Part shown: positions 1 to 64,000 of the stretch, in pieces | Numbering within the stretch: the stretch's first letter is position 1 | How the letters are laid out: each line of letters starts with the position of its first letter | From: Acidimicrobiia bacterium | Lineage (GTDB): Bacteria; Actinomycetota; Acidimicrobiia; IMCC26256; PALSA-610 | DNA length: 64,000 bases | Direction of reading: 5' to 3' | Assembly (NCBI GenBank): GCA_017882905.1 | Contig: JADGOO010000113.1 | Span: 372 to 64,371 of the forward strand | The notes under the pieces: generated by a model | The model's input: the letters and a program-made list of their open reading frames with translations, nothing else | Databases searched by the model: none | Told to the model about the DNA's origin: nothing | Translations under genes and position numbers: made by a program

Positions 1-1
1 G

Positions 2-193
2 CTGGGCGAGGATGTGGGCGCGTTCGTGGTGCTGAAGCCTGGGCGCACCCTCGACACCGACGCGCTCCAAGCGTTCTGCGCGCAGCACCTCGCCGACTAC
101 AAGCGCCCACGAGTGGTCCACTTCGTGGCCGAGCTCCCCCGCAACGCCACCGGCAAGGTCATGAAGCACAAGCTCCGCGGCTCCTTCGCCTGA
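2..193 (+). CDS. Acyl-CoA synthetase/AMP-binding enzyme, C-terminal fragment (5' end outside window)
   Basis: Reads LGEDVGAFVV...LADYKRPRVVHFVAELPRNATGKVMK, the AMP-binding C-terminal domain with the PRNxxGK lysine; TGA at 191-193. Confidence 0.9.
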   Translation: MGEDVGAFVVLKPGRTLDTDALQAFCAQHLADYKRPRVVHFVAELPRNATGKVMKHKLRGSFA

Positions 194-277
194 CGCTCAC
201 GGGGGCGGGTCGGCGGCCACGACCGTCGGCGCCCGAGATGACGCAGTTCGCGGCCCGTTGCTACTGTGCGCGCCGTC

Positions 278-295
278 CCTGACAGCGGTGTCAGG
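278..295. promoter_or_regulatory. 18-bp palindromic operator-like site CCTGACA-gcgg-TGTCAGG
   Basis: Perfect 7-bp arms; lies just downstream of TACTGT (262-267, -10-like) and upstream of the RBS of the 321 gene; near-identical site at 5026-5043. Confidence 0.7.
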
Positions 296-320
296 CAACG
301 ATCGAGGAGGCCGGCGACCC

Positions 321-800
321 GTGGCGCTGACGGAGCTGAAGGGCAAGGCGCTGGGCAGCCAGCGCGTCGTCATCGAGCGGGGTCCGGTGCGCGTGTTCGC
401 GCAGGCGCTCCTCGACGAGGATGCCGTCTACGACGATGCCGCCGCGCCGGTGCCGCCCACGTTCCCGTTCGTCATGAGCTACTGGGGCTCGATGGGCCAG
501 GGCGGCGCGGCCGGCCTGCCGATCGAGAACCTGCGCGGCAAGGGTCGCGCCATCCTCCACGGCGAGCAGGAGTTCATCTACCACGGTGGCCGCTGGCCGC
601 ACGTGGGTGACACGCTCGTGGGCGAAGGCGTCATCGCCGACGTGTACGAGAAGGCGAAGAGCGACGGCGGCAAGCTCGAGTTCTACGTGACCGACACGAC
701 CTGGACCATCGAGGGTGAGACGGCACCGGCGGTCACGACGCGCTTCACGCTCGCCATCAACTGCAAGCCCGACGCGGCCGAGGCAAAGCCCCTTTCGTGA
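321..800 (+). CDS. MaoC/FAS1-like hot-dog dehydratase domain protein
   Basis: VRVFAQA...PVPPTFP...ILHGEQEFIY...VGDTL motifs; GTG at 321 preceded by GAGGAGG at 304-310. Confidence 0.8.
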   Translation: MALTELKGKALGSQRVVIERGPVRVFAQALLDEDAVYDDAAAPVPPTFPFVMSYWGSMGQGGAAGLPIENLRGKGRAILHGEQEFIYHGGRWPHVGDTLVGEGVIADVYEKAKSDGGKLEFYVTDTTWTIEGETAPAVTTRFTLAINCKPDAAEAKPLS

Positions 801-1309
801 CCGACGACGGCGCGGGCTTTCCGGCTGGATACTCGCCGCGCGAGGTCGCCGACCGCCTCGCGATCCACGATCTCCTGCGCACGTACGCGTGGGCGATCGA
901 CGCGCAGGACTGGTCGCTGCTCGACACGGTGTTCACACCCGACGCGTGGCTCGACTACTCGTCGAACCCGGGTGGCATGGCCGGCCCGTACCCCGAAGCG
1001 CGTGCGTGGCTGGCGTCGGTGATGCCGTACTTCCCGATCACCCAGCACCTCATGGCGAACACGCTCGTGGAGCTCAGCGGCGATCGCGCCACAGCCAAGA
1101 CGATGGTCGCCAATCCGCAGGGTGCGCGCCAACGCGAAGGTCGCCCGCACTTCTTCTTCGTGGGTGCTCGCTACGACGACGAGCTGGCGCGCACCAACGC
1201 GGGTTGGCGGATCACGAAGCGGGTGGAGACGACGCTGTGGTTCCAGGGATCGCTCCCACCCGAGCTCGTCGGCCCCGACGACGCCCGAAGCCCCTCCCAA
1301 CCTGCGTGA
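797..1309 (+). CDS. SnoaL-like/NTF2-family protein
   Basis: DRLAIHDLLRTYAWAIDAQDW...TQHLMAN...GARYDDELART..GWRI; GTGA overlap with the upstream stop. Confidence 0.85.
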   Translation: MTDDGAGFPAGYSPREVADRLAIHDLLRTYAWAIDAQDWSLLDTVFTPDAWLDYSSNPGGMAGPYPEARAWLASVMPYFPITQHLMANTLVELSGDRATAKTMVANPQGARQREGRPHFFFVGARYDDELARTNAGWRITKRVETTLWFQGSLPPELVGPDDARSPSQPA

Positions 1310-1347
1310 CTCGATAGCGCATAGGGCGATCTGGTCACGCAAGTTCG
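1297..1347. repeat. 51-bp REP-like palindromic element, copy 1
   Basis: ccaacctgcgtgac-N23-gtcacgcaagttcg; near-identical to 51373-51423; between convergent genes, overlapping the 1309 stop. Confidence 0.85.
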
Positions 1348-1369
1348 GGGCCGTTGGGCCTCCGGCGGG

Positions 1370-2527
1370 CTAGCTGGTCTGGCCGAGGAGCCAAGCCGCG
1401 TTGTCGTGGAAGAGTCCCGGCGCATCGCCGGGCGTGGTGGCGAAGCGCTCGGACCCGCGGGCGTAGTCGGCCAGCGGCGTGGCTGTGCCTTCGCTGTGCG
1501 GGTAGTCGCTGCACGCCATGAGCACGTCGCCGCCGATCTCGCGCGCGATGCGCGCCGGTAGCTCGTAGGAGAACGACGACACGCGCACGTGGCGCAGGAA
1601 GTACTCGCTCGGCTTCGCCACGAGGCCCGGCGGGCGCCGACCGTTGAGCTTGCTCGTGAAGTCGATGCCGCCGTCGAGCATCATCAAGTACATCGGCACC
1701 CACACCGCGCTCAGCTCCACGATGCCGAGCCGCAGCCGCGGGTGGCGTTCGAACACGCCGTTCACGATGAGGTCCGTCGAAGCCAACGCTGCAGCCGTGT
1801 ACAGGAACACCGAGTCGAGCGTTGGGATGAACGTGTCGCCACCGTCGACGTACCACGCATCATCGAACGGGCGCGGCTGATCGGCCACGTGGAACACCGG
1901 CGCGATGTCGTGATCCTCGAAGAGCGACCACGCGCGGTCCACATCAGGATGCGAGAGCGGCTTGCCGTCGACGAGCGCCGGCGCAACCATCGCGGTGCGC
2001 ACGCCCGCCGCGCTCAACGCGTGCAGCTGCGACTCGAGCCACGCGTGATCGCGCAGGTGCACGTGCGCCACGGGATGCAACGCGCCGCGGCCCTCGTGCG
2101 CGACGGTCAGGCACCAACGGTTCCATGCGGCCATGTTCGCGAGCTGCGCAGCCGGGTCGACACCGAGACGACGCTCCCAGAGCAGACCGAAGTTCGGGAA
2201 CAGCACCGCCTCGTCGACACCGAGCGCGGCGAGACCGTCTCGGCGCGCCGCAGGATCCCAGTGATCACGCGGCAGCACATCGTCCCAGCGCGCCGAACAC
2301 GGCTCGCCGCGCAGTGCTGCCTGGTGCCGGTCGCCGATCGTGCTCGTGTCGCCGGGCGTCTGGAGCTCGGCCAGCCCGAGCCGCTCACCGCGCCAGCGCA
2401 ACCAGGTCCAGCCCGCGTCGTCGTCGACGAACTCGATGGCGTCGTCGCGGTGGGCCGGATCGATGTGCTCGGCCCAGAAGCCTCGCTGCTCCACGAGGTG
2501 CTGGTCGGAGTCGATCACCCGTGTCAT
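1370..2527 (-). CDS. Amidohydrolase_2 family protein
   Basis: MTRVIDSDQH (DxDxH metal motif), PVFH, GIVELSAVW, MACSDYPHSEG. Confidence 0.85.
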   Translation of the reverse strand: MTRVIDSDQHLVEQRGFWAEHIDPAHRDDAIEFVDDDAGWTWLRWRGERLGLAELQTPGDTSTIGDRHQAALRGEPCSARWDDVLPRDHWDPAARRDGLAALGVDEAVLFPNFGLLWERRLGVDPAAQLANMAAWNRWCLTVAHEGRGALHPVAHVHLRDHAWLESQLHALSAAGVRTAMVAPALVDGKPLSHPDVDRAWSLFEDHDIAPVFHVADQPRPFDDAWYVDGGDTFIPTLDSVFLYTAAALASTDLIVNGVFERHPRLRLGIVELSAVWVPMYLMMLDGGIDFTSKLNGRRPPGLVAKPSEYFLRHVRVSSFSYELPARIAREIGGDVLMACSDYPHSEGTATPLADYARGSERFATTPGDAPGLFHDNAAWLLGQTS

Positions 2528-2547
2528 CACCTGCGAGGATGCCACAG

Positions 2548-3360
2548 ATGGTTGGCGTGCCGCTCGACCCGCCGCTCGACACCACCGCCGACGTGTACCG
2601 GCGCAGCATCATCGTGCGCGAGCTCGAACCCGGCGTGGTGCAGTGCGGGCTGGAAGACGACTTCCACCACTTCATCGTCACGGTGCGCCACTCCTACGAG
2701 CGGGTGCTCGAGGTGACGATGCACGCCGAACGGTGGCCGTGGTCGACGTGCCCGGCCGCGGGCGCGCAGCTCGCCACGCTCGCCGCGATGCCGCTCTCAC
2801 CCCGCTTCACCGACGCGGCGCGTTGGTCCGATCCGGCGAAGGCGTGCACGCACCAGTTCGACGCGGCCGCGCACGCGATCACGCATGCTGCGGGTCGCCT
2901 CACCGGCAAGCGGCCGCTCCCCGAACGGCGCTACGACTGCGAGATCGGCGCGCATATGGGACGGCCGATCGACGAGGGCGGCCGGAACCGCCTCTGGGTC
3001 GACGGCGAGCTTGCACTCGAATGGCACGTGGTCGCGGGGCGCGGCATCGTCGACGCGCCGCCTCCGTTCGACGCCGCGCCGTGGAAGGGCGGCTTCATGC
3101 GCTGGGCCGACCAGACCCTCGATCCCGATGCCGCCGAGCAGGCGATCGTGCTGCGGCGCGCGTGTGATATCGGCATGGGGCGCGGCATGCCGCTCGACGA
3201 CATCCCGGTGGCGAGCGACCTCATGGGGCAGATGGCCGGCGTGTGTTACACGATGCAGCCGGAGCACGCACCACACGGACGCCGCAACGTGGGCAACATC
3301 TTCGACTTCGCCGCCGAGCCCGGCCGGCTCGATGCGCTACGCGCGCAGCCCCACGACTGA
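2548..3360 (+). CDS. DUF2889-like conserved protein with several conserved-looking Cys/His
   Basis: YRRSI...LEDDFHHF...WPWSTCP...CTHQFD pattern recalled for DUF2889 proteins; ATG at 2548. Confidence 0.6.
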   Translation: MVGVPLDPPLDTTADVYRRSIIVRELEPGVVQCGLEDDFHHFIVTVRHSYERVLEVTMHAERWPWSTCPAAGAQLATLAAMPLSPRFTDAARWSDPAKACTHQFDAAAHAITHAAGRLTGKRPLPERRYDCEIGAHMGRPIDEGGRNRLWVDGELALEWHVVAGRGIVDAPPPFDAAPWKGGFMRWADQTLDPDAAEQAIVLRRACDIGMGRGMPLDDIPVASDLMGQMAGVCYTMQPEHAPHGRRNVGNIFDFAAEPGRLDALRAQPHD

Positions 3361-4188
3361 CGCGAACGCTTCGAGGCCGGCGACGGCATCGGGGCTGCGC
3401 CGCCACGGCGACACCAGCAATCGCGTCACACCGATCGCCTCCCACCGCGCGATGTCGTCGACCGATTCGACGGGCCCGCCGCAGCACACCTCGAAACCGT
3501 CGGCCACGCGGTCGCGGCCCGCGGCCGCGAGGAGCGCGTCGAGCAGCTCGATCTGCCGGCGCGCCGATTCGAGCGTGTGGCCCATGCCGATCCAGCCGTC
3601 GCCCAGCGACGCGGCACGCCGCAACGCGGCCTTCGACTCGCCGCCGACAAGGATCGGTGGGTGCGGCCTTTGCACCGGCTTCGGTTCGAACACCGCGCCG
3701 TCGAACGAGAAGTGCGCGCCGTGGTGCGTGACGCTCGGTTCCGTCCACAGGCGCTTGCAGACCTCGATGCACTCGTCGACCCGGCGGCCGCGCGTGGTGA
3801 AGTCGAGCTCGGCGGCGACCCATTCCTCTTCGAGCCAGCTCGCGCCGATGCCGAACTCGAAGCGGCCGCCGCTCACGATGTCGAGCGTCTGCACACCGCG
3901 CGCGGTCACGAACGGATGGCGCAGACCGATGTTGTACACGTGGGTGCCGAGGCGCACGCGTTGCGTGCGCGCGGCGAGGAACGCGAGGTAGGCGAACGCG
4001 TCGAAGATCGGCGTCTCGGGCGGTACGGGAGGATGCGCTTCACCGGGATACGGCGACCGAGACATGGCGGTCGTGAACATGAGGTGCTCCGGAAGCCATA
4101 CCGACTCGTAGCCGAGCTCGTCGGCCGCGCAGGTGACCGCATCGAAGAACGCCGGATTGCACCGGCCGAGCGCCACACCGAGCTTCAT
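3337..4188 (-). CDS. LLM-class F420-dependent oxidoreductase (TIGR03619-like)
   Basis: GYESVWLPEHL, RVRLGTHV, SGGRFEFGIGASW, PKPVQRPHPPILVGG; RBS GAGGGAGG. Confidence 0.85.
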   Translation of the reverse strand: MKLGVALGRCNPAFFDAVTCAADELGYESVWLPEHLMFTTAMSRSPYPGEAHPPVPPETPIFDAFAYLAFLAARTQRVRLGTHVYNIGLRHPFVTARGVQTLDIVSGGRFEFGIGASWLEEEWVAAELDFTTRGRRVDECIEVCKRLWTEPSVTHHGAHFSFDGAVFEPKPVQRPHPPILVGGESKAALRRAASLGDGWIGMGHTLESARRQIELLDALLAAAGRDRVADGFEVCCGGPVESVDDIARWEAIGVTRLLVSPWRRSPDAVAGLEAFASVVGLRA

Positions 4189-4221
4189 GCCCCCTCCCTC
4201 GCCGACGTCATGCGCGCGCCG

Positions 4222-5004
4222 TCATACTCCGGTACCGAAGCTGCCGTCGGCCTGGCGGATCCAGCCCGCGGCCGCGGTGTTGCCCCCGTCGACATGGACC
4301 GTGGTGCCCGTGACGAACCGGCTCCAGTCGCTCGCGAGGTAGACGCACGCGGCGGCGACGTCGTCGACGTGACCTTCGATCGGCAACGGCGTGCGCGAGC
4401 CGAAGCTGTCGCCGATTCCGGGCGTGGGGATCACGTCCATCGCGATGTTGTTCACTCTGATGCAGCGCTCGCCGAGCTCGAGAGCGAGCGTCTTCGACAG
4501 AGACACGAGCGCCGTCTTCATCGCCGCGTACACACCGAAGCCCGGCGCGGCCCGGTGCGCCTCGATCGAGGTCATGTTCACGATCGAGCCGCCGGTAACC
4601 GGCATCAGCGGCACGCACGCACGGATGAAGTGCGTGACCGACGTGAAGTTCTCCCGGATCAGTGCGTCCTGACCCTTGTCGTTCACGTCGAGGAACGGCG
4701 CGAAGAAGCCGCCACCCGCGTTGTTCACGAGGACGTCGACGTGCCCGAGCCGGGTGCCCACCTCGGCGATGTGGGCCTGCACCTGCTCGCCGTCGCGTAC
4801 GTCGAGGTAGCCCTTCACTGCGGTGCGGCCGAAGCCCTCGATCTCGGCGGCCACGGCGTCGAGCTGGGCGACGTCGCGGTCGCAGATGGCGACGTGCGCA
4901 CCGAAGCGGGCCAGGGCAAGCGCGCAGGCGCGTCCGATGCCTTGGGCGGCGCCGGTGACGACCGCGACCCGGTCGGTGAGCAGGATCGAATCGGGTTCGA
5001 GCAC
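4222..5004 (-). CDS. Short-chain dehydrogenase/reductase
   Basis: VTGAAQGIG, NNAG, YAAMK, VDGG; GTG start at 5004 inferred. Confidence 0.85.
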   Translation of the reverse strand: MLEPDSILLTDRVAVVTGAAQGIGRACALALARFGAHVAICDRDVAQLDAVAAEIEGFGRTAVKGYLDVRDGEQVQAHIAEVGTRLGHVDVLVNNAGGGFFAPFLDVNDKGQDALIRENFTSVTHFIRACVPLMPVTGGSIVNMTSIEAHRAAPGFGVYAAMKTALVSLSKTLALELGERCIRVNNIAMDVIPTPGIGDSFGSRTPLPIEGHVDDVAAACVYLASDWSRFVTGTTVHVDGGNTAAAGWIRQADGSFGTGV

Positions 5005-5025
5005 GGTCGGCGAATCTACCGGTTG

Positions 5026-5043
5026 CCTGACACGCGTGTCAGG
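5026..5043. promoter_or_regulatory. 18-bp perfect palindrome CCTGACACGCGTGTCAGG between divergent SDR genes
   Basis: Perfect palindrome in a 54-bp divergent intergenic gap; same arms as 278-295. Confidence 0.75.
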
Positions 5044-5058
5044 GTGGATGCTTCGGGG

Positions 5059-5850
5059 ATGGGATACGACTTCGCCGGTAAGCGGGTACTCGTGACAGGT
5101 GCGTCGAGCGGCATCGGTGCTGCGCTCGCACAGGGCTTCGCCATGCGGGGGGCGGTGGTCGGGATCTGTGCCCGGCGGCCCGACCGGCTCGCGGCGGTGC
5201 TCGACGGACTGCAGCAGCACTCCCCCAACTCGCGCTCGTACACGATCGACCTCGCCGACCTCGACGCCATCGACGGCTTCGCAGCCTCGGTCGTCGCCGA
5301 CCTCGGTGGCCTCGACGTGCTCGTGAACAACGCCGGCATCCCGAAGCGCCGCACCGTGATGGACGTGTCGTGGCGCGAGGTGGAGGCCGTCAATCGCATC
5401 AACTACCTGTCGCCCGTGAAGCTCACGATGGCGTTGCTCCCCACGCTGATCGCGTCGTCGGGCGAGATCATCAACATCTCGTCGGTCGCGGCTCGGCTGT
5501 CGCCACCCGCCGAGAGCGCGTACTCGGCGACGAAGGCCGCGATCACGGCTTTCTCCGAATCGATGCTCGTCGACCTCGCCATCGCGGGCCATGCCGTTGG
5601 CGTGCACGTGGTGAACCCGGGCGTGATCGACACCGAGCTGTTCCACCTGCCCGACAACGACGCGTTCACCGCGCCCGTGCAGGCCGAGCCGGTGGAATCG
5701 ATCGTGGAGCCGATCCTGTCGATGCTCGGCACCGATCAGTTCGAGCTCTACTTCCCCGAGTGGTTCGGTGACGTGGTGGCCAACAAGTTCCCCGACGTGG
5801 GCGGGTACCTGAAGGGCAACATCGCCTGGGCCCGCTCTCAAGCCACCTAG
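5059..5850 (+). CDS. Short-chain dehydrogenase/reductase
   Basis: MGYDFAGKRVLVTGASSGIG, NNAG, YSATK. Confidence 0.85.
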   Translation: MGYDFAGKRVLVTGASSGIGAALAQGFAMRGAVVGICARRPDRLAAVLDGLQQHSPNSRSYTIDLADLDAIDGFAASVVADLGGLDVLVNNAGIPKRRTVMDVSWREVEAVNRINYLSPVKLTMALLPTLIASSGEIINISSVAARLSPPAESAYSATKAAITAFSESMLVDLAIAGHAVGVHVVNPGVIDTELFHLPDNDAFTAPVQAEPVESIVEPILSMLGTDQFELYFPEWFGDVVANKFPDVGGYLKGNIAWARSQAT

Positions 5851-5859
5851 CGGCTCGGG

Positions 5860-6627
5860 TCAGTTGAGGAGGTCGGGCTGTTCCGTGGTGATCCAGTCCC
5901 AGAGTGGCTGGAACGAGAAGTAGCACGCGATCGGTGAACCCACCTGGCTGTGGGTGAGCCGGGCCACATCGGCCGGGATCTTGATCGGCGTGCCCGCGGC
6001 TTCGGCGAGGAGCTGGGCCTGGCAGGTGCGCTCCATCGTGATGAACGACCACGCCGCCTCGTCGACCGAGTAGCCCGTGGTGAGCAGCCCGTGGTTGCGC
6101 AAGATCGCGGCCTTGCGAGTGCCGAGCGTCTCGGCGATGCGGCGACCTTCGGAGAGGTCGTTCACCACACCCGTGTAGTCGTCGAACACCACGTGGTCCT
6201 CGAAGAACGCGCACGCGTCCTGGGTGAGCGGGTCGATCTCCCGACCGAGCGACGACCACGCCTTGCCGTACAGCGAGTGCGAGTGCGCGGCGGCGATCAC
6301 ATCGGGCCGCGCCTGGTGGATCTGGCTGTGGATCGCGAACGCGGCCTGGTTCACGAGCGCGTTGCCCACGACGACGGCGCCGGTGTGATCGACGCAGATC
6401 AGATCGCTCACCTTGATCAGCTTGAAGTTCATGCCGAACGGGTTCAGCCAGAAGCGGTCGAGGTGCTCGGGGTCACGTACGGTGATGTGACCGGCGATGC
6501 CCTCGTCGAAGCCGAACTTGCCGAACAGCCGGAACGCGGCGGCGAGGCGCTGCTTGCGGTGGAGCCGCTCGTCGTCGATGGAGGCGAACGACGGCAGGTA
6601 CGACAGGTTCGGGGCGAGCGCAGTCAT
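5860..6627 (-). CDS. Class II aldolase/adducin family protein
   Basis: GFDEGIAGHITVRDP, AHSHS Zn-binding histidines, AILRNHGLLT. Confidence 0.9.
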   Translation of the reverse strand: MTALAPNLSYLPSFASIDDERLHRKQRLAAAFRLFGKFGFDEGIAGHITVRDPEHLDRFWLNPFGMNFKLIKVSDLICVDHTGAVVVGNALVNQAAFAIHSQIHQARPDVIAAAHSHSLYGKAWSSLGREIDPLTQDACAFFEDHVVFDDYTGVVNDLSEGRRIAETLGTRKAAILRNHGLLTTGYSVDEAAWSFITMERTCQAQLLAEAAGTPIKIPADVARLTHSQVGSPIACYFSFQPLWDWITTEQPDLLN

Positions 6628-6672
6628 GATCCCAAGCCTACGTCGCCCTGAAATCGCTCCGCTCCGCCTGCT

Positions 6673-7338
6673 TCAGGCCGCGCCGCCGACGGTCTGCCAG
6701 CAGATGCGCGCGGTGGTCTCGACCACGTCGTCGCGGTCGATGCCGAGCGCACGGAGGTCGCCGTGGAAGGCGGCCATGCGCTCGATCAGCGCCACGAGGG
6801 CTGCGGCAGCCGCCAGCGGCGACAGCTCGTCGGCGACCACACCCGCCGCTTGGCCACGGCGCACCTGCTCCGCGAACCCTTCGATGAAGGGCCGGTTCGT
6901 GCGATTGCGAATCTCTCGGAAGCGTTGATCGCCTTCCTGCGCGGCAAGGTTGCGGGTGCGCAGCACGGCACGGTGCGTATCCCACATCTCGACGAAGCGG
7001 GTCGTGAGCTCGCGGGCGTCGCGGAGCCCGTCGGGACCCGACCACGGCGCATCGAGGAGCGCGGCCAGCGGCATGACCTCGGCCGCGCCCACCTCGTCGG
7101 CGAGCACGAGGACGGCCTCTTCCACGTCGCGGAAGTACTGGTAGTAGGTGGCCGGCGACGTCCCGACCGAACGGGTGATGTCGACGACGCGCAGGTCGCG
7201 CACCCCATGCGACTCGAGCAGCTCCGCCGTGGCGTCGAGGAGCTTGCGCCGTGTCGCCTGGCCGCGCTTGCCGATGGCACGGCCGTCGAGCGCACGTCCG
7301 TCGGGCACGGCGATGTCACTCACGTCGGCAACGCTCAC
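6673..7338 (-). CDS. TetR/AcrR family transcriptional regulator
   Basis: ATRRKLLDATAELL...VVDITRSVGTSPATYYQYF HTH; GTGA overlap with the upstream gene. Confidence 0.9.
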   Translation of the reverse strand: MSVADVSDIAVPDGRALDGRAIGKRGQATRRKLLDATAELLESHGVRDLRVVDITRSVGTSPATYYQYFRDVEEAVLVLADEVGAAEVMPLAALLDAPWSGPDGLRDARELTTRFVEMWDTHRAVLRTRNLAAQEGDQRFREIRNRTNRPFIEGFAEQVRRGQAAGVVADELSPLAAAAALVALIERMAAFHGDLRALGIDRDDVVETTARICWQTVGGAA

Positions 7339-7757
7339 TCGGCCGATTCGAAGTCGACGAAGCCAAGCTCGTCGTTCGCGGGGCGGAACGTGGCCTGGAC
7401 CCGCATCCCGATCCGCGCGGCCGACGGATCGAGGGTCGGCATGGCGGCGAGGATCCGCGCGCCGGGTTCGTCGAGGTCGACCGTGGCGATCACGAACGGG
7501 ACCCGTTCGTTGAACGGCGGCACACCGTTCTGGCGGATCACGGTGAACGAGTAGACGGTGCCGTTGCCGCTGGCCGTGACGAACGCGACCGTGTCGGCAC
7601 CGCAGTGCGAGCACAGATAGCGCGGGTAGTGCTGGTGCAGCCCGCAGGTGCTGCAGCGCTGAATGCGCAGCTCGCCGCGTCGCGCGCCCTCCCAGAACTC
7701 CCGGTCTTCGGCGTTGGGGTGCGGCACCACCCACTTCGGCGTCTCCGCCCACGTCAT
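7335..7757 (-). CDS. DUF35 (Zn-ribbon + OB-fold) thiolase partner
   Basis: REFWEG...IQRCSTCG...PRYLCSHCG...GTVYSFT...VDLDE; ATGA-coupled to the thiolase. Confidence 0.9.
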   Translation of the reverse strand: MTWAETPKWVVPHPNAEDREFWEGARRGELRIQRCSTCGLHQHYPRYLCSHCGADTVAFVTASGNGTVYSFTVIRQNGVPPFNERVPFVIATVDLDEPGARILAAMPTLDPSAARIGMRVQATFRPANDELGFVDFESAE

Positions 7758-8917
7758 CGAGGCTCCGTTCCGAGCACGACCGTGCCCTGCGTGCTCAGCC
7801 ATCCACCGCTTCCGTTGCACACCGCGATCTCGGCACCCTCGACCTGCGAGTCGCCGGCGTCGCCTCGCAGCTGCCGCGTCGCTTCGCACAACAGGTAGAG
7901 ACCGCGCATGCCGGGATGCGTGTTCGAGAGGCCACCGCCGTCGGGGTTCGTCGGCAGCGCGCCACCGAGGCGCAAGCTGCCGTCGGCGACGAACGGTCCG
8001 CCCTCGCCCTTCGGGACGAACCCGAGATCTTCCAGCGTGACCAGCACCGTGTACGTGAAGCTGTCGTACGCGCAGAACACATCGACGTCGGATGGTCGGA
8101 TCCCCGCTTCGGCGAACGCCTTCGGCCCACTGACGGCGGCCGCGGTATGCGTCATGTCGCCCATCGCCTGGATCGAGTGGTGCGTGGTGCCGCCGGCGCC
8201 ACCGCGCACGAACACGGGCCGATGCGCGAGCGCTCGCGCCCGTTCCTCGGTGGTGAGGATGATGGCGCAGCCACCGTCGGAGATCACGCAGCAATCGAGC
8301 TTGTGCAACGGATCGGCAACGAGCCGCGACGAGAGCACGTCGTCGACGGTGATGAGATCGCGGTACATCGCGCCCGCGTTGCGATGCGCGTGCTCGCGGG
8401 TCTGCACGGAGATCGACGCGAGCTGCTCGGCCGTGGTGCCGAACTCGTGCATGTGTCGCTGCGCGGCCATCGCGTACGCGCCGACCAAGGTCATTCCCGT
8501 GGGGAACTCGTACTTCATCGGGCCGGGCGGCTGCATGCCGCCCCGCCCTCCCCCACCGCCGGTGCCGAGCGTGCGACCGCTCGCCGACAGCTGGTTGTTG
8601 CCGTAGACGATCGCGATCGTGTCGACGTCGCCGGCTTCGATCGCACGGAAGGCGTGATGGGCGTGGAACTCGAAGCTGCTGCCGCCACAGCTCGTGCTGT
8701 CGAGCCAGTGTGGCTGCAGCCCGAGGTACTCGGCGACGGCGACCTCGTGCATGCCGCCGTAGCCGGCGCTCGCGAGGCCTTCGATGTCGCGGGTGGCGAG
8801 GCCGGCGTCATCGAGCGCGCGGCGGAACGACTGCGCGATGAGCTGGCTCGGCGAAAGGTCGGGCGTGACCGGACCGTCGGACAGCCCCACACCCACGACG
8901 CACACGTTGCGACCCAT
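7754..8917 (-). CDS. SCP2/SCPx-type thiolase
   Basis: STSCGGSS, HKLDCCVISDGG, AYDSFT, NPDGGGLSNTHPG. Confidence 0.9.
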   Translation of the reverse strand: MGRNVCVVGVGLSDGPVTPDLSPSQLIAQSFRRALDDAGLATRDIEGLASAGYGGMHEVAVAEYLGLQPHWLDSTSCGGSSFEFHAHHAFRAIEAGDVDTIAIVYGNNQLSASGRTLGTGGGGGRGGMQPPGPMKYEFPTGMTLVGAYAMAAQRHMHEFGTTAEQLASISVQTREHAHRNAGAMYRDLITVDDVLSSRLVADPLHKLDCCVISDGGCAIILTTEERARALAHRPVFVRGGAGGTTHHSIQAMGDMTHTAAAVSGPKAFAEAGIRPSDVDVFCAYDSFTYTVLVTLEDLGFVPKGEGGPFVADGSLRLGGALPTNPDGGGLSNTHPGMRGLYLLCEATRQLRGDAGDSQVEGAEIAVCNGSGGWLSTQGTVVLGTEPR

Positions 8918-9025
8918 CTCCCGACACTAACGAGCGCCGCTTGCGGGCCGTCAAGACGACCCGACCATCGCAGTGGCGATGGCGCGGCTCGCATCACGCA
9001 CCTGGGCATGCGCCAAGATGACGAC

Positions 9026-10330
9026 ATGACAACCGTTGGCGACCTGCTCGGAGCGTCACTCGCCGCCGCCGGGGTGAGGGTGACGTTCGGGCCTGTGCCA
9101 CTGGCCGGTCTGCCCCACGAGCGCGTCGATGATGCCGATCTCGCCGCGTTGCTGGCCGACGCCGACGGGCGAATCGGGCCGGGACCCGGTGTGGCATTCG
9201 ACGGCCGCCACCTGCGCTTGTCGTCGCGCCCCGGCGGCGAGGACCACGCGCCGGCGACGCTCGACGAGGCACAGCGCGTCGCGGCAACGATCGAACCGGC
9301 GACGCGCGCGGTTCGGAACGCGGCCACGACGCGCATGATCGAGGTCTCCGTGGATCTGGGTGCGGCGATCAATCCGAGGGCACGGCCGTCGCGGCCGGTC
9401 GACTACCTGCCGTTCGCCGGCGCGGTCCTGCCAGCGCACGGCGACGCGCGCGTTGCGATGCTGGTGGGACCGGGCGTCGTGCGGCGCGGCGGCGTGGAAG
9501 GCCTGCGTGCGTTCGCGGCCGCGGGCCAGCTCCCCGTGGCCAACACGTGGGGCGCGAAGGGCGTGTTCACCTGGGACAGCCCGCACCACATGGGTACCTG
9601 CGGCCTGCAGGCCGACGACTTCGCGCTCCTGGGCTTCGGCGACCTCGACCTGCTCATCACAGCCGGACTCGACCGCGACGAAGCGAACGAACAGCTGCTC
9701 GATTCGGTGACCCGCAAGCGGGTCGATGTTGCACCCGAACAGCTCGGCGATCTCGCGCGGCTCGTCGCCGGCAACCGTCATCTCGACGCCGCCAACGCGC
9801 TCTACACGCGTCTCGCGGCGGTGGCCCAGCCGGGCTACGCCGATGACCGCTTCCCGATGCACCCGGCGCGTGCCGTTGCGCAGCTCGCGGCGGCGCGCCC
9901 GACCGGAGGGATCATCGCTGCCGACCCCGGCGCCGTTGGGCTCTGGGTGGCGCGAACGTTCTCGACGACCGAGCTCGCAAGTGTGATCGTTCCCGCGTCG
10001 ACGGCGCCCGGAATCGCCGCGGCGGTCGCGTTCTGCGCGCGGCGCCGCGGTCTCCCCGCCGCCGCGGTCACGCGCGCGCCCCTGGATGCGGCGACCGAGG
10101 CCGTGTGCGCGCTCGCCGACGCGCGGGGCCTCGGCTTCCCGCTGTTCGTGTGGGACGATGGCCGCGACCCGACGGGTCTCACCTCGATCGCCGCTCACGA
10201 GTCGGCTGCGGCGCGTGTCGGCGCCGCCGCCGCCATGACCGCCGTGGAGCGCTTCGTGGTGCCGATCGACTGGACGTGCACCGACGCGTTGGTGACCGCG
10301 GCTGGCTCCGTGGTGGCGTGGCAGTCGTAG
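9026..10330 (+). CDS. Degenerate thiamine-pyrophosphate enzyme (acetolactate-synthase-like fold) lacking canonical catalytic motifs
   Basis: Central domain LPVANTWGAKGVF..DSPHHMG and IIAADPG resemble ALS; no GDG-x24-NN motif. Confidence 0.55.
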   Translation: MTTVGDLLGASLAAAGVRVTFGPVPLAGLPHERVDDADLAALLADADGRIGPGPGVAFDGRHLRLSSRPGGEDHAPATLDEAQRVAATIEPATRAVRNAATTRMIEVSVDLGAAINPRARPSRPVDYLPFAGAVLPAHGDARVAMLVGPGVVRRGGVEGLRAFAAAGQLPVANTWGAKGVFTWDSPHHMGTCGLQADDFALLGFGDLDLLITAGLDRDEANEQLLDSVTRKRVDVAPEQLGDLARLVAGNRHLDAANALYTRLAAVAQPGYADDRFPMHPARAVAQLAAARPTGGIIAADPGAVGLWVARTFSTTELASVIVPASTAPGIAAAVAFCARRRGLPAAAVTRAPLDAATEAVCALADARGLGFPLFVWDDGRDPTGLTSIAAHESAAARVGAAAAMTAVERFVVPIDWTCTDALVTAAGSVVAWQS

Positions 10331-10340
10331 TCTCGTCACC

Positions 10341-11618
10341 ATGCGCACCGAGGACATGGTCATCGTCTCCGTCGACGATCACGTGGTCGAGCCGCCCGAT
10401 CTGTTCGAGGGCAAGCTCGAAGCGAAGTACCGCGATCTCGCGCCGCGCCTCGAGCATCAGCCCGACGGCACCGACGTGTGGCACTTCGCGAACGTCGAGA
10501 TCGCCAACGTGGGGCTCAACGCGGTAGCGGGGCGTCCCAAAGAGGAGTACGGCATCGACCCGACGAGCTTCGACGAGCTGCGCCCGGGCACCTACGACGT
10601 GCGCGAGCGCATCAAGGACATGAACGCGAACGGCGTGCTCGGTTCCCTCAACTTTCCGTCGCTCCCCGGATTCGCCGGCCGCCTGTTCGCCGCCCTCGAG
10701 GACAAGGACGCGGCCTACGCGCTCACACGCGCGTACAACGACTGGCACATCCACGACTGGTGCGGCGCGGCACCCGAGCGCTTCATCCCGCTCGCGATCC
10801 CGCCGATCTGGTCGCCGGAGCAGACCGCCAAGGAAGTGCGGCGCGTCGCCGAGCTCGGCTGCCACGCGCTCACGTTCCCGGAGAACCCCGTTCCGCTCGG
10901 CTTGCCGTCACTGCACTCCGAAGACTGGTTCCCGGTGTGGGAGGCGTGCAGCGACACCGGCACCGTGGTCTGCATGCACATCGGTTCGTCGTCGAAGCTC
11001 GCGATGACGGCAATGGATGCGCCGATCGACGTGATGATCACCCTGCAGCCGATGAACATCGTGCAGTGCGCGGCCGACCTGATCTTCTCGCCGCTGTGGA
11101 AGCAGTTCCCATCGGTGAACGTGGCGCTCAGTGAGGGCGGCATCGGCTGGATCCCCTACTTCCTCGAGCGCCTCGACCACACCTACGAGACCCACCACGC
11201 CTGGACGGGTGCCGACCTCGGCGGCCGTCTCCCATCGGAGATCTTCATGGAGCACGTGATCCTGTGCTTCATCGAAGACCGCTTCGGGGCGCGCCACATT
11301 CGCGAGATCGGCGCCGACCGGATCTGCGTCGAGATCGACTACCCGCACTCCGACGCGATCTGGCCCAATGCACCTGAGGTGCTCGCCGATCACTTCTCCG
11401 CCACGAACCTCACCGACAACGAGGTGGATGCCGTCACCCACCTCAACGCGATGCGCTTCTTCAACTACGACCCGTTCGCCCAGCTGTCGCGCGACGAGTG
11501 CACCGTGAGCGCGCTGCGCGCACAAGCGGTCGGTCACGACGTGAGCATCGTGAGCAAGGGCCGGCGCAGCGAACGTCACGGACCGGTGAGCCTCGCAGAG
11601 CTCACACCCACCGCCTGA
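10341..11618 (+). CDS. Amidohydrolase_2 family protein
   Basis: VSVDDHVVEPPDLF, CMHIGS, ALSEGGIGWIP, EIDYPHSD. Confidence 0.9.
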   Translation: MRTEDMVIVSVDDHVVEPPDLFEGKLEAKYRDLAPRLEHQPDGTDVWHFANVEIANVGLNAVAGRPKEEYGIDPTSFDELRPGTYDVRERIKDMNANGVLGSLNFPSLPGFAGRLFAALEDKDAAYALTRAYNDWHIHDWCGAAPERFIPLAIPPIWSPEQTAKEVRRVAELGCHALTFPENPVPLGLPSLHSEDWFPVWEACSDTGTVVCMHIGSSSKLAMTAMDAPIDVMITLQPMNIVQCAADLIFSPLWKQFPSVNVALSEGGIGWIPYFLERLDHTYETHHAWTGADLGGRLPSEIFMEHVILCFIEDRFGARHIREIGADRICVEIDYPHSDAIWPNAPEVLADHFSATNLTDNEVDAVTHLNAMRFFNYDPFAQLSRDECTVSALRAQAVGHDVSIVSKGRRSERHGPVSLAELTPTA

Positions 11619-11646
11619 GCGCCCCAAGACCGGTATCGTCCCGGCG

Positions 11647-12357
11647 ATGAGCCCCCCTGCCACCGTGGTGCTGGTGCACGGCGCCTGGCACGACGCGCGC
11701 TGCTTCGAACCGCTGGTGCGTGACCTCGAGCGCCGCGGCGTACCGGTCGTCGCGGCTGATCGACCCGGGCACGGCGCGAGCCCCGAACCGCTCGGTGACC
11801 TCGCGGGCGACGCCGCGGCGGTGCGCGCCGTGTTGCGAACCGTCGACGGCCCGGTCGTGCTCGTGGGGCACTCGTACGGCGGCGCGGTGATCACCGAAGC
11901 CGGGAGCGCGCCCAACGTCGCCCATCTCGTGTACGTCACGGCCTTCGTGCTCGACATCGGCGAGAGCGTGATGCACCAAGAGGGCGTCGGTGAGCATCCG
12001 CCCTCCGGTCTCGGCGGCGCCATCACCTTCCGAGACGACGGCACTTCGATCGTCGATGCCGTCCAAGCCGCGGAGATCTTCTACAACGACTGCGATCCTG
12101 GCGTCGCGGCCGGCGCGGCCGAGCACCTTCAACCGCAGGCCACCGCGACGTTCGCCGGAGTGGTCACCGAAGCGCCGTGGAAGCACACGCCGTCGACGTA
12201 CGTGGTGTGCACCGACGACAACGCGGTCGTGCCGTCGCTGCAACGATGGCTCGCGCAACGCTGTACGAACGTGATCGAGCTCGACGCGAGCCACTCACCG
12301 TTCCTGTCGATGCCCGACCGGCTGGCCGACATCCTCGAGGCGATCGCGCTCAGCTGA
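11647..12357 (+). CDS. Alpha/beta hydrolase (family 6, esterase-like)
   Basis: LVHGAWH, VLVGHSYGG nucleophile elbow, ASHSPF. Confidence 0.9.
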   Translation: MSPPATVVLVHGAWHDARCFEPLVRDLERRGVPVVAADRPGHGASPEPLGDLAGDAAAVRAVLRTVDGPVVLVGHSYGGAVITEAGSAPNVAHLVYVTAFVLDIGESVMHQEGVGEHPPSGLGGAITFRDDGTSIVDAVQAAEIFYNDCDPGVAAGAAEHLQPQATATFAGVVTEAPWKHTPSTYVVCTDDNAVVPSLQRWLAQRCTNVIELDASHSPFLSMPDRLADILEAIALS

Positions 12358-13309
12358 GCTGCAACGAGTGGCGCAGGTGGTCGAAGCCGGCCGTACCGTG
12401 CGTGGTGCCGAGCACGTACACCACGATGATGCGGGTGCCGTCGAGGATCACGAAGCCGTCGCCGTCGAGGCCGCTGCGGCTGATCTCGGCACTGATCGCC
12501 CCAAGGCCGTGGTACGACGCCGACTGCGGCACGTCGAGCGAGAAGCCCACGGCTTGGGACGCCATGACGGCAGCCGCGTGCGTGGGTCCCTCGGCGTCGT
12601 CGGTGAGCGAGCTCGGCGGCGCGCTGAGCCACGCCACGCCCACGATGTGGTCGCCCACGGTCGATTCGGCCACCCGGGCGGCCAGCAACGTGCCGCGGCC
12701 GATGGTGACCGTCGCGCCGTGCTCGGCGGGCGTGCCGGGCAGCGACACCGACAGTCCGGCGCCCTGCGGCGCGTAGGTGACGCCTTGGCCCTGCTCGAGC
12801 CACGGCTTGAGCTCGGCGGGAACCGGCGGGTGCGAGAGCTTGTACCAGCCGACGTAACCGCAGGTACCGGCGATGAGCACGGCGATCAGCAGACCCATCG
12901 ACGACAACAGGCCGCCGCTGCGCTTGGCGGGGGCGGCGCTCCCCGTCGCCACGGTGCGACCCTGACCCCGCTCGCTCGGCCGGAGATCGGCCACCACGGG
13001 CGGCGGCGCGGCGTTGAAGGCGGCGACCGGTGCGGGACGCGGCGGCGCCGCAGGCGCCACGGGTGCGTGCGCCACCGACGGCCCGTGGCCGCCCGGCAGG
13101 TGAGCGTGCGCCATGTTGGGAGGGCGCGTTCCGCTTGGTGCGGTCGACGCATGGGTCGTCGGCGGGCTGTACGGGCTCGACGATGCGACCCGGGCTGCGA
13201 CCGTGGCGAGCACGGGTTCGGCGGTCGGCGCCGGGAGCTCGGTCCCGCACCGCTTGCAGGCCGACCAGGCCGCCGGAACGATGTAGTCGCATCCCGGGCA
13301 CGGTCGCAT
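12350..13309 (-). CDS. Hypothetical membrane protein: N-terminal Zn ribbon, Pro/Ala-rich linker, one TM helix, C-terminal domain
   Basis: CPGC...CKRC; hydrophobic GLLIAVLIAGTCGYVGWY segment. Confidence 0.6.
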   Translation of the reverse strand: MRPCPGCDYIVPAAWSACKRCGTELPAPTAEPVLATVAARVASSSPYSPPTTHASTAPSGTRPPNMAHAHLPGGHGPSVAHAPVAPAAPPRPAPVAAFNAAPPPVVADLRPSERGQGRTVATGSAAPAKRSGGLLSSMGLLIAVLIAGTCGYVGWYKLSHPPVPAELKPWLEQGQGVTYAPQGAGLSVSLPGTPAEHGATVTIGRGTLLAARVAESTVGDHIVGVAWLSAPPSSLTDDAEGPTHAAAVMASQAVGFSLDVPQSASYHGLGAISAEISRSGLDGDGFVILDGTRIIVVYVLGTTHGTAGFDHLRHSLQLS

Positions 13310-13429
13310 GCTCGGTGATCGGCCTCTCGTGCGGCGGTATTGAGCCCCGACCTCGGCGGCGGCGATTGCGTCACATTGCGGACGGCACGAGGGGCGGAGG
13401 CGGCCGGTGGAGCCCGTGGCGCGTAACCG

Positions 13430-14989
13430 TCAGCGACGCTCGAACGTCACGCCCGCGGCCTCGCGGTCCCAGGTGGCGGCCGTGATGCCCTCGTCGCGGA
13501 GCTCGTACTTGAGCACCTTGCCGGTGGGGTTGCGGGGCAGATCGGCGCGGAACTCGATGTAGCGCGGGATCGCGAAGTACGGAACCCGGTCGGCGAGCCA
13601 GCGACAGAGATCCTCTGCGGTGAGCGCCACGTCGGACTTGCGCACCACGGTCACCTTCACGTCGTCCTCGCCGACTGCGCTGGCGACCGCATGCACCGCC
13701 ACGTCGGTGAGCCCGGGATGGCCGTACAACACCTTCTCCATCTCGAAGCTCGAGATGTTCTCGCCCCGCCGCCGCAACGAGTCCTTCTTGCGATCGACGA
13801 AGTAGAGGAACTCCTCGTCGTCGACCCGGCCGAGGTCGCCGGTGTGGAACCACAGGTTGCGCCACGCCGCGACCGTGTCGGCGGCCCGGTTCCAGTAGCC
13901 GGCGAACATCAGGTCGGGATGGCGGGGCCGCACGCAGATCTCGCCGGTCTCGCCGACCGGAACGGGGAGGTCGTCGTCGTCGAGGAGCACAACATGGAAC
14001 TCGATCTGGTTCAGCATGCCGGCCGCGCCCGGCTTGTTCTCGACGCCGGGCGGCAGCGCGGCGATCAGGCTCGCCTCGGTCATCCCGAAGCCGCCGCTGA
14101 ACGTGGCGCAGTCGAAGCGCTCGCGCCAGACGCGATCGATGTCGGGCGGCATCGGGGCCGCGGCGCACACACGCAGGCTGTGGCCGGCCATGTCGGGGTG
14201 GTCGTCGGCGTTGGCGATGAGGATCGCAAGGCTGCCGAGCATCGACACCATCGTCGCCTTGGTCCGTTGGATCTCGGGCCAGAAGCCGCTCACCGAGAAG
14301 CGGCGGGCGATGCTGGCGCGCCCGCCGATGATGAGCGTGCCGACCACACAGATCGAGATCGCGTTGAGGTGGAACAGCGGCAACGGCGTCCACACCACAT
14401 CGTCGGGTGTGCGCTGCCACGCACGCGCGATCTGCATGCTCATGCCCACGACGTAGTTGTGCGACAGCATGCAACCCTTCGACGGGCCGGTCGTGCCCGC
14501 CGTGTAGATGAAGCACGCAAGATCGGATGGCCGGAGCGCGGCGTCGGCGACGTCGGGGCCGTCGAGTTCGGCGAGCTGCGAGGCGAGCAGCACCTCGCGC
14601 ACCGCGGGCGTCGACTGCTCGCCCACGACGGCGTGCACTCGATCGGCGAGATCGTCCTGGACCACGACGAGCTCCGCGCCGCAGTCGTCGATCTGATGGC
14701 GGAGGAACTCGCCCTTGTAGGCGTGGTTGATCGGCACCGCGATCGCGCCGAGCCGCAACGTCGCGAAGAAGAGCACGACCTGGTCGGCCGAGTTCTCGAG
14801 CAGGTTGGCCACCCGGTCGCCGTGCTTGACGCCGCGCGCCGCGAGGCCACGCGCCATGCGACGACTCTCGTCATCGACCCGGCGCGCCGACCACGTGTCG
14901 CCGTGAAAGTCGAGGTACTCGCCGTCGGGATCGGCGGCGACGCGCGCCTGGAGGGCCTCGATGATGGTGGTGCGCAGGGGGGCGGTCAC
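13430..14989 (-). CDS. CaiC-like ATP-dependent acyl-CoA ligase
   Basis: FIYTAGTTGPSKG, FGMTE, WFHTGDLG, RRRGENISS, PRNPTGK. Confidence 0.9.
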   Translation of the reverse strand: MTAPLRTTIIEALQARVAADPDGEYLDFHGDTWSARRVDDESRRMARGLAARGVKHGDRVANLLENSADQVVLFFATLRLGAIAVPINHAYKGEFLRHQIDDCGAELVVVQDDLADRVHAVVGEQSTPAVREVLLASQLAELDGPDVADAALRPSDLACFIYTAGTTGPSKGCMLSHNYVVGMSMQIARAWQRTPDDVVWTPLPLFHLNAISICVVGTLIIGGRASIARRFSVSGFWPEIQRTKATMVSMLGSLAILIANADDHPDMAGHSLRVCAAAPMPPDIDRVWRERFDCATFSGGFGMTEASLIAALPPGVENKPGAAGMLNQIEFHVVLLDDDDLPVPVGETGEICVRPRHPDLMFAGYWNRAADTVAAWRNLWFHTGDLGRVDDEEFLYFVDRKKDSLRRRGENISSFEMEKVLYGHPGLTDVAVHAVASAVGEDDVKVTVVRKSDVALTAEDLCRWLADRVPYFAIPRYIEFRADLPRNPTGKVLKYELRDEGITAATWDREAAGVTFERR

Positions 14990-15007
14990 GCCGCCGACGA
15001 TATCGAA

Positions 15008-15025
15008 CCTGACATGGTCGTCACT
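15008..15025. promoter_or_regulatory. Degenerate third copy of the CCTGACA-N4-TGTCAGG site (CCTGACA-tggt-CGTCACT)
   Basis: One perfect and one partial arm at the same spacing, just upstream of the -10 (TATCGT) of the CoA ligase. Confidence 0.45.
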
Positions 15026-15061
15026 CGGCCGCGATGGTCCGGTCGCCCGCGCCCGGCCGAC

Positions 15062-15982
15062 TCAGATGAGCGCCACGAGTGCGTCGCAGTGCGCGTCGAC
15101 GCCGCCGAAGTGCGTCTCGAGCACCCAGGCTCGCTTCAGGTAGAGGTGCACGTCGACCTCCCACGTGAAGCCCATGCCGCCGTGCACCTGCACCGCATCC
15201 TTGCCGTTGCGCACCGCCGCCTCGCCGGCCATCACCTTGGCGACCGACACCGCGCGAGCGAGGCCGCCCGGCTCACCCGACTCGAGCTCGGGGGCATCGA
15301 GGTACGCGCCCGCCGCGTACACGGCCGCGCGCCCGATCTCGACCCGTACCGCCATGTCGGCGAGGACATGCTTGATGGCCTGGAAGGAACCGATCGGCCG
15401 GTCGAACTGGTTGCGCTCCTTGGCGTACGCGACCGACGACTCCGTGAGTCGCTGCGCCATGCCGAGCGCGAACGCGGCGGTGAGCACCGCGCCGCGCCGC
15501 ATCCACTCGGCGGCATCGGCACCGCTCGCCTCGAGGCCGGCGGGCAGCGCGACCCTGGTGACCGGCGTGAGCGGGTCGAGCGGCCAATCGGATGTGGGGC
15601 CCGAGATCGTGGTGGCGTCGAGGGTCGCCATGCCCGGGCCGTCGATCACGACGAGCGCGTCGAGCATGTCGAGATGCTCGACCGTGACGTGCGACTCGCC
15701 TGCCGCGCGCTCCACGACGCCCGTGATCCGCCCGTCGCCCACGAGGAACGAGCCCACGAGGGGACCCGGCACGCACGCCTCGCCCAGCTGTTCGAACACG
15801 ATCACTGCGTCGCTCCACGTGAAGCCGTCGGCGATCAACGAGAACACACCCGCCTCGGCGAGCTCGGCGAAGAGCGCTCGATCGAAGCCGGCGCGGATGC
15901 GGTCGGCACCGAACCGGCCGGCAAGCAGCGACCGGATCCCGTCGCGCAGCGCGATCTGATCGTCGGTGAGGTCGAGGTTCAT
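15062..15982 (-). CDS. Acyl-CoA dehydrogenase, short (beta-type) subunit
   Basis: MNLDLTDDQ, RNQFDRPIGSFQAIKH, QVHGGMGFTWE; 306 aa. Confidence 0.85.
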   Translation of the reverse strand: MNLDLTDDQIALRDGIRSLLAGRFGADRIRAGFDRALFAELAEAGVFSLIADGFTWSDAVIVFEQLGEACVPGPLVGSFLVGDGRITGVVERAAGESHVTVEHLDMLDALVVIDGPGMATLDATTISGPTSDWPLDPLTPVTRVALPAGLEASGADAAEWMRRGAVLTAAFALGMAQRLTESSVAYAKERNQFDRPIGSFQAIKHVLADMAVRVEIGRAAVYAAGAYLDAPELESGEPGGLARAVSVAKVMAGEAAVRNGKDAVQVHGGMGFTWEVDVHLYLKRAWVLETHFGGVDAHCDALVALI

Positions 15983-15986
15983 GGCG

Positions 15987-17123
15987 TCACCTCGGCTCCC
16001 GAGGCAGCCCGAGGACGCGCTCGCTGATGATGTTGCGCTGGATCTGGCTCGCGCCGGCCGCGATCGTGAGCGCCAGCGTGCGCAACCGCTCCTCGACGAG
16101 CTCGTTGCCGTCGATATGGAGCGCGTCGCGGTCGAGCACCCGCAAGCAGAGCTCACCGAATCGCTGACGCGCCTCGGTGTACGCGAGCTTGATCATCATC
16201 GCTCCAGGCCCGGGCGTGCCGCGCTCGGCCTGGCTGACGTTGCGCTTCGTGAGCGACCACAGCGCATCGAAGTCGGCGTAGCAGCGACCGAGCTCGCGGC
16301 GGTGCGCGACGTCGCGCACGAGCGGTGCGACGTCGGCGCAGAGGCGCAGCGAGTCGATCAGCTCGGAGACGAAGGCTGTGCCCCGCTCGTACTTCAGCGT
16401 CACGTTGGTGACCCGCCAGCCGTCGTTCTCGGCACCGACCCGGTTGGCGACCGGCACGCGCACGTCGGTGAGGAACACCTCGCAGAACTCACGGCTGCCG
16501 AGCACGGTCTTGATGGGCCGGATCTCGATGCCGGGCAGGTTCATCGGCAGGATCAGCCACGAGATGCCGCGGTGCTTCGGCGCGTCGGGGTCGGTGCGCA
16601 CGAGGAACTCGCCCACGTCGGCGATGTGGCCGAACGAGCACCAGATCTTCTGGCCGTTGAGCACGTAGTCGTCGCCGTCGCGCTCGGCGCGTGTGCGCAA
16701 CGAGGCGAGGTCGCTGCCCGCGTTCGGCTCCGAGAAGCCCTGGCACCACACCTCGTCGCCGCGCAGGATCTGCGGGAGGTGCGCACGCTTTTGGTCGTCG
16801 CTGCCCTCCTCGATCAACGTGGGGCCGGCATGCAGCGTGCCCACGAAGTTCACGCCGACGTACGGCGCCCGGGCGCGGGTGGTCTCCTCGAAGAACACGA
16901 GCTGCTCGGTCGGCGACGCGCCCTGGCCCCCGTACTCCTTCGGCCAGTGCAAGCCGGCATACCCGCCGTCGAAGAGGCGCTTCTGCCAGTCGGTGTCGAA
17001 GCGCCGGCGCTCCGGCCATGCTTCGCGGTGCGGCATCGGCGCGAGCTTCGGGAGCTCGACGGCCAACCACTCGCGCAACCGGGACCGAAACGCTTCGTCG
17101 GCGTCGGAGGGGCGCAGGTCCAT
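15987..17123 (-). CDS. Acyl-CoA dehydrogenase (alpha-type subunit)
   Basis: WCQGFSEPNAGSDLASL, NGQKIW, TLKYERG, QIQRNIISERVLGLPREP. Confidence 0.9.
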   Translation of the reverse strand: MDLRPSDADEAFRSRLREWLAVELPKLAPMPHREAWPERRRFDTDWQKRLFDGGYAGLHWPKEYGGQGASPTEQLVFFEETTRARAPYVGVNFVGTLHAGPTLIEEGSDDQKRAHLPQILRGDEVWCQGFSEPNAGSDLASLRTRAERDGDDYVLNGQKIWCSFGHIADVGEFLVRTDPDAPKHRGISWLILPMNLPGIEIRPIKTVLGSREFCEVFLTDVRVPVANRVGAENDGWRVTNVTLKYERGTAFVSELIDSLRLCADVAPLVRDVAHRRELGRCYADFDALWSLTKRNVSQAERGTPGPGAMMIKLAYTEARQRFGELCLRVLDRDALHIDGNELVEERLRTLALTIAAGASQIQRNIISERVLGLPREPR

Positions 17124-17190
17124 GGCGGCGGCGAGGCTACCGACGACCCGCGCCGGCCGTCGCATCCCCGCGACTGTCGTTCTGGTGAGC

Positions 17191-17215
17191 CAACGGGTCG
17201 CTGTGCGACCCGTTG
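17191..17215 (-). terminator. Perfect 11-bp stem-loop directly after the response-regulator stop (U-tract-less terminator candidate)
   Basis: caacgggtcgc-tgt-gcgacccgttg. Confidence 0.55.
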
Positions 17216-17217
17216 AC

Positions 17218-17961
17218 TCAAGCAAGCCCTGGTTGGGGGGGTGCGGCGAGCTCGTCGGCGATCCAGCGGTAGCCGATTCCCGGCTCGGTGAGGATGAACC
17301 GCGGCGAGCTCGCGGCATCGCCGAGCTTGCGCCGCAGCTGGGCCACGTAGACGCGCAGGTACTCGCTCTCCGTCCCGTAGCCCTGTCCCCACACCCGCCG
17401 CAACAGCTCCTGGTGCGTGAGCAGCTTGCCGGGGTTCGTCACGAGCGCCTCGAGCAACCCGAGCTCTGTGCGCGTGAGGTGCACCGCTTCGCCGCCCACC
17501 GTCACGAGGCGCCGAGCGAGGTCGATCTCCACGCCGTCGCACTGCACGACAGTGCGCGCGGGCGGCCCACCCGGCGCGCGGCGCAACGCAGCCCGAAGGC
17601 GCGCGAGCAGCTCCTCGGTGTCGAACGGCTTCGTCACGTAGTCGTCGGCGCCGGCGTCGAGCGCCCGCACCTTGTCGGCCTGGCGGTCTCGTGCGGTGAG
17701 CACGATGATCGGAACGGCGCTGAACTCACGAATGCGGGCGAGCACGTCGAGGCCGTCGATGTCGGGGAGGCCGAGATCCAAGAGGAACGCATCGGCCACG
17801 GCGTCGGCCGCGAGCACCACACCCTCTTCGCCCGTAGCGACCTCGCGCACGTCGAAGCCGCGAGCGCGCAACGAAGTGCGGAGCGCGCGGCGCAGTGCGG
17901 CGTCGTCTTCGACCACTGCGATCACATGGCGGGCCGAGTCACCCGGGGCCGCGGCGCTCAC
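17218..17961 (-). CDS. kdpE: KdpE-like OmpR-family response regulator
   Basis: VVEDD, LLDLGLPDIDG, ALDAGADDYVTKPF, NPGKLLTHQELLRRVWG, YLRVYVAQLRRKL, ILTEPGIGYR. Confidence 0.8.
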   Translation of the reverse strand: MSAAAPGDSARHVIAVVEDDAALRRALRTSLRARGFDVREVATGEEGVVLAADAVADAFLLDLGLPDIDGLDVLARIREFSAVPIIVLTARDRQADKVRALDAGADDYVTKPFDTEELLARLRAALRRAPGGPPARTVVQCDGVEIDLARRLVTVGGEAVHLTRTELGLLEALVTNPGKLLTHQELLRRVWGQGYGTESEYLRVYVAQLRRKLGDAASSPRFILTEPGIGYRWIADELAAPPQPGLA

Positions 17962-19358
17962 GAGTCGACCATGCGGGGCAACCGTACGACGAACGTCGCT
18001 CCGCCGCCGATCGTGTCTTCCACCCACACCCGGCCGCCCTGTGCGATCACGAGTGCCTTGACGATCGCCAAGCCGAGGCCCGTGCCCTCCGACTCGGCGC
18101 GCCGGCCGATTCGGTAGAACTCCTCGAAGACGCGATCGCGCTCCGCGATCGCGATGCCCGGACCGTGGTCGACCACACGGATCTCGACTTGCCCGCGGAT
18201 GCGCGTAGCGAGCACCTCGATCGGGCTCGGTTCGGGCGCGTACCGCAGGGCGTTCTCGAGCAGGTTCAACATCACCTGCTCGAGCGCGACCGGGTCCACC
18301 GAGAACTCGTCGAGGTCGGAACCGACCTGCACGAGGATCGGCCGTTCGTGGATCAACGGCTTCAGGCGATGCACCGCGGCCTGCAGGAGTCCTCCGAGGT
18401 CGACTGGCTGCGGCGCCAGCTCGATGCCGCCGGCGCGGATCCGGCCCAGGTCGAGGACCTTGGCCACCAGGCGTTCGAGGCGCGCCGTCTCGTCGCGCAC
18501 GGTCTCGAGCAACTCACGACGTTCGTCGTCGTTGAGCACTGCATCGGGAGCGAGCAGCGTGCCGCTCGCCGCGTGCACCGCGGCGAGGGGCGTGCGCAGG
18601 TTGTGCGACACGGCCGACAGCAACCCGGCGCGGGTACGTGAAACTTCGGCGGCGACGCGCGCGGTCTCGGCCGCGCGTTCGAACGACAAGCGCTCGAGAG
18701 CGGCGGAGAGGTTGGCGAGCAACGACTCGAGCACGGCACGATCGTCGGGCCCGAATGCCTGATCGCCTGCCAGCACGGCATGGAGACGCGCGTCGTTCGC
18801 GTTCACCCGCACGGCGGATCCGTCGAGTCGCGTGCTGTTGCCGCTGTCGACTGCCACGTCGAGATCGGCGGCTTCGAGATGCACGGAGCTGAAGCCGAAC
18901 AGCACGATCACGCGGCTGAGCACGCCGCGCGCCACGACTTCGGGATCATCGCCGGCGCGTAGCCGGCCCGTCAGCTCGAGCGCCAGCTCCGCAGTGCGGG
19001 CACGACGCTCAGCCGCCCGGCGCGAGTCGCCCGCGGCGGCCACGAGCGCGCTCGTGGCCAGCGCGACCACGCCGAACACGATCAGTGCCACCGCATCGTC
19101 GCCGTTGCCCACCCGCAACGTGCCCCGCGGCGGCGTGAAGCCCAAGTTGAGCACGAGGGCGGCCAGCACCGCCGTGGCCACACCGATCCGCCGTCCACCG
19201 AGCGCTCCGACCACCACCGCCACGAGCAAGAAGAGCGCCGCCTGGGCCACGTCGGCGCCCCAGAGACCCGCGCCGGAACCGGCGAGCGCGACGGCTCCCG
19301 ACGCGATCAGAGCCCGCACGATCGGCGAGAAGCGGGCGATGCGGTCGACGACGGGCAC
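17958..19358 (-). CDS. Short KdpD-like sensor histidine kinase (DUF4118-type TM region, degenerate GAF-like segment, HisKA, HATPase; no N-terminal KdpD/Usp domains)
   Basis: LNLGFTPPRGTL TM motif, SHNLRTPL H-box, NLLENALRY, DHGPGI, GTGLGLAIV; about 466 aa; start uncertain (19358 or 19394). Confidence 0.8.
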   Translation of the reverse strand: MPVVDRIARFSPIVRALIASGAVALAGSGAGLWGADVAQAALFLLVAVVVGALGGRRIGVATAVLAALVLNLGFTPPRGTLRVGNGDDAVALIVFGVVALATSALVAAAGDSRRAAERRARTAELALELTGRLRAGDDPEVVARGVLSRVIVLFGFSSVHLEAADLDVAVDSGNSTRLDGSAVRVNANDARLHAVLAGDQAFGPDDRAVLESLLANLSAALERLSFERAAETARVAAEVSRTRAGLLSAVSHNLRTPLAAVHAASGTLLAPDAVLNDDERRELLETVRDETARLERLVAKVLDLGRIRAGGIELAPQPVDLGGLLQAAVHRLKPLIHERPILVQVGSDLDEFSVDPVALEQVMLNLLENALRYAPEPSPIEVLATRIRGQVEIRVVDHGPGIAIAERDRVFEEFYRIGRRAESEGTGLGLAIVKALVIAQGGRVWVEDTIGGGATFVVRLPRMVDS

Positions 19359-19454
19359 AGGACAACATTGTCGCCCGCGGCGGGCCCCGCCCATGACCGC
19401 AGCACCCGGCAGGAGGGCGCGGTCCGAAATAGCCGCACTGGTACCTTTTCCCGC

Positions 19455-20501
19455 GTGGCGGATCCCCGGCGGCGACGAGTGCTGGTCACCGGTGGCGCAG
19501 GATTCATCGGCAGCGTCACCACGTTGGCTCTGCTCGAGGCGGGCCACGACGTGATCGTGGCCGACGACCTCTCGAACAGCTCGAAGCACGCCATCGACCG
19601 CGTGGAGTCCCTGGCACGGGAGAGCGGCGCGGCCGGCGACCTCGAGTTCCACGAGCTCGATGCGCGCGACGACGCCGCGTTGCACGACTTGTTCGCGAGC
19701 GGCCACATCACCAGCGTGATCCACTTCGCCGGCCTCAAGGCCGTCGGCGAATCGGTGGACAAGCCACTCGACTACTACCGGGTGAACCTCGGTTCGACGG
19801 TCTCGCTGGTCACAGCCATGCGTGACCACGGCGTGCGCGACCTCGTGTTCTCGTCGTCGGCGACCGTGTACGGCCCGGAAGCGCAGAGCCCCTTGCGCGA
19901 AGACGCTGCGCTCAGCACCTCGAGCCCCTACGGGCGCACGAAGCTGTTCATCGAGCAGATGCTGCGCGACGTCGCGGCAGCCGAACCGGGTTGGAACATC
20001 GCCCTGCTCCGCTACTTCAACCCGATCGGCGCGCATCCGAGCGGCCTGATCGGCGAAGACCCGCGCGGCATCCCGAACAACTTGATGCCGTACATCATGC
20101 AGGTCGCCGTCGGGCGCCGCGACGAGCTCGTGGTGTTCGGCGACGACTACGACACGGCCGACGGCACCTGCGTACGCGACTACATCCACGTGCTCGACCT
20201 CGCTGACGGACATGTCGCTGCGCTGCACGCGATCGATCGCTTCCATGGCTGCCAGGCGGTGAACCTCGGCACCGGAACCGGCCATAGCGTGCTCGAGGTG
20301 CTCGCCGCGGCCACCGCCGCCGTGGGCAAGCCATTGCCGTTCCGCCTGGGGGCGCGGCGCCCCGGCGACATCGCAGTGACGGTGGCCGATCCCTCCCGCG
20401 CCGCGGCGCTGCTGGGGTGGAGCGCGACGCGCACGCTCAACGACATGTGCACCGACGCGTGGCGGTGGCAGTCGACGAACCCGTTCGGTTACGGCGACTG
20501 A
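19455..20501 (+). CDS. galE: UDP-glucose 4-epimerase
   Basis: VLVTGGAGFIGS, IHFAGLKAVGESV, FSSSATVYG, PYGRTK, LRYFNPIGAHPSG, NNLMPYI, CVRDYIHV. Confidence 0.95.
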   Translation: MADPRRRRVLVTGGAGFIGSVTTLALLEAGHDVIVADDLSNSSKHAIDRVESLARESGAAGDLEFHELDARDDAALHDLFASGHITSVIHFAGLKAVGESVDKPLDYYRVNLGSTVSLVTAMRDHGVRDLVFSSSATVYGPEAQSPLREDAALSTSSPYGRTKLFIEQMLRDVAAAEPGWNIALLRYFNPIGAHPSGLIGEDPRGIPNNLMPYIMQVAVGRRDELVVFGDDYDTADGTCVRDYIHVLDLADGHVAALHAIDRFHGCQAVNLGTGTGHSVLEVLAAATAAVGKPLPFRLGARRPGDIAVTVADPSRAAALLGWSATRTLNDMCTDAWRWQSTNPFGYGD

Positions 20502-21664
20502 GTCCCACCGGGACGAGCCGCCCGCTTCGCGCGCAAGTCGACGACGCTGCGGGCACCCAGAACCGGGATGAGCCTCCGAGCGTTGTCGCGGTACACGGCC
20601 GCCAGGAGCTCCTCGGGCAACGCGATGCCCGACACCGACCAGCGGCCTTGCGGCGGCACCGGTTCGCTCGAGTACGCGAAGTGCTCGTCGTCGGTCTCGA
20701 AGAACCGGAACAGCGGCGAGTACTCGCCGCGGCGCATCGGATACACGTCGGCGCCGAAGAGCACGCGATCTGAGAATCGCTCGATGAGCGCGCGAGTGGC
20801 GCGCGGTTGGCGTCCCATCTCGGCAAGGCGCGCACCCACGTCGACGGCGAGGTTCGGGTGCTCGGCCAAGGCGCGCCCGACCCATGCGAGGTCTTCGGCG
20901 ATCGCCATGTGCGCGGCGATGAACGTGGTCGCCGGGTGCGCGCCAACCGCTGACTCGAATGCTTCGAGCAGCCGCGCCATCGGCGGCACCGGCTTGCCGT
21001 ACAGCGACAGGCCCGGCGAGATCATGAGCTCTTCGAGTCGCTCGTTGTAGCGGTCGACAGGCTCGAAGAAGGCGCAAGGGTCGCCGACATGCACCACGAC
21101 CGGCACACCGAGCTCGCCCGCGGTGGCGAGCAGCGGCGAGAGGCGCGGGTCGTCGAGCAGCACGAGCGCGCCAGACCGATCACGCACCTCGAGTCCGAGA
21201 TCCTTCCAGATCTTCAGGCCCGCGGCGCCCGCGCCGACGCTCGCTCGGAGGCTCGCGCCGAGGCGCTCCGGTCCGTCGCGTTCGCTCAGGAGCCGCCAGT
21301 CGACATGGCAGTACGTCACGAACCGGCCCGGGTGCGCTCGGTCGTAGCGATCGAGGTTCGCCTCGAGCTCGGCCCCCCAGCGTCCGTCGAGGTTGACGAC
21401 GGATTCGAGGTTGAGCTCGTCCATCAGCGCGAGGCAGGCACCGACGTCGGGGATCATCCAGGTTCCGTCGCCGCTCAGCCAGCGGCCCAGGTGGTTGTGC
21501 GCATCGACGGCTGGCAGGCGCGCCCGCAGCACGTCGGTGGCCGCCGTGCGCACCATCGGGCGCGGCTCGTAGCCGTGCAGGCGCAGCGACGCGACCCGCA
21601 ACCGGCGCAACGACCGCCGGCCGGCCCCGAGCGGCGCGAGCGCACGACGCGTCAATGGTCCCAC
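20489..21664 (-). CDS. Amidohydrolase_2 family protein
   Basis: VDAHNHLG, GLKIWKDLG, HVGDP, FIAAH, RVLFGAD; start uncertain. Confidence 0.85.
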   Translation of the reverse strand: MGPLTRRALAPLGAGRRSLRRLRVASLRLHGYEPRPMVRTAATDVLRARLPAVDAHNHLGRWLSGDGTWMIPDVGACLALMDELNLESVVNLDGRWGAELEANLDRYDRAHPGRFVTYCHVDWRLLSERDGPERLGASLRASVGAGAAGLKIWKDLGLEVRDRSGALVLLDDPRLSPLLATAGELGVPVVVHVGDPCAFFEPVDRYNERLEELMISPGLSLYGKPVPPMARLLEAFESAVGAHPATTFIAAHMAIAEDLAWVGRALAEHPNLAVDVGARLAEMGRQPRATRALIERFSDRVLFGADVYPMRRGEYSPLFRFFETDDEHFAYSSEPVPPQGRWSVSGIALPEELLAAVYRDNARRLIPVLGARSVVDLRAKRAARPGGTQSP

Positions 21665-21856
21665 CGCACACGAGCGTAACGGCCGACGGTTCCCGTCCGC
21701 CGCGTCTTGCCTTCACGGGTTCTTTGCACTGTGACCCCTGTTCCTCACGGCACCTTGTCGCGCCCGTCGGTTGGATGGAGGTGCGGCGACCGGACCGGGC
21801 CGTCGCTGCCCTCGAGGTCGGCCCGGTCGCCAGCATCCCATCGAGCCAGGACACCG

Positions 21857-23899
21857 ATGAGCGACACGACGGCCACCACGCCCACTCCCCCCGACACGAG
21901 CGCCCCGGCGCCCCGGCCCACGGCGACGCGCGTGCACGGCAATCACCCGCATGCGGTGGTCTTGCCGGAGCCGCTCAGCTACCGCATGAAGCGCAAGGTG
22001 CTCGGCCCGGCGCTCACCACCGACCAGCTCGAGCACGAGCGGCTCGGCATCCCCACCGCCGTCGCCGTGTTCTCCAGCGACTGCATCTCCTCGTCGGCGT
22101 ACGCCACCGAGGAGATCCTGCGCGTGCTCATCGGCGCCGTCGGCGTGTTCGCCTTCAGCCTCGTGGTGCCCATCACCATCGCGATGGTGATCGTGCTGTT
22201 CTTCTTGATCCTCTCGTACCGAGAGACCATCAAGGAGTACCCGACAGCCGGTGGCGCGTACATGGTCACACGCGACAACTTCGGCCTGATCCCGGCGCAG
22301 GTCGCCGGTGTCGCGCTCCTGACCGACTACATCTTGACCGTCGCCGTGTCGGTGGCCGCCGGAACGGCCGCGCTCGTCTCGCTCGTGCCTTCGCTCGGCT
22401 CCTACTCCGTGATCATCTGTCTGTTCTTCATCGCGTTGATCGCGGGCGGCAACCTCAAGGGCGTCAAGGAGTCGGGTCTCATCTTCGCGATCCCGACCTA
22501 TTTCTTCATCGCGATGGGCCTCCTGCTCCTTGGCGTGGGCTTCTGGAAGATGGGAACAGGCCACCTCGGCCACCTGTACAACCTGTCGAAGTCGTGGCCC
22601 AAGGGTTCGTCCCCGCACGGCGTCGGCACCGTCACCGCGTTCGCCTACGGCGCCGGGTTGTACGCGATCCTGCACGCCTTCGCATCGGGCGGCGCGGCGG
22701 TGACCGGCGTGGAGGCGATCTCGAACGGCGTCACCGCGTTCCGCAAGCCCGAGTGGAAGAACGCCCGCAAGGCACTCATGATCATGGGTGTCACGCTCGG
22801 AACGCTCTTCCTCGGCCTGTCGGTATTGGCCACGCGGGTGCACCCAGTGCCGTTCGCGGAAGGCACTCCCACGGTCATCTCACAGATCGGACAGGGCGTC
22901 TTCGGCGGCAAGAACGCGCTGTACGGCGCGCTCCAGATCGCCACCTTGTTCATCCTCGTGCTCGCCGCCAACACCAGCTTCGCCGACTTCCCCCGGCTCG
23001 CCAGCTTCCACGCCGGCGACAACTTCATGCCCAAGCAGCTCACGAAGCGAGGGCACCGACTCGTGTTCTCGAACGGGATCCTCGCACTGGCGATCTGCGC
23101 TGCGGTGCTCGTGGTCGCGACCGGCGCCAAGGTCGACCGCTTGATCCCGCTGTACGCCATCGGCGTGTTCACCAGCTTCACGCTCTCGCAGTCGGGCATG
23201 GCCAAGCACCACTACACGCGCAAGGAGCCGGGCTGGCGCAGTGGCATCTTCGTCAACGGCTTCGGCGCGTTCTTGTCGCTCATCGTCGACCTGATCATCG
23301 CCTACACAAAGTTCACGCACGGCGCGTGGGTGATCATCGTGCTCGTGCCGATCATGGTGTTCGGCCTCACTCGCCTCAACCGCCAGTACGAGTCGGAAGC
23401 AGCCGAGCTGGAGGACGAGGCCCGTGCCGCGGCCGCGGCGCCGATCCTGCGCCGTCACGTGGTGCTCGTGGCCGTCGACAAGCTCGACAACAGCGCAGCC
23501 CGCGCCATCCAGTACGCCCGCACGCTGGTCCCCGACGAGCTGCGGGCGATCCACGCCGCCGTCGACTCGCGTGCGTCGGACGAGCTGGCCCAGGAGTGGT
23601 CGCGCCTCGGATTGTCCCGAGTGCCACTCGACATCGTCGATTGCAGCGACCGGCGTGTCGCGCGCTCGATCGCCGAGGCCGTCGCCGAGGAGCTCGCCGA
23701 CAACGAGACCGAGGTGACCGTGCTCGTGCCGCAACGCAAGTACCGGCGGTTCTGGCACACGTTGCTGCACGACAACACGTCGGAGCGCGTCGCCGAAGCG
23801 CTGAGCACGTTGCCGCACGCCAACGTCACGTTCGTCCCGTATCACCTCGCGGGCAAGCGTCCCGACCCGTCCCGTCCGCACACGATGCTGGAGCACTGA
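21857..23899 (+). CDS. KimA/YdaO-type APC-superfamily transporter (putative K+ importer)
   Basis: HERLG...AVFSSDCISSSAYATEEIL, YPTAGGAY, TGVEAISNGV..F, NTSFADFPRL, LIPLYAIGVF, C-terminal soluble domain with LLHD. Confidence 0.8.
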   Translation: MSDTTATTPTPPDTSAPAPRPTATRVHGNHPHAVVLPEPLSYRMKRKVLGPALTTDQLEHERLGIPTAVAVFSSDCISSSAYATEEILRVLIGAVGVFAFSLVVPITIAMVIVLFFLILSYRETIKEYPTAGGAYMVTRDNFGLIPAQVAGVALLTDYILTVAVSVAAGTAALVSLVPSLGSYSVIICLFFIALIAGGNLKGVKESGLIFAIPTYFFIAMGLLLLGVGFWKMGTGHLGHLYNLSKSWPKGSSPHGVGTVTAFAYGAGLYAILHAFASGGAAVTGVEAISNGVTAFRKPEWKNARKALMIMGVTLGTLFLGLSVLATRVHPVPFAEGTPTVISQIGQGVFGGKNALYGALQIATLFILVLAANTSFADFPRLASFHAGDNFMPKQLTKRGHRLVFSNGILALAICAAVLVVATGAKVDRLIPLYAIGVFTSFTLSQSGMAKHHYTRKEPGWRSGIFVNGFGAFLSLIVDLIIAYTKFTHGAWVIIVLVPIMVFGLTRLNRQYESEAAELEDEARAAAAAPILRRHVVLVAVDKLDNSAARAIQYARTLVPDELRAIHAAVDSRASDELAQEWSRLGLSRVPLDIVDCSDRRVARSIAEAVAEELADNETEVTVLVPQRKYRRFWHTLLHDNTSERVAEALSTLPHANVTFVPYHLAGKRPDPSRPHTMLEH

Positions 23900-23900
23900 C

Positions 23901-24254
23901 ATGACCTTTGGGCGGAGGCTCCGGCGGCGCACGAGTGGCGTGGGCACGCTCTGGCCCGACACGACCGAGGCCCTCACCGAACCGACGCACGACACGAAGG
24001 CGATCGAAGACGCGCCGTCGCGCGTGCCGGTGCTCATCGGGGGGAAGATCAAGTCGGTGCGCGTGCAACCACTGGCCGGCGTGCCGACGCTGAAGGCGAC
24101 GATCTCGGACGACACCGGTCAGGTGACGATCGTGTTCCTCGGCCGGCGGCACGTGGCCGGCATCGAGACCGGGCGCAAGATCCTGTGCGAAGGCGTGATC
24201 GGCGAGCAGATGGGGCGCCGGCACATGCTCAACCCGGCGTACCGGTTGCTCTGA
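23901..24254 (+). CDS. OB-fold nucleic-acid-binding domain protein (RecG-wedge-like)
   Basis: LKATISDDTGQVTIVFLGRRHVAGIETG...LNPAYRL; 1 nt after the transporter stop. Confidence 0.75.
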   Translation: MTFGRRLRRRTSGVGTLWPDTTEALTEPTHDTKAIEDAPSRVPVLIGGKIKSVRVQPLAGVPTLKATISDDTGQVTIVFLGRRHVAGIETGRKILCEGVIGEQMGRRHMLNPAYRLL

Positions 24255-24278
24255 GGGCTCCCGCTCAACGGCCGACGT

Positions 24279-25823
24279 TCAACCGGTCGCCGTGCACGAG
24301 AGGTTCGTGGCCGGCGCCCGGCCACTGATCAGGTAGGCCACGACCGGATCTTGCACGCACGGCCCTGCGCTGACGAACGCGGTGTGCGTGTCGGTGTCGA
24401 CCGTGATGAGGCGGGCATCGAGCTGGGTGGCGAGCGACACACCCCACGCCTTTGGCGTGGCCGGATCGCGCGAGCTCGTGATCACGACAACCGGCTCGAG
24501 CTGGCTCGGCGCACGGAACGCGCCCGGCTTCACCGTCGCCGGCGCCGGCCAGTACACGCACGGGAGTCCTAACCACGCGTTCGTCGCACCGAACACCGGA
24601 GCGACGAGCGCCGCCGCCTTGGCGTCGGCTTCCACGTCGGCCAGCGTGGTGTCGCCTTGCTCGTCGGTGCACGAGATCGCGTAGTACGCCGCCTGCGTGC
24701 TCGTGTACGTGCCGTCGGGTTGACGTTCGGTGTACTGATCGCTCAGCTCGAGCAGCGCGCTCCCGTCGCCCTGCGCGGCCGCCGCGAGCGCGCCGGCCAG
24801 ATCGTCCCAGCTCGAGCGGCCCGCGTAGAGCGCGGAGGCCATGCCGAGCGTGGCCTCGTCGGGGCCGAGTGCACGCGTCTGACCGTCGATCTTGGCCGGA
24901 AGCGGTTCGGCATCGATCTGGGCGAGCAGCTGATGCAGCGCGTCGGCCGACTTCCCGCCCGCGTGGAACGCGCACGCGCGGCGCTGTGCGCAGTCGGCGA
25001 GAAAGGCATCGAGCGAGGCCTCGAACCCGGCCGACTGCTGCGCGACGCTCGCGCGGGCATCGAGCGCCGGGTCGACGGCACCATCGAGCACCATCGCGTG
25101 CACGTGCGTGGGGTACGCGACGGCGTAGCGCGCACCGAGGTACGTGCCGTACGAGAATCCGAGGTACGTGAGCGTGGAGTCGCCCACCGCGACGCGGATG
25201 TCGTCCATGTCGGCGATCGACTCGGTGGTCGAAACATGCTCGAGCAGCGACCCGCTGGCGGCCCTGCACTCGGCCGCCAGCGCGCGCGCGGCGGTCACGT
25301 TCGCCGCCACTTCAGCCGATGTATCGGGCGACCGATCCACGGCGAAGAACGCGTCGAGATGCCTCCCGCACCGGACCGCGGTGCTGGCGCCGACCCCTCG
25401 CGGATCCCACGCCACGATGTCGAAGCGGGCGCGCAGCGAGTCGGGGAAGATCTGGCCGGCTTGTTCGGCGAGCGGCCGGCCGCTCGCACCCGGCCCGCCC
25501 GGGTTCACGAGGAGCGAGCCCACTCGCCGGCTCGATTCGGCGCGGTGTCGATACAGGGCGAGCCGGATCGTCGGGCCGCTCGGATGGGTGTGGTCGAGCG
25601 GGACCACGAGGGTCGCGCACTGCAGACCGTCGCTCCCACACCCGCGCCAGCTCAGCGGCCTGTGTCGGGCCGCGCCGGCGGAGGTCGTCGACGCCTTCGA
25701 CGTGTCGGCGGCACCACTCGTGGTGGTGTGCCCGCGGCTGGTGGAGCCCGAGCCGGAGCACGCGGCGGCCGACACGCCCGCGGCCATCACGAGTGCACCC
25801 CACCCGAGACGGCTGCGTCGCAC
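24279..25823 (-). CDS. TAP-like secreted alpha/beta hydrolase (peptidase), probable lipoprotein
   Basis: Signal peptide with SAAAC, LLVNPGGPG, WDPRGVG, YLGFSYGT, DPATP. Confidence 0.85.
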   Translation of the reverse strand: MRRSRLGWGALVMAAGVSAAACSGSGSTSRGHTTTSGAADTSKASTTSAGAARHRPLSWRGCGSDGLQCATLVVPLDHTHPSGPTIRLALYRHRAESSRRVGSLLVNPGGPGASGRPLAEQAGQIFPDSLRARFDIVAWDPRGVGASTAVRCGRHLDAFFAVDRSPDTSAEVAANVTAARALAAECRAASGSLLEHVSTTESIADMDDIRVAVGDSTLTYLGFSYGTYLGARYAVAYPTHVHAMVLDGAVDPALDARASVAQQSAGFEASLDAFLADCAQRRACAFHAGGKSADALHQLLAQIDAEPLPAKIDGQTRALGPDEATLGMASALYAGRSSWDDLAGALAAAAQGDGSALLELSDQYTERQPDGTYTSTQAAYYAISCTDEQGDTTLADVEADAKAAALVAPVFGATNAWLGLPCVYWPAPATVKPGAFRAPSQLEPVVVITSSRDPATPKAWGVSLATQLDARLITVDTDTHTAFVSAGPCVQDPVVAYLISGRAPATNLSCTATG

Positions 25824-25895
25824 GCGGGCAACCTACGCGGCACTGGCGGCCGCGAGCGTTCGTACCCCCCTCGAGGCCGGCTCTAGGGTGCGAGT

Positions 25896-26393
25896 GTGTA
25901 CCGCCTGACGACGCGCATCGACGCGTCGTTCCTCGCCACGATGTTGCTCGAGGCAGCCTTCTGGCGCGGTGACGGCCGCCCGTCGGTGGAGCGCATGCTC
26001 GAAGATCGCGCCACCGCCCGCTACGTGGAGGGCTGGGGTCGACCCGGCGACGTGGCCCTCGCCGCGCTCGACGGCGACGACACGCCGGTCGGCGCGGCGT
26101 GGTATCGCCACTTCCGTGCCGACGACGCCGGATACGGCTTCGTGAGCGAAGACATCCCGGAGCTGTCGATCGGCGTGGCGCGCGAACACCGCGACCGGGG
26201 CGTCGGCTCGCTCCTCATCGGTTCGTTGCTCCAGCGCGCCCGCGCACGCGATGAGCGCGCGATGAGCTTGTCGGTCGACCGAGCGAATCCCGCCCGGGCT
26301 CTGTACGAGCGCTTCGGCTTTCGCGAACAAGACGGCAACCCCGCCGACACGTCGGTCATCATGATCATCGAGCTCACGGGAAGGCCCTTGTGA
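25896..26393 (+). CDS. GNAT N-acetyltransferase
   Basis: PELSIGVAREHRDRGVGSLL, LSVDRANPARALYERFGF. Confidence 0.85.
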   Translation: MYRLTTRIDASFLATMLLEAAFWRGDGRPSVERMLEDRATARYVEGWGRPGDVALAALDGDDTPVGAAWYRHFRADDAGYGFVSEDIPELSIGVAREHRDRGVGSLLIGSLLQRARARDERAMSLSVDRANPARALYERFGFREQDGNPADTSVIMIIELTGRPL

Positions 26394-26980
26394 GTGACGA
26401 ACCAGTTGAATTGGCGCGCACGCCGCGCGAGCGCTGGCGGGCCCGGCTCCCGCTGATCATCATCCTCGTGCTCACCTTGGCCGGCATCGGTGCCGTCTTC
26501 TACGGCATCGGCCACCAGAACACCTTGGAGCCCCTCGATCGCAGCTCGCAGGATCGGCTGAACGCGGCGTGCACGAGCGTGGTCACCCGCCTGCGCGCCC
26601 TGCCGCGCATCACGTCGCAATCCACGATCACTGAGCGAGCCGGTCGCGTCGACATCGAGAACACGATCTTCGAGACCATCGTGCGCACTGCCGAGTCGCT
26701 GCATCCCCCGAACCACGACGGCGCCGTCGCCTTGCGCGGCTGGACCGCAGACTGGAAGGCGCTGTTGGTGGCGCGCACGCGCTTCGCCACGGAGCTCCGC
26801 AGCCCGTCGACCGCCAAACCACAGCTGCTCCTGCCACTCGGTACGGCCGGCGCGCCGATCACCGAGCGCATGACCGAGTACGCGCGCACCCACAGCTTGC
26901 TGCAATGCGAGACCGATAACCTCCAGGCCGAGATCGTCGACGGCGATCGCCTGTACCCGACGAACCTGCAGAACGGCTGA
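26390..26980 (+). CDS. Hypothetical membrane-anchored protein
   Basis: One N-terminal TM helix, helical C-terminal domain with two Cys; overlaps both neighbours (GTGA, TGATG). Confidence 0.65.
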   Translation: MSDEPVELARTPRERWRARLPLIIILVLTLAGIGAVFYGIGHQNTLEPLDRSSQDRLNAACTSVVTRLRALPRITSQSTITERAGRVDIENTIFETIVRTAESLHPPNHDGAVALRGWTADWKALLVARTRFATELRSPSTAKPQLLLPLGTAGAPITERMTEYARTHSLLQCETDNLQAEIVDGDRLYPTNLQNG

Positions 26981-27750
26981 TGACCGGAAGACTCGACGGC
27001 AAGGTCGCACTCATCACGGGCGGCGCGAGCGGCATGGGCCGCGCCGCCTGCGAGCTGTTCGCGAGCGAAGGCGCCCGCATCGTGGTCGTCGACCTCGACG
27101 AGAAGGCCGGCACCGACCTCGCGACCACAATCGGTGAAAACGCCACGTTCGTGCGCGCCGACGTGTCACGCTCGGCCGACTGCGACGCGATGGTCGAGCA
27201 CGCCGTTGCCACGTTCGGCGGGCTGCACGTGCTCTACAACAATGCCGGAATCTTCCCCGCCGACGACGGTGGCGTGCTCGACACTCCCGAATCCACATGG
27301 GATCAGGTCATGGCCATCAACCTGAAAGGGGTCTGGCTCGGCTGCCGGTCCGGCATCCCGGCGATGGTCGAATCGGGCGGCGGATCCGTGATCAACGTGG
27401 CGTCGTTCGTGGCACTCATGGGCGCGGCAACCGCCCAGATCGCGTACACGTCGAGCAAGGGCGGCGTTTTGGCCATGACGCGCGAAATGGCCGTCGAATG
27501 GGCTCGAAAGGGCATTCGCGCCAATGCGCTGTGTCCGGGCCCGATCGAGACGCCGCTGCTCGAAGCGCTGCTGGCCGACCCCGCACGGCGAGCCCGGCGC
27601 ATGGTGCACATCCCGATGGGCCGCCTCGGCCGCGCCGAGGAGCTGGCCAAGGCTGCGCTCTTCCTTGCGAGCGATGATTCCTCGTTCATGACGGGGAGCG
27701 CGCTCGTGGTCGACGGTGGCATCACTGCCGCCTATGTGACCCCCGAGTAA
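26980..27750 (+). CDS. Short-chain dehydrogenase/reductase
   Basis: LITGGASGMG, YNNAG, YTSSKGG, NALCPGP, VDGG. Confidence 0.9.
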   Translation: MTGRLDGKVALITGGASGMGRAACELFASEGARIVVVDLDEKAGTDLATTIGENATFVRADVSRSADCDAMVEHAVATFGGLHVLYNNAGIFPADDGGVLDTPESTWDQVMAINLKGVWLGCRSGIPAMVESGGGSVINVASFVALMGAATAQIAYTSSKGGVLAMTREMAVEWARKGIRANALCPGPIETPLLEALLADPARRARRMVHIPMGRLGRAEELAKAALFLASDDSSFMTGSALVVDGGITAAYVTPE

Positions 27751-27849
27751 CTGCGCCGTTCTTCCTGTCGTAACGACATCGTCGCAAGCAATCCCCCCGA
27801 CTTCGTGCGATAGTTCCCGGAAGATTCGTCGCAAGAGGGGGGCTTCACC

Positions 27850-29535
27850 GTGGCGACCGACGCACCGGTTACCGTCAACGCGGACACGCAACGCCTACAC
27901 GAGATGGGCTATGCGCAAGAGCTCAGTCGCAAGATGGGCTGGTTCTCGAACTTCGCAATCTCGTTCTCGATCATCTCGATCCTGGCCGGGGCCATGACCA
28001 CCTACTGGCTGGGCATGCAGGCCGGTGGCCCCCGGGCGATCATGCTCGGCTGGATCATCGTCGGCTTCTTCTCGCTGCTCGTCGGCATGTCGATGGCCGA
28101 GATCTGCTCCACCTACCCGACTGCGGGCGGGCTCTACTACTGGTCGGCGAAGCTGGCACGGAAGAACGCCCCGGCATGGAGCTGGTTCACCGGCTGGTTC
28201 AACCTCATCGGCCTCATCGGCGTGATCGCATCGGTCGACTTCGCGCTCGCGACGTTCACGGGCTTCTTCATCCAGCTCTATCGCCCGAGCTTCGAGATCG
28301 CGGGCGCGACGGGCGCGCGCAACATCTTCTTGATCTTCTGCGCCTATCTCGTGATCCACGGTTTGTTGAACACGTTCCGGGTCGACATCGTGGCCAAGCT
28401 CGGCGACATCAGCGTCTGGTGGCACGTGATCGGCGTGCTCGTCATCTTCGTGATCCTCATCTTCGCCCCTGCACACCACCAGAGCGTCAGCTTCTTGTTC
28501 AAGTCGAAGAACCTCACCGGCTGGACGGGGCCATTCGCCGGGCTCTATGTGTTCGGCCTCGGCATGCTGCTCGCGCAGTACACGATCACCGGATTCGATG
28601 CGTCGGCGCACGTGAGTGAAGAGACGCACGGAGCGCACACGGAGGCGCCGAAGGCCATCGTGCGGGCGATCTACGTGTCGGCCATCGCCGCGTTCGTGCT
28701 CAACCTGGCGATGACACTCGCCATCCCGAAGGGCACCTTCGGCACCGGTTCGAGCGCAGTGCCCATGTACGACCACATCGGATTGATCGGCATCAACTCG
28801 GCACCCGAGCTCATCCGCCTCGCCGTGGGCGGTGCAGGCGCCAAGCTGTTGATCCTCATCTCGATCGTCGGCCAGTTCTTCTGCGGCATGGCGTCGGTCA
28901 CGGCGAGCTCACGAATGATCTACGCCTTCAGCCGTGACGGCGCGCTTCCGGGCCACAAGATCTGGCACCGCATCAACCCGAAGACGCGTACACCGACGAA
29001 CGGCGTGTGGCTCGCGGTGGTGCTCTCGGCGATCGTGGGTGCGTCGTCGCTGTACCAGAACCGTGGTGTGGCGATCGCGTTCTTCGCCATGACCGGCATC
29101 GCGGTGGTCGGGCTCTACATCGCCTACATCATCCCCGTGTATCTGCGGCTGCGGAACCGCGAGTTCCAGCAGGGCGAATGGCACCTCGGCAAGTACAGCC
29201 AGATCGTCGGGTGGACGGCCGTCGTGTGGGTCGTGATCGTCTCGATCTACTTCTTCATGCCGGTGTACCCGCTGATCCCGCGCCCGTGGGACGACTTCCA
29301 CGGATTCGCCAACGTGTTCAACTGGTCGGGTCCGCTGATCCTGCTGTCGTTCATCGCCGTGTCGATCTACTGGCTGGTCTCGGCCAAGAACTGGTTCCAG
29401 GGACCGCAGGTGCAAGGCACGCCCGAGGAGCTGCGCGCGATCGAGCGCGCGCTGGAGTTCGGCGATGTCGACGCCGTCCTCAAGCTCGAAGATGCCGAGG
29501 ACAAGCGGGTGACCGAGCACCAACAAGGTCACTGA
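27850..29535 (+). CDS. APC-family amino acid/amine permease (GABA/choline/polyamine type)
   Basis: FSNFAISFSIIS, AEICSTYPTAGGLYYWS, TGFDASAHVSEET, SRMIYAFSRDG. Confidence 0.9.
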   Translation: MATDAPVTVNADTQRLHEMGYAQELSRKMGWFSNFAISFSIISILAGAMTTYWLGMQAGGPRAIMLGWIIVGFFSLLVGMSMAEICSTYPTAGGLYYWSAKLARKNAPAWSWFTGWFNLIGLIGVIASVDFALATFTGFFIQLYRPSFEIAGATGARNIFLIFCAYLVIHGLLNTFRVDIVAKLGDISVWWHVIGVLVIFVILIFAPAHHQSVSFLFKSKNLTGWTGPFAGLYVFGLGMLLAQYTITGFDASAHVSEETHGAHTEAPKAIVRAIYVSAIAAFVLNLAMTLAIPKGTFGTGSSAVPMYDHIGLIGINSAPELIRLAVGGAGAKLLILISIVGQFFCGMASVTASSRMIYAFSRDGALPGHKIWHRINPKTRTPTNGVWLAVVLSAIVGASSLYQNRGVAIAFFAMTGIAVVGLYIAYIIPVYLRLRNREFQQGEWHLGKYSQIVGWTAVVWVVIVSIYFFMPVYPLIPRPWDDFHGFANVFNWSGPLILLSFIAVSIYWLVSAKNWFQGPQVQGTPEELRAIERALEFGDVDAVLKLEDAEDKRVTEHQQGH

Positions 29536-29572
29536 CCTGCCCGACGGCAATCTCGAAGGACTGCTCGATCGT

Positions 29573-30463
29573 GTGCCCGGCTGGAGCGGCCGGGCACACA
29601 TCGAGCGCGCCCTCGACGGCGGCATCACGAATCGCAACTACGTCGTCGTGTGCGGCGCGGACCGCTTCGTGCTGCGCGTGTGCGGAGACCGGACGAACCT
29701 CCTCGAGATCGACCGGATGCGCGAGCACGAAGCCGCGACACGCGCGGCCTCGCTCGGCATCGCACCTCGGGTGATCGAATGGGTCGAATCCGCGGGGCTG
29801 CTCGTCACCAGCTACATCCACGGCCGCACGATCACGCCCGCCGATCTCGCGTCGACCGACGGCCTCGCGGCTGTGTGCGCTGCGCTGCGCAAGTTCCACG
29901 CGTCGGGCCCGCTCTCCGGCGACTTCGATGCGTTTGTCGTGCCGTTCCTCCACCGGGAGGCCGCGGTGTCGTGCAACGTCGCGATCCCCGACGAGTTCGC
30001 CGCGGCTGAGCTGTGCGCCCGGCAGATCGCCGCCGCGTTCGCCGCTGATCCCGAACCGAAGATGGCGTGCCACAACGACTTGCTGAACGCGAACTTCCTG
30101 CGCGACGACACGCAGCTCTGGCTGCTCGACTGGGAGTACGCGGGCAACAACGACCGCTACTTCGACCTTGGGAACATGGCGGTGAACAACGACTTCGACG
30201 CCGATGCCGACGAAGCACTCGTGCTCGCGTACTTCGGGAGCGTCACGCGACGGCGCCTCGCGCGGCTGCGCCTGATGCGGATCATGAGCGACTTCCGTGA
30301 GGCGATGTGGGGCGTCGTGCAACAAGGACTGAGCACGCTCGAGTTCGACTACGTGAGCTACGCCGCCAAGCACTTCGACCGCCTGCTGTCGAACGCGACG
30401 ACACCCGGCTACCGTCGCTCGCTCGACGACGCCGCGACCCCCGACGCGGCGCCCGACACATGA
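29573..30463 (+). CDS. Choline/ethanolamine-kinase-like phosphotransferase
   Basis: GGITNRNY, CHNDLLNAN, LLDWEYAG..DRYFDLG; frame is open back to a stop at 29510, so a non-canonical upstream start is possible. Confidence 0.8.
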   Translation: MPGWSGRAHIERALDGGITNRNYVVVCGADRFVLRVCGDRTNLLEIDRMREHEAATRAASLGIAPRVIEWVESAGLLVTSYIHGRTITPADLASTDGLAAVCAALRKFHASGPLSGDFDAFVVPFLHREAAVSCNVAIPDEFAAAELCARQIAAAFAADPEPKMACHNDLLNANFLRDDTQLWLLDWEYAGNNDRYFDLGNMAVNNDFDADADEALVLAYFGSVTRRRLARLRLMRIMSDFREAMWGVVQQGLSTLEFDYVSYAAKHFDRLLSNATTPGYRRSLDDAATPDAAPDT

Positions 30464-30527
30464 CAGCTGACTGCTGACCACTGGACCCACTGAGGGGCGC
30501 GGCCGGCGCCCGAGATGGAGAGACGGC

Positions 30528-32987
30528 ATGCGGGAGCGGGCGCGCATCGTGATCGTGGGTGCCGGTGTGGCCGGCGCGTCGATCGCGTGGCACCTCGCCG
30601 AGCGCGGCGAGACCGACGTGCTGGTGGTGGAGCGCGCCGAGCCGACGAGCGGCAGCACGTTCCACTCGGCCGGTCTCGTGGGCCAGCTGCGGTCGTCACT
30701 CCCGCTCACCCGGATGATGATGCACAGCGTCGACGTGTATCGCAGGCTCGAAGCGGAAGCCGCCGAGACGGGACGCTCGCCCGGTTGGCGCGAAGTGGGC
30801 TCGTTGCGGCTGGCGTGCACGCCGCCCCGCATGGAGGAGCTCAGCCGCCAACACGGCTGGGCGAAGACCTTCGGACTCCCGATGGATCTGCTCACACCGT
30901 CGGAGTGCCAGGAGCGCTTCCCGTTGATGCGCAGCGACGACGTGCTCGGCGGAGTGTGGCTGCCCACTGATGGGTTCCTCGACCCATCCGGTCTCACCCA
31001 CGCGTTCCTCGGCGGCGCGCGCAGCCGCGGCGTCGAGGTGGCAAGCGGCGTGCGCGTGACGGGATTCGTGGTCGACCGCGGCCGCGTGCGCGCGGTCGTC
31101 ACCGACCACGGCACGATCGAATGCGACGCGTGTGTGCTCGCGTGCGGCATGTACACCTACGGCGTGGCCGCACTCGCGGGCGTGAACGTGCCGATCGTGC
31201 CGATGGCGCATCAGTACCTGATCACCAAGTCGGTGCCGGGAGTGTTCGACGAGCTGCCGCAGCTGCGCGACCCCGACAACCTCGTGTACTTCCGCCGTGA
31301 AGGCAACGGTCTCGTGCTCGGCGGCTACGAGCGCGAGCCGGCGCCGTGGTCGTTGCACGGCGTGCCCGACGACTTCAACAACAAGCTCCTGGCGGAGGAC
31401 TGGGACCGCTTCGCACCGTTGATGACGAACGCGTGCCGCCGGGTACCCGCGGCCGAGACGGCCGACATCGTGAGCCTGGTGAACGGACCGGAAGGCTTCA
31501 CGCCCGACAACGAGTTCGTGCTCGGTGAGAGCGACGTGCACGGCCTGTTCGTCGCCGCCGGCTTCTGCGCGCACGGCATCGCCGGCGCCGGCGGAGTGGG
31601 CCGCGTGCTGAGCGAATGGATCCTCGACGGCGGGCCGTCGATCGACTGTTGGAAGATGGACATCCGCCGCTTCGGCCGCCAGTACCGCGATCGGGGCTTT
31701 GCGCTCGCCCGCGCCGTCGAGGTGTACCGCACCTACTACGACATCCATTACCCGAACGAGGAGCGCCAGGCCGCTCGCCCCCTGCGGCGCTCGCCTGCCT
31801 TTGCGCGCCTGGCCGATCTCGGCTGCGCCTTCGGCGAGAAGTCGAGCTGGGAACGACCGAACTGGTTCGCGCCGAACGAGGCACGCGCGACCGACGAGGT
31901 GCCGCGGCCGCGCGGTTGGGCCGGTGAGCACTGGAGCCCGGCCATCGGTGCCGAGGCGCTCGCGGTGCGCGATTCGTGTGCGCTGTTCGACGAGACCAGC
32001 TTCTCGAAGCTCGAGATCACCGGCGGCGGCGCGCTCGCATTCCTCCAACGCGTGTGCGCGAACGACATCGACGTCGAAGTTGGCGGTGTGGTGTACACGC
32101 AGCTCTGCAACGAGCGCGGCGGCATCGAATGCGACCTCACCGTGACGCGCATCGGAGCCGAGCAGTTCTTCTTGGTGACGGGCACGGCGTTCGGGAACCA
32201 CGATCTCGGTTGGATCCGCACGCAGCTCGATCGCGTCGGCCCCGTCGACGCGCACGGTTACGACGTGGATGCGCACGACGTGACATCGGCCTGGGCCTGC
32301 TACGGCATCTGGGGCCCGCGCGCGCGTGACGTGCTCGCGCCCCTCACCACACACTCGCTCGGCAACGATGCTTTCCCGTATCTGCACGCGGCGCGCATCA
32401 GCATCGGGCCCGTGCCGGTCGTTGCCCTGCGCGTCACCTATGTGGGCGAGCTGGGCTGGGAGCTCTACTGCCCGAGCGAGTACGGCCTGACGCTGTGGGA
32501 CACGCTCTGGGCCGCCGGCGAAGCGCACGCGATGGTGGCCGGTGGGTACCGGGCCATCGACGCGTTGCGTGTGGAGAAGGGCTACCGCGTGTGGGGCTCC
32601 GACATCTCGCCCGACGACAACCCCTACGAAGCCGGCCTCGGCTTCGCCGTGGCGCTCGCCAAGCCGGGCGACTTCACGGGGCGTGCCGCGCTCGAAGCGG
32701 TGCGCCGCGACGGCCCGCGCCGGCGCTTGCGCGCGGTGGTGCTCGACGATCGCGAAGCCGTATGTCTCGGCAGCGAGCCGGTGCGCGTCGACGGCGTGAT
32801 CCAAGGACGCGTCACGAGCGGCGGCTACGGGTTCCGGGTGGGCGCGTCGATCGCCTATTGCTACGTACCGACCGAGCTCGCCGATCTGGGCCGTCGTGTC
32901 GAGGTCGAGGTGTTCGGCGAGTGGATCGGCGCCACGATCACCAAGGAACCGTTGTGGGATCCCTCCGGTGCCCGCATCCGAGCGTGA
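30528..32987 (+). CDS. GcvT-family FAD-dependent amine dehydrogenase (dimethylglycine/sarcosine dehydrogenase-like)
   Basis: IVGAGVAG, STFHSAG, GPEGFTPD, FGEKSSWERPNWF, RVTYVGELGWEL, LRVEKGY. Confidence 0.9.
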   Translation: MRERARIVIVGAGVAGASIAWHLAERGETDVLVVERAEPTSGSTFHSAGLVGQLRSSLPLTRMMMHSVDVYRRLEAEAAETGRSPGWREVGSLRLACTPPRMEELSRQHGWAKTFGLPMDLLTPSECQERFPLMRSDDVLGGVWLPTDGFLDPSGLTHAFLGGARSRGVEVASGVRVTGFVVDRGRVRAVVTDHGTIECDACVLACGMYTYGVAALAGVNVPIVPMAHQYLITKSVPGVFDELPQLRDPDNLVYFRREGNGLVLGGYEREPAPWSLHGVPDDFNNKLLAEDWDRFAPLMTNACRRVPAAETADIVSLVNGPEGFTPDNEFVLGESDVHGLFVAAGFCAHGIAGAGGVGRVLSEWILDGGPSIDCWKMDIRRFGRQYRDRGFALARAVEVYRTYYDIHYPNEERQAARPLRRSPAFARLADLGCAFGEKSSWERPNWFAPNEARATDEVPRPRGWAGEHWSPAIGAEALAVRDSCALFDETSFSKLEITGGGALAFLQRVCANDIDVEVGGVVYTQLCNERGGIECDLTVTRIGAEQFFLVTGTAFGNHDLGWIRTQLDRVGPVDAHGYDVDAHDVTSAWACYGIWGPRARDVLAPLTTHSLGNDAFPYLHAARISIGPVPVVALRVTYVGELGWELYCPSEYGLTLWDTLWAAGEAHAMVAGGYRAIDALRVEKGYRVWGSDISPDDNPYEAGLGFAVALAKPGDFTGRAALEAVRRDGPRRRLRAVVLDDREAVCLGSEPVRVDGVIQGRVTSGGYGFRVGASIAYCYVPTELADLGRRVEVEVFGEWIGATITKEPLWDPSGARIRA

Positions 32988-33038
32988 TATGCGACGCGGC
33001 GCACGTCGAGCCGTTCGGCCGGTGAGGAGCGATCGAAC

Positions 33039-34487
33039 ATGATCGTGCTCGCCATCGACCAAGGCACGTCGGCGACCAAGGCGCTCGTCGTCGACGAGCG
33101 GGGCGTGGTCATCGGTGCCGCCGAGCGTGATGTGGCCGTGGATGCACGATCCGACGGAGCGGTCGAGACCGACCCCGAAGGCCTGTGGCGCTCCGTCGTG
33201 GACGCCGGCCGCGCGGCGCTGGATGGCGCGGGCCGGCCGCGCGTCGACGCGATCGGCCTGGCGAACCAGGGCGAGACGGTCTTGGCATGGGATCAGGCCA
33301 CCACCGCGCCGCTCACGTCGGCCATCGTGTGGCAGGACCGCCGCGCCGCGCCGCTGTGCGAGCGGCTCGCCGCCGACGGCTGGGATGCGCGCTTGCGCGC
33401 GCTCACAGGCCTCGAGCTCGACCCCTACTTCAGCGCTCCGAAGCTGGCGTGGCTGCGCGCGTCGCTCACCCGAGACGGCGTGGCCGGCACGACCGACACG
33501 TGGTTGCTCCAGCGCCTCACCGGCGAGCTGGTCACCGACACGGCAACCGCGTCGCGGTCGCTGCTGCTCGATCTCGACACGGCGCGGTGGTCCGCTGAGG
33601 CGTGCGCCGCGTTCGCCATCGATCCCGCAACGTTGCCCCGCATCGTCGGCAACGCCGAGCCGATCGGCGCCACCGACGTCTTCTCGCCCGGGTTGGGGGT
33701 GCCCCTCACCGGTACGTGTGTCGACCAGCAAGCTGCGCTGTTCGCGCAGCGGTGCACGGAACCCGGCGACACGAAGTGCACCTACGGCACGGGGGCGTTC
33801 CTGCTCACGCAGACCGGCACGGTCGCGCGCCGCTCCACGAACGGCCTCGTGGCATGCGTCGCGTGGCAGCTGGCCGACGGTGTGCACTACTGCCTCGACG
33901 GGCAGGTGTACACGGTGGGCGCGGCGGTCGACTGGCTACGCACCGTCGGCCTCATCGAACACGCCCGCGATCTCGACGGCGTCGGCGCGCAGGTGGCCGA
34001 CACGGGCGGCGTGGTGTTCGTGGCCGGCTTGGCCGGGCTCGCCGCACCGTTCTGGCGACCGGGTGCGCACGGCGCGTTCACCGGCCTGACCCTCGCCACC
34101 ACGCGTGCCCACCTCGTGCGCGCGGCCGTCGAGGGCATCGCCGCGCAGGTCGCATGGCTCGCCCGGGCCGCGGCCGCCGACATGGGTGCGCCGCTCACGT
34201 GTCTGCGCGTCGACGGCGGCCTCACGCGCTCGCGGTTGCTGCTCCAGCTGCAGGCCGACTTGGCGCAGGTTCCGATCGAGGTGCACGACTCACCGCACGC
34301 CACCGCACTCGGCGTGGCCGCGTTCGCCCGGATCGGCGCGGGCGGGGCCGGCGACGCGGCTACCGCGTTCGGCGAAGGCGTCGACACGCGCCCGACCACC
34401 GTGATCGAGCCGGCGATCGGCCGGGCGGAAGCCGAGGCCCGCCTCGACGCATGGCGCACCGCAGCCGAAGGGACGGCCGAGCTGTGA
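33039..34487 (+). CDS. FGGY-family kinase, glycerol-kinase-like
   Basis: AIDQGTSAT, NQGET, WQDRR, DPYFSAPK, DQQAALF, KCTYGTGAF, VDGG. Confidence 0.88.
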   Translation: MIVLAIDQGTSATKALVVDERGVVIGAAERDVAVDARSDGAVETDPEGLWRSVVDAGRAALDGAGRPRVDAIGLANQGETVLAWDQATTAPLTSAIVWQDRRAAPLCERLAADGWDARLRALTGLELDPYFSAPKLAWLRASLTRDGVAGTTDTWLLQRLTGELVTDTATASRSLLLDLDTARWSAEACAAFAIDPATLPRIVGNAEPIGATDVFSPGLGVPLTGTCVDQQAALFAQRCTEPGDTKCTYGTGAFLLTQTGTVARRSTNGLVACVAWQLADGVHYCLDGQVYTVGAAVDWLRTVGLIEHARDLDGVGAQVADTGGVVFVAGLAGLAAPFWRPGAHGAFTGLTLATTRAHLVRAAVEGIAAQVAWLARAAAADMGAPLTCLRVDGGLTRSRLLLQLQADLAQVPIEVHDSPHATALGVAAFARIGAGGAGDAATAFGEGVDTRPTTVIEPAIGRAEAEARLDAWRTAAEGTAEL

Positions 34488-37216
34488 GCGACCCCGGCGC
34501 GCGCCGCACCGAACCGTTCGACGTGGCCGTGGTCGGCGCAGGGGTGGTGGGGACGGCGATCGCGCGCGAGCTCGCACAACGGGGCGCGCACGTACTGATC
34601 GTCGAGGGCGGACCCGACATCGGCGCGGGCACGAGCAAGGCGAACACCGCGATCCTTCACACAGGATTCGACGCCAAGCCCGACACGACCGAGGCGCGCC
34701 TCGTTGCCCGCGGCGCGACGCTCCTCGGCGCCTACGCAGAGCGACGCGGGATCGCGGTCGAGCGCACCGGCGCGTTGCTGGTGGCGTGGACCGAGGAACA
34801 GCTTGACACGCTCCCCCGCCTCGCCGAGCAAGCCGCGCAGAACGGCTACCGCCACACGCACCTCGTCGATCGTGGATCGCTCACGACACTCGAGCCCCAC
34901 CTCGGCGCCGGTGCACTCGGCGCGCTGGCCGTTCCCGACGAGGCCATCATCGACCCGTGGTCGCCGGTGATCGCGTTCGCCACTGACGCCGTGCTCGCCG
35001 GCGCGCAGCTCGTGCGCGGCGCGCCTCTTCACGCGATCGATCTCGCTGGTGCTCACCACACGTTGCACACACGCGACGAGTCGTTCACCGCGCGTTGGAT
35101 CGTGAACGCGGCCGGTCTGCACGCCGACGACGTGGATCGCCTCGCCGGGTTCTCCGCGTTCACCGTGACCGCGCGCCGCGGCGAGTTGATCGTGTTCGAC
35201 AAGCTGGCGCGCCGGCTCGTGCACCACATCCTGTTGCCTGTACCCACAGCCACGACCAAGGGCGTTCTCGTGAGCCCGACGGTGTTCGGCAACGTGGTGC
35301 TCGGACCGACCGCCGAGGACCTCGACGACAAGGACGACCGATCGACAAGTCGCGCCGGTCTCGACGGCCTGCTCGCCCACGGGCGGCGCATCGTGCCCGC
35401 GCTCGTCGACGAGGAGATCACCGCCACCTACGCCGGTCTGCGCGCCGCGACCGAGCAATCCGACTACCGGCTCGCGACCTACGCCGAGCAGCGGTGGATC
35501 ACGGCGGGCGGCATCCGCTCGACCGGGCTGACGGCGTCGATGGCGATCGCCGAGCACGTGGCCCGGGAGCTGGTGGGCGCGGGGCTGGCGCTCCGGCCGC
35601 GCGACGGCGACGGCAACGGCGACGGCGACGGCGCGTGGTCGGTGCCACCGCTCGGCGAGACGACGCGGCGGCCGCACGGCGACGCGGCGCGCATCGAGGC
35701 CGACCCCGCCTACGGCGAGATCGTGTGCCACTGCGAGCGGGTGACCGCCGGCGAGCTGCGCGATGCCTGGGCCAGCCCGATCCCGCCCGTCGACCTCGAC
35801 GGCCTCCGGCGCCGCACGCGCGTGCTCATGGGCCGCTGCCAGGGCTTCCACTGCGCCGCCGCCGCCCGCACACCCCCCGAGCCCCCGATGCGTCGCTCAC
35901 CCGCGTCTGGCGCGGGTGAGCGACGCATCGGTGGGGCGTCGGGGGCGGGGCGAGTCGATGTGCTGGTGGTCGGCGCCGGGCCCGCCGGCCTCAGCGCGGC
36001 CGCGCGGCTCGCCGCGGCCGGCGTGGCCGTGCTCGTCGTGGAACGGGCCGAGGCGCCCGGCGGCATCCCCCGCCACACCCACCATCAGGGCTTCGGCTGG
36101 CGCGACCTGCGTCGCAGCCTCACCGGGCCGCAGTACGCGGCGCGCCTCGCCGACCGCGCCGTGGCCGCCGGTGCCGCGATCGAGCTCGCAACCACGGCGG
36201 ACATCGCCAGTGACGCCTGGGCCGGAACGCGCGCGTTCGAGCTCACTGCGCCCGGCGGGCGGCGCCGCGTCGAGGCCGGCGCGGTCCTCCTCGCAACAGG
36301 CTGTCGTGAGCGACCGCGCAACGCGCGCCTCGTCCCCGGCGACCGGCCCGACGGTGTGCTCACCACGGGCGCGCTCCAGGTGCTGATCGATGCCGGACGG
36401 TTCCATGGTGCGCGCGCTGTCGTGGTGGGCGCGGAGCACGTGTCGTACTCGGCGGCGCTCACGTTGCGACATGCCGGTTGCGCGGTCGCGGCGATGGTCA
36501 CCACGGAACCGGGACCGCAGAGCTTCGCGGCGTTCGACGTGATCCGCCGCGTCGTGTGGCGCACTCCCCTGCTCACGCGCCGTGCACCGGCGCGCATCAA
36601 CGGTCGACACGGCCGGGTGGAAGCGGTCGTGCTCGACGACGGCCGCGTGATCGAGTGCGACACGGTCGTGTTCAGTGGCGATTGGATACCAGACCATGAG
36701 CTCGCCCGCCGCGGCGGGATCGGCATCGATGCGCCAACCCGTGGCCCGTCGGTCGACATCGCGCTGCGCACGCGCACACCGGGCGTGTTCGCAGCCGGCA
36801 ACCTGTTGCACGCGGCGGCGACCGCCGATGTGTGCGCGCTCGACGGCCGTCATGTGGCCGCGGCCATCACCGCATGGCTCGGCGACGGTCGCTGGCCCGA
36901 GGCGCCGGTGGCGATCACCGCCGAGGCACCGTTCGCGTGGGTCAGCCCGAACCGTCTCTCCCCGGGCGGGAGCACTCTGCGCTCGCCGAACGGTCGCCTC
37001 CTCGCCCTGCCCGGCGCCGGTCGCGGCCCCGGCGGCGCCGGAGCGGGTCCCGGCCACCCCGGTCGGGCCACCCGCGTGGTGACCGTCGCACAGCACGGTC
37101 GGGTGCTCTGGCACGGCCGCCGGCGCCTCGTGGCGAACCGCCTCGTAAGCATCCCCGACGGTTGGCTGGCCGCCGTCGACCCGGATCTCGGAGCCGTCCG
37201 TGTCTCGGCCTCGTAG
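34484..37216 (+). CDS. Fusion: GlpA-like FAD oxidoreductase + BFD-like [2Fe-2S] domain + pyridine-nucleotide-disulphide-type oxidoreductase (910 aa)
   Basis: VVGAGVVG, GTSKANTAILH, CHCERVT, MGRCQGFHC, then a second VVGAGPAG, LLATGCRER, FAAGNLLH, all in one frame. Confidence 0.8.
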   Translation: MSDPGARRTEPFDVAVVGAGVVGTAIARELAQRGAHVLIVEGGPDIGAGTSKANTAILHTGFDAKPDTTEARLVARGATLLGAYAERRGIAVERTGALLVAWTEEQLDTLPRLAEQAAQNGYRHTHLVDRGSLTTLEPHLGAGALGALAVPDEAIIDPWSPVIAFATDAVLAGAQLVRGAPLHAIDLAGAHHTLHTRDESFTARWIVNAAGLHADDVDRLAGFSAFTVTARRGELIVFDKLARRLVHHILLPVPTATTKGVLVSPTVFGNVVLGPTAEDLDDKDDRSTSRAGLDGLLAHGRRIVPALVDEEITATYAGLRAATEQSDYRLATYAEQRWITAGGIRSTGLTASMAIAEHVARELVGAGLALRPRDGDGNGDGDGAWSVPPLGETTRRPHGDAARIEADPAYGEIVCHCERVTAGELRDAWASPIPPVDLDGLRRRTRVLMGRCQGFHCAAAARTPPEPPMRRSPASGAGERRIGGASGAGRVDVLVVGAGPAGLSAAARLAAAGVAVLVVERAEAPGGIPRHTHHQGFGWRDLRRSLTGPQYAARLADRAVAAGAAIELATTADIASDAWAGTRAFELTAPGGRRRVEAGAVLLATGCRERPRNARLVPGDRPDGVLTTGALQVLIDAGRFHGARAVVVGAEHVSYSAALTLRHAGCAVAAMVTTEPGPQSFAAFDVIRRVVWRTPLLTRRAPARINGRHGRVEAVVLDDGRVIECDTVVFSGDWIPDHELARRGGIGIDAPTRGPSVDIALRTRTPGVFAAGNLLHAAATADVCALDGRHVAAAITAWLGDGRWPEAPVAITAEAPFAWVSPNRLSPGGSTLRSPNGRLLALPGAGRGPGGAGAGPGHPGRATRVVTVAQHGRVLWHGRRRLVANRLVSIPDGWLAAVDPDLGAVRVSAS
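35603..35632. repeat. 6-bp tandem repeat (GACGGC)x5 encoding DGDGNGDGDG
   Basis: gacggc gacggc aacggc gacggc gacggc. Confidence 0.8.
35874..35945. repeat. Long palindrome in frame at the fusion junction
   Basis: Perfect 21-bp arms at 35885-35905 and 35911-35931, loop TCTGG, imperfect C/G extension. Confidence 0.9.
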
Positions 37217-37246
37217 GCTCGGCCGCCAGTGCGAAGGGGGAAGCCC

Positions 37247-38629
37247 ATGACCGTTCCCGGCATGCTCGACGCGACGGAGCTCGCCGACCACATCCGTAGC
37301 GGCGCGATCGACACGGTGCTGGTGGTGTTCCCCGACCTGCAGGGGCGCCTCATGGGCAAGCGCGTCACGGGCCACTTCTGGCTCGAGCAGATGCGCGGTG
37401 GTCAGGGCGAGATCCACGCGTGCAACTACCTGCTCGCGGTCGACTCCGAGATGACGGTGCTCCCCGACTACCGCTACGCGAACTGGGACACCGGCTACGG
37501 CGACTTCGCGCTCGCGCCCGACCTCACCACGATCCGCCTCATCCCATGGCTCGAAGCGACCGCCCTCGTGATGTGCGACGTGGCCGACGAGCGCTCGGGC
37601 GCGCCGGTCGAGGTGTCACCGCGCCGCATCCTGCAACGGCAGGTGGAGCGCGCCGCGGCACTCGGCTACTCCGTCTACATGGGCTCCGAGCTCGAGTTCC
37701 TACTGTTCCGCGAAACGCTCGAAGAGGCGGCCGAGAAGCACTACACCGATCTCGCGCCACTCTCCAACGTCGTGCTCGATTACCACATCCTGCAGACCAC
37801 GCGCGACGAGTCGATCATCCGAGCGATCCGCAACGGGATGGACGGCGCAGGCGTACCCGTCGAGTTCAGCAAGGGTGAAGCCGAGAAGGGCCAGCACGAG
37901 ATCAACCTCTCGTACGCCGACGCGGTGACGATGGCCGACCGTCACGTGATCTACAAGAACGGCGCCAAGGAGATCGCACACCAGCACGGCCATGCGATCA
38001 CGTTCATGGCGAAGTACGACATCGACATGGTCGGATCGTCGTGTCACGTGCACTCGAGCGTGTGGAACGCCGACGGCTCGAAGTCGTTGATGTGGAGCGA
38101 CGACGGACCGCATCACCAATCCGAGGTCACCCAGGGCTGGCTCGGCGGCCTCATCGCCACCGGCCGCGAGCTCGCATGGATGCACGCCCCCACGGTCAAC
38201 TCGTACAAGCGTTACCAGCCCGAGTCCTGGGCGCCGACGGCGCTCGTCTGGGGCGAAGACAATCGCACGTGCGGGTTCCGCATGGTGGGCCACGGTCAGG
38301 GGTTCCGCGTGGAGTCACGCATCCCGGGCGCCGACGCCAACCCGTACCTCTCGTTCGCGGCCACGATCGCCGCGGGGTTGCACGGCATCGAGCTCGGGAT
38401 CACGCCCGGGTCGGTGTTCGCCGGCAACGCCTATGCCGCGCCCGACATCGCGCGCGTCCCGTGGAACATCGTGGAATCCATCGAGGAGTTCGAGCACTCG
38501 AAGGTTGCGATCGCCGCCTTTGGCGACGACGTGCACTACCACCTGTTGAACACCGCCCGGCAGGAATGGCGTGCGTTCAATCGTCACGTCACCGACTGGG
38601 AACGTCGGAGGAACTTCGACCAATGGTGA
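37247..38629 (+). CDS. Glutamine-synthetase-like gamma-glutamyl-amine ligase (PuuA/GlnA4 type)
   Basis: PDLQGRLMGKR, ELEF, GQHEIN, GSSCHVH, WGEDNRT, ESRIPGADANPY. Confidence 0.88.
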   Translation: MTVPGMLDATELADHIRSGAIDTVLVVFPDLQGRLMGKRVTGHFWLEQMRGGQGEIHACNYLLAVDSEMTVLPDYRYANWDTGYGDFALAPDLTTIRLIPWLEATALVMCDVADERSGAPVEVSPRRILQRQVERAAALGYSVYMGSELEFLLFRETLEEAAEKHYTDLAPLSNVVLDYHILQTTRDESIIRAIRNGMDGAGVPVEFSKGEAEKGQHEINLSYADAVTMADRHVIYKNGAKEIAHQHGHAITFMAKYDIDMVGSSCHVHSSVWNADGSKSLMWSDDGPHHQSEVTQGWLGGLIATGRELAWMHAPTVNSYKRYQPESWAPTALVWGEDNRTCGFRMVGHGQGFRVESRIPGADANPYLSFAATIAAGLHGIELGITPGSVFAGNAYAAPDIARVPWNIVESIEEFEHSKVAIAAFGDDVHYHLLNTARQEWRAFNRHVTDWERRRNFDQW

Positions 38630-38638
38630 GCACACACC

Positions 38639-38689
38639 CGAACATGCGTCAGAATCCGCGCAGCACACGGGGGAGCTGACGCATGTTCG
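38639..38689. repeat. 51-bp REP-like palindromic element, copy 2 (diverged); contains the RBS and ATG of the next gene
   Basis: cgaacatgcgtcag-N23-ctgacgcatgttcg: perfect 14-bp arms, same length and arm consensus as the other copies. Confidence 0.75.
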
Positions 38690-39435
38690 ATGGGAGACCG
38701 CTTGTTGGGCTCACCGCGCGGCGTCTCGCGCAAGGTCGCGTCTCGGGTTGGCAATCGGCCGGTAGCGGTGAGCGCGCGGGCTACATGGACCGCGTGCGCG
38801 CGGCCGGTGGCCTTCCGGTGCTCCTCGATCCCGCCCCCGGCGCCGCAGGTGACGCCGAAGACCTCGTGGCACGCCTCGATGCCCTCGTGCTCACGGGCGG
38901 TCCCGACGTGGAACCGTCGCGTTACGGGCAGGCCGCGCACGACAGCGTGTACGGCACCGATGCGCACGTCGACGACTTCGAGACGGCGATCACGCGTGCG
39001 GCGCTCGCCGCGCGCCTACCCGTGCTCGCCATCTGTCGGGGCATCCAAGTGCTCAACGTCGTGTGCGGCGGCACCCTGTACCAGCACATCCCCGACCGGC
39101 CCGGCGTGGAGCCCCACGGCCGTCCGGGTGAGCGCGACGGTGAGCGCATCCAGCGGATCGACATCGTCGGCGACTCTCGCCTGGCGCGAGTGATGGGCAC
39201 CACGGAGCCGATGTGCTCGTGTCACCACCATCAAGCAGTGGATCAATTGGGTGACGGGCTGCGAGTGGTCGGCCGCGCGGCTGACGGTGTGGTCGAGGCG
39301 ATCGAATTGATCGATCCCGGCGTGCCCGTGCTCGCCGTGCAATGGCATCCGGAAGACACCGCCGCGAACGACCCGGCCCAGCAAGCACTCTTCGACGCGG
39401 TGGTTGCCGATGCTCGCGCGGTGCACCACCATTGA
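38683..39435 (+). CDS. Gamma-glutamyl-gamma-aminobutyrate-hydrolase-like peptidase C26 (PuuD type)
   Basis: LVLTGGPDV, AICRGIQVLNV..GGTL, HHQAV, AVQWHPE. Confidence 0.88.
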   Translation: MFDGRPLVGLTARRLAQGRVSGWQSAGSGERAGYMDRVRAAGGLPVLLDPAPGAAGDAEDLVARLDALVLTGGPDVEPSRYGQAAHDSVYGTDAHVDDFETAITRAALAARLPVLAICRGIQVLNVVCGGTLYQHIPDRPGVEPHGRPGERDGERIQRIDIVGDSRLARVMGTTEPMCSCHHHQAVDQLGDGLRVVGRAADGVVEAIELIDPGVPVLAVQWHPEDTAANDPAQQALFDAVVADARAVHHH

Positions 39436-40073
39436 GCCACGGTCCCCAACCGCGGCGGCTCGCCGGCGCGGTCGTCGCAGTGCTCCTCGCGGCCTCGTGC
39501 CGGGGTGGCGGCCCGGCCGCGGCCCCGGCGGCGACGCGCACCATCACGGTCGCCGGCCACGCGGCAACCGAGACCGGGAACGGCACCACAGCGATCGTGC
39601 TCGTGCACGGCGCGTCGACCCACAAGGATTCGTGGTACCCGCTCATGCCGGCCCTCGCGAGCGCGGGATACACGGCGTTGGCGCTCGACTTGGGCTCCGA
39701 CCGCGCCGGAGCCGTGCAGGCCGCGGTCACCTACGTGCGCGCCCACGGTTCGCGCACTGTGGTGCTCATGGGCTCGTCACTCGGCGCGCAGAACGCGCTC
39801 GACGCGTCGCAACACGGTGACTACGCCGCGGTCGTCACGTTCTCGGCAGTCACCGCGGTGACGACGCACCTGCCCGTGCTCGCCATTGCATCGCGCGATG
39901 ATCCCACCGCCGACACGGTTTCCATCGCCCACCAGATCGTGGCGGGCTCCGGTACCGGGAGCGAGACGTTCGTCGTGACGGGTTCCACGCACGGTGTGGC
40001 ACTCGTGCCGAAGCATCCCGAGGCGGTCAAGGAGCTCCTGCGGTGGCTGCACGGCGAGCTGCTCGCGCACTGA
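39432..40073 (+). CDS. Small alpha/beta-hydrolase-fold lipoprotein
   Basis: TTG start overlapping the upstream stop, lipobox-like LAASC, VHG, MGSSLGA, HG. Confidence 0.65.
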   Translation: MSHGPQPRRLAGAVVAVLLAASCRGGGPAAAPAATRTITVAGHAATETGNGTTAIVLVHGASTHKDSWYPLMPALASAGYTALALDLGSDRAGAVQAAVTYVRAHGSRTVVLMGSSLGAQNALDASQHGDYAAVVTFSAVTAVTTHLPVLAIASRDDPTADTVSIAHQIVAGSGTGSETFVVTGSTHGVALVPKHPEAVKELLRWLHGELLAH

Positions 40074-42067
40074 CCGCGTCGGCGCGCAAGACCGGCGCGA
40101 GCGTCGCCCACCAGCGGTGGCTTCCGGCCGCTCCGTAGTGGTCGCCGTCGGGACGCATGATCACACCGTCGACCACCTGCGCGTAACGACCGTCGGGGCA
40201 CACGAGCTTCGTCCAGCTGACGACCTTCACCGTGCGCGGGAACTCGACGGCGAGCTCCGCGAGCGATTCGTTCACGGCCGCCACGTTGCGCGGATCGCGT
40301 CGCGAGACCGCGTCGGGCGTGTCGCCCGGAACGCCTGCGCACGGCACCTCGAGGAAGTCGACGGCTGCTCCCCGAGCGCTCAGGATGTTCACCGCCCGAC
40401 GCAGCTGCGTGAGGAGCACGGCGCGATACGCAGGCGAGCCGGCCCGTACCACGTGCCCGGCGATGAACCGGTCGACGGTCTCCCACGGGCCGAGCTCGAC
40501 GACCACAAGATCGGGGTCGGCGGCCGTCACGTCGGCTCGCCACTGCGCGGGCCATTGCGCGCACACGCTCGTGCCCGTGTGGTCGACCGAGGCCACTGAC
40601 CCGCTCATGATGCCGCACCCGATCACCGGACGCGATTCCCAGACCGCGCCCTGCAAGGGCGCGCTCGGCGGCGCAAGAGCGAGCGTCTCGAGCACCGAAT
40701 CGCCGCGCAACATGATGACGGGGTCGTGCGGATGGAGCGAGCGCTCGCGCGCCAGCGCGGGCGCGTCGGACGCCAGCCCGGACGGCACCGACGCCGTCGC
40801 GACGATCACCAACGCCGCGCTCGTCGCCGCACACGTCGCGACGAGCGCCCCACCCAGCACCACGCGCCGCCGTCGGCTCGCAATGCGCGCCATGAGCAAG
40901 CCGAGCCCGTGCCGGCGAATCGGGCGCTCCAGCAGGAAGTACGAGGTGATCGCCGCCCCGAACGCGGCCGCGAAGCGTGTCGCGAGCAGGCTGCCTCCGT
41001 GCAGGTCGAAGTGCGCCGCGCTGATCCAGACGAAGATCGGCCAGTGCCACACGTAGAGCCCGTACGAGATCTGCCCGACGGCGCGCAGCGGTCGCCACGC
41101 CAGAGCGCGTCGCAGCGCCGTGCCCGGCCGCACGCACGCCATGACGACGGCCGTGGAGGCCAGCGCCACCACGAAGAAGCCGCCTTCGTTGTAACGGTTC
41201 CACGTGTCACCGCGCGTCGCGACGAGCACGACGAGGGCCACGCTCCCCACCGCGCCCACGCGGCCGATCAGCCTCGATCGCGACGGCGACGAGCCCGCGT
41301 CGCGCGTCCACCAGAGCGAGAGGACGGCACCCATCAGCAGTGCGAAGGCCCGCGTGTCGGTTCCGAAGTACACGCGATTCACGTCTCGTGTGATCACGTA
41401 GAGCACGCACATCCACGCGGCCGAGGCCGCGCACAGTGCGGCGGCGATACCCGCCCAGGAGCTTCGTGCGACGCGCCGCGGCCGCCTCGTCGAGCATCGG
41501 ATCGAAGCTTGGGTCGGACCCAGCGCGTCGCCGCAACACGAGCAGGCACACGAGGGGCCAGGCGAGGTACCACTGCTCCTCGATCGCGAGCGACCACATG
41601 TGCGCGAGGGGCGACGGGAAGAACGGGTTGAAGTACACGCTGCCCGACCAGATCGCGTGCCAGTTCTGGACGTACAGCAGCGTCCAGATGCCGTCGGAGC
41701 GGATCTGGGGGATCTCGAGTGGTTGCGCGGCGAAGTGGGCGTAGACGGCGACGAACGCCACGACGGCGAACACGGCCGGGAGCAGTCGACGCGCCCGCCG
41801 CCGGTAGAACACGCGCAGATCGATGCGGCCACCCGCGTTGGCCTCCGCGACCAGCAGCGACGTGATCAGGAAGCCCGAAAGCACGAAGAACACGTCGACG
41901 CCGATGAATCCGCCCTTGGCGAGGCTCACCGACCCGTGGTACGCCATCACCGCGAGCACGGCCACGGCGCGCAGGCCATCGAGCGCCGGTTCGTACGGCA
42001 TGTGCGACGTCACCGCGCCGGCCGGTCGACGCTGGTGCACCGGCGCGACGGCCGTGGCGTCGGTCAC
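40027..42067 (-). pseudogene. Acyltransferase-3 + SGNH O-acyltransferase (OafA/OatA/YrhL type) split by a one-base frameshift near 41450-41456
   Basis: N-part (LDGLRA, GGFIGVDVFFVLSGFLIT, HMWSLAIEEQ) and C-part (YFGTDTR, GQISYGLYVWHWP, GDS, DGDH) are in different frames; removing one G from ctgggcgggtatc joins them. Confidence 0.8.
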
Positions 42068-43485
42068 CCGGTGCCGGTCGTTCCGAGGTCGGCGACGTAG
42101 CGCTCGACCGCGGTGCCTGCGAAGAACTCGGAGCCGAGCATCTCGATCACGTTGTCGCACGTGAACGAGCGGAACTGCTCCTCGTTCATCCGCCCGTGCT
42201 CGACGAGCTCCCACGCTTCGGGGAGCACACCGAGGAAGTCAGGTACATCCCAGTGCCCGATGTCGGAAGCGAACATGGCGCGCAGCTCGATGCCACCCGG
42301 GTGCGCGGCGCGGTCGAAGGCGAGCGCGTTCATCGGGTCGTCGGCTTCACAGCCGAAGAACCACTGACGCGAGAACACGTCGGCCAGCTCGGCCGTGGAG
42401 GTGATCCGCGATGACGCCCACTCGTCGAGATCGCCCGGCAGCTCGTCGGGATCCGCCAAGAACGACAGACCTTCGCCGAGTCGCTCGACCCTCGCCAGCA
42501 TCCCCGGCTCACCGTGTTCGCGCACGAGCCGTTCGAGCAGCGCGCGATCGAGGCGCCTGGGGTCGTAGTGCGCCAGCGCACCACGATTGCGCTTGTCGTA
42601 GTGGCTGCACAGGTCGGCGTAGAGCTGCGCGGCCCATGACACGCCGCCCTCGAGAAATCCGCAACGCAGCTGCGGGAAGCGGCGCGGCATACCCCCGAAC
42701 AGCAGCGACCGCGCCACCGCTTCGCTCCCCGCCGCGAAGTTGCCGATGTGGTTGGCCACGTAGCTGCGCGGCGACGTGCGGCTCCCGAACCCGATGCCCG
42801 TGGAGTGGAACGTGGGCGACACGCCGAGCTCGACGCAGCGCGCCCACAACGGGTCGTAGTCGTAGGCGCTGTCGAGACCCAGGCCATCGACCCAACGAGC
42901 CGCGCGCACGCCGTCCGCGCCCGGCGTGGGGCGCAACACGAGCCCGCCGAACAGGAAGGCACGCAGGCCGAGCGTGCCGTGCGCGTACTCGAGCTCGGCG
43001 AGGGCTTCCTGCGGCGTGTACGTGGGGATCACCGCCACCGGTCGCAGCCGACCGGCGTACGGCGCGTAGCACTCCGCGTAGTAGCGGTTGCACGCGCGCG
43101 CCAGCCCGCACCGCAGCTCGTCGTCGTCGAGCGCCATCGGCATCAGCCCGAGCGTCGGGTAGAGCACAGCCAGATCGATCCCGAGATCGTCGAGGCGTTC
43201 GGCGAGCAGCCGGGGCAGCATCGCGGTCGCCCGGTCGAGCGTGTTCGCCGCCGGGAGACCCCACCACCCACTGCGGCTGTAGCCGGCCGAGCGGCGCGTC
43301 GCGTCGTCGAGCGGGCGTATCAACGCCGGGCCGTTGATGGTGGCGTCGAAGCGCCGAGCCACCGATTCGCCCGCGTCACCGGCAAGGAAATCGCGCACGA
43401 GCGGAACGAGCTCGATGATGTGACCGTCGGCATCGATCACGGGATGGTCGAGGCGGTCCCGGATCTCGCACCCCGGCGTGATCAC
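42064..43485 (-). CDS. Amidohydrolase_2 family protein
   Basis: PVIDADGH, PTFH, GFLEGG, MFASDIGHWD; GTGA-coupled. Confidence 0.85.
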   Translation of the reverse strand: MITPGCEIRDRLDHPVIDADGHIIELVPLVRDFLAGDAGESVARRFDATINGPALIRPLDDATRRSAGYSRSGWWGLPAANTLDRATAMLPRLLAERLDDLGIDLAVLYPTLGLMPMALDDDELRCGLARACNRYYAECYAPYAGRLRPVAVIPTYTPQEALAELEYAHGTLGLRAFLFGGLVLRPTPGADGVRAARWVDGLGLDSAYDYDPLWARCVELGVSPTFHSTGIGFGSRTSPRSYVANHIGNFAAGSEAVARSLLFGGMPRRFPQLRCGFLEGGVSWAAQLYADLCSHYDKRNRGALAHYDPRRLDRALLERLVREHGEPGMLARVERLGEGLSFLADPDELPGDLDEWASSRITSTAELADVFSRQWFFGCEADDPMNALAFDRAAHPGGIELRAMFASDIGHWDVPDFLGVLPEAWELVEHGRMNEEQFRSFTCDNVIEMLGSEFFAGTAVERYVADLGTTGTG

Positions 43486-44393
43486 AGCGGACGGAATGCC
43501 TCGACTGCGTCGGTCACGAACTGCACGAGACCGCCCGGCGTGCGCATGTTGCGACCGGTGCCGACCGACACGCTCGTCACACCGATGCCCGCCAGCCACT
43601 CGTTCGCGGTGCGGGTCGCGTCGATGTCGAGACGGTCGTCGTCTCGCCACACCACCTTCGCAGCGGCGCGCACTCCGAACGACTGCGCGTCGCGACCGCG
43701 CGCCGCGACTGCCGCGTGCAGCGCGACGATGCCGGCACGCAGCTCGTCGGGGGTGGTCGTGTGGATCGGGAGCCATCCCGAGCCGAGCTCGGCGATGCGC
43801 TCGATGTGATCGCCCTCCGCGGCCACGCCGTACCAGAGCGGCACTCCGGTCAGCGGGGCTTGCTGGGCCGGCTGCGGCATGCACCACGTGGGTCCGAAGC
43901 TCACCGTGGAGCTGCTGAACGACACCGGTGGAGGCTGCGTCCACAGCGCCGCGCAGGCGCGCAGCCCGTCGTCGAGGAGTGCCCACCGTTGCTTCCACGC
44001 GACGGCGGCCGCCGCGTACTCCTCGCGCTGCCAACCCGTGCCGACGCCGAGATCAACGCGACCCTTCGAGATCTGATCGAGCGTGGCGATCGATTTCGCG
44101 AGCAACGCCGGTGCGCGCAACGGTGTGATGAGGATGCCGGTGCCCAGCCGCACTCGTTCGGTGACGGCCGCGATCGCGGCGAGCAGTGTGACCGGCTCGG
44201 GCCACGGTTCATCGGGTGCGTAGGGGAACGTGCCGAATGGGTAGCGATCGGTACGGTCGCCCATCACCACGTGGTCGGCGAGCACGAGCTGGTCGGCGCC
44301 GGCCTCGTCGATCGCGCGAGCCGCGTCGAGCACGCGCGACAGATCGTTGTCGAACAGGCGCGAGAACCCCGAGATCGTGACGCTCACCAGCAC
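43482..44393 (-). CDS. LLM-class F420-dependent oxidoreductase (TIGR03619-like)
   Basis: LVLADHV, RVRLGTGILI, SKGRVDLGVGTGWQREEY. Confidence 0.85.
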   Translation of the reverse strand: MLVSVTISGFSRLFDNDLSRVLDAARAIDEAGADQLVLADHVVMGDRTDRYPFGTFPYAPDEPWPEPVTLLAAIAAVTERVRLGTGILITPLRAPALLAKSIATLDQISKGRVDLGVGTGWQREEYAAAAVAWKQRWALLDDGLRACAALWTQPPPVSFSSSTVSFGPTWCMPQPAQQAPLTGVPLWYGVAAEGDHIERIAELGSGWLPIHTTTPDELRAGIVALHAAVAARGRDAQSFGVRAAAKVVWRDDDRLDIDATRTANEWLAGIGVTSVSVGTGRNMRTPGGLVQFVTDAVEAFRPL

Positions 44394-44426
44394 GACGGTC
44401 GTCAGCCCTTCAGGTCACCCGGTGGC

Positions 44427-45203
44427 TCACGGGAAGCGATTCGGGAACAGCAGTGCGTCGGTGCCCCCGTCGACGAAGAGGTTCGCGCCATGCACATACC
44501 GCGCGCCATCGGAGATCAGCCAGTCGATCACGTCGGCGATGTCGTCGGGCTTGCCGCGCCGGCCCAGCGGGATCGGGATCGACTCGATGAGATCCTTGGT
44601 GGCCGGGTCGTCGAGGCCTTGTTGGAGCAACGGCGTGTCGAAGGCGCCCGGCGCGACGGAGTTGATCCGCACCCCGAGCGCGCCGAGGTCGGCCGCGCGC
44701 CGGCGCACATAACGTCCGATCGCGACCTTCGACGCGGCGTACGCCACGGCCGGGTGCGCGTCGCCAGCCAGTGCGAGGGCGGCCACCTCATCGCCCGCGC
44801 CGCACGCGTCGGCCAGCGCACCACTCGCACCGGGCGTCATCGTGGTGGAGTTCGACGAGATCATCACCACGGCCGGCCCGTCACTACCGGCGCCGAGCGC
44901 CTCGAGCAGCCCCTCCACCGTGGCGACGGCTCCGAAGTAGTTGACGGCGACGATCCGTTCGCTCGGATGTTGCGGGCCTACTCCCGCGCAGGGAACGACC
45001 GCGTCGAGCACGCCGCCACACGCGGTGAACACGCCGCCGACGGCGGCGGCCCGCCCCCGTTCCGACGACAGGTCGGCACTGATCTCGCACGAGTGCACAT
45101 CGACGCCGATGACGCGCGCGCCAGCGCCTTCGAGGCGCGCGCGCAGTGCCTTGCCGAGCCCCGATGCGGCGCCGGTGATCGCAATCGTGCGCGTGCGCGC
45201 CAT
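44427..45203 (-). CDS. SDR, 3-alpha-hydroxysteroid-dehydrogenase-like
   Basis: ITGAASGLG, VNYFG, YAASK, VDGGTD. Confidence 0.85.
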   Translation of the reverse strand: MARTRTIAITGAASGLGKALRARLEGAGARVIGVDVHSCEISADLSSERGRAAAVGGVFTACGGVLDAVVPCAGVGPQHPSERIVAVNYFGAVATVEGLLEALGAGSDGPAVVMISSNSTTMTPGASGALADACGAGDEVAALALAGDAHPAVAYAASKVAIGRYVRRRAADLGALGVRINSVAPGAFDTPLLQQGLDDPATKDLIESIPIPLGRRGKPDDIADVIDWLISDGARYVHGANLFVDGGTDALLFPNRFP

Positions 45204-45222
45204 CGCGCCCCTCCCGGGATCG

Positions 45223-46776
45223 TTACGAACCGAGGAGCTGCTTGCGCAGCTCGTGCTTGGGCACCTTGCCGCTGGGGTTGCGCGGCATCTGGTCGATGAT
45301 CATGACGCGTTCGGGGATCTTCTGCGTCATGAGCCCAGCACTGCGACAGTGGGCGAAGATGTCTTCGATGGTCGGCGGCGCCGCCGCGTCCTTCGGTTGG
45401 ATCGCCGCCACGACCATCTCGCCGCGATCGGTGTCGGGGATGCCGAACACGGCCACGTCGGCCACACCGTCCATCGTGTAGAGCGTGTCTTCCACCTCTT
45501 TGGCCGACACGTTCTCACCCTTGCGGATGATGATGTCCTTGATCCGGCCCGTGATCACGATGGTGCCGTCGGCGAGGAAGCGCGCCAGGTCACCCGATCG
45601 GAAGTAGCCGTCGGGCGTGAACGCGTCGGCGTCGAGCGACGGATCGGTGTAGCCCCGCATGACCTGCGGCGCCTTCACCGTCACTTCGCCCTCTTCGCCC
45701 GGCCCGACCGGGTTGCCGTCGCGGTCGCGCAGCACGATGTCGACCCCGGGCGTAGGTGTGCCTTCGCCTTTGATCTTCGACTCGTCGGAAGCGTCCATGT
45801 CGGTCTGGGTGATGATCGGCGCTTCGCTGAGGCCGTAGCCCGATGTGATCCCCTGCGTGGCGCTGGGCACGATCACTCGGATCTGATCGTGCTGCAACGG
45901 CGGCTTCGGTGAACCACCACCGGGGAACGCGCGGATCGTCGCGTAGGCCTCGGGGCGCGTTTCGGCTTCGGCCATCATCATCTGGTGGATCGCGGGCGCG
46001 CCGTTGCCGAGCGTGATCTTGTGGCGGGCGATGAGCTCGGTCGCGACCTGCGGCGAGAACGATTCCATCAGCACCGCCGTCGAGCCGGTGAGCAACGGCG
46101 TGAAGACGCCGATGATGGCGCCACCCACGTGCGTGAACGGGAACGCCACGATGGCGATGTCGTCTTCCACCACGTGCGTCTTCAGCGCGTAGCCGATCGC
46201 CGCCGCCATCACGCTGCGGTCGGTGTGCTGCGCGCCCTTCGGGTCGCTCGTGGTGCCCGACGTGTAGAAGATCCACCGCACCGGATCGGCGTCGCGATCT
46301 TCAGTGCACTGCGTAGGAGGCTCCAAGACGGCTGGGTCGCCTTCGGGGTTCCAGCGGTCGGCGACGATCGCCTGCGGCTTGCCCGTGCCGTTGTCGTGCT
46401 GCACCTGCTCGGCGAGCGCGTGGAAGTCGAAGTTGTTCCACCGGCTCGGCGTGATGATGAACTCGGTGGCGAGCTGGCCGGTGATGAAGCTGATCTCCTT
46501 GTGGCGGTAGATCGGCAGCATCGGGTTCTGCACCGCACCGATGCGGCACAGCGCACCCACGAGCACGGCCGACTCGATCCACGTGGGCAGCTGCCACGAC
46601 ACGTGCATGCCGGGCCGCACACCGAGGTCGTACCAGCCGGCCGCGGCGCGCTCGACCATGTCGCGGTACTGCGCGAACGTGACCGCGCGGTCGTCGGCGT
46701 AGAGCATGACGCGTTCGGGCGTGCGCGCGGCACGGCGCTCGACGAGCTCCCAGACGGTCTTGGCATCATCCAGCAT
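45223..46776 (-). CDS. Acyl-CoA ligase (cyclohexanecarboxylate-CoA-ligase-like)
   Basis: FYTSGTTSDPKG, YGLSE, FRSGD, IRKGENVS, PRNPSGK. Confidence 0.88.
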   Translation of the reverse strand: MLDDAKTVWELVERRAARTPERVMLYADDRAVTFAQYRDMVERAAAGWYDLGVRPGMHVSWQLPTWIESAVLVGALCRIGAVQNPMLPIYRHKEISFITGQLATEFIITPSRWNNFDFHALAEQVQHDNGTGKPQAIVADRWNPEGDPAVLEPPTQCTEDRDADPVRWIFYTSGTTSDPKGAQHTDRSVMAAAIGYALKTHVVEDDIAIVAFPFTHVGGAIIGVFTPLLTGSTAVLMESFSPQVATELIARHKITLGNGAPAIHQMMMAEAETRPEAYATIRAFPGGGSPKPPLQHDQIRVIVPSATQGITSGYGLSEAPIITQTDMDASDESKIKGEGTPTPGVDIVLRDRDGNPVGPGEEGEVTVKAPQVMRGYTDPSLDADAFTPDGYFRSGDLARFLADGTIVITGRIKDIIIRKGENVSAKEVEDTLYTMDGVADVAVFGIPDTDRGEMVVAAIQPKDAAAPPTIEDIFAHCRSAGLMTQKIPERVMIIDQMPRNPSGKVPKHELRKQLLGS

Positions 46777-46790
46777 CGTGGTACCCGGTC

Positions 46791-47546
46791 TCAGATCGTC
46801 AGGCCGCCGTCGATGCTCACGATCGAGCCGTTCATGTAGCGCGCCTCATCGGACGCCACGAACGCCACGACACCGGCGATCTCCTGCGGCGTGCTGTTGC
46901 CCATCGGGGTCATGATTCTGTGGAGCTCCTTGAGGGACGCGCCCTCGGGAAGCGTGGAGCTGAAGTCGTTCTGGATGGGCGTGTCCATACCGCCCGGCGC
47001 CACGCAGTTCACAGTGATGTTGCGCGTCATGTACTCGGAGGCGAGGGCACGCGTGAGGTTCACCACGCCGCCCTTCGACGCGCAGTACGCGGCGCTGTAC
47101 GGCTGGCCCATCAACCCGGCGTTCGACGCGATCGTGACGATGCGCCCGCCGCCGTCGAGCAGGTACGGGAGCGCGGCCTGGCACACGAGGAACGTGCCGG
47201 TGAGGTTGACGCCGAGGATGCGCTGCCAATCGGCCGACGGCATCTCGTGGCTGTTCCAGAACCGGCCGATGCCCGCGCAGGTGACCGCCACCTGCACCCG
47301 GCCGAGCTCCGACGCCGCCCCGTCGACCGCCGTGCGCACCGAATCGGCGTTGCTCACGTCGCAGTGCAGGGCCAGCGCCCGGCCGCCGGCCGCCTCGATG
47401 TCCTTGACCGTCTGCTCGTTGGCGGCGTCGACGATGTCGAGGCAGCCGACTGCGGCGCCCTCGCTCGCCAGCCGCTCGGCCGTCGCCTTGCCGAGGCCCG
47501 AACCGGTGCCGGAGACCACTGCGACCTGTCCCGCGAAGCGCTGCAT
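46791..47546 (-). CDS. Short-chain dehydrogenase/reductase
   Basis: VSGTGSGLG, VNLTG, YCASKGG, IDGG. Confidence 0.88.
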   Translation of the reverse strand: MQRFAGQVAVVSGTGSGLGKATAERLASEGAAVGCLDIVDAANEQTVKDIEAAGGRALALHCDVSNADSVRTAVDGAASELGRVQVAVTCAGIGRFWNSHEMPSADWQRILGVNLTGTFLVCQAALPYLLDGGGRIVTIASNAGLMGQPYSAAYCASKGGVVNLTRALASEYMTRNITVNCVAPGGMDTPIQNDFSSTLPEGASLKELHRIMTPMGNSTPQEIAGVVAFVASDEARYMNGSIVSIDGGLTI

Positions 47547-47552
47547 GCGCGG

Positions 47553-47573
47553 AATCTAACGCAGCGTCAGATT
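47553..47573. promoter_or_regulatory. Imperfect 21-bp palindrome overlapping the -10 (TAGATT, minus strand) of the SDR gene
   Basis: aatctaacgc-a-gcgtcagatt, 9/10 paired. Confidence 0.45.
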
Positions 47574-47603
47574 TGTGCGCCCGCCCGGGAAGGCGACCCG
47601 ACG

Positions 47604-47642
47604 AAAAGGGCCCGCCGGGGGCTCGAGCCTTCCCGGCGGGCC
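47604..47642 (-). terminator. Intrinsic terminator on the minus strand
   Basis: GGCCCGCCGGG / CCCGGCGGGCC 11-bp stem followed by CUUUU; no ORF ends here. Confidence 0.65.
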
Positions 47643-47700
47643 AGCGCCTCATGTCCCTTGGGGGGGTCGGGACGGAAGCGGACTGATTCATCCATCGGCC
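47604..47700 (-). ncRNA. Candidate small RNA with a C7-loop hairpin (6C-like) plus terminator; 5' end not defined
   Basis: Minus strand GUCCC-GACCCCCCCAA-GGGAC (47653-47673) followed by the terminator hairpin. Confidence 0.4.
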
Positions 47701-47771
47701 GCCACGGGCGGGATTTGAGCGCGTTCCTCGCGCCCGGCCGACTTTGAGACACAGGTCCTAATCTCGCCGCC

Positions 47772-49322
47772 GTGCCCGGCCGTCCGACCAGTGGAGCGGC
47801 GCCGCCCGCGACCGTGGTCGAGGCCCTCGAAGCTGCCGCCGCGATGCACCCCGAGCGCGAAGCCGTGGTGCACGCTGGTGCGCGCATCACCTACGGCGAG
47901 CTGGCGCAGCGTTCGGGCGCCCTCGCTGCGGCGATGCGATCCGATCTCGGCGTCCGGCCCGGTGACGTGGTCGTGTCGACGCTGCCGTCGTCGATCGACT
48001 TCGTGGTCACGTACCTCGCCGCGATCCGCTGCCGGGCGATCACGTCGGCGATCAACACGCGCCTCGGAGCCTCCGAGCGCAAGAGCATCATCGATCGGAC
48101 CGAGCCGCGGCTGACGATCGTGCCCACCGGCTCGGAGGCGCTCCCTCCGGGCGCGGGCCGCGTCCTGCACGCGGCCGAGATCCCGTTGTTGGTCAGTGGG
48201 GCGCCCCGGCCTGTGCCCGCCGCGCCCGCCCACGATCCGCCCGCCCACGATCCGCCAGCCCACGATCCAGTCGCGATCGTCTGGACGAGCGGCACGACCG
48301 GCGCGCCCAAGGGCGCTGTGTACGACCATGCCGCCCTGCGGGCGATCCACGCCGGCATGGGCGACCTCACCCATCCCGGGGATCGGCGGCTCGTCTCGCT
48401 GCCGTTCGCGCACGTGGGCTTCATGACGCGCATCTACGACGAGATCGTGAGCGGCACGACGCTGGTGATCGTCGGAGAACCGTGGAGCGCCGCCGAGCAG
48501 CTGCGCCTCATCGAATCGGAGCGCATCACCATGGCCACGGGCGTTCCGACGCAGTGGACGCTCGTACTCGCGCAGCCGGATCTCGCGACCACCGACGTCT
48601 CCACCTTGCGCCTCGCCGGGATCGGCGGCGCGGCCGTGGATCCGGCGCTCGTCCGCGCCGTGCGCGAGGCACTGCGCTGCCCGGTGATGCACCGGTACAC
48701 GAGCACCGAGGCGGGCCTGGCCACCGGCACTCGCCTCGGCGATCCCGACGAGGTCGTGGCCCAGACGGTCGGCGTGGCGTCGCCCGTCGTGACGCTGCGC
48801 CTCGTCGACCCCGCGTCGGGCGCCGATGTGACCGGATCACCCGGAACCGTCGGCGAGATCCGCCTGCGCAGCCCGGCGATGTTCTGTGGCTACTGGCGTG
48901 ACCCCGAGCTGTCGGCGGCGGCGCTCGACGACGACGGCTTCCTGCGGACCGGCGACCTCGGCACCATGCGGTCCGGCGGCAACCTGCGCATCGTGGGACG
49001 ACTCAAGGAGATGTACATCCGCGGCGGGTACAACGTGTACCCGAGCGAGGTCGAGGGCGTGCTCGCCGACCACCCCGCGGTGACCCAAGCGGCCGTGGTC
49101 GCGGCAGCTGCGGCCGTGCTCGGCGAGATCGGTGTGGCCTTCGTGGTGCTCGCCCCCGGCGCACCGGCGCCGTCGCTCGCCGAGCTGCGCGACTGGTGCG
49201 CGGACCGCCTCGCCGACTACAAGTCGCCCGACCGGCTCGTGATCGTCGACAGCCTGCCGGTGAACGCGGGACACAAGATCGACAAGCAGGCGCTCGCCTC
49301 GGCGGCGAAGGAGCAGGTGTGA
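47772..49322 (+). CDS. Acyl-CoA ligase/AMP-binding enzyme
   Basis: VWTSGTTGAPKG, YTSTE, FLRTGDLG, IRGGYNV, PVNAGHK. Confidence 0.88.
   Translation: MPGRPTSGAAPPATVVEALEAAAAMHPEREAVVHAGARITYGELAQRSGALAAAMRSDLGVRPGDVVVSTLPSSIDFVVTYLAAIRCRAITSAINTRLGASERKSIIDRTEPRLTIVPTGSEALPPGAGRVLHAAEIPLLVSGAPRPVPAAPAHDPPAHDPPAHDPVAIVWTSGTTGAPKGAVYDHAALRAIHAGMGDLTHPGDRRLVSLPFAHVGFMTRIYDEIVSGTTLVIVGEPWSAAEQLRLIESERITMATGVPTQWTLVLAQPDLATTDVSTLRLAGIGGAAVDPALVRAVREALRCPVMHRYTSTEAGLATGTRLGDPDEVVAQTVGVASPVVTLRLVDPASGADVTGSPGTVGEIRLRSPAMFCGYWRDPELSAAALDDDGFLRTGDLGTMRSGGNLRIVGRLKEMYIRGGYNVYPSEVEGVLADHPAVTQAAVVAAAAAVLGEIGVAFVVLAPGAPAPSLAELRDWCADRLADYKSPDRLVIVDSLPVNAGHKIDKQALASAAKEQV
48225..48269. repeat. 15-bp tandem repeat x3 encoding (PAHDP)3
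   Basis: cccgcccacgatccg cccgcccacgatccg ccagcccacgatcca. Confidence 0.9.
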
Positions 49323-50113
49323 TCCAAGAGCTTGGTAGCGGCGACACGACCGAACGACCGATCCGTCTCGGCGGCGCGCTCATCACGATGGTGGAGCCCC
49401 GCAAGGGCCATGAGGTCGCGTACAACCGTTGGTACGAGCGCGACCACTTCTACGCCGGGTGCCAGATCGGCGCCTGGAACCTGCAGGGCGGGCGCTATGT
49501 GGCCACACGCGACCTGAAGGCGTTGCGCTACCCCGCCGACTCGCCCGTGTGCCCCGACCCCACGTCGGGGTCGTACGTGGCGATCTACTGGATCGTGGCC
49601 GGCCGGTTCAAGGACTGGATGGCGTGGGGCACCCAACAGGTGCAGTGGCTGCACGCGAACGGCCGCATGTTCCTCGAACGCGACCACATCCACACCGCGA
49701 TGTACACGATGCGCACCGAGTACGAGCAGCCCGATGGCGTGCCGGTCGAGCTCGCGCTCGATCACCGGTCGCCGTACTGCGTGCTGTTCATCGGTGAGCC
49801 GCTCGACGGTGTGAAGCTCGACGCCGTCGACGCCTGGTTCCGCACCGAGGCCAAGCTTCCCAATGTCGTCGGCGCGGAGTTCACGCCGGTGCCGCTCCTC
49901 GGTGACGCACCGAGCGACGTGCCCCGTACGGAGACGGGCAACCGCTTCGCGCAGCTGTGGTTCGTCGACGACGACCTCCCCGCCGTGTGGGCGGACAGCT
50001 ACGGCACGCTCGGCGAGCGCCTCGAGGCCGCGGGCCTGGCGCGCGCGCTGTTCGTGTCGCCGTTCCGGGCAACCGTTCCCGGCACCGACACGTACACCGA
50101 TCAGCTCTGGTGA
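49319..50113 (+). CDS. Conserved hypothetical protein, EthD/dimeric alpha-beta barrel-like N-terminus
   Basis: LITMVEP..GHEVAYNRWYERDH; GTGA-coupled to the CoA ligase. Confidence 0.55.
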   Translation: MIQELGSGDTTERPIRLGGALITMVEPRKGHEVAYNRWYERDHFYAGCQIGAWNLQGGRYVATRDLKALRYPADSPVCPDPTSGSYVAIYWIVAGRFKDWMAWGTQQVQWLHANGRMFLERDHIHTAMYTMRTEYEQPDGVPVELALDHRSPYCVLFIGEPLDGVKLDAVDAWFRTEAKLPNVVGAEFTPVPLLGDAPSDVPRTETGNRFAQLWFVDDDLPAVWADSYGTLGERLEAAGLARALFVSPFRATVPGTDTYTDQLW

Positions 50114-50148
50114 GGCATACGGCGTTCGGGTAGGTAACGTCGCCGGGC

Positions 50149-51357
50149 ATGCGGATCCTCGTCGTCGGTGCCGGTGGCGTTGGATCGGCGATCGTCACCG
50201 CGGCGGCCAGTCGCGACTTCTTCGAAGCGTTGATCATCAGCGACGTCGACGGCGACCGGGCCCGCGCCGCAGCCGACCACAACCCCGACGATCGCATCAC
50301 GGCCACCCGACTCGACGCGTCGGACGCGGCCGCCGTCGCGGAGTGCGCCCGCGCACACCAGGCCGACTGGGTCGTGAACGCGTGCGATCCTCGGTTCAAC
50401 GTGGCGATCTTCGACGGCGCGTTCCACGCCGGCGCGCACTACCTCGATATGGCGATGACGCTGTCGACCCCGCACCCCGAGCGGCCCCACGAGCTACCCG
50501 GCGGGATCCTCGGTGATTACCAGTTCGCACAGCACGACATCTGGACCGACCGCGGGCAGCTCGCGCTCGTGGGCCTCGGCATCGAACCCGGTTTCGCCGA
50601 CGTCGCGGCGCGCTATGCGGCCGACCACCTGTTCTCCGAGGTGCACGAGATCGGCGTGCGCGACGGTGCGAACCTCACCATCGAGGGGTACGCGTTCGCA
50701 CCCACGTTCTCGATCTGGACCACGATCGAGGAGTGTCTCAACCCGCCGTTGATCTGGGAGCGCGAGCGCGGTTGGTACACGACCATGCCGTTCTCGGAGC
50801 CCGAGGTGTTCGACTTCCCGGCCGGCATCGGGCCGGTCGAGTGCGTGAACGTCGAGCACGAAGAAGTGGTGCTGATCCCGCGCTGGGTCGACTGCGGGCG
50901 CGTCACGTTCAAGTACGGCCTCGGCGACGAGTTCATCGAGGTGCTCAGCGTCTTGCACAAGACGGGGCTCGACCGCACCGCACCCGTGAAGCTGCGCGGC
51001 GGGATCGAGGTGTCGCCGCGCGACGTGGTGGCCGCCACCCTGCCCGACCCGGCCACGCTCGGCGATCGCATGACCGGCCGCACGTGCGCGGGAACCTGGG
51101 CGCGCGGCATCGGCGTCGACGGCTCGCCGCGCGAGGTGTACCTGTACCACGTGAGCGACAACGAGCAGACGATGCGCGAGCACGGCGCGCAGGCCGTCGT
51201 GTGGCAGACGGCGATCAACCCGGTGATCGGTCTCGAGCTGATCGCCAACGGCGCGTGGAGCGGAGCCGGCGTGTTGGGCCCGGAGGCGTTCGACGCGGTG
51301 CCGTACCTCGACCTCATGGCCGCCCGCGGCGAACCCTGGCACCTCGAGGACCGCTGA
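50149..51357 (+). CDS. Saccharopine-dehydrogenase-family oxidoreductase
   Basis: ILVVGAGGVG, HYLDMA, GIEPG, TTIEECLNPP, EHEEV. Confidence 0.85.
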   Translation: MRILVVGAGGVGSAIVTAAASRDFFEALIISDVDGDRARAAADHNPDDRITATRLDASDAAAVAECARAHQADWVVNACDPRFNVAIFDGAFHAGAHYLDMAMTLSTPHPERPHELPGGILGDYQFAQHDIWTDRGQLALVGLGIEPGFADVAARYAADHLFSEVHEIGVRDGANLTIEGYAFAPTFSIWTTIEECLNPPLIWERERGWYTTMPFSEPEVFDFPAGIGPVECVNVEHEEVVLIPRWVDCGRVTFKYGLGDEFIEVLSVLHKTGLDRTAPVKLRGGIEVSPRDVVAATLPDPATLGDRMTGRTCAGTWARGIGVDGSPREVYLYHVSDNEQTMREHGAQAVVWQTAINPVIGLELIANGAWSGAGVLGPEAFDAVPYLDLMAARGEPWHLEDR

Positions 51358-51372
51358 ACCCGGGCACGTACC

Positions 51373-51423
51373 CGAACTTGCGTGACTCGATAGCGCAGAG
51401 CGCTATCTGGTCACGCAAGTTCG
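51373..51423. repeat. 51-bp REP-like palindromic element, copy 3
   Basis: cgaacttgcgtgac-tcgatagcgcagagcgctatctg-gtcacgcaagttcg; perfect 14-bp arms and inner gatagcg/cgctatc stem; between convergent genes. Confidence 0.9.
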
Positions 51424-51431
51424 TGCTCTGG

Positions 51432-52940
51432 TCAGCGCGGGAGGTTGGCGTGGGCGGCGGCGAGTCGCTCGAGCGCCGGCGCGTATGCCTCCGGGTGCTG
51501 CGGCTCGTAGCTGCGACGCACCCGTAGCAACCCGGCCACGTCGGCCAGGTCGAGCGCACCGGTCTGCACGAGCGCGAGCAATGCGGCGCCCCGAGCGTTC
51601 GTGTGCTGCGGGTCGTCGAGCTGATGCACCGTGATGTTGCACGCGTCGGCCACGATCTGAGCCCACAGGTCGCTGCGCGCTCCCCCGCCGCCGAGCGTGA
51701 TCTCGCCGTAGGCATTGCCGCTGAACTCGCTGAACGGCGCCAGCAGCCACGCCGCGTTGAGCGCGACGCCTTCGTACACGGCACGCGCGAGATGCGCGCG
51801 CGTCGTGCCGAGACCCACTCCGATGAACCCGCCGCGCACGTCGTCGTCGGGTGCGGGCGCGATGGAGCCTACGAGCCACGGCAGGAACAGCACGCCGTCG
51901 CTGCCCGGCGCGACGGTCGAGGCCGCGGCCTCGGCGCGCTCGAACGCGTCGGCGGGCGCCAGGCCCGTGCCAAAAGCATCGTCGGCGTACACGAGCTGGT
52001 GTACGAAGAGGTCGAGGGCCTTGCCGCCCATGCCGTTCTCGGCCATCACGAAGTAGCGACCCGGGAGCGGGCTCGGCATGCTCGTGATGCCGTGCCCGAG
52101 GTCGGCCTGTTTGGTGTCGATGTGCGTGGCGACCACCGAGGTGGTGCCGATCACGAACGCGGCGCGCGACGCGTCGATTGCGCCGCAACCGATCGCCGAT
52201 GTGATCGAGTCGACGGTGGCCGGCATCACGGGCACACCCGGGCGCACACCGAGGTGCTGCGCAGCTGCGTCGGTGACCGGCCCGAGCGGCTGATCGGGGC
52301 GAACGAGGGCGGGAAGCACCGAGCGATCGAGTCCGCACAGCGCAACGAGCTCGTCGTCGTAGTCGACGGCCGCCCAATCACGGTTGTCGGTGCACATCAG
52401 CGGGAACGCGGTGGTCGGTGTGGCCGTGACGCGGCCGACGAGGCGGGCGGTGAGCGCATCGGCCGGTTCCACGTAGGCGGCCAACCCCTGTGCGTGGCCG
52501 GGATAGCGATCGCGGAGCACGGCGATATGGCCCACGTCGTCGTTGTCGAGCGGGATGAGGCCGTGCACGTCGAGCCAGCGACCCCAGACGTCGTAGTTCT
52601 CGTGGAGTGGATGCAACCGCTCGCCGCGACGGTCGGTCCACATGATCACCGGCGCGAGCGGCACACCGTGCGCGTCGATCGCAACCGCCGACATGTACTG
52701 GGCCGTGACGGCGACCACGCCGATCGGCACACCGGCCGCGGCCGTGGCCGCACGAGCGGCACGCCCGATCGCCGCCCACCAGGCGTCGGCGTCTTGCTCC
52801 GCGCCGCCGTCCGGGAACAACGTGGTGGCGAGCGGCTCGGTGGCGGCGGCCTGCACCAGGCCGTCGGCCGCGATGACGGCGACCTTCACGCCGCTCGTTC
52901 CGAGATCGATGGCGAGCACGTAAGGTGCGGGCGACGGCAT
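51432..52940 (-). CDS. FGGY-family carbohydrate kinase (xylulokinase-like)
   Basis: LAIDLGTSGVK, MWTDRR, IGTTS, VYEGVA, GGGARSDLWAQI; start 52940 or 52946. Confidence 0.85.
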   Translation of the reverse strand: MPSPAPYVLAIDLGTSGVKVAVIAADGLVQAAATEPLATTLFPDGGAEQDADAWWAAIGRAARAATAAAGVPIGVVAVTAQYMSAVAIDAHGVPLAPVIMWTDRRGERLHPLHENYDVWGRWLDVHGLIPLDNDDVGHIAVLRDRYPGHAQGLAAYVEPADALTARLVGRVTATPTTAFPLMCTDNRDWAAVDYDDELVALCGLDRSVLPALVRPDQPLGPVTDAAAQHLGVRPGVPVMPATVDSITSAIGCGAIDASRAAFVIGTTSVVATHIDTKQADLGHGITSMPSPLPGRYFVMAENGMGGKALDLFVHQLVYADDAFGTGLAPADAFERAEAAASTVAPGSDGVLFLPWLVGSIAPAPDDDVRGGFIGVGLGTTRAHLARAVYEGVALNAAWLLAPFSEFSGNAYGEITLGGGGARSDLWAQIVADACNITVHQLDDPQHTNARGAALLALVQTGALDLADVAGLLRVRRSYEPQHPEAYAPALERLAAAHANLPR

Positions 52941-52964
52941 GTCCATTCACGCTACTGGGGAAAC

Positions 52965-54350
52965 ATGAGCTTCTATCCCTACGCCGATGAGTATCCCATC
53001 GTGCGCGGCCTGCCCGAGCGGGGCCGCCCGAAGGCGGAGATCCTGGCCGAGCTGCACTCCATGGCCGAGCGCGAGGACGCCTCGTGGGAGAACGGCAAGG
53101 TCTCCGGCTCGATGTACTGCGGCGACCACGACCACTACGCCTTCATGAACGAGGCCTTCTCGCTGTACGGCCACATGAACGCGCTCCAGCGCGACGTCTG
53201 CCCGAGCAGCACGCGCTTCGAGGGTGAGCTCATCGCCATGGGCCTCGACATCATGCACGGCGGCGAGGTGCACGACACACAACCCGCCGGCCTCGTGACG
53301 AGCGGCGGAAGCGGGAGCATCCTGCACGCCGTCCTCGCGTACCGCGAGGCGGCCGCGCGCCGCGGCATCACCCGCCCCAGCTTCGTGAAGCCCGAAACGG
53401 CGCACCCCGCCTTCGACAAGGCCTGTCATCTCGTGGGCGTCGAGCTGCGGATCGCACCGATCGATCAGAAGACCGCGCAGGCCGACGTGGCCGCGATGGA
53501 GGCCCTCATCGACGACACGACGATCGCGATCGTCGGCTCCGCGTGCAACTACGGCTACGGCACCATCGACCCGATCGCGGAACTTGGCGAGCTCGCGCAA
53601 TCCCGCGGCGTCGGCATGCACGTCGACGGTTGTCTCGGCGGGTTGATCCTGCCGTTCGGCGAGATGCTGGGATTCGACATCCCCGCGTTCGACTTCCGCA
53701 TTCCGGGTGTCACCACGATCTCGGCCGACACTCACAAGTACGGGTACGGCCTGAAGGGCACGTCGCTGCTGCTGTTCCGCGACAAGGAGCTGCGCAACGG
53801 CCAGTACTTCTTCCAGACGGCGTGGTCGGGCGGCAAGTACTGCTCGCCGGGCATCGAGGGATCGCGCTCGAGCGGTCTGCTGGCCGCGTCGTGGGCCGCG
53901 ATGGTGTCGCTCGGGCGTGAGGGTTACCTGGCGTACGCGAAGGCGATCTTCGAGACCGCGTTTGCGATGCAAGACGCGGTGCGCTCGCATCCCGAGCTGC
54001 AGATCGTGGGCTCGCCCTCGTTCTGCTTCTCGTTCGGCAGCGACGAGTTCGACGTGTACCACGTCAACGACGCGCTACGGGCCCGCGGCTGGCGCATGAA
54101 CGGTCAGCAGTACCCGAACTCGATCCACATGTGTGTGACGCGGCCGCAGACGCAGCCCGGCGTACGCGAGGCGTTTGCGCGCGACCTCACCGAGTCGGTG
54201 GCCTACGCCAAAGAGCACGCCGGCGAACCGGCCAAGAGCAGCTCGATCTACGGCGGCGTTGCGGGCGGCCACACGGCCGAGGCCGGCGAGTTCATCCGTG
54301 CCGTGATGAGCGACATGATGGACAAGCACCAGTCGGTACCTGCCCACTAG
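52965..54350 (+). CDS. PLP-dependent sphingosine-1-phosphate-lyase-like enzyme (group II decarboxylase fold)
   Basis: SGSMY, TSGGSGS, TAHPAFDKA, YGTIDPI, HVDGCLGG, SADTHKYGY.LKG, GSRS. Confidence 0.8.
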   Translation: MSFYPYADEYPIVRGLPERGRPKAEILAELHSMAEREDASWENGKVSGSMYCGDHDHYAFMNEAFSLYGHMNALQRDVCPSSTRFEGELIAMGLDIMHGGEVHDTQPAGLVTSGGSGSILHAVLAYREAAARRGITRPSFVKPETAHPAFDKACHLVGVELRIAPIDQKTAQADVAAMEALIDDTTIAIVGSACNYGYGTIDPIAELGELAQSRGVGMHVDGCLGGLILPFGEMLGFDIPAFDFRIPGVTTISADTHKYGYGLKGTSLLLFRDKELRNGQYFFQTAWSGGKYCSPGIEGSRSSGLLAASWAAMVSLGREGYLAYAKAIFETAFAMQDAVRSHPELQIVGSPSFCFSFGSDEFDVYHVNDALRARGWRMNGQQYPNSIHMCVTRPQTQPGVREAFARDLTESVAYAKEHAGEPAKSSSIYGGVAGGHTAEAGEFIRAVMSDMMDKHQSVPAH

Positions 54351-54362
54351 TTTCACTGCCCC

Positions 54363-55190
54363 ATGAGCACTCGGGCTATCGACTGTTGGGTCAACGTCAC
54401 GCAGGGCGGCGCCAAGAACCAGGCGTTCATGCAGAAGGTGCGCGAGACCACCTTCCGCAACAGCCCCGACTTTTTCAAGGACTTCGAGGCCGACGAGCTC
54501 GTCGCCCACATGGACGACCACGGTGTGGCGAAGGCCGTCATCACCATCGCGCTGGGTGCGCCGAACGATCGCGTGATCGCCTTCGCCGAGAAGTTCCCCG
54601 AGCGCTTCGGCCTCGGCTGCTACCTCGACCCCCGCAAGGGCATGCGCGAGCTGTGGGAGCTCGAGGCGATGGCCGGCTCGTTGCCGATCGTGCTCGCGAA
54701 GATCACGCCGTTCATGATCGACCTGCCGCCGAGCGCCCCCGAGTACTGGCCGGTCTACGCCAAGTGCGTCGAGCTCGACCTGCCGATCGGCATCAACACG
54801 GGCGTTCCCGGGCCACCCAAGCCGGCCGACGTGCAGGACCCGATCCATCTCGACCGGGCGATGATCCACTTCCCTGAGCTCAAGGTGATCATGTCGCACG
54901 GCGCCGACCCTTGGTGGGGCATGGCGATCCGCCTCATGCGCAAGTACGAGGGCTTGCACCTGATGACGAGCGCGTGGGCACCGAAGTACCTGCCGCGCGA
55001 GCTCGTCGACTTCATGGGTTCGTCGCGCGGCATCGCGAAGATCCTGTTCGCGAGTGATCATCCGGTGCTGCCGATGGAACGCTGCCTCGCCGAAGCCGCC
55101 GCCCTCGGACTGAGCGACGACGCGCTCGACGCGTACCTCTACGGCAACGCGCGCCGGCTCCTGTTCGCCGACCGCACGCCACGGCCATGA
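54363..55190 (+). CDS. Amidohydrolase_2 family protein
   Basis: AIDCW, YWPVYAKC, MSHGADPW, TSAWAPKY, LFASDHP. Confidence 0.85.
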   Translation: MSTRAIDCWVNVTQGGAKNQAFMQKVRETTFRNSPDFFKDFEADELVAHMDDHGVAKAVITIALGAPNDRVIAFAEKFPERFGLGCYLDPRKGMRELWELEAMAGSLPIVLAKITPFMIDLPPSAPEYWPVYAKCVELDLPIGINTGVPGPPKPADVQDPIHLDRAMIHFPELKVIMSHGADPWWGMAIRLMRKYEGLHLMTSAWAPKYLPRELVDFMGSSRGIAKILFASDHPVLPMERCLAEAAALGLSDDALDAYLYGNARRLLFADRTPRP

Positions 55191-56215
55191 CGCGTCTCGA
55201 CGAGCTGGGGTTCTACACGCTCGCCGGCCATCCGAAGTCGCCACGCGAGCTGCTCGACGAAGTACAGCGCGGCGAGGAGCTCGGCCTCGGCACGGCGTTC
55301 ATATCGGAGCGCTTCAACATCAAAGAGGCGTGCGCGCTCAGCGGCGCCGCCGGCGCGGTGTCGAACGACATCCGCATCGCCACCGCGGCCACCAATCACA
55401 ACACGCGTCACCCCATCGTGACCGCCGCGTTCGCGATGACGATGCACAAGCTCACCGAAGGTCGCTTCACGCTCGGGCTCGGGCGCGGCATCGCGCCGCT
55501 GTTCGGCGCGTTCGGCATCCCGCCGATCACCACGGCGCAGATCGAGGACTTCGTCGGTCTGATGCGTCGTCTCTGGCGCGGCGAGGTGGTGTTCGGCCAC
55601 GACGGTCCGGCCGGCAAGTTCCCCGTGCTCTCGCTCGGCTCCGAGTACGACGAGCACATCCCTATGGGGTTCACGGCATTCGGGCCGAACTCGCTCGCGC
55701 TCGGCGGCCGCGCGTTCGACATGGTCGTGCTGCACACGTTCTTCACCGACGAGACCACCGCTCGCTGCGTGGAGACGGTGAAGAGCGCTGCACTCGACGC
55801 GGGGCGCGATCCGGCTTCCGTGCAGGTGTGGTCGTGCTTCGCAACGGTGGGAGATCACATCGCGCCGGAGCTGCAGTTGAAGAAGACCGTCGGTCGCCTC
55901 GCCACCTACTTGCAGGGTTACGGCGATCTGCTCGTGCGTACGAACAACTGGGATCCTGGCGTGCTCGAGCGCTTCCGGGCCGACCAGTTCGTCGCGGGCT
56001 TTCGCGGCGGCTTCGACACGCTCGGCACCACCGAGGATCTGGAGCGCATCGCGCCGTTGATCCCCGACGAGTGGCTCGCGCCGATGGCGAGCGGCACACC
56101 GCAGCAGTGCGTCGCCGCGATCCAAGGGCAGTTCGACCTCGGGTGCGACGGCGTGATCCTGCACGGCGCCACGCCCGACGAGCTCGCCCCCGTCGTCGCC
56201 GCCTACCGCGCGTAG
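55187..56215 (+). CDS. LLM-class F420-dependent oxidoreductase (TIGR03857-like)
   Basis: LGFYTLAG, FISERFNIKEA, ATAATNHNTRHP, VVLHTF, ILHGATP. Confidence 0.85.
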   Translation: MTRLDELGFYTLAGHPKSPRELLDEVQRGEELGLGTAFISERFNIKEACALSGAAGAVSNDIRIATAATNHNTRHPIVTAAFAMTMHKLTEGRFTLGLGRGIAPLFGAFGIPPITTAQIEDFVGLMRRLWRGEVVFGHDGPAGKFPVLSLGSEYDEHIPMGFTAFGPNSLALGGRAFDMVVLHTFFTDETTARCVETVKSAALDAGRDPASVQVWSCFATVGDHIAPELQLKKTVGRLATYLQGYGDLLVRTNNWDPGVLERFRADQFVAGFRGGFDTLGTTEDLERIAPLIPDEWLAPMASGTPQQCVAAIQGQFDLGCDGVILHGATPDELAPVVAAYRA

Positions 56216-56225
56216 CCTCGGGCGC

Positions 56226-57248
56226 GTGCCCAAGGACACCTCCGAGGTCGTGATGGTCGAGGCCGCCGGCCGGTCGGTGCGCATCACGCATCCCGAGAAG
56301 ATCTTCTTCCCGGCAATCGACGCCACGAAGCTCGACCTCGTGCACTACTACCTCGCCGTCGAGGCGCCGATCATGCGCACGATGGGCGGACGGCCCACGT
56401 TGATGGAGCGCTACCCCGACGGCGCGGGCAAGAACTCCTTCTTCCAAAAGCGCGTCCCGAAGGACACGCCCGAGTGGGTGCAGACCACGGTCGTGAGCAC
56501 TCCCAACGGCACCGAATCGAACGCGCTGGTCGTCGCCGACATCGCGCACATCTTGTGGGCCGTCAACATGGGCTGCCTCGGCTTCCACGTGTGGCCGTAT
56601 CGCGCCGATGATCCGGAGCACGCCGACGAGCTGCGCATCGATCTCGATCCGACGCCGGGTGTCACCTTTGCGATGGTGCAGGAGGCCGCGCACGAGACGA
56701 AGAAGCTCTTCGACGAGTGCGGCATCCGCGCCTGGCCAAAGACAACCGGCAATCGCGGCCTGCACATCTACGTGCACGCCGAACCGCGCTGGACGTCGTA
56801 CGACGTGCGAGCGTGTGCCGTCGCCGTGGCCCGCGAGCTCGCGCGGCGCCGCCCCGATCTCATCACCGACGCGTGGTGGAAGGAAGAACGCGGCGCGCGT
56901 GTGTTCATCGACTTCAACCAGAACGCGCCGCACAAGACCGTCTTCGGTGCATGGGCCGTGCGGCCACGAGTCACCGGCGAGGTGTCGACGCCGCTCGCCT
57001 GGTCGGAGATCGACGACATCACGCCCGAGCAGTTCACGCTGTGGACGGTGCCGCCGCGCGTGGCCGAGCACGGCGATCCGTGGCTCGACTACGGCACCGT
57101 GCCTCAAGACCTCACGCCGCTGCTCGAGATGTCGGCCCGCGACATGGAGAGCGGTTTGCAAGACGCACCGTGGCCACCTGTGTATCCCAAGCAGCCCAAC
57201 GAACCGCCGCGCGTCGCGCCGAGTCGGGCGAAGAAGCTCGCCGACTAG
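56226..57248 (+). CDS. Stand-alone LigD-type primase-polymerase (Prim-PolC/PolD1-like)
   Basis: ELRIDLDP, KTTGNRGLH, WWKEERGARVFIDFNQN, C-terminal PPVYPKQPNEPPRV extension. Confidence 0.85.
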   Translation: MPKDTSEVVMVEAAGRSVRITHPEKIFFPAIDATKLDLVHYYLAVEAPIMRTMGGRPTLMERYPDGAGKNSFFQKRVPKDTPEWVQTTVVSTPNGTESNALVVADIAHILWAVNMGCLGFHVWPYRADDPEHADELRIDLDPTPGVTFAMVQEAAHETKKLFDECGIRAWPKTTGNRGLHIYVHAEPRWTSYDVRACAVAVARELARRRPDLITDAWWKEERGARVFIDFNQNAPHKTVFGAWAVRPRVTGEVSTPLAWSEIDDITPEQFTLWTVPPRVAEHGDPWLDYGTVPQDLTPLLEMSARDMESGLQDAPWPPVYPKQPNEPPRVAPSRAKKLAD

Positions 57249-57257
57249 ACAGTGCGC

Positions 57258-57668
57258 ATGGTCAGCCGTTTCACGACCCTCACCGTCGACGCGCACGACC
57301 CCGAACGCCTCGCGCAGTTCTGGACGGCGCTGTTGGGCTGGACGATCGCACCACCATCGGCCAACGACGCCGACGACCCCGATGACGACGACGAAGAGAT
57401 CGAGATCTGCGGGACCGGCAACGGGCCGACGATCCTGTTCATCAAGGTGCCCGAGGCGAAGACGGTGAAGAACCGATTGCACCTCGACCTGAATGCGACC
57501 GACGGCGCCGACCAGGCCGCCGAGGTGGAACGCGCGCTCGCGCTCGGTGCGACGCCGGTCGACGTGGGCCAGCGCAACGTGAGCTGGGTGGTGCTCGCCG
57601 ACCCCGAGGGCAACGAGTTCTGCATCCTGCGCTCCACGGTGCACCCCGAACCGGGCCCAGAGCGCTGA
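57258..57668 (+). CDS. VOC/glyoxalase-like protein
   Basis: LAQFWTALLGW, KNRLHLDL, LADPEGNEFC. Confidence 0.88.
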   Translation: MVSRFTTLTVDAHDPERLAQFWTALLGWTIAPPSANDADDPDDDDEEIEICGTGNGPTILFIKVPEAKTVKNRLHLDLNATDGADQAAEVERALALGATPVDVGQRNVSWVVLADPEGNEFCILRSTVHPEPGPER

Positions 57669-57670
57669 CC

Positions 57671-57919
57671 ATGGCCGACGCCCCCAACTACCAGCTGAGC
57701 GACGCGTTGGTCGAGAGCCTCGACAACGGCTTCGACCCGCTGCGCGACCGGCTGGCCGACCTCGGCGATGACGAGTACCTGTGGGAGCCGGCACCCGAAG
57801 TGTGGGGCCCGTACGCGCACCACGCACGACTGCATCTCGCGTTCCACGCCGAACGTGAGCTCATCCACCACGCTGCCGAGATCATGTTGCTACGCGACCT
57901 GTACCGCGCGACTCGGTGA
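57671..57919 (+). pseudogene. Internally shortened DinB-family protein (82 aa)
   Basis: RLADLGDDEYLWEP joined directly to WGPYA...ELIHHAAEIMLLRDLY. Confidence 0.5.
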
Positions 57920-57995
57920 GACCGGCACCCTCGACCTCGAGGGCGCGCGTCGCGCTACGGTGCCGGATCCAGATCGGCGAGGCGCAGGGGTTGCG

Positions 57996-58463
57996 ATGTA
58001 CAACACGATCGTGGTCGGTACCGACGGATCCGAGACGGCCGGCGCGGCCCTTGCACACGCAGTGGCGCTCGCCGCGTCGTTCGGGAGCGACTTGCACATC
58101 GTGCACGCCTACCGCACGATCTCCGCGAGCGACGTGGTGTCGTCGGCCGCGGCGGGCACCGCGATGCCCGACTTCGCTTCGGTGAACGAAGGCATCAAGG
58201 CCACGAGCGAACATGTGCTCGCGCACAGCCTCGCCACCGCGGAGAGCGCCGGGGTCAAAGCGCACGGCCATGCGTTCCCGGGCGACGCCGCCGACGCGCT
58301 CGTGAGCACCGCCGAGCAGGTGAGCGCCGACGTGATCGTGGTCGGTAACCGCGGCATGAGCGGCTTACGGCGTTTCGTGCTCGGCAGTGTGCCGAACAAG
58401 GTCGCGCACCACTGCCCGTGCAGCGTCTTGATCGTCAACACCACCGGCGACGCGTCGAGCTGA
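57996..58463 (+). CDS. Universal stress protein
   Basis: IVVGTDGS, IVVGNRG, LGSVPNKVAHHCPCSVLIV. Confidence 0.92.
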   Translation: MYNTIVVGTDGSETAGAALAHAVALAASFGSDLHIVHAYRTISASDVVSSAAAGTAMPDFASVNEGIKATSEHVLAHSLATAESAGVKAHGHAFPGDAADALVSTAEQVSADVIVVGNRGMSGLRRFVLGSVPNKVAHHCPCSVLIVNTTGDASS

Positions 58464-58480
58464 GTCGGCGGTCGCGGAGC

Positions 58481-59707
58481 TCAGAACCGGAAGCTGCACA
58501 GCGGCAAGGGCTTGCCGCTGTTCGGTCGTTGCGGAGGCAGGCACGCGTCGCGGCCACCGGCGGCCGGCATGGGCAGTCGCGCGGCGTCATCTCGGCTCAG
58601 CACCGCCGACAGCTGGCCGACGTCGCGCGGGGCGAGTCCGAGATCTCGCGTGGTTCGATCGGCGACGTCGTGCACGAGGATCCGCACTTCAGTGCCATCC
58701 GCGGATGCCGCCGCAATGTCGATGCGGTTGCTGTCGGGGCTCCACGCCAGCGACGCGTACCGCGTGCGCGTGTCGATCTGGTCGACGACCGTTCCCGTGA
58801 CGGCGTCGACCACGACGATCTGAGCAGTGCCGCCCGCTGACGCGGCGTCGGGCCACGCGGGAAGCGCGAGGTGACCTCCGTCGGGCGAGAAGGCGAACTG
58901 GCTCAGCGACAGCGTTCTGCCGCTCAACGACAGGGCGATGTGTCGTGTCGAGCCGGTGCGCAGATCGGTGAGCTCGAGCGTGCGGTCGCAGCGATCACAC
59001 CACGCGAGCAGCGAGCCGAAGGCAGGCGCGGCCGAAGCCCGCGCGTTCCCCAGGTGGCGCGTGATGCGACCCGATCGCGCGTCCCAAATGTCGATTCCCG
59101 TCGGGCTCTCGAACGCGAGACCGCCGGGGACACCCGTGACCGCGACCTCCGCCGGGGCCGGGGCCGCGTCCTGCAGCAGCACGCGGCCACGCAGGTCGAC
59201 AAGACGTTCCGTCGGCGTCTGCACCTTTCCGTACGACGTCAGCCAGACCGCGCCCGGCTCCGTGGCGGGCACGAAGACGCCGGCGCCGAGGTGGCGCGAT
59301 GCTCCACCCGTGAAGGGCGCCGCGTACACGTCGCCCCAACCCACGACGAAGGTGTCCCCGACCCGCTCTGACAGGAACGGTTGGTCGCCGGGGCGCCAAC
59401 CATCGAGCGGGTGGTGCGTGGCGACGTGCGTCGCGAGGTTCACGGTGAGCACGCCACCGGTGTCGTCGAACACGAGCACGTCGGAGATCGCAGTCGGCGC
59501 GGCCGGCCGCACTCGCACACGGCTCGGCGTGCCTCCCCCGCCGGCGCGAGCAATCGCCGCGACCACCACGATCACGGCGATCACCGCGGCCCCGGTGGCC
59601 CGCCGCAGCTGGCGGCGATGGCGCACGCGCCGCTTCACGTCGGCAAGGTCGAAGGCAGGTTCGATGAGCCCCACTGCCTCGTCGAGTCGTTCAGCCAGCA
59701 GCGTCAT
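58481..59707 (-). CDS. Membrane-anchored beta-propeller-like protein, probable anti-sigma partner
   Basis: N-terminal basic helix (VKRRVRHRR) plus TM, then FSPDG/WSPDS repeats; overlaps the sigma gene. Confidence 0.55.
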   Translation of the reverse strand: MTLLAERLDEAVGLIEPAFDLADVKRRVRHRRQLRRATGAAVIAVIVVVAAIARAGGGGTPSRVRVRPAAPTAISDVLVFDDTGGVLTVNLATHVATHHPLDGWRPGDQPFLSERVGDTFVVGWGDVYAAPFTGGASRHLGAGVFVPATEPGAVWLTSYGKVQTPTERLVDLRGRVLLQDAAPAPAEVAVTGVPGGLAFESPTGIDIWDARSGRITRHLGNARASAAPAFGSLLAWCDRCDRTLELTDLRTGSTRHIALSLSGRTLSLSQFAFSPDGGHLALPAWPDAASAGGTAQIVVVDAVTGTVVDQIDTRTRYASLAWSPDSNRIDIAAASADGTEVRILVHDVADRTTRDLGLAPRDVGQLSAVLSRDDAARLPMPAAGGRDACLPPQRPNSGKPLPLCSFRF

Positions 59708-60197
59708 TGATCGTCTCCTCCGCATCCACGAGCCCCGCCGCGCGCAAGTTGGCGAGTGCCTTGAAGGTGTGCGCTTTCACGGTGCCCGCTCGACAGTCGA
59801 GGACGCGCGCCGTCTCCGCGACGTCGAGCCCGAGATAGAACCGCGCCACGATCACCGCGCGTTGGCGTTCGGGGAGCGCGCGCACGGCGTCGCGCACGGC
59901 GATCGCGTCGGCGGTGTCGGGGAGCGGCGAACGGTCGATGAGGCGGCTGCGAGCGCGGCGCTCGACTGCTGCGCGGCGGAACGCCGATCTCGCCACGTTG
60001 AACGCGGTGCGGTAGGTCCATGCCTCGGGCGACGCCATGGCGCCCACCCGGGCCCACCGTTCGAACGCTCGGGTCAGCGCTTCTTGGGCGTACTCCTCGG
60101 CGAGGCGACGGTCGCCGCAATACAGCGTGAGCGAACCGACCAGGCGCGGCCCGACGCGGGCGAAGAACCGCTCCTGCTCGCACTCAAGGTCGTTCAT
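59691..60197 (-). CDS. ECF RNA polymerase sigma factor (SigE-like)
   Basis: AEEYAQEAL, AWTYRTAFN, LPERQRAVIVARFY, GTVKAHTFKAL. Confidence 0.88.
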   Translation of the reverse strand: MNDLECEQERFFARVGPRLVGSLTLYCGDRRLAEEYAQEALTRAFERWARVGAMASPEAWTYRTAFNVARSAFRRAAVERRARSRLIDRSPLPDTADAIAVRDAVRALPERQRAVIVARFYLGLDVAETARVLDCRAGTVKAHTFKALANLRAAGLVDAEETINDAAG

Positions 60198-60208
60198 GCA
60201 ACCCAAGG

Positions 60209-60235
60209 AACGCTCGAGGCACCACGACGGTTTAC
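60209..60235 (-). promoter_or_regulatory. Candidate ECF-type autoregulatory promoter GTAAACC-N16-CGTT
   Basis: AAC-containing -35 and CGT-containing -10 geometry directly upstream of the sigma ATG. Confidence 0.4.
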
Positions 60236-60301
60236 TCCCGGAGCTCGAATGCTGGCGCAGGCGTCGACGTGCGGGCGCGCGGCGGTGGGCGCTCGGCGCC
60301 G

Positions 60302-61435
60302 TCAGAGTGCGCGGTACACGGCGTCGATCAGCGCACGGTTGCGAGTGCTCTGCCAGCGAGGGATCACGTGGTTCATCACGTACCCGAACGCCACGCCGGC
60401 ATCGGGGTCGGCGAACCCGACCGCACCGCCGGTGCCGAAGTGACCGAAGCTGCGTGGGTTCGGGCCGAACGGCCGCCGTGCCACGGTGGGCTTGAACCCG
60501 AGACCGAATGTGACCTCTTCGCCGAGCACCGGACAGAAGCCCACCGACTGGGCACGGGTCGCCTCGGCGAGCAGGTCCGGCGAGAGCAGCCGGTCCGGTT
60601 CGAGCAACGCCGCGTAGAGGCGCGCGACGCCCTGCGCCGATCCGTGCCCGTTCGTCGACGGCACTTCGGCGCGCCGCCACTCGGGCGAGTTCACGACACC
60701 CATCGACGAGTACCCCGGCGGATTGAAGTAGCTGAGCGACACCATCAACGCGTCGCCGGCGAGACCGTCGAGATCGATCTCGCCGAGCGGTCGCGGCGCG
60801 GCCCAGATCACGTCGGCGCACCGAGGTTGCACTTCGCCGGGCATCCCCCACCAGAGATCGGCGTCGATCTCGTCGGCGAGCCCGCGCAGGCGCGCGCCGG
60901 GCATGATGCCGGTGCCGCGCCGGACGATCTCACCGATCAGATGGCCGTACGTGTTCGTGTGGTAGGCGTGGCGCGTCCCGGGCTCCCACCATGGCGCGGT
61001 TGCCGCGAGCGCATCGGTCATGCGCTCCCAGTGCCACAGATCGTCGTTCGCGAGCGGCTCGCGGATCGCGGGCACTCCGGCACGGTGGCTGAGCGCATGG
61101 CGCACCGTGGCCGCACCTTTGCCGGCCGCGGCGAACTCCGGCCACAGCGACGTGATCGGATCGTCGAGACCGATCACGCCTTCGTCGACGAGCTGGAGTG
61201 CGAGCAGCCCAATGATCGCCTTGCCCACCGAGTAGAAGTTCACGAGCGTGTCGGGCTGCCACTCGCGGGTGCGCGCTTCGTCGGCCCACCCGCCGTGCAG
61301 ATCCACGACGATCTCGCCGTCGACGATCACGCACACTGCCGCGCCCACCTCGCCCCGCTCGGCGAAGCTCGTCGCGAAGGCCTCGCGCACGCCGTCAAAC
61401 CGTGACGCGCACGTTCCGCCGATCGGGGTGGACAC
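60302..61435 (-). CDS. Serine hydrolase (class C beta-lactamase/esterase family)
   Basis: FYSVGK (SxxK), AYHTNTYG, FGHFGTGG. Confidence 0.88.
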   Translation of the reverse strand: MSTPIGGTCASRFDGVREAFATSFAERGEVGAAVCVIVDGEIVVDLHGGWADEARTREWQPDTLVNFYSVGKAIIGLLALQLVDEGVIGLDDPITSLWPEFAAAGKGAATVRHALSHRAGVPAIREPLANDDLWHWERMTDALAATAPWWEPGTRHAYHTNTYGHLIGEIVRRGTGIMPGARLRGLADEIDADLWWGMPGEVQPRCADVIWAAPRPLGEIDLDGLAGDALMVSLSYFNPPGYSSMGVVNSPEWRRAEVPSTNGHGSAQGVARLYAALLEPDRLLSPDLLAEATRAQSVGFCPVLGEEVTFGLGFKPTVARRPFGPNPRSFGHFGTGGAVGFADPDAGVAFGYVMNHVIPRWQSTRNRALIDAVYRAL

Positions 61436-61523
61436 GCGCGTGAGTCTCGCGTTGCGTGAGGCCGGCGGCGATTCGAGTCAGTGGGATCAGGCTCGTCGAG
61501 CCGGGTCGACGACGACCTGACGC

Positions 61524-61556
61524 TTGACACCTATTGCACTAGTTGCCTAGCGTAAT
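61524..61556 (+). promoter_or_regulatory. Sigma-70 promoter (TTGACA-N18-TAGCGT), leaderless, with an overlapping inverted-repeat operator
   Basis: TTGACA 61524-29, TAGCGT 61548-53, GTG 6 nt later; attgcactag-ttgc-ctagcgtaat at 61533-56. Confidence 0.75.
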
Positions 61557-61559
61557 GCC

Positions 61560-61958
61560 GTGATCGCCTTCCGGATCGACACGAAGTCGGGTGTGCCGCC
61601 CTACATGCAGATCGTCCAGCAGGTGGGCCACGCGTTGCGTGTGGGCCTGCTCGACGTGGGCGACCAGCTCCCCACCGTGAAGGAGGTGGTGGCGAGCGTG
61701 GCCATCAACCCCAACACGGTGCTCAAGGCCTACCGAGAGCTCGAGCGCGCCGGGTTCGTGGAAGGCCGGCCCGGTGTGGGCACCTTCGTCACGCGCCGGC
61801 CGCCCGGCCCGCCGGCGGGCGCGCACATCGCACTCGCGCGCAGCCTGGCTCGCTGGGTCGACAAGGCCCGCGCCGCCGGTCTCGACGACGAGTCCATCGA
61901 AGGTCTCGTGCGCTCGACCCTCTACTCCGATCGCGACGCCGGCGAAGGAGCAGCATGA
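61560..61958 (+). CDS. GntR family regulator, YtrA subfamily
   Basis: PPYMQIVQQV, GDQLPTV, INPNTVLKAYRELE, PGVGTFV; 132 aa; precedes an ABC ATPase. Confidence 0.9.
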   Translation: MIAFRIDTKSGVPPYMQIVQQVGHALRVGLLDVGDQLPTVKEVVASVAINPNTVLKAYRELERAGFVEGRPGVGTFVTRRPPGPPAGAHIALARSLARWVDKARAAGLDDESIEGLVRSTLYSDRDAGEGAA

Positions 61959-62869
61959 CCACCCGGGTCGCCATCGCCCCGGTCGCCATCGCCACGCACG
62001 ACCTCACCAAGCAGTACCGCGCGAAGACAGCGCTGTCGCGCTGTTCGATCGAGGTACCCGAAGGCAGCGTGTCGGCGCTCGTCGGCGCGAACGGCACGGG
62101 CAAGACCACGCTCTTACAGATCCTCGCGGGATTGAGCCAGGCGACTCGTGGCGAGGCCGAGGTGCTCGGACGCGCACCGACGCAGGATCCCGCGTTCCTC
62201 GCCGAGGTCGGGTTCCTCGCCCAAGAGATCCCGCTGTACCGCCGCATGACCGCGAACGACCACATCGGGATGGGCGCGCACCTGAACCGACGGTGGGACT
62301 CGGCCGCCGCACGCTCGCGCGTCGAAAGTCTCGACATCCCGCTCGACCAGCCCGTGGGCACGCTGTCGGGCGGCCAGCGCGCACAGGTCGCACTCACGCT
62401 CGCGCTGGCCAAGCGGCCGCGTGTGCTCCTGCTCGACGAACCGGTGGCCGCGCTCGATCCGCTCGCGCGCCGCCAGTTCATCGCCGCCTTGGGCGTCGCC
62501 GTTGCCGACGGCGATCTCACGGTGCTGCTGTCGTCGCACCTCGTGAACGACCTCGAGCGCGTGTGCGATCACATGGTGCTGCTCGCCGACTCACGCCCGC
62601 AGCTCTGTGGCGAGATCGACACGCTCCTCGCCGAGCACAAGGTGCTGATCGGCCCCCGCCGCGACACGTCGGTGATCGAGCGCGCGCACACCGTGGTGCA
62701 GGCCGAGACCACCGCGCGCCAGACGACCCTGCTCATCCGCGTGCGCGGTCCGCTGATCGATCCGAGCTGGGAGGTGCACGACGTGGCCCTCGAGGAGCTC
62801 GTGCTCGCCTACATGGGTCGGGCGGCTGAGCTGTCGCGCGCCCGCCAGGTGATGGGAGCAGCAGGATGA
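61955..62869 (+). CDS. ABC transporter ATP-binding protein
   Basis: GANGTGKTT, LSGGQ, LLLDEP, SSH. Confidence 0.92.
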   Translation: MTTRVAIAPVAIATHDLTKQYRAKTALSRCSIEVPEGSVSALVGANGTGKTTLLQILAGLSQATRGEAEVLGRAPTQDPAFLAEVGFLAQEIPLYRRMTANDHIGMGAHLNRRWDSAAARSRVESLDIPLDQPVGTLSGGQRAQVALTLALAKRPRVLLLDEPVAALDPLARRQFIAALGVAVADGDLTVLLSSHLVNDLERVCDHMVLLADSRPQLCGEIDTLLAEHKVLIGPRRDTSVIERAHTVVQAETTARQTTLLIRVRGPLIDPSWEVHDVALEELVLAYMGRAAELSRARQVMGAAG

Positions 62870-63825
62870 CCTGGCTCGTCTGGCGTCAGCACCGCACCGA
62901 CGCGCTGTTCGCGCTCGGCGCGTTGGCCGTGTTCGTGCTGGTTGCTGCGCTGACCGGCGTGCACATGGCCGGCACCTACCACGCGGCGTTGCACTCCTGC
63001 GCGGCCACGGGCTCGTGTGACTCGGTCGGCGATCACCTCTTCTCGGGCGACGGCGCCATCATCGATCTGATCAACCTGACCGTGATCGTGCCGGTGCTCA
63101 TCGGCGTGTTCTGGGGTGCGCCACTTCTCGCCCGGGAGGTCGAACAGGGAACCCACAAGCTCATCTGGACGCAGACGGTCACGCGTCGCCGGTGGCTGGC
63201 CGGCAACGTGGTCGCCATCCTCGCCGCGGCCACGTTCATCGGTGTGGCGCTCACCGTCACCGTCACGTGGTGGTCGCGCACGTTCGATCTCATCGGGCAC
63301 AACCGGTTCCAGCCCGGCCACTTCGACGTGCAGGGCATCGTGCCGGTGGCATATGCGCTGTTCGGCGCCACGCTCGGGCTCGCCGCCGGCGCGCTGTTGC
63401 GGCGCACACTCGCCGCACTCGCGGCAACAGTGGGCGTGATGGTGGCGCTGCGCGTGATCGTCGTCAACTACGTACGCCCGCACTACGTCACCGCGGTCAC
63501 GAAGCTCGTGTCGCTCACGGCGGCGAGCTCGGGCGTCGACGGCTCCAGCTGGCCGCTGCACACGCACATCGTCGACAGCAAGGGCATCAACGTCACCGAC
63601 AACGGCAACCTCGTCGCCGCCATGCCGAACGCATGTCGCCGGCTCATCGGGCCGGGCCGCGTCGGCGTCGAGAGCTGCCTCGACCGCTACGGCTACCGGA
63701 TGCAGATCATGTACCAACCGGCCAACCGCTTCTGGACGTTTCAGGTGATCGAGTCAGGCATCTTCGTGGCTCTCGCCGTGGTGCTCGTGGGCGCCGCGTT
63801 CGTGTTGGTGCAACGCGACGCGTAG
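62866..63825 (+). CDS. ABC-2 type permease
   Basis: WLVWRQHR, GVFWGAPLLAREVEQGT, multiple TM helices, YQPANRFWTFQ. Confidence 0.85.
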   Translation: MTWLVWRQHRTDALFALGALAVFVLVAALTGVHMAGTYHAALHSCAATGSCDSVGDHLFSGDGAIIDLINLTVIVPVLIGVFWGAPLLAREVEQGTHKLIWTQTVTRRRWLAGNVVAILAAATFIGVALTVTVTWWSRTFDLIGHNRFQPGHFDVQGIVPVAYALFGATLGLAAGALLRRTLAALAATVGVMVALRVIVVNYVRPHYVTAVTKLVSLTAASSGVDGSSWPLHTHIVDSKGINVTDNGNLVAAMPNACRRLIGPGRVGVESCLDRYGYRMQIMYQPANRFWTFQVIESGIFVALAVVLVGAAFVLVQRDA

Positions 63826-63843
63826 CGCGCTACATCAACACGC

Positions 63844-63867
63844 GCCCATCTTTGTGTGTGGATGGGC
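63844..63867 (+). terminator. Stem-loop after the ABC operon
   Basis: gcccatc-N10-gatgggc; no U tract. Confidence 0.35.
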
Positions 63868-63950
63868 ACGCTGCGCCGCGCGAGCGCCTCCCCGCCTGCT
63901 GAGATGAGCCCGCGCGTTCCTCGCGCCCGAGCCGACCTGGGGGATCGCCC

Positions 63951-64000
63951 ATGGACACCACCGCGCGTCGCAGGATTGCGGGAGTGCTCCTCTCGCTCAC
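63951..64000 (+). CDS. Start of a probable secreted/membrane protein (runs off the window)
   Basis: MDTTARRRIAGVLLSL... after a GGGGGA RBS-like sequence. Confidence 0.35.
   Translation, partial: MDTTARRRIAGVLLSL

What the first reader, a model, noticed from the sequence alone, without database searches (positions are those of the whole stretch)
1297..51423. A 51-bp REP-like palindrome family (14-bp arms, 23-nt core) with three copies in 64 kb
Seen: copies at 1297-1347 and 51373-51423 are near-identical and both sit between convergent genes. A third at 38639-38689 has different but still perfectly complementary arms (cgaacATgcgtCAG / CTGacgcATgttcg versus cgaacTTgcgtGAC / GTCacgcAAgttcg) and exactly the same geometry, so the changes are compensatory. 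Established: REP elements cluster at convergent junctions and are spread by RAYT/IS200-IS605-type HUH nucleases. Inference: an undescribed REP/MITE-like family under selection for secondary structure; no cognate transposase lies in this window.
Basis: partly seen in the sequence, partly recalled or inferred. Interest (0 to 1): 0.65.

Follow-up and report, generated by a model that had tools for sequence, protein, structure and literature searches.

The report
Scattered palindromes partnered with a nuclease gene
The three 51-base hairpin repeats are real members of a genome-wide repeat family, and the gene that goes with them is not the expected REP transposase but a DNA-binding nuclease gene that sits between two copies of the same palindrome, a pairing for which I found no published description.

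Summary
A covariance model built without them scores them at 59, 52.7 and 44 bits and finds 58 loci in this 4.36-Mb Acidimicrobiia-type genome. The outer arms (C-S-AAC-NN-GCGT / ACGC-NN-GTT-S-G) and the 51-nt length are conserved across genera. The inner stem differs between subfamilies and genomes but stays paired. Copies lie a median of 13 nt after stop codons and almost never between divergent genes.

The RAYT reading fails. No Y1/HUH transposase is found in this genome or in any of the 12 repeat-bearing relatives.

Instead, one ~315-aa gene elsewhere in this genome (contig C205, outside the window) is bracketed by two copies of the palindrome. It encodes an AbiEi-type winged-helix module fused to an EDxHD/Vsr-like homing-endonuclease domain. 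The same palindrome-gene-palindrome unit of about 1.0 kb recurs in 77 of 79 protein-ascertained loci (about 61 bracketed on both sides). Each paralogue clade carries its own arm sequence. Scattered solo copies match the arms of the resident gene.

Best reading: these are REP-like solo copies of the nuclease's cognate site. The mechanism is not shown. I found no published description, although earlier reports of this scan describe the same system in other genomes.

The parts
1297..1347 (.). Solo palindrome, subtype 'GATAGCGC' (inner stem). It lies between convergent genes. Its left arm (GCGTGAC) supplies the TGA stop of the + gene 797-1309.
   Evidence: Covariance model R1, built without window copies: 52.7 bits, E 5e-14. 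RNA fold -31.9 kcal/mol, z -2.8.
38639..38689 (.). Solo palindrome, subtype 'CAGAAnCCGCGC'. It lies between two co-directional genes, 10 nt after the stop of gene 37229-38629. An ATG in its right arm (38683) is in frame with the downstream ORF.
   Evidence: R1: 44 bits, E 3e-11. Fold -33 kcal/mol, z -5.4. Arm-ATG check.
51373..51423 (.). Solo palindrome, subtype 'GATAGCGC', with perfect arms and a perfect inner stem. It lies between convergent genes: 15 nt after the stop at 51357 and 8 nt before the stop of the - gene at 51432.
   Evidence: R1: 59 bits, E 6e-16. Fold -41.9 kcal/mol, z -7.1. No U-tract terminator call.
35886..35930 (.). Fourth, variant palindrome (arms GATGCGTCGCTCACCCGCG, 45 nt). 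A palindrome of the same type follows the 3' end of this genome's second nuclease paralogue (C252:29145-29984). It is read through in frame at what looks like a junction between two fused genes (ORF 34484-37216).
   Evidence: R1: 40.6 bits, E 3e-10. Sequence and translation. Paralogue's palindrome. Fold -56.3 kcal/mol, z -8.2.

Best explanation
The 51-bp palindromes are scattered solo copies of the cognate DNA site of a small selfish or semi-domesticated unit.

The unit is about 1.05 kb. It consists of one gene for an AbiEi-type winged-helix DNA-binding module fused to an EDxHD/Vsr-like (homing-endonuclease-type) nuclease, bracketed by two copies of the palindrome. This genome's copy with the CSAAC-NN-GCGT arms lies outside the window, on contig C205: gene 20149-21096, palindromes at 20111-20161 and 21165-21215.

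Proposed working, inferred and not shown:
- The protein recognises the conserved outer arms (universal core [T/G]GCG[T/C][C/G]) on duplex, hairpin or cruciform DNA.
- It cuts there.
- Break repair or re-joining then copies, moves or homogenises the palindrome, and occasionally the gene.
- The inner stem only has to remain self-complementary.

Copies survive, or are targeted, just downstream of stop codons. There a strong hairpin does no harm and may incidentally stabilise or end transcripts. In function this is a REP/RAYT-like partnership of a repeat with a dedicated enzyme, but built on an unrelated enzyme.
For: SHOWN:
1. Family. There are 58 loci in the genome, all 51 nt long, with conserved arms and co-varying inner stems.
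2. Cross-genus conservation. The strict pattern hits 12 of 41 related genomes with 1-44 copies each, and the reversed-pattern control gives 0 everywhere. Arms and length are kept while the inner stem is genome-specific. More than 117 further loci, almost all in Acidimicrobiia MAGs, appear.
3. Bracketing.
   - The C205 gene lies between two copies.
   - 11 of the 13 best homologue loci in relatives are bracketed.
   - All 4 proteins looked up through the look-up of encoding contigs are bracketed.
   - Of 79 loci ascertained by protein alone, 77 have at least one adjacent palindrome and about 61 have a matching pair. Centres lie about 1000-1035 bp apart. The background is 10% per 300-nt window.
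   - 9-10 of 17 distant paralogues are bracketed by entirely different palindromes.
4. Specificity.
   - All 5 paralogues in one genome (G041) have their own arm type.
   - TTTGGCGY-type solos number 34 in G041, with control 0.
   - CTGATCGA-type solos number 8, 10 and 11 in the three genomes whose gene carries those arms. They number 0 in three genomes whose genes carry other arms.
   - Genomes with at least 9 CSAAC-type copies are enriched for close homologues of the C205 protein (6/9 against 4/32, Fisher p = 0.003).
5. Protein.
   - The AlphaFold model has pLDDT 91.
   - The N-terminal ~200 aa resemble the AbiEi antitoxin 6y8q. The C-terminal ~100 aa resemble the catalytic domain of I-Bth0305I, 3r3p (probability 1.0, TM 0.73-0.75).
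   - PADLOC AbiEi models match at E 1e-32. Pfam MTES_1575, AbiEi_1 and AbiEi_4 also match.
   - E205, D237, H255 and D264 are invariant and D250 nearly so. They have the same spacing as the catalytic E170, D196, N208, H213 and D222 of I-Bth0305I (PMC3239194).
6. Signs of mobility.
   - The unit sits at unrelated chromosomal sites in different genomes, once inside a trp operon.
   - Decayed or frameshifted copies exist (L176; G016:C8).
   - Its codon-usage score is atypically low in this genome (22 against 64-137 for its neighbours).
   - Metagenome contigs carrying it often end after about 1.0-1.4 kb, at the repeats.
   - A solo copy present in G023 is absent from the orthologous intergenic site of G009, which is in the same genus.
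Against: - No cleavage, binding or transposition has been observed. Every mechanistic step is inference.
- Co-occurrence is imperfect. G017 and G023 carry 15 and 10 copies with no close homologue (they are 91% complete in 800 contigs and 71% complete). G016 has only a decayed bracketed copy. G040 has a close homologue without detectable palindromes.
- In this genome only about 7 of 58 copies share the inner stem of the two copies that bracket the gene. The two largest subtypes have no resident gene.
- No target-site duplication and no conserved flank motif was found, so the insertion chemistry is unknown.
- An intact recognition site on both sides of a homing-type gene is atypical, because homing normally destroys the site.
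- A note in this scan's records (under e1-1113521) says that a pre-set test on other DNA came out against the repeat going with the gene.
- My copy lists are ascertained by the arms, which inflates the apparent conservation of the arms.
- My gene calls are home-made and missed at least one real gene.
Confidence: 0.55

Rival explanations
1. Footprint model, analogous to solo LTRs. Only the whole ~1.05-kb cassette moves. Recombination or replication slippage between its two flanking copies, which are mostly in direct orientation, deletes the gene and leaves one palindrome behind. Solo copies are then scars of past cassette insertions and are not mobilised themselves.
For: The bracketing copies are direct repeats of each other in 37 of 50 decidable pairs (binomial p = 0.0009). 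Decaying cassettes exist. Solo copies decay without compensation within subfamilies. Solo copies occupy the same kind of site as cassettes, immediately after a neighbour's stop codon.
Against: - It needs about 50 independent cassette insertions in a 4.4-Mb genome that now keeps one cassette of this arm type.
- The largest subtypes in this genome have no cassette.
- Arms stay conserved across subtypes and genera while the inner stems turn over. That fits continuing recognition by a trans-acting factor better than it fits dead scars.
- 13 of 50 pairs are inverted.
Confidence: 0.2
2. Host-function-first model. The palindromes are primarily 3'-end RNA hairpins (U-tract-less terminators or barriers to exonucleases), or sites for a host DNA-binding factor. 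The nuclease gene is a parasite that homes into them, so the palindrome is its target and not its product.
For: - Copies lie a median of 13 nt after stop codons. Counts are 78 convergent, 75 tandem and 8 divergent (chi-square p = 4e-14 against a 1:2:1 expectation).
- The hairpins are very stable, -32 to -42 kcal/mol.
- Every cassette site looks like a solo site with a gene dropped into it.
- EDxHD enzymes are known homing endonucleases (PMC3239194).
Against: - Independently evolving terminators would not share a fixed 51-nt length and arm sequence across genera, nor fall into young subfamilies.
- There is no U-tract.
- There is no significant G-U over A-C bias on the transcribed strand (p = 0.08).
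- The arm type changes with the nuclease clade, even between paralogues within one genome.
- The family is absent from most genomes of the same taxonomic family (29 of 41), so no conserved host need is evident.
Confidence: 0.15
3. Regulon model. The AbiEi-like protein is a repressor. The palindromes are its operators, both the autoregulatory one upstream of its own gene and others scattered through the genome. The nuclease domain is inactive or unrelated to the repeats.
For: AbiEi antitoxins are autorepressors that bind inverted repeats in their own promoters (my own knowledge of the S. agalactiae AbiE system; the fold match to 6y8q is). The upstream palindrome centre lies 59-82 nt before the start codon.
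Against: - Solo copies avoid promoter-only (divergent) regions: 8 of 161.
- They lie after stop codons, often between convergent genes where there is nothing to regulate.
- A second copy always follows the gene's 3' end.
- The catalytic EDxHD residues are invariant.
- No AbiEii toxin partner lies next to the gene.
Confidence: 0.05
4. One reading: classical REP elements spread by a RAYT or an IS200/IS605-type HUH (Y1) transposase encoded elsewhere in the genome.
For: There is a general resemblance: short extragenic palindromes, enrichment at convergent junctions, and many copies per genome.
Against: - Y1_Tnp (PF01797) gives no match in this genome (reported as 100% complete), while positive controls match in 6 of 14 reference genomes.
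- It is present in only 2 of 41 relatives, and neither carries the repeat.
- No conserved 5' tetranucleotide flanks the copies.
- A different gene is bracketed by the repeats.
Confidence: 0.02

Closest known systems
REP / REPIN elements with their RAYT (TnpA-REP) gene, the 'REPtrons' of Proteobacteria
   Same: - Short extragenic palindromes in tens of copies per genome.
- Concentrated at gene 3' ends and convergent junctions.
- One low-copy gene for a nuclease is itself bracketed by copies of the repeat.
- The repeat sequence is specific to the enzyme lineage.
- Distribution among related genomes is patchy.
   Different: - The enzyme is unrelated: an AbiEi winged-helix module plus an EDxHD/Vsr-like PD-(D/E)XK-type nuclease in place of a Y1 HUH transposase.
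- No GTAG-like guide tetranucleotide is present.
- Units are single 51-nt palindromes, not inverted REP doublets.
- The gene occupies different chromosomal sites in different genomes and can be multi-copy with different arm types, so it looks more mobile than the vertically inherited RAYTs.
- The host group is Acidimicrobiia and other Actinomycetota.
EDxHD (Vsr-like) homing endonucleases, prototype I-Bth0305I (PDB 3r3p; PMC3239194)
   Same: - The C-terminal catalytic domain has the same fold (Foldseek probability 1.0, TM 0.73-0.75).
- The five catalytic positions are conserved with the same spacing.
- The architecture is an N-terminal DNA-binding region followed by a C-terminal nuclease.
- I-Bth0305I acts as a dimer on a pseudopalindromic target.
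- Free-standing members of the family are known.
   Different: - The gene is not inside an intron or intein.
- The N-terminal module is AbiEi-like, not NUMOD/HTH.
- The putative site survives intact on both sides of the gene, and also as dozens of solo copies. In classical homing a single site is destroyed by insertion.
AbiE type IV toxin-antitoxin / abortive-infection system (AbiEi antitoxin, PDB 6y8q)
   Same: The N-terminal ~180-200 residues match AbiEi models (PADLOC E 1e-32; Foldseek E 7e-6). AbiEi binds inverted repeats upstream of its own gene.
   Different: - No AbiEii nucleotidyltransferase partner is present.
- AbiEi is fused to a nuclease domain.
- The inverted repeats are 51-nt hairpin-capable palindromes on both sides of the gene and scattered across the genome.
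MITEs and palindrome-associated derivatives of IS200/IS605 (PATEs)
   Same: These are short non-coding derivatives that share the end structures of a protein-coding parent element.
   Different: - No target-site duplication is present.
- A solo copy equals one whole end. It is not two ends joined together.
- The parent encodes no known transposase family.

Membership tests
REP/REPIN-RAYT | Short palindromic extragenic repeat in many copies per genome | tested here: met
   58 loci in 4.36 Mb. Reversed-pattern control is 0.
REP/REPIN-RAYT | A RAYT gene (Y1 HUH, Pfam Y1_Tnp) in the genome, flanked by the repeats | tested here: not met
   PF01797 gives 0 matches in G000 and 0 in all 12 repeat-bearing relatives. 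Controls were positive.
REP/REPIN-RAYT | Conserved tetranucleotide (GTAG-like) at the 5' foot of the hairpin | tested here: not met
   Flank positions -15 to -1 and +1 to +15 show only a C/G composition skew and no fixed motif.
REP/REPIN-RAYT | Repeats organised as inverted doublets (REPINs) | tested here: not met
   Nearly all copies are singletons. The rare arrays are local tandem duplications.
EDxHD / Vsr-like homing endonuclease (applies to the partner protein) | Vsr-like catalytic fold | tested here: met
   Model pLDDT 91. Match to 3r3p with probability 1.0 and TMt 0.73-0.75.
EDxHD / Vsr-like homing endonuclease (applies to the partner protein) | Conserved E...D...x...H...D catalytic residues | tested here: met
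   E205, D237, H255 and D264 are invariant and D250 is at least 90% conserved in 41 sequences. Spacing matches I-Bth0305I.
EDxHD / Vsr-like homing endonuclease (applies to the partner protein) | Site-specific double-strand cleavage of the allele that lacks the gene, followed by homing | not testable with these tools
   This needs biochemistry or genetics.
AbiE toxin-antitoxin system | AbiEi DNA-binding antitoxin domain | tested here: met
   PADLOC AbiEi E 3e-32 over residues 12-178. 6y8q fold match.
AbiE toxin-antitoxin system | Adjacent AbiEii (nucleotidyltransferase) toxin gene | tested here: not met
   The neighbours are unrelated housekeeping genes. The gene stands alone between the palindromes.
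MITE | Target-site duplication flanking each copy | tested here: not met
   Direct repeats of 2-6 nt at the flanks occur at or below chance.
Intrinsic (Rho-independent) terminator | GC-rich hairpin followed by a U-tract | tested here: not met
   The hairpin is present. There is no T-run: 0 terminator-like sites at copy 3, and T is only 17-29% at +1 to +10.
Any curated RNA family (Rfam 15) | Match at the gathering threshold | tested here: not met
   0 matches in the window. With a relaxed E-value only generic hairpin matches to miRNA precursors appear, far below their cut-offs.
Integron attC site | Core sites RYYYAAC / GTTRRRY at the ends of an imperfect palindrome | tested here: not met
   AAC and GTT are in the right places, but the neighbouring base is G (or C) in CGAAC/GTTCG in 156 of 178 copies, which violates the Y/R rule. 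Copies are dispersed and do not form cassette arrays. I did not search for IntI.

The most novel reading that the evidence does not exclude
AbiEi-EDxHD nuclease genes and their lineage-specific ~50-bp palindromes form a second, HUH-independent class of 'repeat plus dedicated enzyme' systems, in Acidimicrobiia and other Actinomycetota. The nuclease recognises the foot of a hairpin or cruciform formed by its own palindrome. By cutting there it multiplies, moves or homogenises dozens of solo copies, and occasionally its own gene. Specificity (the arm sequence) diversifies by co-evolution of protein and site, so that several orthogonal systems can coexist in one genome.
Probability: 0.4. Interest if true: 0.85.

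Novelty: new variant of a known kind. Interest (0 to 1): 0.68.

Why it matters
REP/RAYT is so far the textbook case of a bacterial repeat family kept alive by a single dedicated, repeat-bracketed enzyme.

If the pairing found here works as proposed, three things follow:
- It would be an independent invention of that lifestyle with a different catalytic chemistry, a Vsr/EDxHD nuclease in place of a HUH tyrosine transposase.
- It would give a function to a very large, uncharacterised protein family, variously annotated as 'DUF559', 'very-short-patch-repair endonuclease' or 'regulator of viral defence system'.
- It would provide a natural set of nucleases with long recognition sites (about 11-13 bp per arm) that diversify by lineage.

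There is also a practical point. These palindromes break metagenome assemblies and supply stop codons, and sometimes start codons, to neighbouring genes. They therefore matter for annotating Acidimicrobiia MAGs.

Tried and rejected
- Rfam. The gathering search found nothing. The relaxed search found only generic hairpin matches.
- RAYT/Y1 transposase. Absent.
- Target-site duplication and conserved flank motif. None found, only a C-rich 5' / G-rich 3' skew (background).
- Insertion into a pre-existing hairpin. Joined flanks fold no better than within-half shuffles (-15.0 against -14.8 kcal/mol).
- RNA-level strand asymmetry. G-U 76 against A-C 55 in tandem contexts, p = 0.08. Not significant.
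- Empty-site search between G043 and G042. The two genomes are not syntenic or close enough.
- The G023/G009 pair gave one clear presence/absence case. At 76% identity the exact junction cannot be read.
- Strain-level variants through exact-protein look-up of window genes. No records.
- 'Portable RBS plus start codon' idea for subtype A. The arm ATG opens a long, coding-like ORF in only 2-3 of 11 copies, so this is not a general property.
- Test for half-site exchange between the two bracketing copies (cut-and-ligate model). Cross-pairing was slightly better than within-copy pairing (31 against 13 pairs), but this is confounded by the direct and inverted orientation classes. Inconclusive.
- Tandem arrays as evidence for a longer mobile unit. 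Spacers are locus-specific, so the arrays are local duplications.
- attC reading. Rejected on the core-site consensus and the lack of arrays.
- Literature. No paper links DUF559, AbiEi or EDxHD proteins to palindromic repeats.

Full report
**1. Observation**

The three palindromes are present exactly at 1297-1347, 38639-38689 and 51373-51423.
- Copy 1 has two arm mismatches.
- Copies 1 and 3 are 90% identical.
- Copies 1 and 3 lie between convergent genes.
- Copy 2 lies between two co-directional genes.
- My own gene caller first missed the minus-strand FGGY-kinase-like gene 51432-52946. GC-by-codon-position (0.75/0.52/0.88) shows that gene is real.
- The '23-nt core' is itself a stem-loop. 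The whole element folds as a 23-24-bp hairpin at -32 to -42 kcal/mol.

**2. Family size and structure**

The window is C259:372-64371 of a 4.36-Mb, 69.5% G+C assembly in 259 contigs.
- Regex and nhmmer searches found about 50 copies, all 51 nt long.
- I aligned 52 copies without gaps, excluding the three window copies. For the 23-pair stem:
  - 83.9% of cells pair, against 64.1% in column shuffles and 28-36% when the partner is slid by 1-3 columns.
  - 277 cells change on both sides, against 113 expected.
  - The covariation score is 0.494 against 0.162.
- A 178-copy set gives the same picture. It also shows a softer zone at pairs 14-17 (62-69% paired) between a 13-bp outer stem and a 6-7-bp inner stem.
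- The covariance model R1 then scored the three window copies at 59, 52.7 and 44 bits (E 6e-16 to 3e-11). It found a fourth, 45-nt relative at 35886-35930 (40.6 bits).
- Over the whole genome R1 gives 110 strand-hits, which are 58 loci, at E <= 0.01.

Rfam has no such family.

**3. Where the copies sit**

I used a home-made codon-usage gene caller (4017 genes, 91% coding).
- Among the ~49 G000 copies with nhmmer E below 1, none lies between divergent genes.
- Nearly all lie 0-30 nt after a stop codon.
- In at least six cases the gene ends in the TGA of the arm GCGTGAC (distance -13). Window copy 1 is one of them.
- Over 179 copies (this genome plus 117 loci from other genomes) the counts are 78 convergent, 75 tandem, 8 divergent and 7 inside ORFs. 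The median distance to a stop is 13 nt. Chi-square against 1:2:1 gives p = 4e-14.
- There is no U-tract.
- There is no target-site duplication and no conserved flank motif.
- The 15 nt on the 5' side are 50% C and 20% G, and the 3' side is the mirror image. This is more skewed than the background after stop codons, which is C 39% / G 34%.
- Flanks are not conserved within a subtype, so the repeated unit is the 51 nt itself.
- Joined flanks form no specific hairpin.

**4. Distribution**

- The strict pattern SAAC-NN-GCGT-N29-ACGC-NN-GTTS occurs in 12 of 41 related genomes:
  - own genome 28
  - G008 44
  - G019 31
  - G017 15
  - G016 12
  - G009 11
  - G023 10
  - G014 and G034 9 each
  - G010 3, G021 2, G005 1
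- The reversed, non-complemented control gives 0 everywhere.
- Arms and the 51-nt length are kept across genera, and across two families of the order. The inner stem is genome-specific.
- A scan of one genome per species returned more than 117 loci. Almost all come from Acidimicrobiia, Microthrixaceae or loosely labelled Actinomycetota MAGs. A few come from Thermoleophilia-type genomes (Patulibacter, Solirubrobacterales).

**5. The RAYT hypothesis fails**

- Pfam Y1_Tnp has no match in this genome, which is reported as 100% complete. Controls were positive.
- It is found in only 2 of 41 relatives (G022, G033), neither of which carries the repeat.

**6. The gene that does go with the repeat**

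Several loci had two copies about 1 kb apart. In this genome the pair at C205:20111-20161 and 21165-21215 brackets a 315-aa gene (20149-21096, minus strand). Its codon-usage score is unusually low. Homologues lie between the paired copies in L116, L145 and L176, the last being frameshifted.

I then ascertained loci by protein alone:
- 11 of the 13 best homologue loci in relatives are bracketed by two 50-51-nt palindromes 1000-1054 bp apart.
- All four proteins looked up in public assemblies are bracketed too. One of them sits inside a trp operon.
- Of 79 loci fetched with a profile of the family, 77 have at least one adjacent palindrome.
- About 61 of them have a matching pair, with centres about 1000-1035 bp apart. 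The background is 10% per 300-nt window for the score threshold used.
- 9-10 of 17 distant paralogue loci are bracketed by matching palindromes with completely different arms, for example CTGATCGAGCT, GAGCATGCGAGAG and CATTCTCGAGGCTC.

Within the clade close to this genome's protein the arms vary in their first 5-7 bases (CGAAC-NN, CGTTTTG, CATTCCG, CGAGGTT and others). They share the core [T/G]GCG[T/C][C/G].

**7. The repeat goes with the gene**

- In G041 five paralogues (100, 75, 37, 37 and 37% identity) are each bracketed by their own palindrome type.
- The TTTGGCGY type has 34 copies in G041, with control 0.
- The CTGATCGA type has 8, 10 and 11 copies in the three genomes whose nuclease gene carries those arms (G002, G020, G005). 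It has 0 copies in three genomes whose genes carry other arms (G000, G009, G001), with control 0.
- For the CSAAC type, 6 of the 9 genomes with at least 9 copies have a close homologue of the C205 protein (E below 1e-45). Only 4 of the other 32 do (Fisher p = 0.003). Two of those four carry bracketing palindromes of a sister arm type.
- Exceptions are G017 and G023, which have solo copies but no close homologue and are incomplete or fragmented. G016 has only a decayed bracketed copy. G040 has a homologue without palindromes.
- This genome's second paralogue (C252:29145-29984) is followed by a palindrome of the GATGCGTCGC type. The fourth window copy, 35886-35930, is of the same type.

**8. The protein**

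- Pfam gives AbiEi_4, AbiEi_1 and REase_MTES_1575, mostly below the gathering thresholds. DUF559 matches one member.
- PADLOC AbiEi models match residues 12-178 at E 3e-32.
- Public annotations call it 'very-short-patch-repair endonuclease' or 'regulator of viral defense system'.
- An AlphaFold model from a 41-sequence alignment has pLDDT 91.2 and pTM 0.85.
- Foldseek matches the N-terminal ~200 residues to the AbiEi antitoxin 6y8q (E 7e-6).
[quoted passage not shown] Weaker matches include DUF559 protein 3hrl, AbaSI and TnsA.
- E205, D237, H255 and D264 are invariant and D250 nearly so. Their spacing matches the catalytic E170, D196, N208, H213 and D222 of I-Bth0305I, the prototype of the EDxHD family, which acts as a dimer on a pseudopalindromic site (PMC3239194).

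The nuclease is therefore probably active. No AbiEii partner gene is adjacent.

**9. Signs of mobility**

- The cassette occupies unrelated sites in different genomes. In each case the site looks like an ordinary solo site, just after a neighbour's stop codon, with a gene dropped in.
- Broken copies exist.
- Many metagenome contigs that carry the gene are only 1.0-1.4 kb long. That is what an assembler produces when a unit is bounded by repeats.
- One orthologous comparison within a genus shows a solo copy in G023, between a gene's TGA and the def start codon, that is absent in G009. At 76% identity the exact junction is unreadable.
- The two bracketing copies are direct repeats of one another in 37 pairs, inverted in 13 and undecidable in 18.
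- Within subtypes, copies decay without compensation.
- G-U is not significantly favoured over A-C on the transcribed strand.

Taken together, the hairpin requirement looks like a DNA-level requirement of the propagation mechanism, not selection on an RNA.

**10. Interpretation**

Shown:
- A real, structured repeat family that spans genera.
- No RAYT.
- A tight, clade-specific physical association between the palindromes and an AbiEi-EDxHD nuclease gene.

Inferred:
- That the protein recognises the arms and cuts there.
- That this multiplies or moves the palindromes.

I put 0.55 on this REP/RAYT-like partnership. The rivals are:
- 0.20 on the footprint (solo-LTR-like) variant, in which only the cassette moves.
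- 0.15 on the palindromes being host 3'-end hairpins that the gene merely parasitises.
- 0.05 on an operator regulon.
- 0.02 on classical RAYT-driven REPs.

**11. Prior knowledge**

Literature searches found no description of palindromic repeats linked to DUF559, AbiEi or EDxHD proteins.

After I had reached this reading, I consulted the scan's own records. At least eight earlier follow-ups in other genomes report the same 'nuclease gene bracketed by cognate palindromes' system. One record notes that a pre-set test on other DNA went against the repeat going with the gene. My tests with reversed-pattern controls support the association in this sample but do not settle causality. The system is therefore new to print as far as I can tell, but not new to this scan.

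**12. Limits**

- Gene calls are home-made.
- Copy lists are ascertained through the arms.
- Most genomes are MAGs.

Noticed in passing
window 35886-35930 (ORF 34484-37216): A perfect 21-bp-arm palindrome of the variant type is translated in frame with no stop. It lies between a C-terminal ...MGRCQGFHC motif and a typical FAD-binding N-terminus, VDVLVVGAGPAG. It looks as if two adjacent genes have been fused through the repeat.
   Followed up: partly
window 1297-1309, and at least 5 other copies in the genome (for example C187:51874, C104:1913, C191:13478, C199:3448, C205:20111): The arm GCGTGAC supplies the TGA stop codon of the adjacent gene (distance -13). The last 3-4 residues of those proteins are therefore encoded by the repeat.
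   Followed up: partly
window 38669-38685: GGGGGAG followed by an ATG in the right arm of copy 2 could be the RBS and start codon of the downstream ORF 38683-39435. Across the 11 copies of this subtype, the arm ATG opens a long coding-like ORF in only 2-3, so this is occasional co-option and not a design feature.
   Followed up: partly
flanks of 178 copies (this genome plus L081-L197): The 15 nt 5' of each copy are about 50% C and 20% G, and the 15 nt on the 3' side are the mirror image. This exceeds the background after stop codons. The skew is not register-specific pairing and is not conserved within subtypes. It is unexplained; it could be a target preference or selection for a longer, loose stem.
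   Followed up: partly
genome contigs: The subtypes differ in context. The 'CAGAAnCCGCGC' subtype is mostly between co-directional genes (8 of 11), sometimes filling the whole 55-nt spacer. The 'GATAGCGC' subtype is mostly between convergent genes.
   Followed up: no
L231:1379-2501: A palindrome-bracketed nuclease cassette sits inside a tryptophan operon (IGPS, PALP, [cassette], PRAI, PALP) on the same strand as the operon genes.
   Followed up: no
L138:4003-4389; also L090, L126, L167, L180, L185: There are tandem arrays of 2-5 copies with 10-32-nt spacers. The spacers repeat within an array but differ between loci, so these are local duplications reminiscent of BIME clusters.
   Followed up: partly
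table: Dozens of metagenome contigs carrying homologues of the nuclease are only about 1.0-1.4 kb long, roughly the length of one cassette. This suggests that assemblies break at the flanking palindromes.
   Followed up: no
window 51432-52946 against 52254-54350: Two ORFs with good coding statistics overlap by about 690 nt on opposite strands: an FGGY-kinase-like gene on the minus strand and a plus-strand gene. The start of the plus-strand gene is probably further downstream than my caller placed it.
   Followed up: no

Follow-up and report, generated by a model that had tools for sequence, protein, structure and literature searches.

The eight co-directional genes at positions 26980-39435 of the window (the whole stretch of 64,000 nucleotides that was analysed) form three separable modules and not one pathway. 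The locus can be read as a GlnA4-type operon of an Acidimicrobiia-like actinobacterium for the breakdown of ethanolamine via gamma-glutamyl intermediates, carrying inserted modules, a reading which, taken together with the substrates it would assign, we regard as evenly poised between right and wrong. The inserted part is a block of five genes between the SDR gene and the ligase gene and comprises two separately conserved, uncharacterised modules, namely module A (APC permease, kinase and DMGDH-like enzyme) and module B (FGGY kinase and fused flavoenzyme). What was observed directly is the gene content, the intactness of the genes, their modularity and their recurrent co-location, and we prefer to see the locus as a hub of modules serving amino alcohols and glycerol instead of a single linear pathway.

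Genes of the locus and the gamma-glutamylation core

All eight plus-strand genes of the initial annotation are intact and of the families given there, with full-length domain matches throughout (Pfam and NCBIfam profiles), and the spacing between them ranges from a 4-base overlap to 99 bp. Since the genes for a GNAT acetyltransferase and a 196-aa protein overlap head-to-tail into the SDR gene, the unit probably begins at 25896 and these two genes (25896-26980) probably belong to it. The features are as follows:

25896..26393, plus strand: GNAT acetyltransferase (Pfam Acetyltransf_1, 1.1e-12), its stop overlapping the start of the next gene
26390..26980, plus strand: 196-aa membrane-anchored protein with one N-terminal membrane helix, family-less
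26980..27750, plus strand: SDR, presumed gamma-glutamyl-amino-alcohol dehydrogenase (adh_short_C2, 7.5e-68)
27850..29535, plus strand: APC-superfamily permease, presumed amino-alcohol importer (AA_permease_2, 4e-58; TIGR00907, 349 bits)
29573..30463, plus strand: small-molecule kinase of the choline/ethanolamine kinase family (APH and Choline_kinase Pfam matches)
30528..32987, plus strand: DMGDH/oxidase-like FAD enzyme with folate-binding GcvT domain, putative N-demethylase (DAO, FAO_M, GCV_T and GCV_T_C)
33039..34487, plus strand: glycerol-kinase-like FGGY protein from a subfamily that has Gly where GlpK has Arg83 (TIGR01311, 426 bits)
34484..37216, plus strand: fused flavoenzyme with a G3P-oxidase-like DAO domain, a BFD [2Fe-2S] domain and an NADH-oxidase-type Pyr_redox_2 domain (Pfam, NCBIfam)
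37229..38629, plus strand: GS-like gamma-glutamyl-amine ligase, GlnA4-like by context (Gln-synt_C, 2.2e-93)
38683..39435, plus strand: peptidase C26 gamma-glutamyl hydrolase (Peptidase_C26, 9e-59)

No informative promoter, terminator or riboswitch signals were found at the locus. The arrangement of the genes is more than chance; parts of it are found again in many independent genomes and contigs.

The core of the operon, as read here, comprises the genes for GNAT, the membrane-anchored protein, SDR, GS-like ligase and C26 hydrolase. SDR, GS and C26 genes are adjacent in most of the 20 loci of relatives that were examined. The C26 gene lies 3′ of the GS gene in all 20, and SDR homologues (72-82% identical) lie directly 5′ of the GS gene or of the inserted block in 18, other DNA separating SDR and GS genes in the two remaining loci (L025, L029). 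Homologues of the 196-aa protein (33-44% identity), which has no Pfam match at E 0.01, stand immediately 5′ of the SDR gene in 10 of the 20 relatives, and GNAT homologues just 5′ of the SDR cluster in seven. The GS-like ligase has matches of 64-82% identity over most of its length in 26 of 40 related genomes, and weaker or broken ones in four more of the 40. Its matches in the PDB are 11zs (5.1e-132) and 5dm3 (4.8e-111), and it stays below the cut-off of every NCBIfam equivalog. The C26 hydrolase carries the ICRG nucleophile and WHPE motifs.

In Streptomyces the GlnA4 cluster SCO1610-SCO1615 consists of the orf1 membrane protein, an SDR, an aldehyde dehydrogenase, glnA4, a regulator, a permease and an amidotransferase (Krysenko et al. 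2019, PMC6529630). GlnA4 is a demonstrated gamma-glutamylethanolamide synthetase (PMC6529630), and the GlnA4-type ethanolamine route is also known from Phaeobacter (PMC10132767) and has been predicted for Chromohalobacter salexigens. Both clusters encode a GS-like ligase along with an SDR, a membrane protein (the 196-aa protein taking the position of orf1), a permease of the amino-acid/ethanolamine type and a class-I amidotransferase/C26 hydrolase, and both would follow gamma-glutamylation logic. The earlier proposal that GS-like ligase, C26 hydrolase and SDR constitute a gamma-glutamylation module is thus supported by a conserved locus core as well as by the match to the published layout. In contrast to Streptomyces, the locus has neither an aldehyde dehydrogenase nor an EpuRI-type regulator, begins with the GNAT gene and has five extra genes between the SDR and the predicted ligase. 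The missing aldehyde dehydrogenase had been pointed out before and is indeed not encoded anywhere on the contig; about ten paralogues are found elsewhere in the genome, unlinked. In the putrescine (Puu) pathway of E. coli the GS-like ligase PuuA and the C26 hydrolase PuuD bracket the oxidation steps. Both families are also present here, but PuuB and PuuC are not, and the ligase scores 194 bits with the gamma-glutamylputrescine synthetase model against a cut-off of 650.

The kinase and putative demethylase module

The best NCBIfam match of the permease is TIGR00907, below the cut-off of this model, which we take to be an amino acid/choline transporter family. Permease orthologues (57-81% identity) accompany the kinase-DMGDH pair in L016, L028, L034 and L116 and the FGGY-fused pair in L128. 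The kinase (PF01633, 71.5 bits against a cut-off of 29; PDB 3dxq, 3.2e-36) has the motifs HNDLLNAN (HxDxxxxN) and LLDWEYAG (DWEY). The DMGDH-like enzyme shares the full four-domain architecture of rat DMGDH (4pab, 8.5e-161) and Arthrobacter DMGO (1pj5, 8.7e-146).

In about 60 of 80 loci, drawn from Actinomycetota, Chloroflexota and Pseudomonadota, the gene for the DMGDH-like enzyme has the kinase gene immediately 5′ of it, and the kinase is present in 18 of 151 genomes of the taxonomic order of the host; a second DMGDH-like paralogue of this genome (C172, 37% identity) has no kinase partner. Unlike DMGDH and DMGO, the enzyme is from a clade with a genetic link to a choline/ethanolamine-type kinase, and it probably acts on a phosphate ester and not on a carboxylate. 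In all other genomes of the order for which both positions are known (G013, G027, G030, G034) the kinase-DMGDH pair lies at most 3.5 kb from the GS gene, which makes the suggested demethylation step feeding the ligase plausible. Two gammaproteobacterial loci (L055, L103) likewise have GS-like genes near the pair. Annotated alphaproteobacterial operons combine a DeoR regulator, a betaine/choline-type ABC importer, the kinase and an FAD oxidoreductase; in the Ruegeria operon the next gene encodes an IMPase-family phosphatase, and ORF clustering gave the same for L038, L043, L057 and L104.

We found no published description of a kinase-demethylase module of this kind in the literature. One experimental precedent supports kinase-primed demethylation in module A: in the choline:THF system of Eubacterium limosum (MthK/MthB/MthC/MthA) the substrate of MthB is phosphocholine (Jiang et al. 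2025, PMC12155760). As proposed for module A, a kinase makes the phosphate ester of an amino alcohol, the ester is demethylated and the methyl group passes to tetrahydrofolate. However, the Mth system uses a corrinoid/MttB-family demethylase on a quaternary compound in an anaerobe, whereas a flavin and a GcvT domain (DMGDH-type) are used here, and the two kinases belong to different families. By established flavin-amine chemistry, oxidation by the DMGDH-like enzyme is restricted to secondary or tertiary amines.

The glycerol-kinase-like protein and the fused flavoenzyme

The FGGY protein stays below the cut-off of the GlpK equivalog TIGR01311 (590 bits) and is 36-38% identical to E. coli GlpK, compared with 48.6% for the canonical GlpK (C42) that the genome encodes in addition, together with GlpD. 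It reads NQGET in place of NQRET, Arg83 being replaced by Gly, and Gly244 by Val; E84, W103, Y135, D245 and F270 are kept, so that five of the six glycerol-site residues checked are retained. Arg83 is a glycerol-binding residue of glycerol kinase (PMC2680290), and Gly occupies this position in all 37 readable FGGY homologues that are partners of the fused enzyme. The remaining 150 genomes sampled from the order contain no close FGGY orthologue (best matches 41-47%, the level of canonical GlpK), and the FGGY-fused pair was seen within the order only in this genome.

The likely start of the fused gene is a GTG at 34484 overlapping the FGGY stop (GTGA), which gives a protein of 910 aa; judged from the sequence, the two genes are translationally coupled. 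The fusion is real, since homologues of similar length (about 900 aa) number more than 100, and the enzyme is paired with a Gly83 FGGY protein in every context found. It matches the Mycoplasma type II G3P oxidase (PDB 4x9m, 1.1e-34), of which the DAO domain retains H51, K258 and R320 in the alignment, and the NCBIfam models nearest to this domain are those of G3P oxidase and L-2-hydroxyglutarate oxidase and not those of amine oxidases. Its DAO, BFD and NADH-oxidase architecture corresponds to the Thermococcus-type G3PDH/NOX/MOX system ('GlpTk'), the genes of which are fused in protists (PMC11962113). Module B thus resembles GlpK plus GlpTk, a kinase with a DAO-family dehydrogenase having Fe-S and an NADH-oxidase-type electron outlet, but no third (MOX/DUF1667-type) component was found and the transporter is an APC-type permease instead of GlpF.

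Such a permease stands beside the FGGY-fused pair in about 31 of about 41 loci with sufficient upstream DNA, and no glycerol facilitator is among the recurrent neighbours at the approximately 41 loci. A DeoR regulator (GlpR-like) is often present, and many soil contigs have a DeoR regulator and a permease of their own, this soil-type permease being nearest to the putative urea-carboxylase-associated permease family. Because Arg83 is absent, the score is below the GlpK equivalog cut-off, the genome has a canonical GlpK and GlpD and the partner is an APC-type permease, plain glycerol is not secure as the FGGY substrate.

Modularity, alternatives and the proposed route

The synteny survey proposed with the initial annotation gave a divided answer: sub-arrangements do recur in independent genomes, but as three modules, each of which is found without the others. 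Most relatives have the core alone. The core occurs with APC-kinase-DMGDH in L016, L028 and L034, and with APC-FGGY-fused but without kinase-DMGDH in L128; L116 has APC-kinase-DMGDH-FGGY-fused (53-81% identity) without the core, L124 and L115 have DMGDH-FGGY-fused-GS, and L117 has FGGY-fused-GS-C26. The FGGY-fused pair is next to the GS route in this locus, L128, L124, L115, L117, L150 and L203, next to kinase-DMGDH in this locus, L116, L124 and L115, and beside eut genes in L121. The single linear route once envisaged, with import, demethylation, glutamylation and kinase/flavin oxidation of one carbinol, is unsupported, as the modules occur separately.

In a sharper version of that initial proposal, a linear pathway could nevertheless be thought of for an N-methylated amino-propanediol (such as N-methylserinol or N-methyl-3-amino-1,2-propanediol), although we consider it unlikely. 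The two kinases would phosphorylate the methylated and the unmethylated amino-diol, the DMGDH-like enzyme would demethylate, and the fused DAO enzyme would oxidise the phospho-amino-diol at the N- or O-bearing carbon to triose phosphate and ammonium, with the gamma-glutamyl module as a parallel or detoxifying branch. The coreless arrangement in L116 looks self-sufficient in this sense, and the invariable loss of the cationic Arg83, with Glu84 kept, is a change that a substrate with ammonium instead of hydroxyl would favour; the APC-type permease in place of a glycerol facilitator, the separate canonical GlpK and GlpD, and a DAO family that covers oxidisers of amines and alcohols are also consistent with it. 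However, in L122 the FGGY-fused pair has a sugar ABC transporter and a GH13 glycosidase as neighbours and no amine permease, in L120 it stands alone, the DAO domain is nearest to the hydroxy-acid and G3P oxidase models named above, and the soil-type permease, given its nearest family, need not carry an amine. Moreover, kinase-DMGDH and FGGY-fused are each widespread without the other, and we know of no abundant natural source of N-methylated amino-propanediols.

Standing alone in many genomes, the modules might instead form a mosaic without metabolic coupling, in which an ordinary alternative glycerol operon (FGGY and G3P dehydrogenase) and a demethylation module for some unrelated N-methyl compound have landed within an amine-glutamylation operon by horizontal transfer and share only a promoter. 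The absence of a close FGGY orthologue from the rest of the order and the uneven GC content (0.65 across APC-kinase, 0.745 across FGGY-fused, mean about 0.70) fit this improbable explanation. Against it speak the insertion within an operon, where genes overlap or stand 12 bp apart, the proximity of kinase-DMGDH to GS genes in every genome of the order with both positions known and in L055 and L103, and the fact that FGGY-fused adjoins three mechanistically different amino-alcohol modules (GS route, kinase-DMGDH, eut) in different lineages. Since 18 of the 20 relatives lack an aldehyde dehydrogenase next to the core, the substrate of the core may also be something other than ethanolamine, or its route may have another end. 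That it serves a secondary amino alcohol (1-amino-2-propanol) or a polyamine supplied by the demethylase seems very unlikely to us. A ketone-forming SDR step would make the aldehyde dehydrogenase dispensable, and the GS-like protein reaches no equivalog cut-off; but membrane protein, SDR, ligase and amidotransferase match the Streptomyces ethanolamine cluster, if not in identical gene order, the genome holds the unlinked aldehyde dehydrogenases, and the marine contig L150 has the order SDR (52%)-AldDH-GS (44%)-APC, divergent beside FGGY-fused.

Under the GlnA4-type reading, for and against which the chances appear about equal, N-methylethanolamines would be phosphorylated and demethylated into the gamma-glutamyl ethanolamine route while module B handles glycerol or an analogue. 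The substrates and the sequence of the steps are all inferred. The substrate brought in by the permease, with N-methyl- or N,N-dimethylethanolamine as the likeliest candidates, would be an N-methylated amino alcohol, which the kinase would O-phosphorylate and the flavin/folate enzyme would strip of methyl groups to give methylene-THF. A phosphatase would then release ethanolamine, the GS-like ligase would join it to glutamate, the SDR and an aldehyde dehydrogenase would oxidise the gamma-glutamyl adduct, and the C26 enzyme would hydrolyse the product to glutamate and glycine; phosphatase and aldehyde dehydrogenase would both be unlinked, neither being on this contig. In module B the Gly83 FGGY protein would phosphorylate either glycerol or one of its close analogues, and oxidation of the phosphate ester to triose phosphate would fall to the fused DAO-[2Fe-2S]-NADH-oxidase-type enzyme. 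If this is true, the operon uses parts of phospholipid head groups and backbone; the head-group link suggested at the outset is plausible. PLC-like phosphoesterases, read from the sequence, lie near the FGGY-fused pair in some loci.

Gene content and gamma-glutamyl core

Ten intact and co-directional genes were called at the locus from open reading frames, GC content at third codon positions and family scans (Pfam, NCBIfam):

25896-26393, plus strand: GNAT gene, overlapping head-to-tail with the next gene
26390-26980, plus strand: 196-aa single-helix membrane protein, overlapping the SDR gene
26980-27750, plus strand: SDR, full-length domain match
27850-29535, plus strand: APC permease, full-length domain match
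29573-30463, plus strand: choline/ethanolamine-kinase-like protein, PF01633 and catalytic motifs
30528-32987, plus strand: DMGDH-like enzyme, DAO, FAO_M, GCV_T and GCV_T_C in a single chain
33039-34487, plus strand: glycerol-kinase-like FGGY protein, full-length domain match
best start GTG at 34484, plus strand: fused DAO, BFD [2Fe-2S] and Pyr_redox_2 protein of 910 aa, start overlapping the FGGY stop
37229-38629, plus strand: GS-like ligase, Gln-synt_C
38683-39435, plus strand: C26 hydrolase, full-length domain match

The eight genes from the SDR onwards, whose families the initial annotation had named, were confirmed by these analyses, and every one of them has a full-length domain match and the expected catalytic motifs. 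Since the GNAT and membrane protein genes overlap head-to-tail into the SDR gene, the operon unit probably comprises all ten genes. A Pfam search gave no family for the 196-aa membrane protein. An Rfam search of positions 24000-41000 matched no family, and a promoter and terminator scan returned counts at the level of shuffled controls. As judged from the DMGDH-like gene the closest relatives are Acidimicrobiia MAGs (73-78% identity).

The GS-like protein was used as query against 40 related genomes, and about 18 kb around it was read in 20 of them. SDR, ligase and C26 hydrolase genes are immediate neighbours in most of these 20 loci; the 196-aa membrane protein precedes the SDR in 10 and a GNAT gene lies close by in 7. 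The ligase itself matches Gln-synt_C (2.2e-93) and the solved GS-like proteins 11zs (5.1e-132) and 5dm3 (4.8e-111), the latter of which we take to be a Chromohalobacter ethanolamine-pathway enzyme, and it scores below every NCBIfam equivalog cut-off, including the one for gamma-glutamylputrescine synthetase. The published layout of the Streptomyces cluster, in which GlnA4 is a demonstrated gamma-glutamylethanolamide synthetase (PMC6529630), has an adjoining SDR and a gamma-glutamyl hydrolase/amidotransferase, and both are also present here. The GlnA4-type cluster has in addition an adjacent aldehyde dehydrogenase converting gamma-glutamylacetaldehyde to gamma-glutamylglycine, whereas the core of the window lacks one. 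As the initial annotation had observed this enzyme is absent, and we found none on the entire contig. Of the 20 relatives, 18 likewise have no such gene next to the core; its absence is a lineage trait and not an accident of the window. A separate gamma-glutamylation module is encoded elsewhere in the genome (C106:15292-17169), where another GS-like gene (34% identity) has a further C26 hydrolase gene (40%) immediately 3′ of it.

Kinase and DMGDH-like enzyme

Between the SDR and the ligase a choline/ethanolamine-type kinase precedes the DMGDH-like gene. The kinase scores 71.5 bits with PF01633 (cut-off 29) and contains both catalytic motifs, HxDxxxxN (HNDLLNAN at residue 167) and D-x-E-Y (LLDWEYAG); its partner has the complete DAO, FAO_M, GCV_T and GCV_T_C architecture of the dimethylglycine dehydrogenase/oxidase family. 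The same arrangement, with or without the APC permease, is found between SDR and ligase in four other Acidimicrobiia loci (L016, L028, L034 and L035). We scanned one genome per species and examined the best 80 loci. In about 60 of these 80, which belong to Actinomycetota, Chloroflexota, Alpha- and Gammaproteobacteria and others, the kinase gene is located immediately 5′ of the DMGDH-like gene. Annotated alphaproteobacterial operons contain, in this order, a DeoR regulator, a betaine/choline-type ABC importer, the kinase and the FAD oxidoreductase, and in Ruegeria the next gene 3′ encodes an inositol-monophosphatase-family phosphatase, as it does by ORF clustering in L038, L043, L057 and L104. 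Within the order the kinase was found in 18 of 151 sampled genomes, and in all four order genomes where both positions are known it lies at most 3.5 kb from the GS gene. These synteny data support the view that kinase and demethylase form a unit whose product would enter the gamma-glutamyl route.

The conserved kinase partner argues for a substrate of the DMGDH-like enzyme which is probably not dimethylglycine or sarcosine; the second DMGDH paralogue of the genome (C172, 37% identity) is without a kinase partner. Direct demethylation of choline or phosphocholine was rejected on grounds of flavin chemistry, since flavin-type amine oxidation needs a lone pair, which quaternary amines do not have. 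The most economical proposal would be that N-methyl- and N,N-dimethylethanolamine are the substrates and are demethylated as phosphate esters. The kinase-DMGDH pair is often duplicated among the loci scanned, which fits two demethylation steps in succession. There is an experimental precedent for phosphorylation preceding demethylation in Eubacterium limosum (PMC12155760), although the enzymes involved are unrelated to the pair described here. A literature search on a kinase plus DMGDH pathway or on N-methylethanolamine catabolism gave no relevant description, and we regard the pair, though widespread, as a good candidate for a pathway not yet described.

Two kinase and two DMGDH-like genes are present in many proteobacterial and actinobacterial loci (L056, L065, L085, L089-L091, L104, L106). 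In Nonomuraea gerenzanensis (L204, NZ_LT559118.1:4546874-4569165) the kinase is divergent from a DMGDH-like gene of 54.5% identity; its record, of 11.85 Mb and nearly without annotation, is designated a "plasmid".

Glycerol-kinase-like FGGY and fused flavoenzyme

The new element at the locus is the FGGY kinase, which has a glycine at the position of Arg83 of glycerol kinase, together with its fused dehydrogenase. Searches of 151 genomes of the order for the FGGY protein gave no close orthologue in any other genome, the best matches being 41-47% identical, which is the level of canonical GlpK; the pair is the part peculiar to the window. The GC content of the locus is uneven, with 0.65 across APC permease and kinase and 0.745 across the FGGY-flavoenzyme pair (about 70% for the window), and this unevenness, along with the rarity of the pair in the order, points to an assembly of the locus by gene transfer. 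A metagenome scan for homologues of the fused enzyme identified the closest ones (53-66% identity) on metagenomic contigs in the same context, while more distant homologues retain the pair in other settings.

Gene contexts of the FGGY-flavoenzyme pair in homologous loci ("fused", fused flavoenzyme)
L116: APC-kinase-DMGDH-FGGY-fused, without ligase
L124, L115: DMGDH-FGGY-fused-GS
L117: FGGY-fused-GS-C26
L128: SDR-APC-FGGY-fused-GS-C26, without kinase and DMGDH
L150, L203 (aquatic lineage): FGGY-fused pair divergent from APC-GS-AldDH-SDR
L121:3046-14876 (Anaerolineales): APC permease, Gly83 FGGY, PEMT-family (phospholipid methyltransferase-like) gene, fused flavoenzyme, EutN, EutA, EutB
Phycicoccus contig: FGGY-fused pair 3′ of a sugar ABC transporter and a GH13 enzyme

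Many soil contigs carry a DeoR/GlpR-like regulator, an APC-type permease, the FGGY kinase, DAO/BFD and Pyr_redox_2, the last two often as separate genes. Just 5′ of such a unit we noticed, reading the sequence by eye, an alpha/beta hydrolase in L174, L179 and L198 and a putative PLC/acid-phosphatase-type phosphoesterase in L133, L174 and L198.

We consider it more likely that the pair acts on glycerol or a neutral analogue than on an amino-glycerol such as serinol or 3-amino-1,2-propanediol. The best solved relatives of the FGGY protein are glycerol kinases, and the glycerol site is retained at five of the six positions checked (E84, W103, Y135, D245, F270). In the DAO domain H51, K258 and R320 of Mycoplasma GlpO (G3P oxidase), presumably the substrate-site residues of the type II G3P oxidase (4x9m), are all identical in the alignment, and S47 aligns with Thr. 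The fused enzyme moreover shares its architecture with the Thermococcus-type G3PDH/NADH-oxidase system, the genes of which occur as fusions in protists (PMC11962113). The DAO catalytic, BFD Fe-S and Pyr_redox_2 parts of this GlpTk/NOX/MOX type are all present, but its third, MOX/DUF1667-type component was not detected by Pfam in the 910-aa protein or in the neighbouring genes.

Against plain glycerol speaks the replacement of Arg83 by Gly, which is shared by the window protein and all 37 readable partners of the flavoenzyme; Gly244 is replaced by Val as well. In glycerol kinase Arg83 forms a domain-closing salt bridge and contacts the hydroxyls of glycerol through charge-dipole and dipole-dipole interactions (PMC2680290). 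The FGGY protein also scores below the GlpK equivalog cut-offs (TIGR01311, 426 vs 590 bits; NF000756, 384 vs 498). The genome has, furthermore, a canonical GlpK (C42:3177-4685, NQRET motif, 48.6% identity to E. coli) and a GlpD with DAO_C domain (C179), and a role of the FGGY protein as housekeeping glycerol kinase was rejected. Finally, the usual transporter partner of the pair is not a facilitator but an APC-type permease, which adjoins it in about 31 of the roughly 41 loci that have sufficient upstream sequence (table count); in a stricter count on called ORFs (n=23) it is on the same strand in 12 and divergent in 2. Since these arguments stand side by side we retain both readings. An amino-glycerol kinase with a deaminating phospho-amine dehydrogenase, within a self-contained N-methylated amino-propanediol route and a general amino-alcohol hub, seems improbable to us. 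Were it true, serinol or 3-amino-1,2-propanediol would enter via the APC permease and be phosphorylated and oxidised to DHAP or glyceraldehyde-3-phosphate and ammonium, the five-gene block including kinase and DMGDH would constitute the self-contained route, and the entire operon would serve as a general hub of amino-alcohol assimilation.

At C179:13221-17980 some 3 kb separate the canonical GlpD from a third FGGY paralogue, in which Glu84 and Tyr135 of glycerol kinase are lacking. The canonical GlpK gene stands alone beside a putative phosphofructokinase-like gene, as read from the sequence.

Proposed working of the operon and its neighbourhood

The initial annotation had proposed a single linear catabolic route in which the eight genes degrade an N-methylated amino-alcohol or amino-polyol. 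The synteny agrees with one part of this proposal, N-demethylation supplying gamma-glutamylation, but not with eight steps in a single line on one carbinol: the survey resolved three modules, the core and the two enzyme pairs, which occur alone as well as in every pairwise combination, and both pairs are recurrently inserted into or beside amino-alcohol operons. Ethanolamine and its N-methylated forms would be imported by the APC permease, and kinase and DMGDH-like enzyme would convert the methylated forms to phosphoethanolamine, transferring the methyl groups to folate. Ethanolamine might then be freed by an unlinked phosphatase; the genome has one IMPase-family gene, on contig C252. Ligase, SDR, an unlinked aldehyde dehydrogenase and the C26 hydrolase could together yield glycine and glutamate, and the FGGY-flavoenzyme pair would convert glycerol or an analogue to triose phosphate.

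The commonest membrane lipids are built from ethanolamine, its N-methylated forms and glycerol, and their turnover therefore links carbon, nitrogen and phosphorus cycling. The locus carries two uncharacterised but testable enzyme pairs and is a compact test bed for both: a kinase-primed flavin/folate N-demethylation occurring in several phyla, for which we found no describing paper, and a widespread glycerol-kinase-like subfamily in which a key glycerol ligand has been lost and which is invariably accompanied by a fused G3P-dehydrogenase-like enzyme. Because both unproven pairs are joined to the GlnA4 route, the end of which is already partly understood, the predicted intermediates are directly testable.

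Upstream of the cluster and on the same strand there is a second, unusually long APC-type permease (730 aa) with a 117-aa ORF (21707-24254), separated from the cluster by an alpha/beta hydrolase on the minus strand (24279-25823). Downstream, positions 43482-49322 encode a luciferase-like monooxygenase, two SDRs and two AMP-binding ligases (45223-46776 and 47772-49322). In L117 and L115 the C26 gene is followed by a similar set (MFS, luciferase-like, AMP-binding, SDR), so that conservation of the cluster extends to this neighbourhood. Further downstream are a saccharopine-dehydrogenase-like gene (50149-51357) and, on the minus strand, another FGGY kinase (51432-52946), which is unrelated to the glycerol-kinase-like one.

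Follow-up and report, generated by a model that had tools for sequence, protein, structure and literature searches.

REP units are usually quoted as 20-40 bp. Most of them lie between genes, no farther than 20 bp from the 3′ end of an ORF, and some supply the stop codon. A minority is wholly intragenic and translated, and neutrality has been proposed for these intragenic copies on account of their position in loops or flexible linkers (Di Nocera et al. 2013, PMC3733652). Some REP classes (CGTC) have no dedicated transposase, and CGTC is also carried by the ends of Rickettsia palindromic elements (RPEs) (PMC3733652). REPINs are doublets of two REPs that depend on a single-copy RAYT gene, which is itself flanked by REPs (Bertels and Rainey 2011, PMC3116915).

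A translated palindrome is located in a 64,000-nt stretch of DNA (the window) from a member of the Acidimicrobiia. The host gene, an ORF of 910 aa, encodes a fusion of a DAO/BFD half and a Pyr_redox_2 half, and the palindrome follows the BFD motif and precedes the second Rossmann motif. Fused proteins of this type are annotated as “FAD-dependent oxidoreductase” or “glycerol-3-phosphate dehydrogenase.” The window protein resembles them (e.g., P0011 from Sphaerisporangium perillae) in its domain order, its size of ~900 aa, and its variable linker, with the difference being that the palindrome family is absent from the linkers of the nine fused clade relatives with DNA that were examined (0/9).

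The palindrome belongs to a lineage-specific family of REP-like hairpins. As with REPs in the broad sense, the family consists of many short, dispersed, imperfectly palindromic stem-loops that are predominantly extragenic near ORF 3′ ends, with some copies being intragenic and translated. In contrast to described REPs, the elements are untagged (no GTAG/CGTC), longer (43-47 nt), and rigid in length; they number ~26 copies and are not accompanied by a RAYT. The host also differs, as the window belongs to the Actinomycetota and the word “Actinobacteria” is absent from the main text of PMC3733652. Furthermore, the in-frame copies do not lengthen their hosts, unlike those in REP-decorated proteins. 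RPEs (RPE-1 and others) are likewise palindromes that are translated in frame at permissive surface positions and also occur in intergenic DNA. The initial annotation of the locus compared the palindrome to RPEs, which is apt insofar as RPEs and intragenic REPs are both palindromic elements translated inside genes. However, RPEs, which are set apart here by their description, add 20-50 residues and belong to an unrelated lineage and sequence, whereas no net in-frame insertion is found in ACAD, CoxS/L, MidA, or the window linker. With the REPIN/RAYT system the family shares within-genome populations of palindromes, subfamilies, and compensatory arm changes, as well as a lineage-specific, vertically inherited character; in contrast to REPINs, the units are singlets in a genome without a Y1 transposase. 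MITE features, i.e., terminal inverted repeats matching an IS and target-site duplications, are absent. Taken over all comparisons below, the window copy is probably a REP-like passenger that is tolerated in the flexible linker of a fusion that was inherited from before the element arrived.

Palindrome and its genomic family

Table 1. Coordinates of the fused oxidoreductase gene, its domains and palindromes, and the neighboring genes in the window
Feature	Position	Strand	Basis or remark
FGGY-family carbohydrate kinase gene	33039..34487	+	also neighbors fused orthologs
Fused oxidoreductase ORF, 910 aa	34484..37216	+	GTG start, one uninterrupted frame
DAO (FAD-dependent oxidoreductase) domain, residues 13-361	34520..35566	+	Pfam; GlpA / type-2 glycerol-3-P oxidase-like
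BFD-like [2Fe-2S] domain (Fer2_BFD), residues 413-461	35720..35866	+	Pfam; ends in MGRCQGFHC
Interdomain linker, 105 nt / 35 aa, AAAARTPPEPPMRRSPASGAGERRIGGASGAGRVD	35855..35959	+	sequence comparison with homologs
Extended imperfect palindrome	35866..35950	.	repeat finder; 40-nt arms 35866-35905 / 35911-35950, 80% complementary
Core palindrome	35885..35931	.	perfect arms of 21 nt, loop of 5 nt; belongs to the 15+13+15 REP-like family
In-frame ATG in arm 1	35888..35890	+	sequence reading
Pyr_redox_2 (NAD(P)/FAD oxidoreductase) domain, residues 492-777	35957..36814	+	Pfam; begins DVLVVGAGPAG
Glutamine-synthetase-like gene	37229..38629	+	shared downstream neighbor in locus L153 (P0002)
Peptidase_C26 / GATase (PuuD-like) gene	38683..39435	+	shared neighbor in L153

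The arms of the core palindrome, CCGATGCGTCGCTCACCCGCG (35885-35905) and CGCGGGTGAGCGACGCATCGG (35911-35931), are fully complementary and enclose the loop TCTGG; arm 2 is followed on its 3′ side by GTGGGGCGTCGGGGG. The core is translated in frame and reads PPMRRSPASGAGERRIGG. The surrounding landmarks are MGRCQGFHC (from 35828), PPMRR (from 35882), and VDVLVVGAG (from 35954). The perfect, in-frame palindrome with 21-bp arms that had been reported in the initial annotation is hereby verified with respect to arms, loop, and the single open frame. Its reported range of 35874-35945 marks the correct site but takes in a few flanking bases on either side of the core. Within the window, a search with up to three mismatches matches the palindrome to its own two arms only (0.04 matches expected from shuffles). 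The palindrome codons have a GC3 of 0.62 compared to 0.88 in the remainder of the gene (1.3% tail), and the core is the sole fully symmetric copy of the genome. The low GC3 together with the perfect symmetry suggests that the element may be a recent, non-native segment.

In the outer part of the extended palindrome, Pro codons (CCN) on the left face Gly codons (GGN) on the right, and the complementarity drops to about 58%. This pairing is probably driven by codon composition, and a model in which hairpin-templated copying extended the palindrome outward was rejected on the same grounds. The in-frame ATG in arm 1 is unlikely to be an internal start, since no Shine-Dalgarno-like purine run is present within the 20 nt upstream of it (CGCACACCCCCCGAGCCCCCG).

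The genome-wide search suggested by the initial annotation (BLAST and nhmmer, whole 4.36-Mb genome) retrieves a dispersed family of 26 sites at E <= 1e-3 on 19 contigs. The initial annotation had set the palindrome apart from a 51-bp REP family; it nonetheless has a dispersed family of its own. At the family level the two are unrelated, but the heptamer ATGCGTC is common to the palindrome and the 38639 copy of the 51-bp family.

The geometry of the family is rigid. A 15-nt arm GATGCGYCGCTCACC is followed by a 13-nt self-complementary center and a second 15-nt arm GGTGAGCGRCGCATC; the units measure ~43-47 nt, and the 13-nt spacing between the arm cores is identical in 16/16 strict copies. The ends read (C)GATGCG... 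and ...CGCATC(G) throughout the aligned copies. None of these carries a terminal GTAG or CGTC tag, and CGTC occurs only internally and in the T subfamily only. In the family alignment, 82% of the stem cells are paired compared to 24-42% in slid controls, and copies diverge by substitutions that include compensatory changes. Covariation was rejected as proof of selection on structure, as only one pair (9/39) is clear and the whole-structure measures are no higher than those of shuffles.

About 11 copies are located 0-19 nt past a stop codon, 3-4 overlap the stop of the host ORF, another 7 or so are intergenic in other positions, and 4 lie within genes. The genes upstream of the post-stop copies are unrelated housekeeping genes; this includes the ~495-aa ORFs that precede several copies, and a transposase-linked element was dismissed for this reason. 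A search for a RAYT (Y1 transposase, PF01797) finds nothing at E <= 0.01 in this genome, whose estimated completeness is 100%, while the same search is positive in 6/14 control genomes. Flanking direct repeats indicating target-site duplications are not visible in the copies, and an IS with matching ends was not found, the arm pairs 0.3-3 kb apart being separate full copies. Just one gene, of the AbiEi type and located on C252, has a copy on either side; it was rejected as a mobilizer because its four paralogs have no nearby copies. A strict 0-mismatch pattern, which diverged relatives would escape, matches nothing in 60 further genomes from this taxonomic family.

Fused relatives and the order of events

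The GTG start of the fused ORF and the stop codon of the kinase gene that lies upstream share 4 nt (GTGA). The statement of the initial annotation that the two halves are usually separate adjacent genes holds, as they are split in 71 and fused in 4 of the 75 species-representative genomes. The best homologs of the N-terminal half are mostly ~470 aa long. Among 8000 scored candidates, 663 reach E <= 1e-20, and the best 120 of these are of fused size (762-1048 aa). A tree was built from 301 N-terminal halves, of which 183 are split and 118 fused; in it, the window sequence belongs to a clade with a support of 0.97 that contains ten fused and two split members. The N-terminal half shares its highest identities (67-68%) with the fused P0005, P0006, P0002, and P0003, compared to <=66% with split forms. 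Both domains are encoded in one ORF that is orthologous and syntenic to other fused genes, with the gene order FGGY kinase, fused gene, GS-like, and GATase being the same in the window and the fused relatives. The linkers of P0002 and P0005 take up 105 nt, exactly as in the window. No match to the palindrome family is found in the fused ortholog linkers, and their perfect inverted repeats do not exceed 5 nt (loops up to 12 nt).

These orthologs bear directly on the origin of the fusion. The initial annotation assumed that insertion of the palindrome had created it, and it named palindrome-free relatives with the same fusion as the observation that would overturn this assumption. Such relatives are found (10/12 members of the clade fused, synteny kept, palindrome absent), and the assumption is not supported. 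A version of the idea in which two adjacent genes of the window lineage were joined, independently of the fused relatives, when the element hit their stop/start junction (stop lost, frame changed), is unlikely, though it is the best of the alternatives. It draws on the split arrangement being the rule and on the preference of the family for the site right past a stop, i.e., a gene junction, but none of the other in-frame copies joins two genes, and a second fusion with a copy in its linker (CoxS/L, see below) is clearly older than its element. The core of 47 nt is not a multiple of three, so its removal puts the halves out of frame; yet whether the core alone or all 85 nt of the extended palindrome is excised, neither a nearby stop nor a split-type layout comes to light, and restoration of a split pair by excision was therefore rejected. 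No stop is exposed because all frames are open for >400 nt in this 70% GC DNA. The helix C[GAL]A.V..L[LF], which follows CQGFxC in other homologs and forms the conserved C terminus of the first protein, is absent from the window linker; this shows that the whole junction was remodeled and speaks for the independent event. Against a junction newly made by the element stand the linker length shared with P0002 and P0005 and the 3′ part of the linker (IGGASGAG), which looks homologous to that of P0005 (IRAGSAG).

Tree topology leaves some room for the independent event. Fusion and fission are recurrent in this oxidoreductase family, and palindromes are also found in the linkers of other independently fused clades (L036, L035/L038). 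The inner node that unites the window with P0002-P0007 has a support of only 0.55, and in the concatenated tree the window falls outside the remaining members of the fused clade, the split form G027 being next; an independent fusion in the window lineage thus costs one extra step only. A relative closer than about 68% identity was found in none of the collections searched, and the state directly before the arrival of the element is therefore not observed.

The inherited fusion with a later passenger accounts for the locus as follows. The usual site of the element is intergenic DNA right past a stop codon, where its role is probably that of a 3′-end RNA hairpin, be it functional or tolerated. 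A minority of copies is situated inside genes, in frame and stop-free, where the protein is least constrained. The window copy conforms to this, being placed halfway along the hypervariable linker of 35 residues that connects the DAO/BFD and Pyr_redox_2 halves. The fusion itself is most likely inherited from an ancestor common to the syntenic, palindrome-free fused orthologs, from which it follows that the element would have arrived later. On arrival, it would have replaced linker sequence at constant length, and it may be carried since then as a neutral or near-neutral passenger that is translated as PMRRSPASGAGERRIG.

Translated copies, RNA structure, and assembly

Including the window gene, four copies are translated in frame and without stops inside genes that have Pfam domains and family-wide orthologs. 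The copy at C156:23395 is also located in an interdomain linker, namely that of a CoxS/CoxL-like fusion. This fusion is a single ORF family-wide (full length in 30/40 other genomes, the remainder being fragments) and, judged from these orthologs, clearly predates its palindrome copy. Its linker measures 54 aa compared to 45-54 aa in the orthologs. The ACAD copy at C252:22646 lies in the beta-barrel of a protein that aligns gap-free with its orthologs, and the MidA copy at C242:1983 lies in a loop without excess length; neither site follows a domain boundary logic. In the three genes with ortholog alignments, the element DNA ranks at the 0.5th-3.4th percentile of ortholog similarity, while the flanking residues remain in register. 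A prior resemblance of the orthologous sites to the element was not detected by nhmmer (E > 0.3). A tentative reading, which we consider doubtful, is that the family enters coding DNA not by insertion but by overwriting about 45 nt of host sequence in register and at unchanged length. Such overwriting might involve a templated patch or an ectopic conversion-like process, possibly with hairpin DNA and without a transposase.

The hairpin could alternatively be kept by selection at the RNA level, either as a translational pause for folding or cofactor loading of the N-terminal half or as an internal terminator or RNase site that sets the ratio of the halves. Such an internal pausing or processing signal, which the initial annotation had also brought up, is improbable on the available sequence comparisons. 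The stem is extremely stable (-81.7 kcal/mol for 35860-35955, z = -7.9, 0/200 shuffles as stable) and is placed exactly mid-linker, and in the syntenic ortholog L153 an unrelated stem of 13 bp (z -3.7) occupies roughly the same place in the linker; the other 7/9 clade members with DNA, however, show ordinary linker structure (z -1.2 to +2.3). With a linker hairpin in only 2/9 members, the clade shows no conservation of this structure, and this speaks against a conserved RNA signal. Elsewhere the element occupies the usual sites of 3′-end hairpins, but the same element also resides in the ACAD beta-barrel and the MidA loop. A scan of 35500-36300 for intrinsic (Rho-independent) terminators yields no site, the T-tract being absent, and in Rfam 15 nothing reaches the gathering threshold (best 21 bits compared to a threshold of 70, miRNA hairpin models). 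Strong hairpins are found in 3/13 fused linkers compared to 1/70 split junctions, but Gly/Pro-rich linkers in 70% GC DNA form G-run/C-run stems without selection.

The enrichment of strong hairpins in fused linkers is not what a purely neutral model of the passenger predicts, although self-pairing is expected of such linkers in high-GC DNA.

That metagenome assembly or binning made the palindrome or the in-frame join is very unlikely: the genome is a 259-contig draft, the only public runs with the organism derive from a single permafrost metagenome sample and are of low depth (about 2-3x each), none of the public contigs of five permafrost runs (X1-X5) spans 35874-35955, and palindromes are difficult for short-read assemblers, but the site is mid-contig (67 kb) with a same-frame coding signal on both sides (GC3 0.97 and 0.92), exact contig pieces of the organism flank it (36073-36439), and the ~26 diverged family copies occupy biologically sensible positions and, as adapters or chimeras would not, differ by substitutions as well as compensatory changes.

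Meaning for annotation and repeat spread

The translated palindrome is most likely a further example of a known phenomenon rather than what fused the two halves. Annotators should retain the 910-aa ORF as a single gene, and the palindrome should not count as a gene boundary, a terminator, or a sign of recent fusion. The locus adds a REP-like family from an uncultured permafrost lineage of the Acidimicrobiia that has no GTAG/CGTC tag, no RAYT, and four translated copies. Direct comparison shows that interdomain linkers and variable loops are the places in which such repeats persist inside genes. The replacement of host sequence without lengthening is not predicted by ordinary insertion models and may be of interest to specialists. 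If the overwriting reading were true, permissive segments of proteins could be rewritten by REP-like repeats; this would constitute an undescribed route by which repeats spread and protein linkers turn over.

The oxidoreductase palindrome and its repeat family

The palindrome is translated as PPMRRSPASGAGERRIGG between MGRCQGFHC and VDVLVVGAGPAG, in the linker that joins the DAO/BFD half of the 910-aa oxidoreductase to its Pyr_redox_2 half. The initial annotation had described this in-frame arrangement, and it is borne out by the sequence, repeat finding, the ORF, and the Pfam domains. The palindrome is far from chance. A search with its arm at up to three mismatches returned only the arm itself in the 64-kb window (0.04 matches expected), and the RNA fold of the region reaches -81.7 kcal/mol (z = -7.9). 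GC3 is 0.62 in the palindrome compared to 0.88 in the remaining gene (1.3% tail). Closer to the C terminus of the protein (window ~36990-37070), an extra Gly/Pro-rich stretch, LPGAGRGPGGAGAGPGHPGRATR, is found in comparison with the fused homolog P0002; it holds just a weak 14-nt palindrome (37004-37027), which is not a family copy.

Table. Positions of the palindrome, its host ORF, and related copies in the genome (plain numbers, window; C-numbers, contigs of the same genome)
Feature	Position	Details
Perfect palindrome	35885-35931	Arms CCGATGCGTCGCTCACCCGCG and CGCGGGTGAGCGACGCATCGG, loop TCTGG; in-frame copy in the DAO/BFD-Pyr_redox_2 linker (sequence and repeat finding)
Extended imperfect palindrome	35866-35950	40-nt arms, 80% complementary
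Fused oxidoreductase ORF	GTG 34484 to stop 37216	910 aa; one open frame holding the palindrome
Pfam domains of the ORF	residues 13-361; 413-461; 492-777	DAO; Fer2_BFD; Pyr_redox_2
In-frame copy	C156:23395-23439	Linker of CoxS-like/CoxL-like fusion; LDAPLTRAYSGSAAHR
In-frame copy	C242:1983-2026	Loop of MidA-type methyltransferase; VDAPLTGTKSGSAAHG
In-frame copy	C252:22646-22689	Middle domain of acyl-CoA dehydrogenase; GCVAHRYLVTASDAS
Copy holding the stop of the adjacent ORF	C116:1537-1580	Stop ~34 nt into the element
Copy holding the stop of the adjacent ORF	C214:12501-12543	Stop ~34 nt into the element
Copy holding the stop of the adjacent ORF	C67:2651-2695	Stop ~34 nt into the element

The host genome is a 259-contig draft of 4.36 Mb (69.5% GC; window within contig C259), whose closest RNase J orthologs belong to Acidimicrobiia MAGs (69-75%). 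The genome-wide BLAST that the initial annotation had proposed, followed by an nhmmer profile, revealed a dispersed family with 26 sites (E <= 1e-3). Both 15-nt arm cores (GATGCGYCGCTCACC and GGTGAGCGRCGCATC) are matched in 16 copies, always exactly 13 nt apart, and the family unit therefore has a fixed length of ~43-47 nt. Pairing covers 82% of the stem cells in the 24 copies aligned, compared to 24-42% with the partner slid; pair 9/39 alternates between C-G and T-A and defines two subfamilies, and covariation of the whole structure does not exceed that of shuffles. The window copy is the sole fully symmetric member, and the second arm is degenerate (CCGGGYTTCCGACGCAT) in many others.

The aligned copies carry neither a GTAG nor a CGTC end tag, no target duplications are visible at them, and no Y1/RAYT transposase was found in the genome. 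A terminator scan at the window site found no T-tract, Rfam gave no match to the palindrome, and 60 further genomes from the taxonomic family all lack the strict family pattern. The palindrome is a copy, translated here, of a REP-like family that is new and lineage-specific, and it is placed in a flexible interdomain linker. At least two further REP-like families are present in the genome, with window copies at 1297-1347, 38639-38689, and 51373-51423; such families recur genome-wide (e.g., CGAACATGCGTCAG-N23-CTGACGCATGTTCG on C32, C41, C72, C93, and C107). The heptamer ATGCGTC/GACGCAT is common to the 38639-type repeat and the palindrome family, which may reflect chance or a common recognition motif.

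Genomic positions of the copies

About 11 copies lie 0-19 nt downstream of the stop codons of unrelated housekeeping genes, among them those for PPDK, RNase J, oligoendopeptidase F, an acyl-CoA dehydrogenase, a thiolase-like protein, and CoA-transferases. In three to four copies the stop codon of the host ORF falls inside the element, so that the repeat supplies the stop, as has also been described for GTAG REPs. About seven copies occupy other intergenic positions, and four lie in frame within genes, each with Pfam domains and with orthologs throughout the taxonomic family. The TGA of the second arm is replaced by TCA in copies whose reading frame would meet that codon.

REPs are mostly found no more than 20 bp from the 3' end of an ORF, to which some provide the stop, and a minority is translated within genes, "in flexible linkers or loops" (PMC3733652). 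The palindrome family shares this distribution, and the palindrome belongs with the known intragenic REPs and RPE-like elements. Seven copies are crowded into ~10 kb of lipid-metabolism genes (C252:22600-33100). Two copies on this contig, at 28953 and 30011, lie on either side of a gene with an AbiEi_4 domain (29049-29993), whose four distant paralogs elsewhere in the genome have no family copies nearby.

Age of the fusion relative to the palindrome

The initial annotation took separate genes for the two halves to be the usual state. This is confirmed by 71 of the 75 classified species-representative loci and by three relatives of the same order, in which the halves are adjacent genes in different frames; a search with only the N-terminal half gives mostly proteins of ~470 aa as its best homologs. 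Fused forms are nevertheless common, as the best 120 matches of a full-length search are all of fused size (762-1048 aa). Fused and split forms are intermixed in the phylogeny. A further tree, combining both searches, was built from 301 N-terminal halves (183 split, 118 fused). There the window protein falls into a clade (support 0.97) with fused P0002-P0007, P0021, P0028, and P0103 and two split forms. Its top identities (67-68%) are all to fused proteins (P0005, P0006, P0002, and P0003), and split proteins reach at most 66%.

The locus of P0002 (L153) keeps the order of the window: an FGGY kinase, the fused gene (4-nt start/stop overlap), a glutamine-synthetase-like gene, and a Peptidase_C26 gene. 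The kinase also precedes the fused gene in L154-L160. The fused relatives are true orthologs. Their linker DNA contains neither a family match nor a comparable palindrome, and in P0002 and P0005 the linker has the same length as in the window, 105 nt. Syntenic relatives are therefore fused in the same way without the palindrome, at the closest level that the databases allow (in those searched, no relative exceeds ~68% identity); the initial annotation had named this outcome as one that would refute its reading. The proposal that insertion of the element created the fusion is not supported by this comparison. The fusion is most probably older than the palindrome, and the element is likely to have entered the linker of an already fused gene. 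The CoxS-like/CoxL-like protein offers a parallel: its copy separates the [2Fe-2S] domains from the molybdopterin-binding part, and one ORF encodes the fused protein throughout the taxonomic family (near-full-length matches in 30 of 40 other genomes, fragments in 10). A copy at a domain junction thus need not have made that junction, and by analogy this case supports the order of fusion first and element later.

An independent fusion in the window lineage, associated with the element, would agree with the prevalence of split loci and with a concatenated tree in which the window protein branches immediately outside the fused forms, beside a split one; the inner node of the window clade has a support of 0.55. 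It is unlikely in view of the mostly fused, syntenic, palindrome-free clade and the equal linker lengths.

The hairpin had also been proposed as an internal mRNA signal. Among the nine clade members with DNA, linker folds of z < -2 occur only in the window (-5.9) and L153 (-3.7), the others ranging from -1.2 to +2.3, and a conserved RNA signal is therefore unlikely. The 13-bp stem of L153 (GGTTCTGATGGG...CCCATCAGAACC) is unrelated to the family. When all loci are taken together, folds of z < -2 are seen in 3 of 13 fused linkers, in only 1 of 70 split junctions, and in 0-2% of control segments; these numbers are small, and the complementarity of Gly (GGN) and Pro (CCN) codons can be expected to account for part of the enrichment. 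G-run/C-run palindromes are seen in linkers of other fused clades (L036, TCTGGGGGGAGC|GCTCCCCCCAGA; L035/L038, CCGGGGGG-TCG-CCCCCCGG). A separate product from the in-frame ATG at 35888 is unlikely, since no purine-rich stretch is read upstream.

An assembly artifact is improbable because the site is in mid-contig, the coding frame continues identically on both sides, and the sequence is a member of a diverged family at sensible positions. The public runs containing the organism come from one permafrost metagenome sample; contigs from five of its runs carry exact pieces near the site (36073-36439), and none spans 35874-35955.

The gene order from the kinase to the Peptidase_C26/GATase gene (33039-39435), kept in the distant metagenomic ortholog L153, suggests one pathway in which the oxidation of a phosphorylated polyol or sugar would be linked to gamma-glutamyl chemistry.

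Apparent same-length replacement in host genes

The in-frame copies add no length to their host proteins in comparison with orthologs (11-13 for C156, C242, and C252). The element segment of the acyl-CoA dehydrogenase aligns without gaps to 13 orthologs (PHGCVAHRYLVTASDASG against ADAAAANLFLVTARDPHG), the CoxS-like/CoxL-like linker has 54 residues (45-54 in orthologs), and MidA shows no excess length. At the in-frame sites, orthologous DNA does not resemble the element (E > 0.3). Within each of the C156, C242, and C252 genes, the nucleotide identity of the element stretch to orthologs ranks at the 0.5th-3.4th percentile, and the stretch falls in a less conserved part of the host protein. Given the unchanged length, the low identity, and the atypical GC3 of the window copy, the segments look as if they had been overwritten in register. 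Insertion followed by a compensating deletion under selection may account for this, and templated replacement as a distinct process is an unlikely alternative. Same-length replacement is an odd feature of the palindrome family that is worth pursuing.
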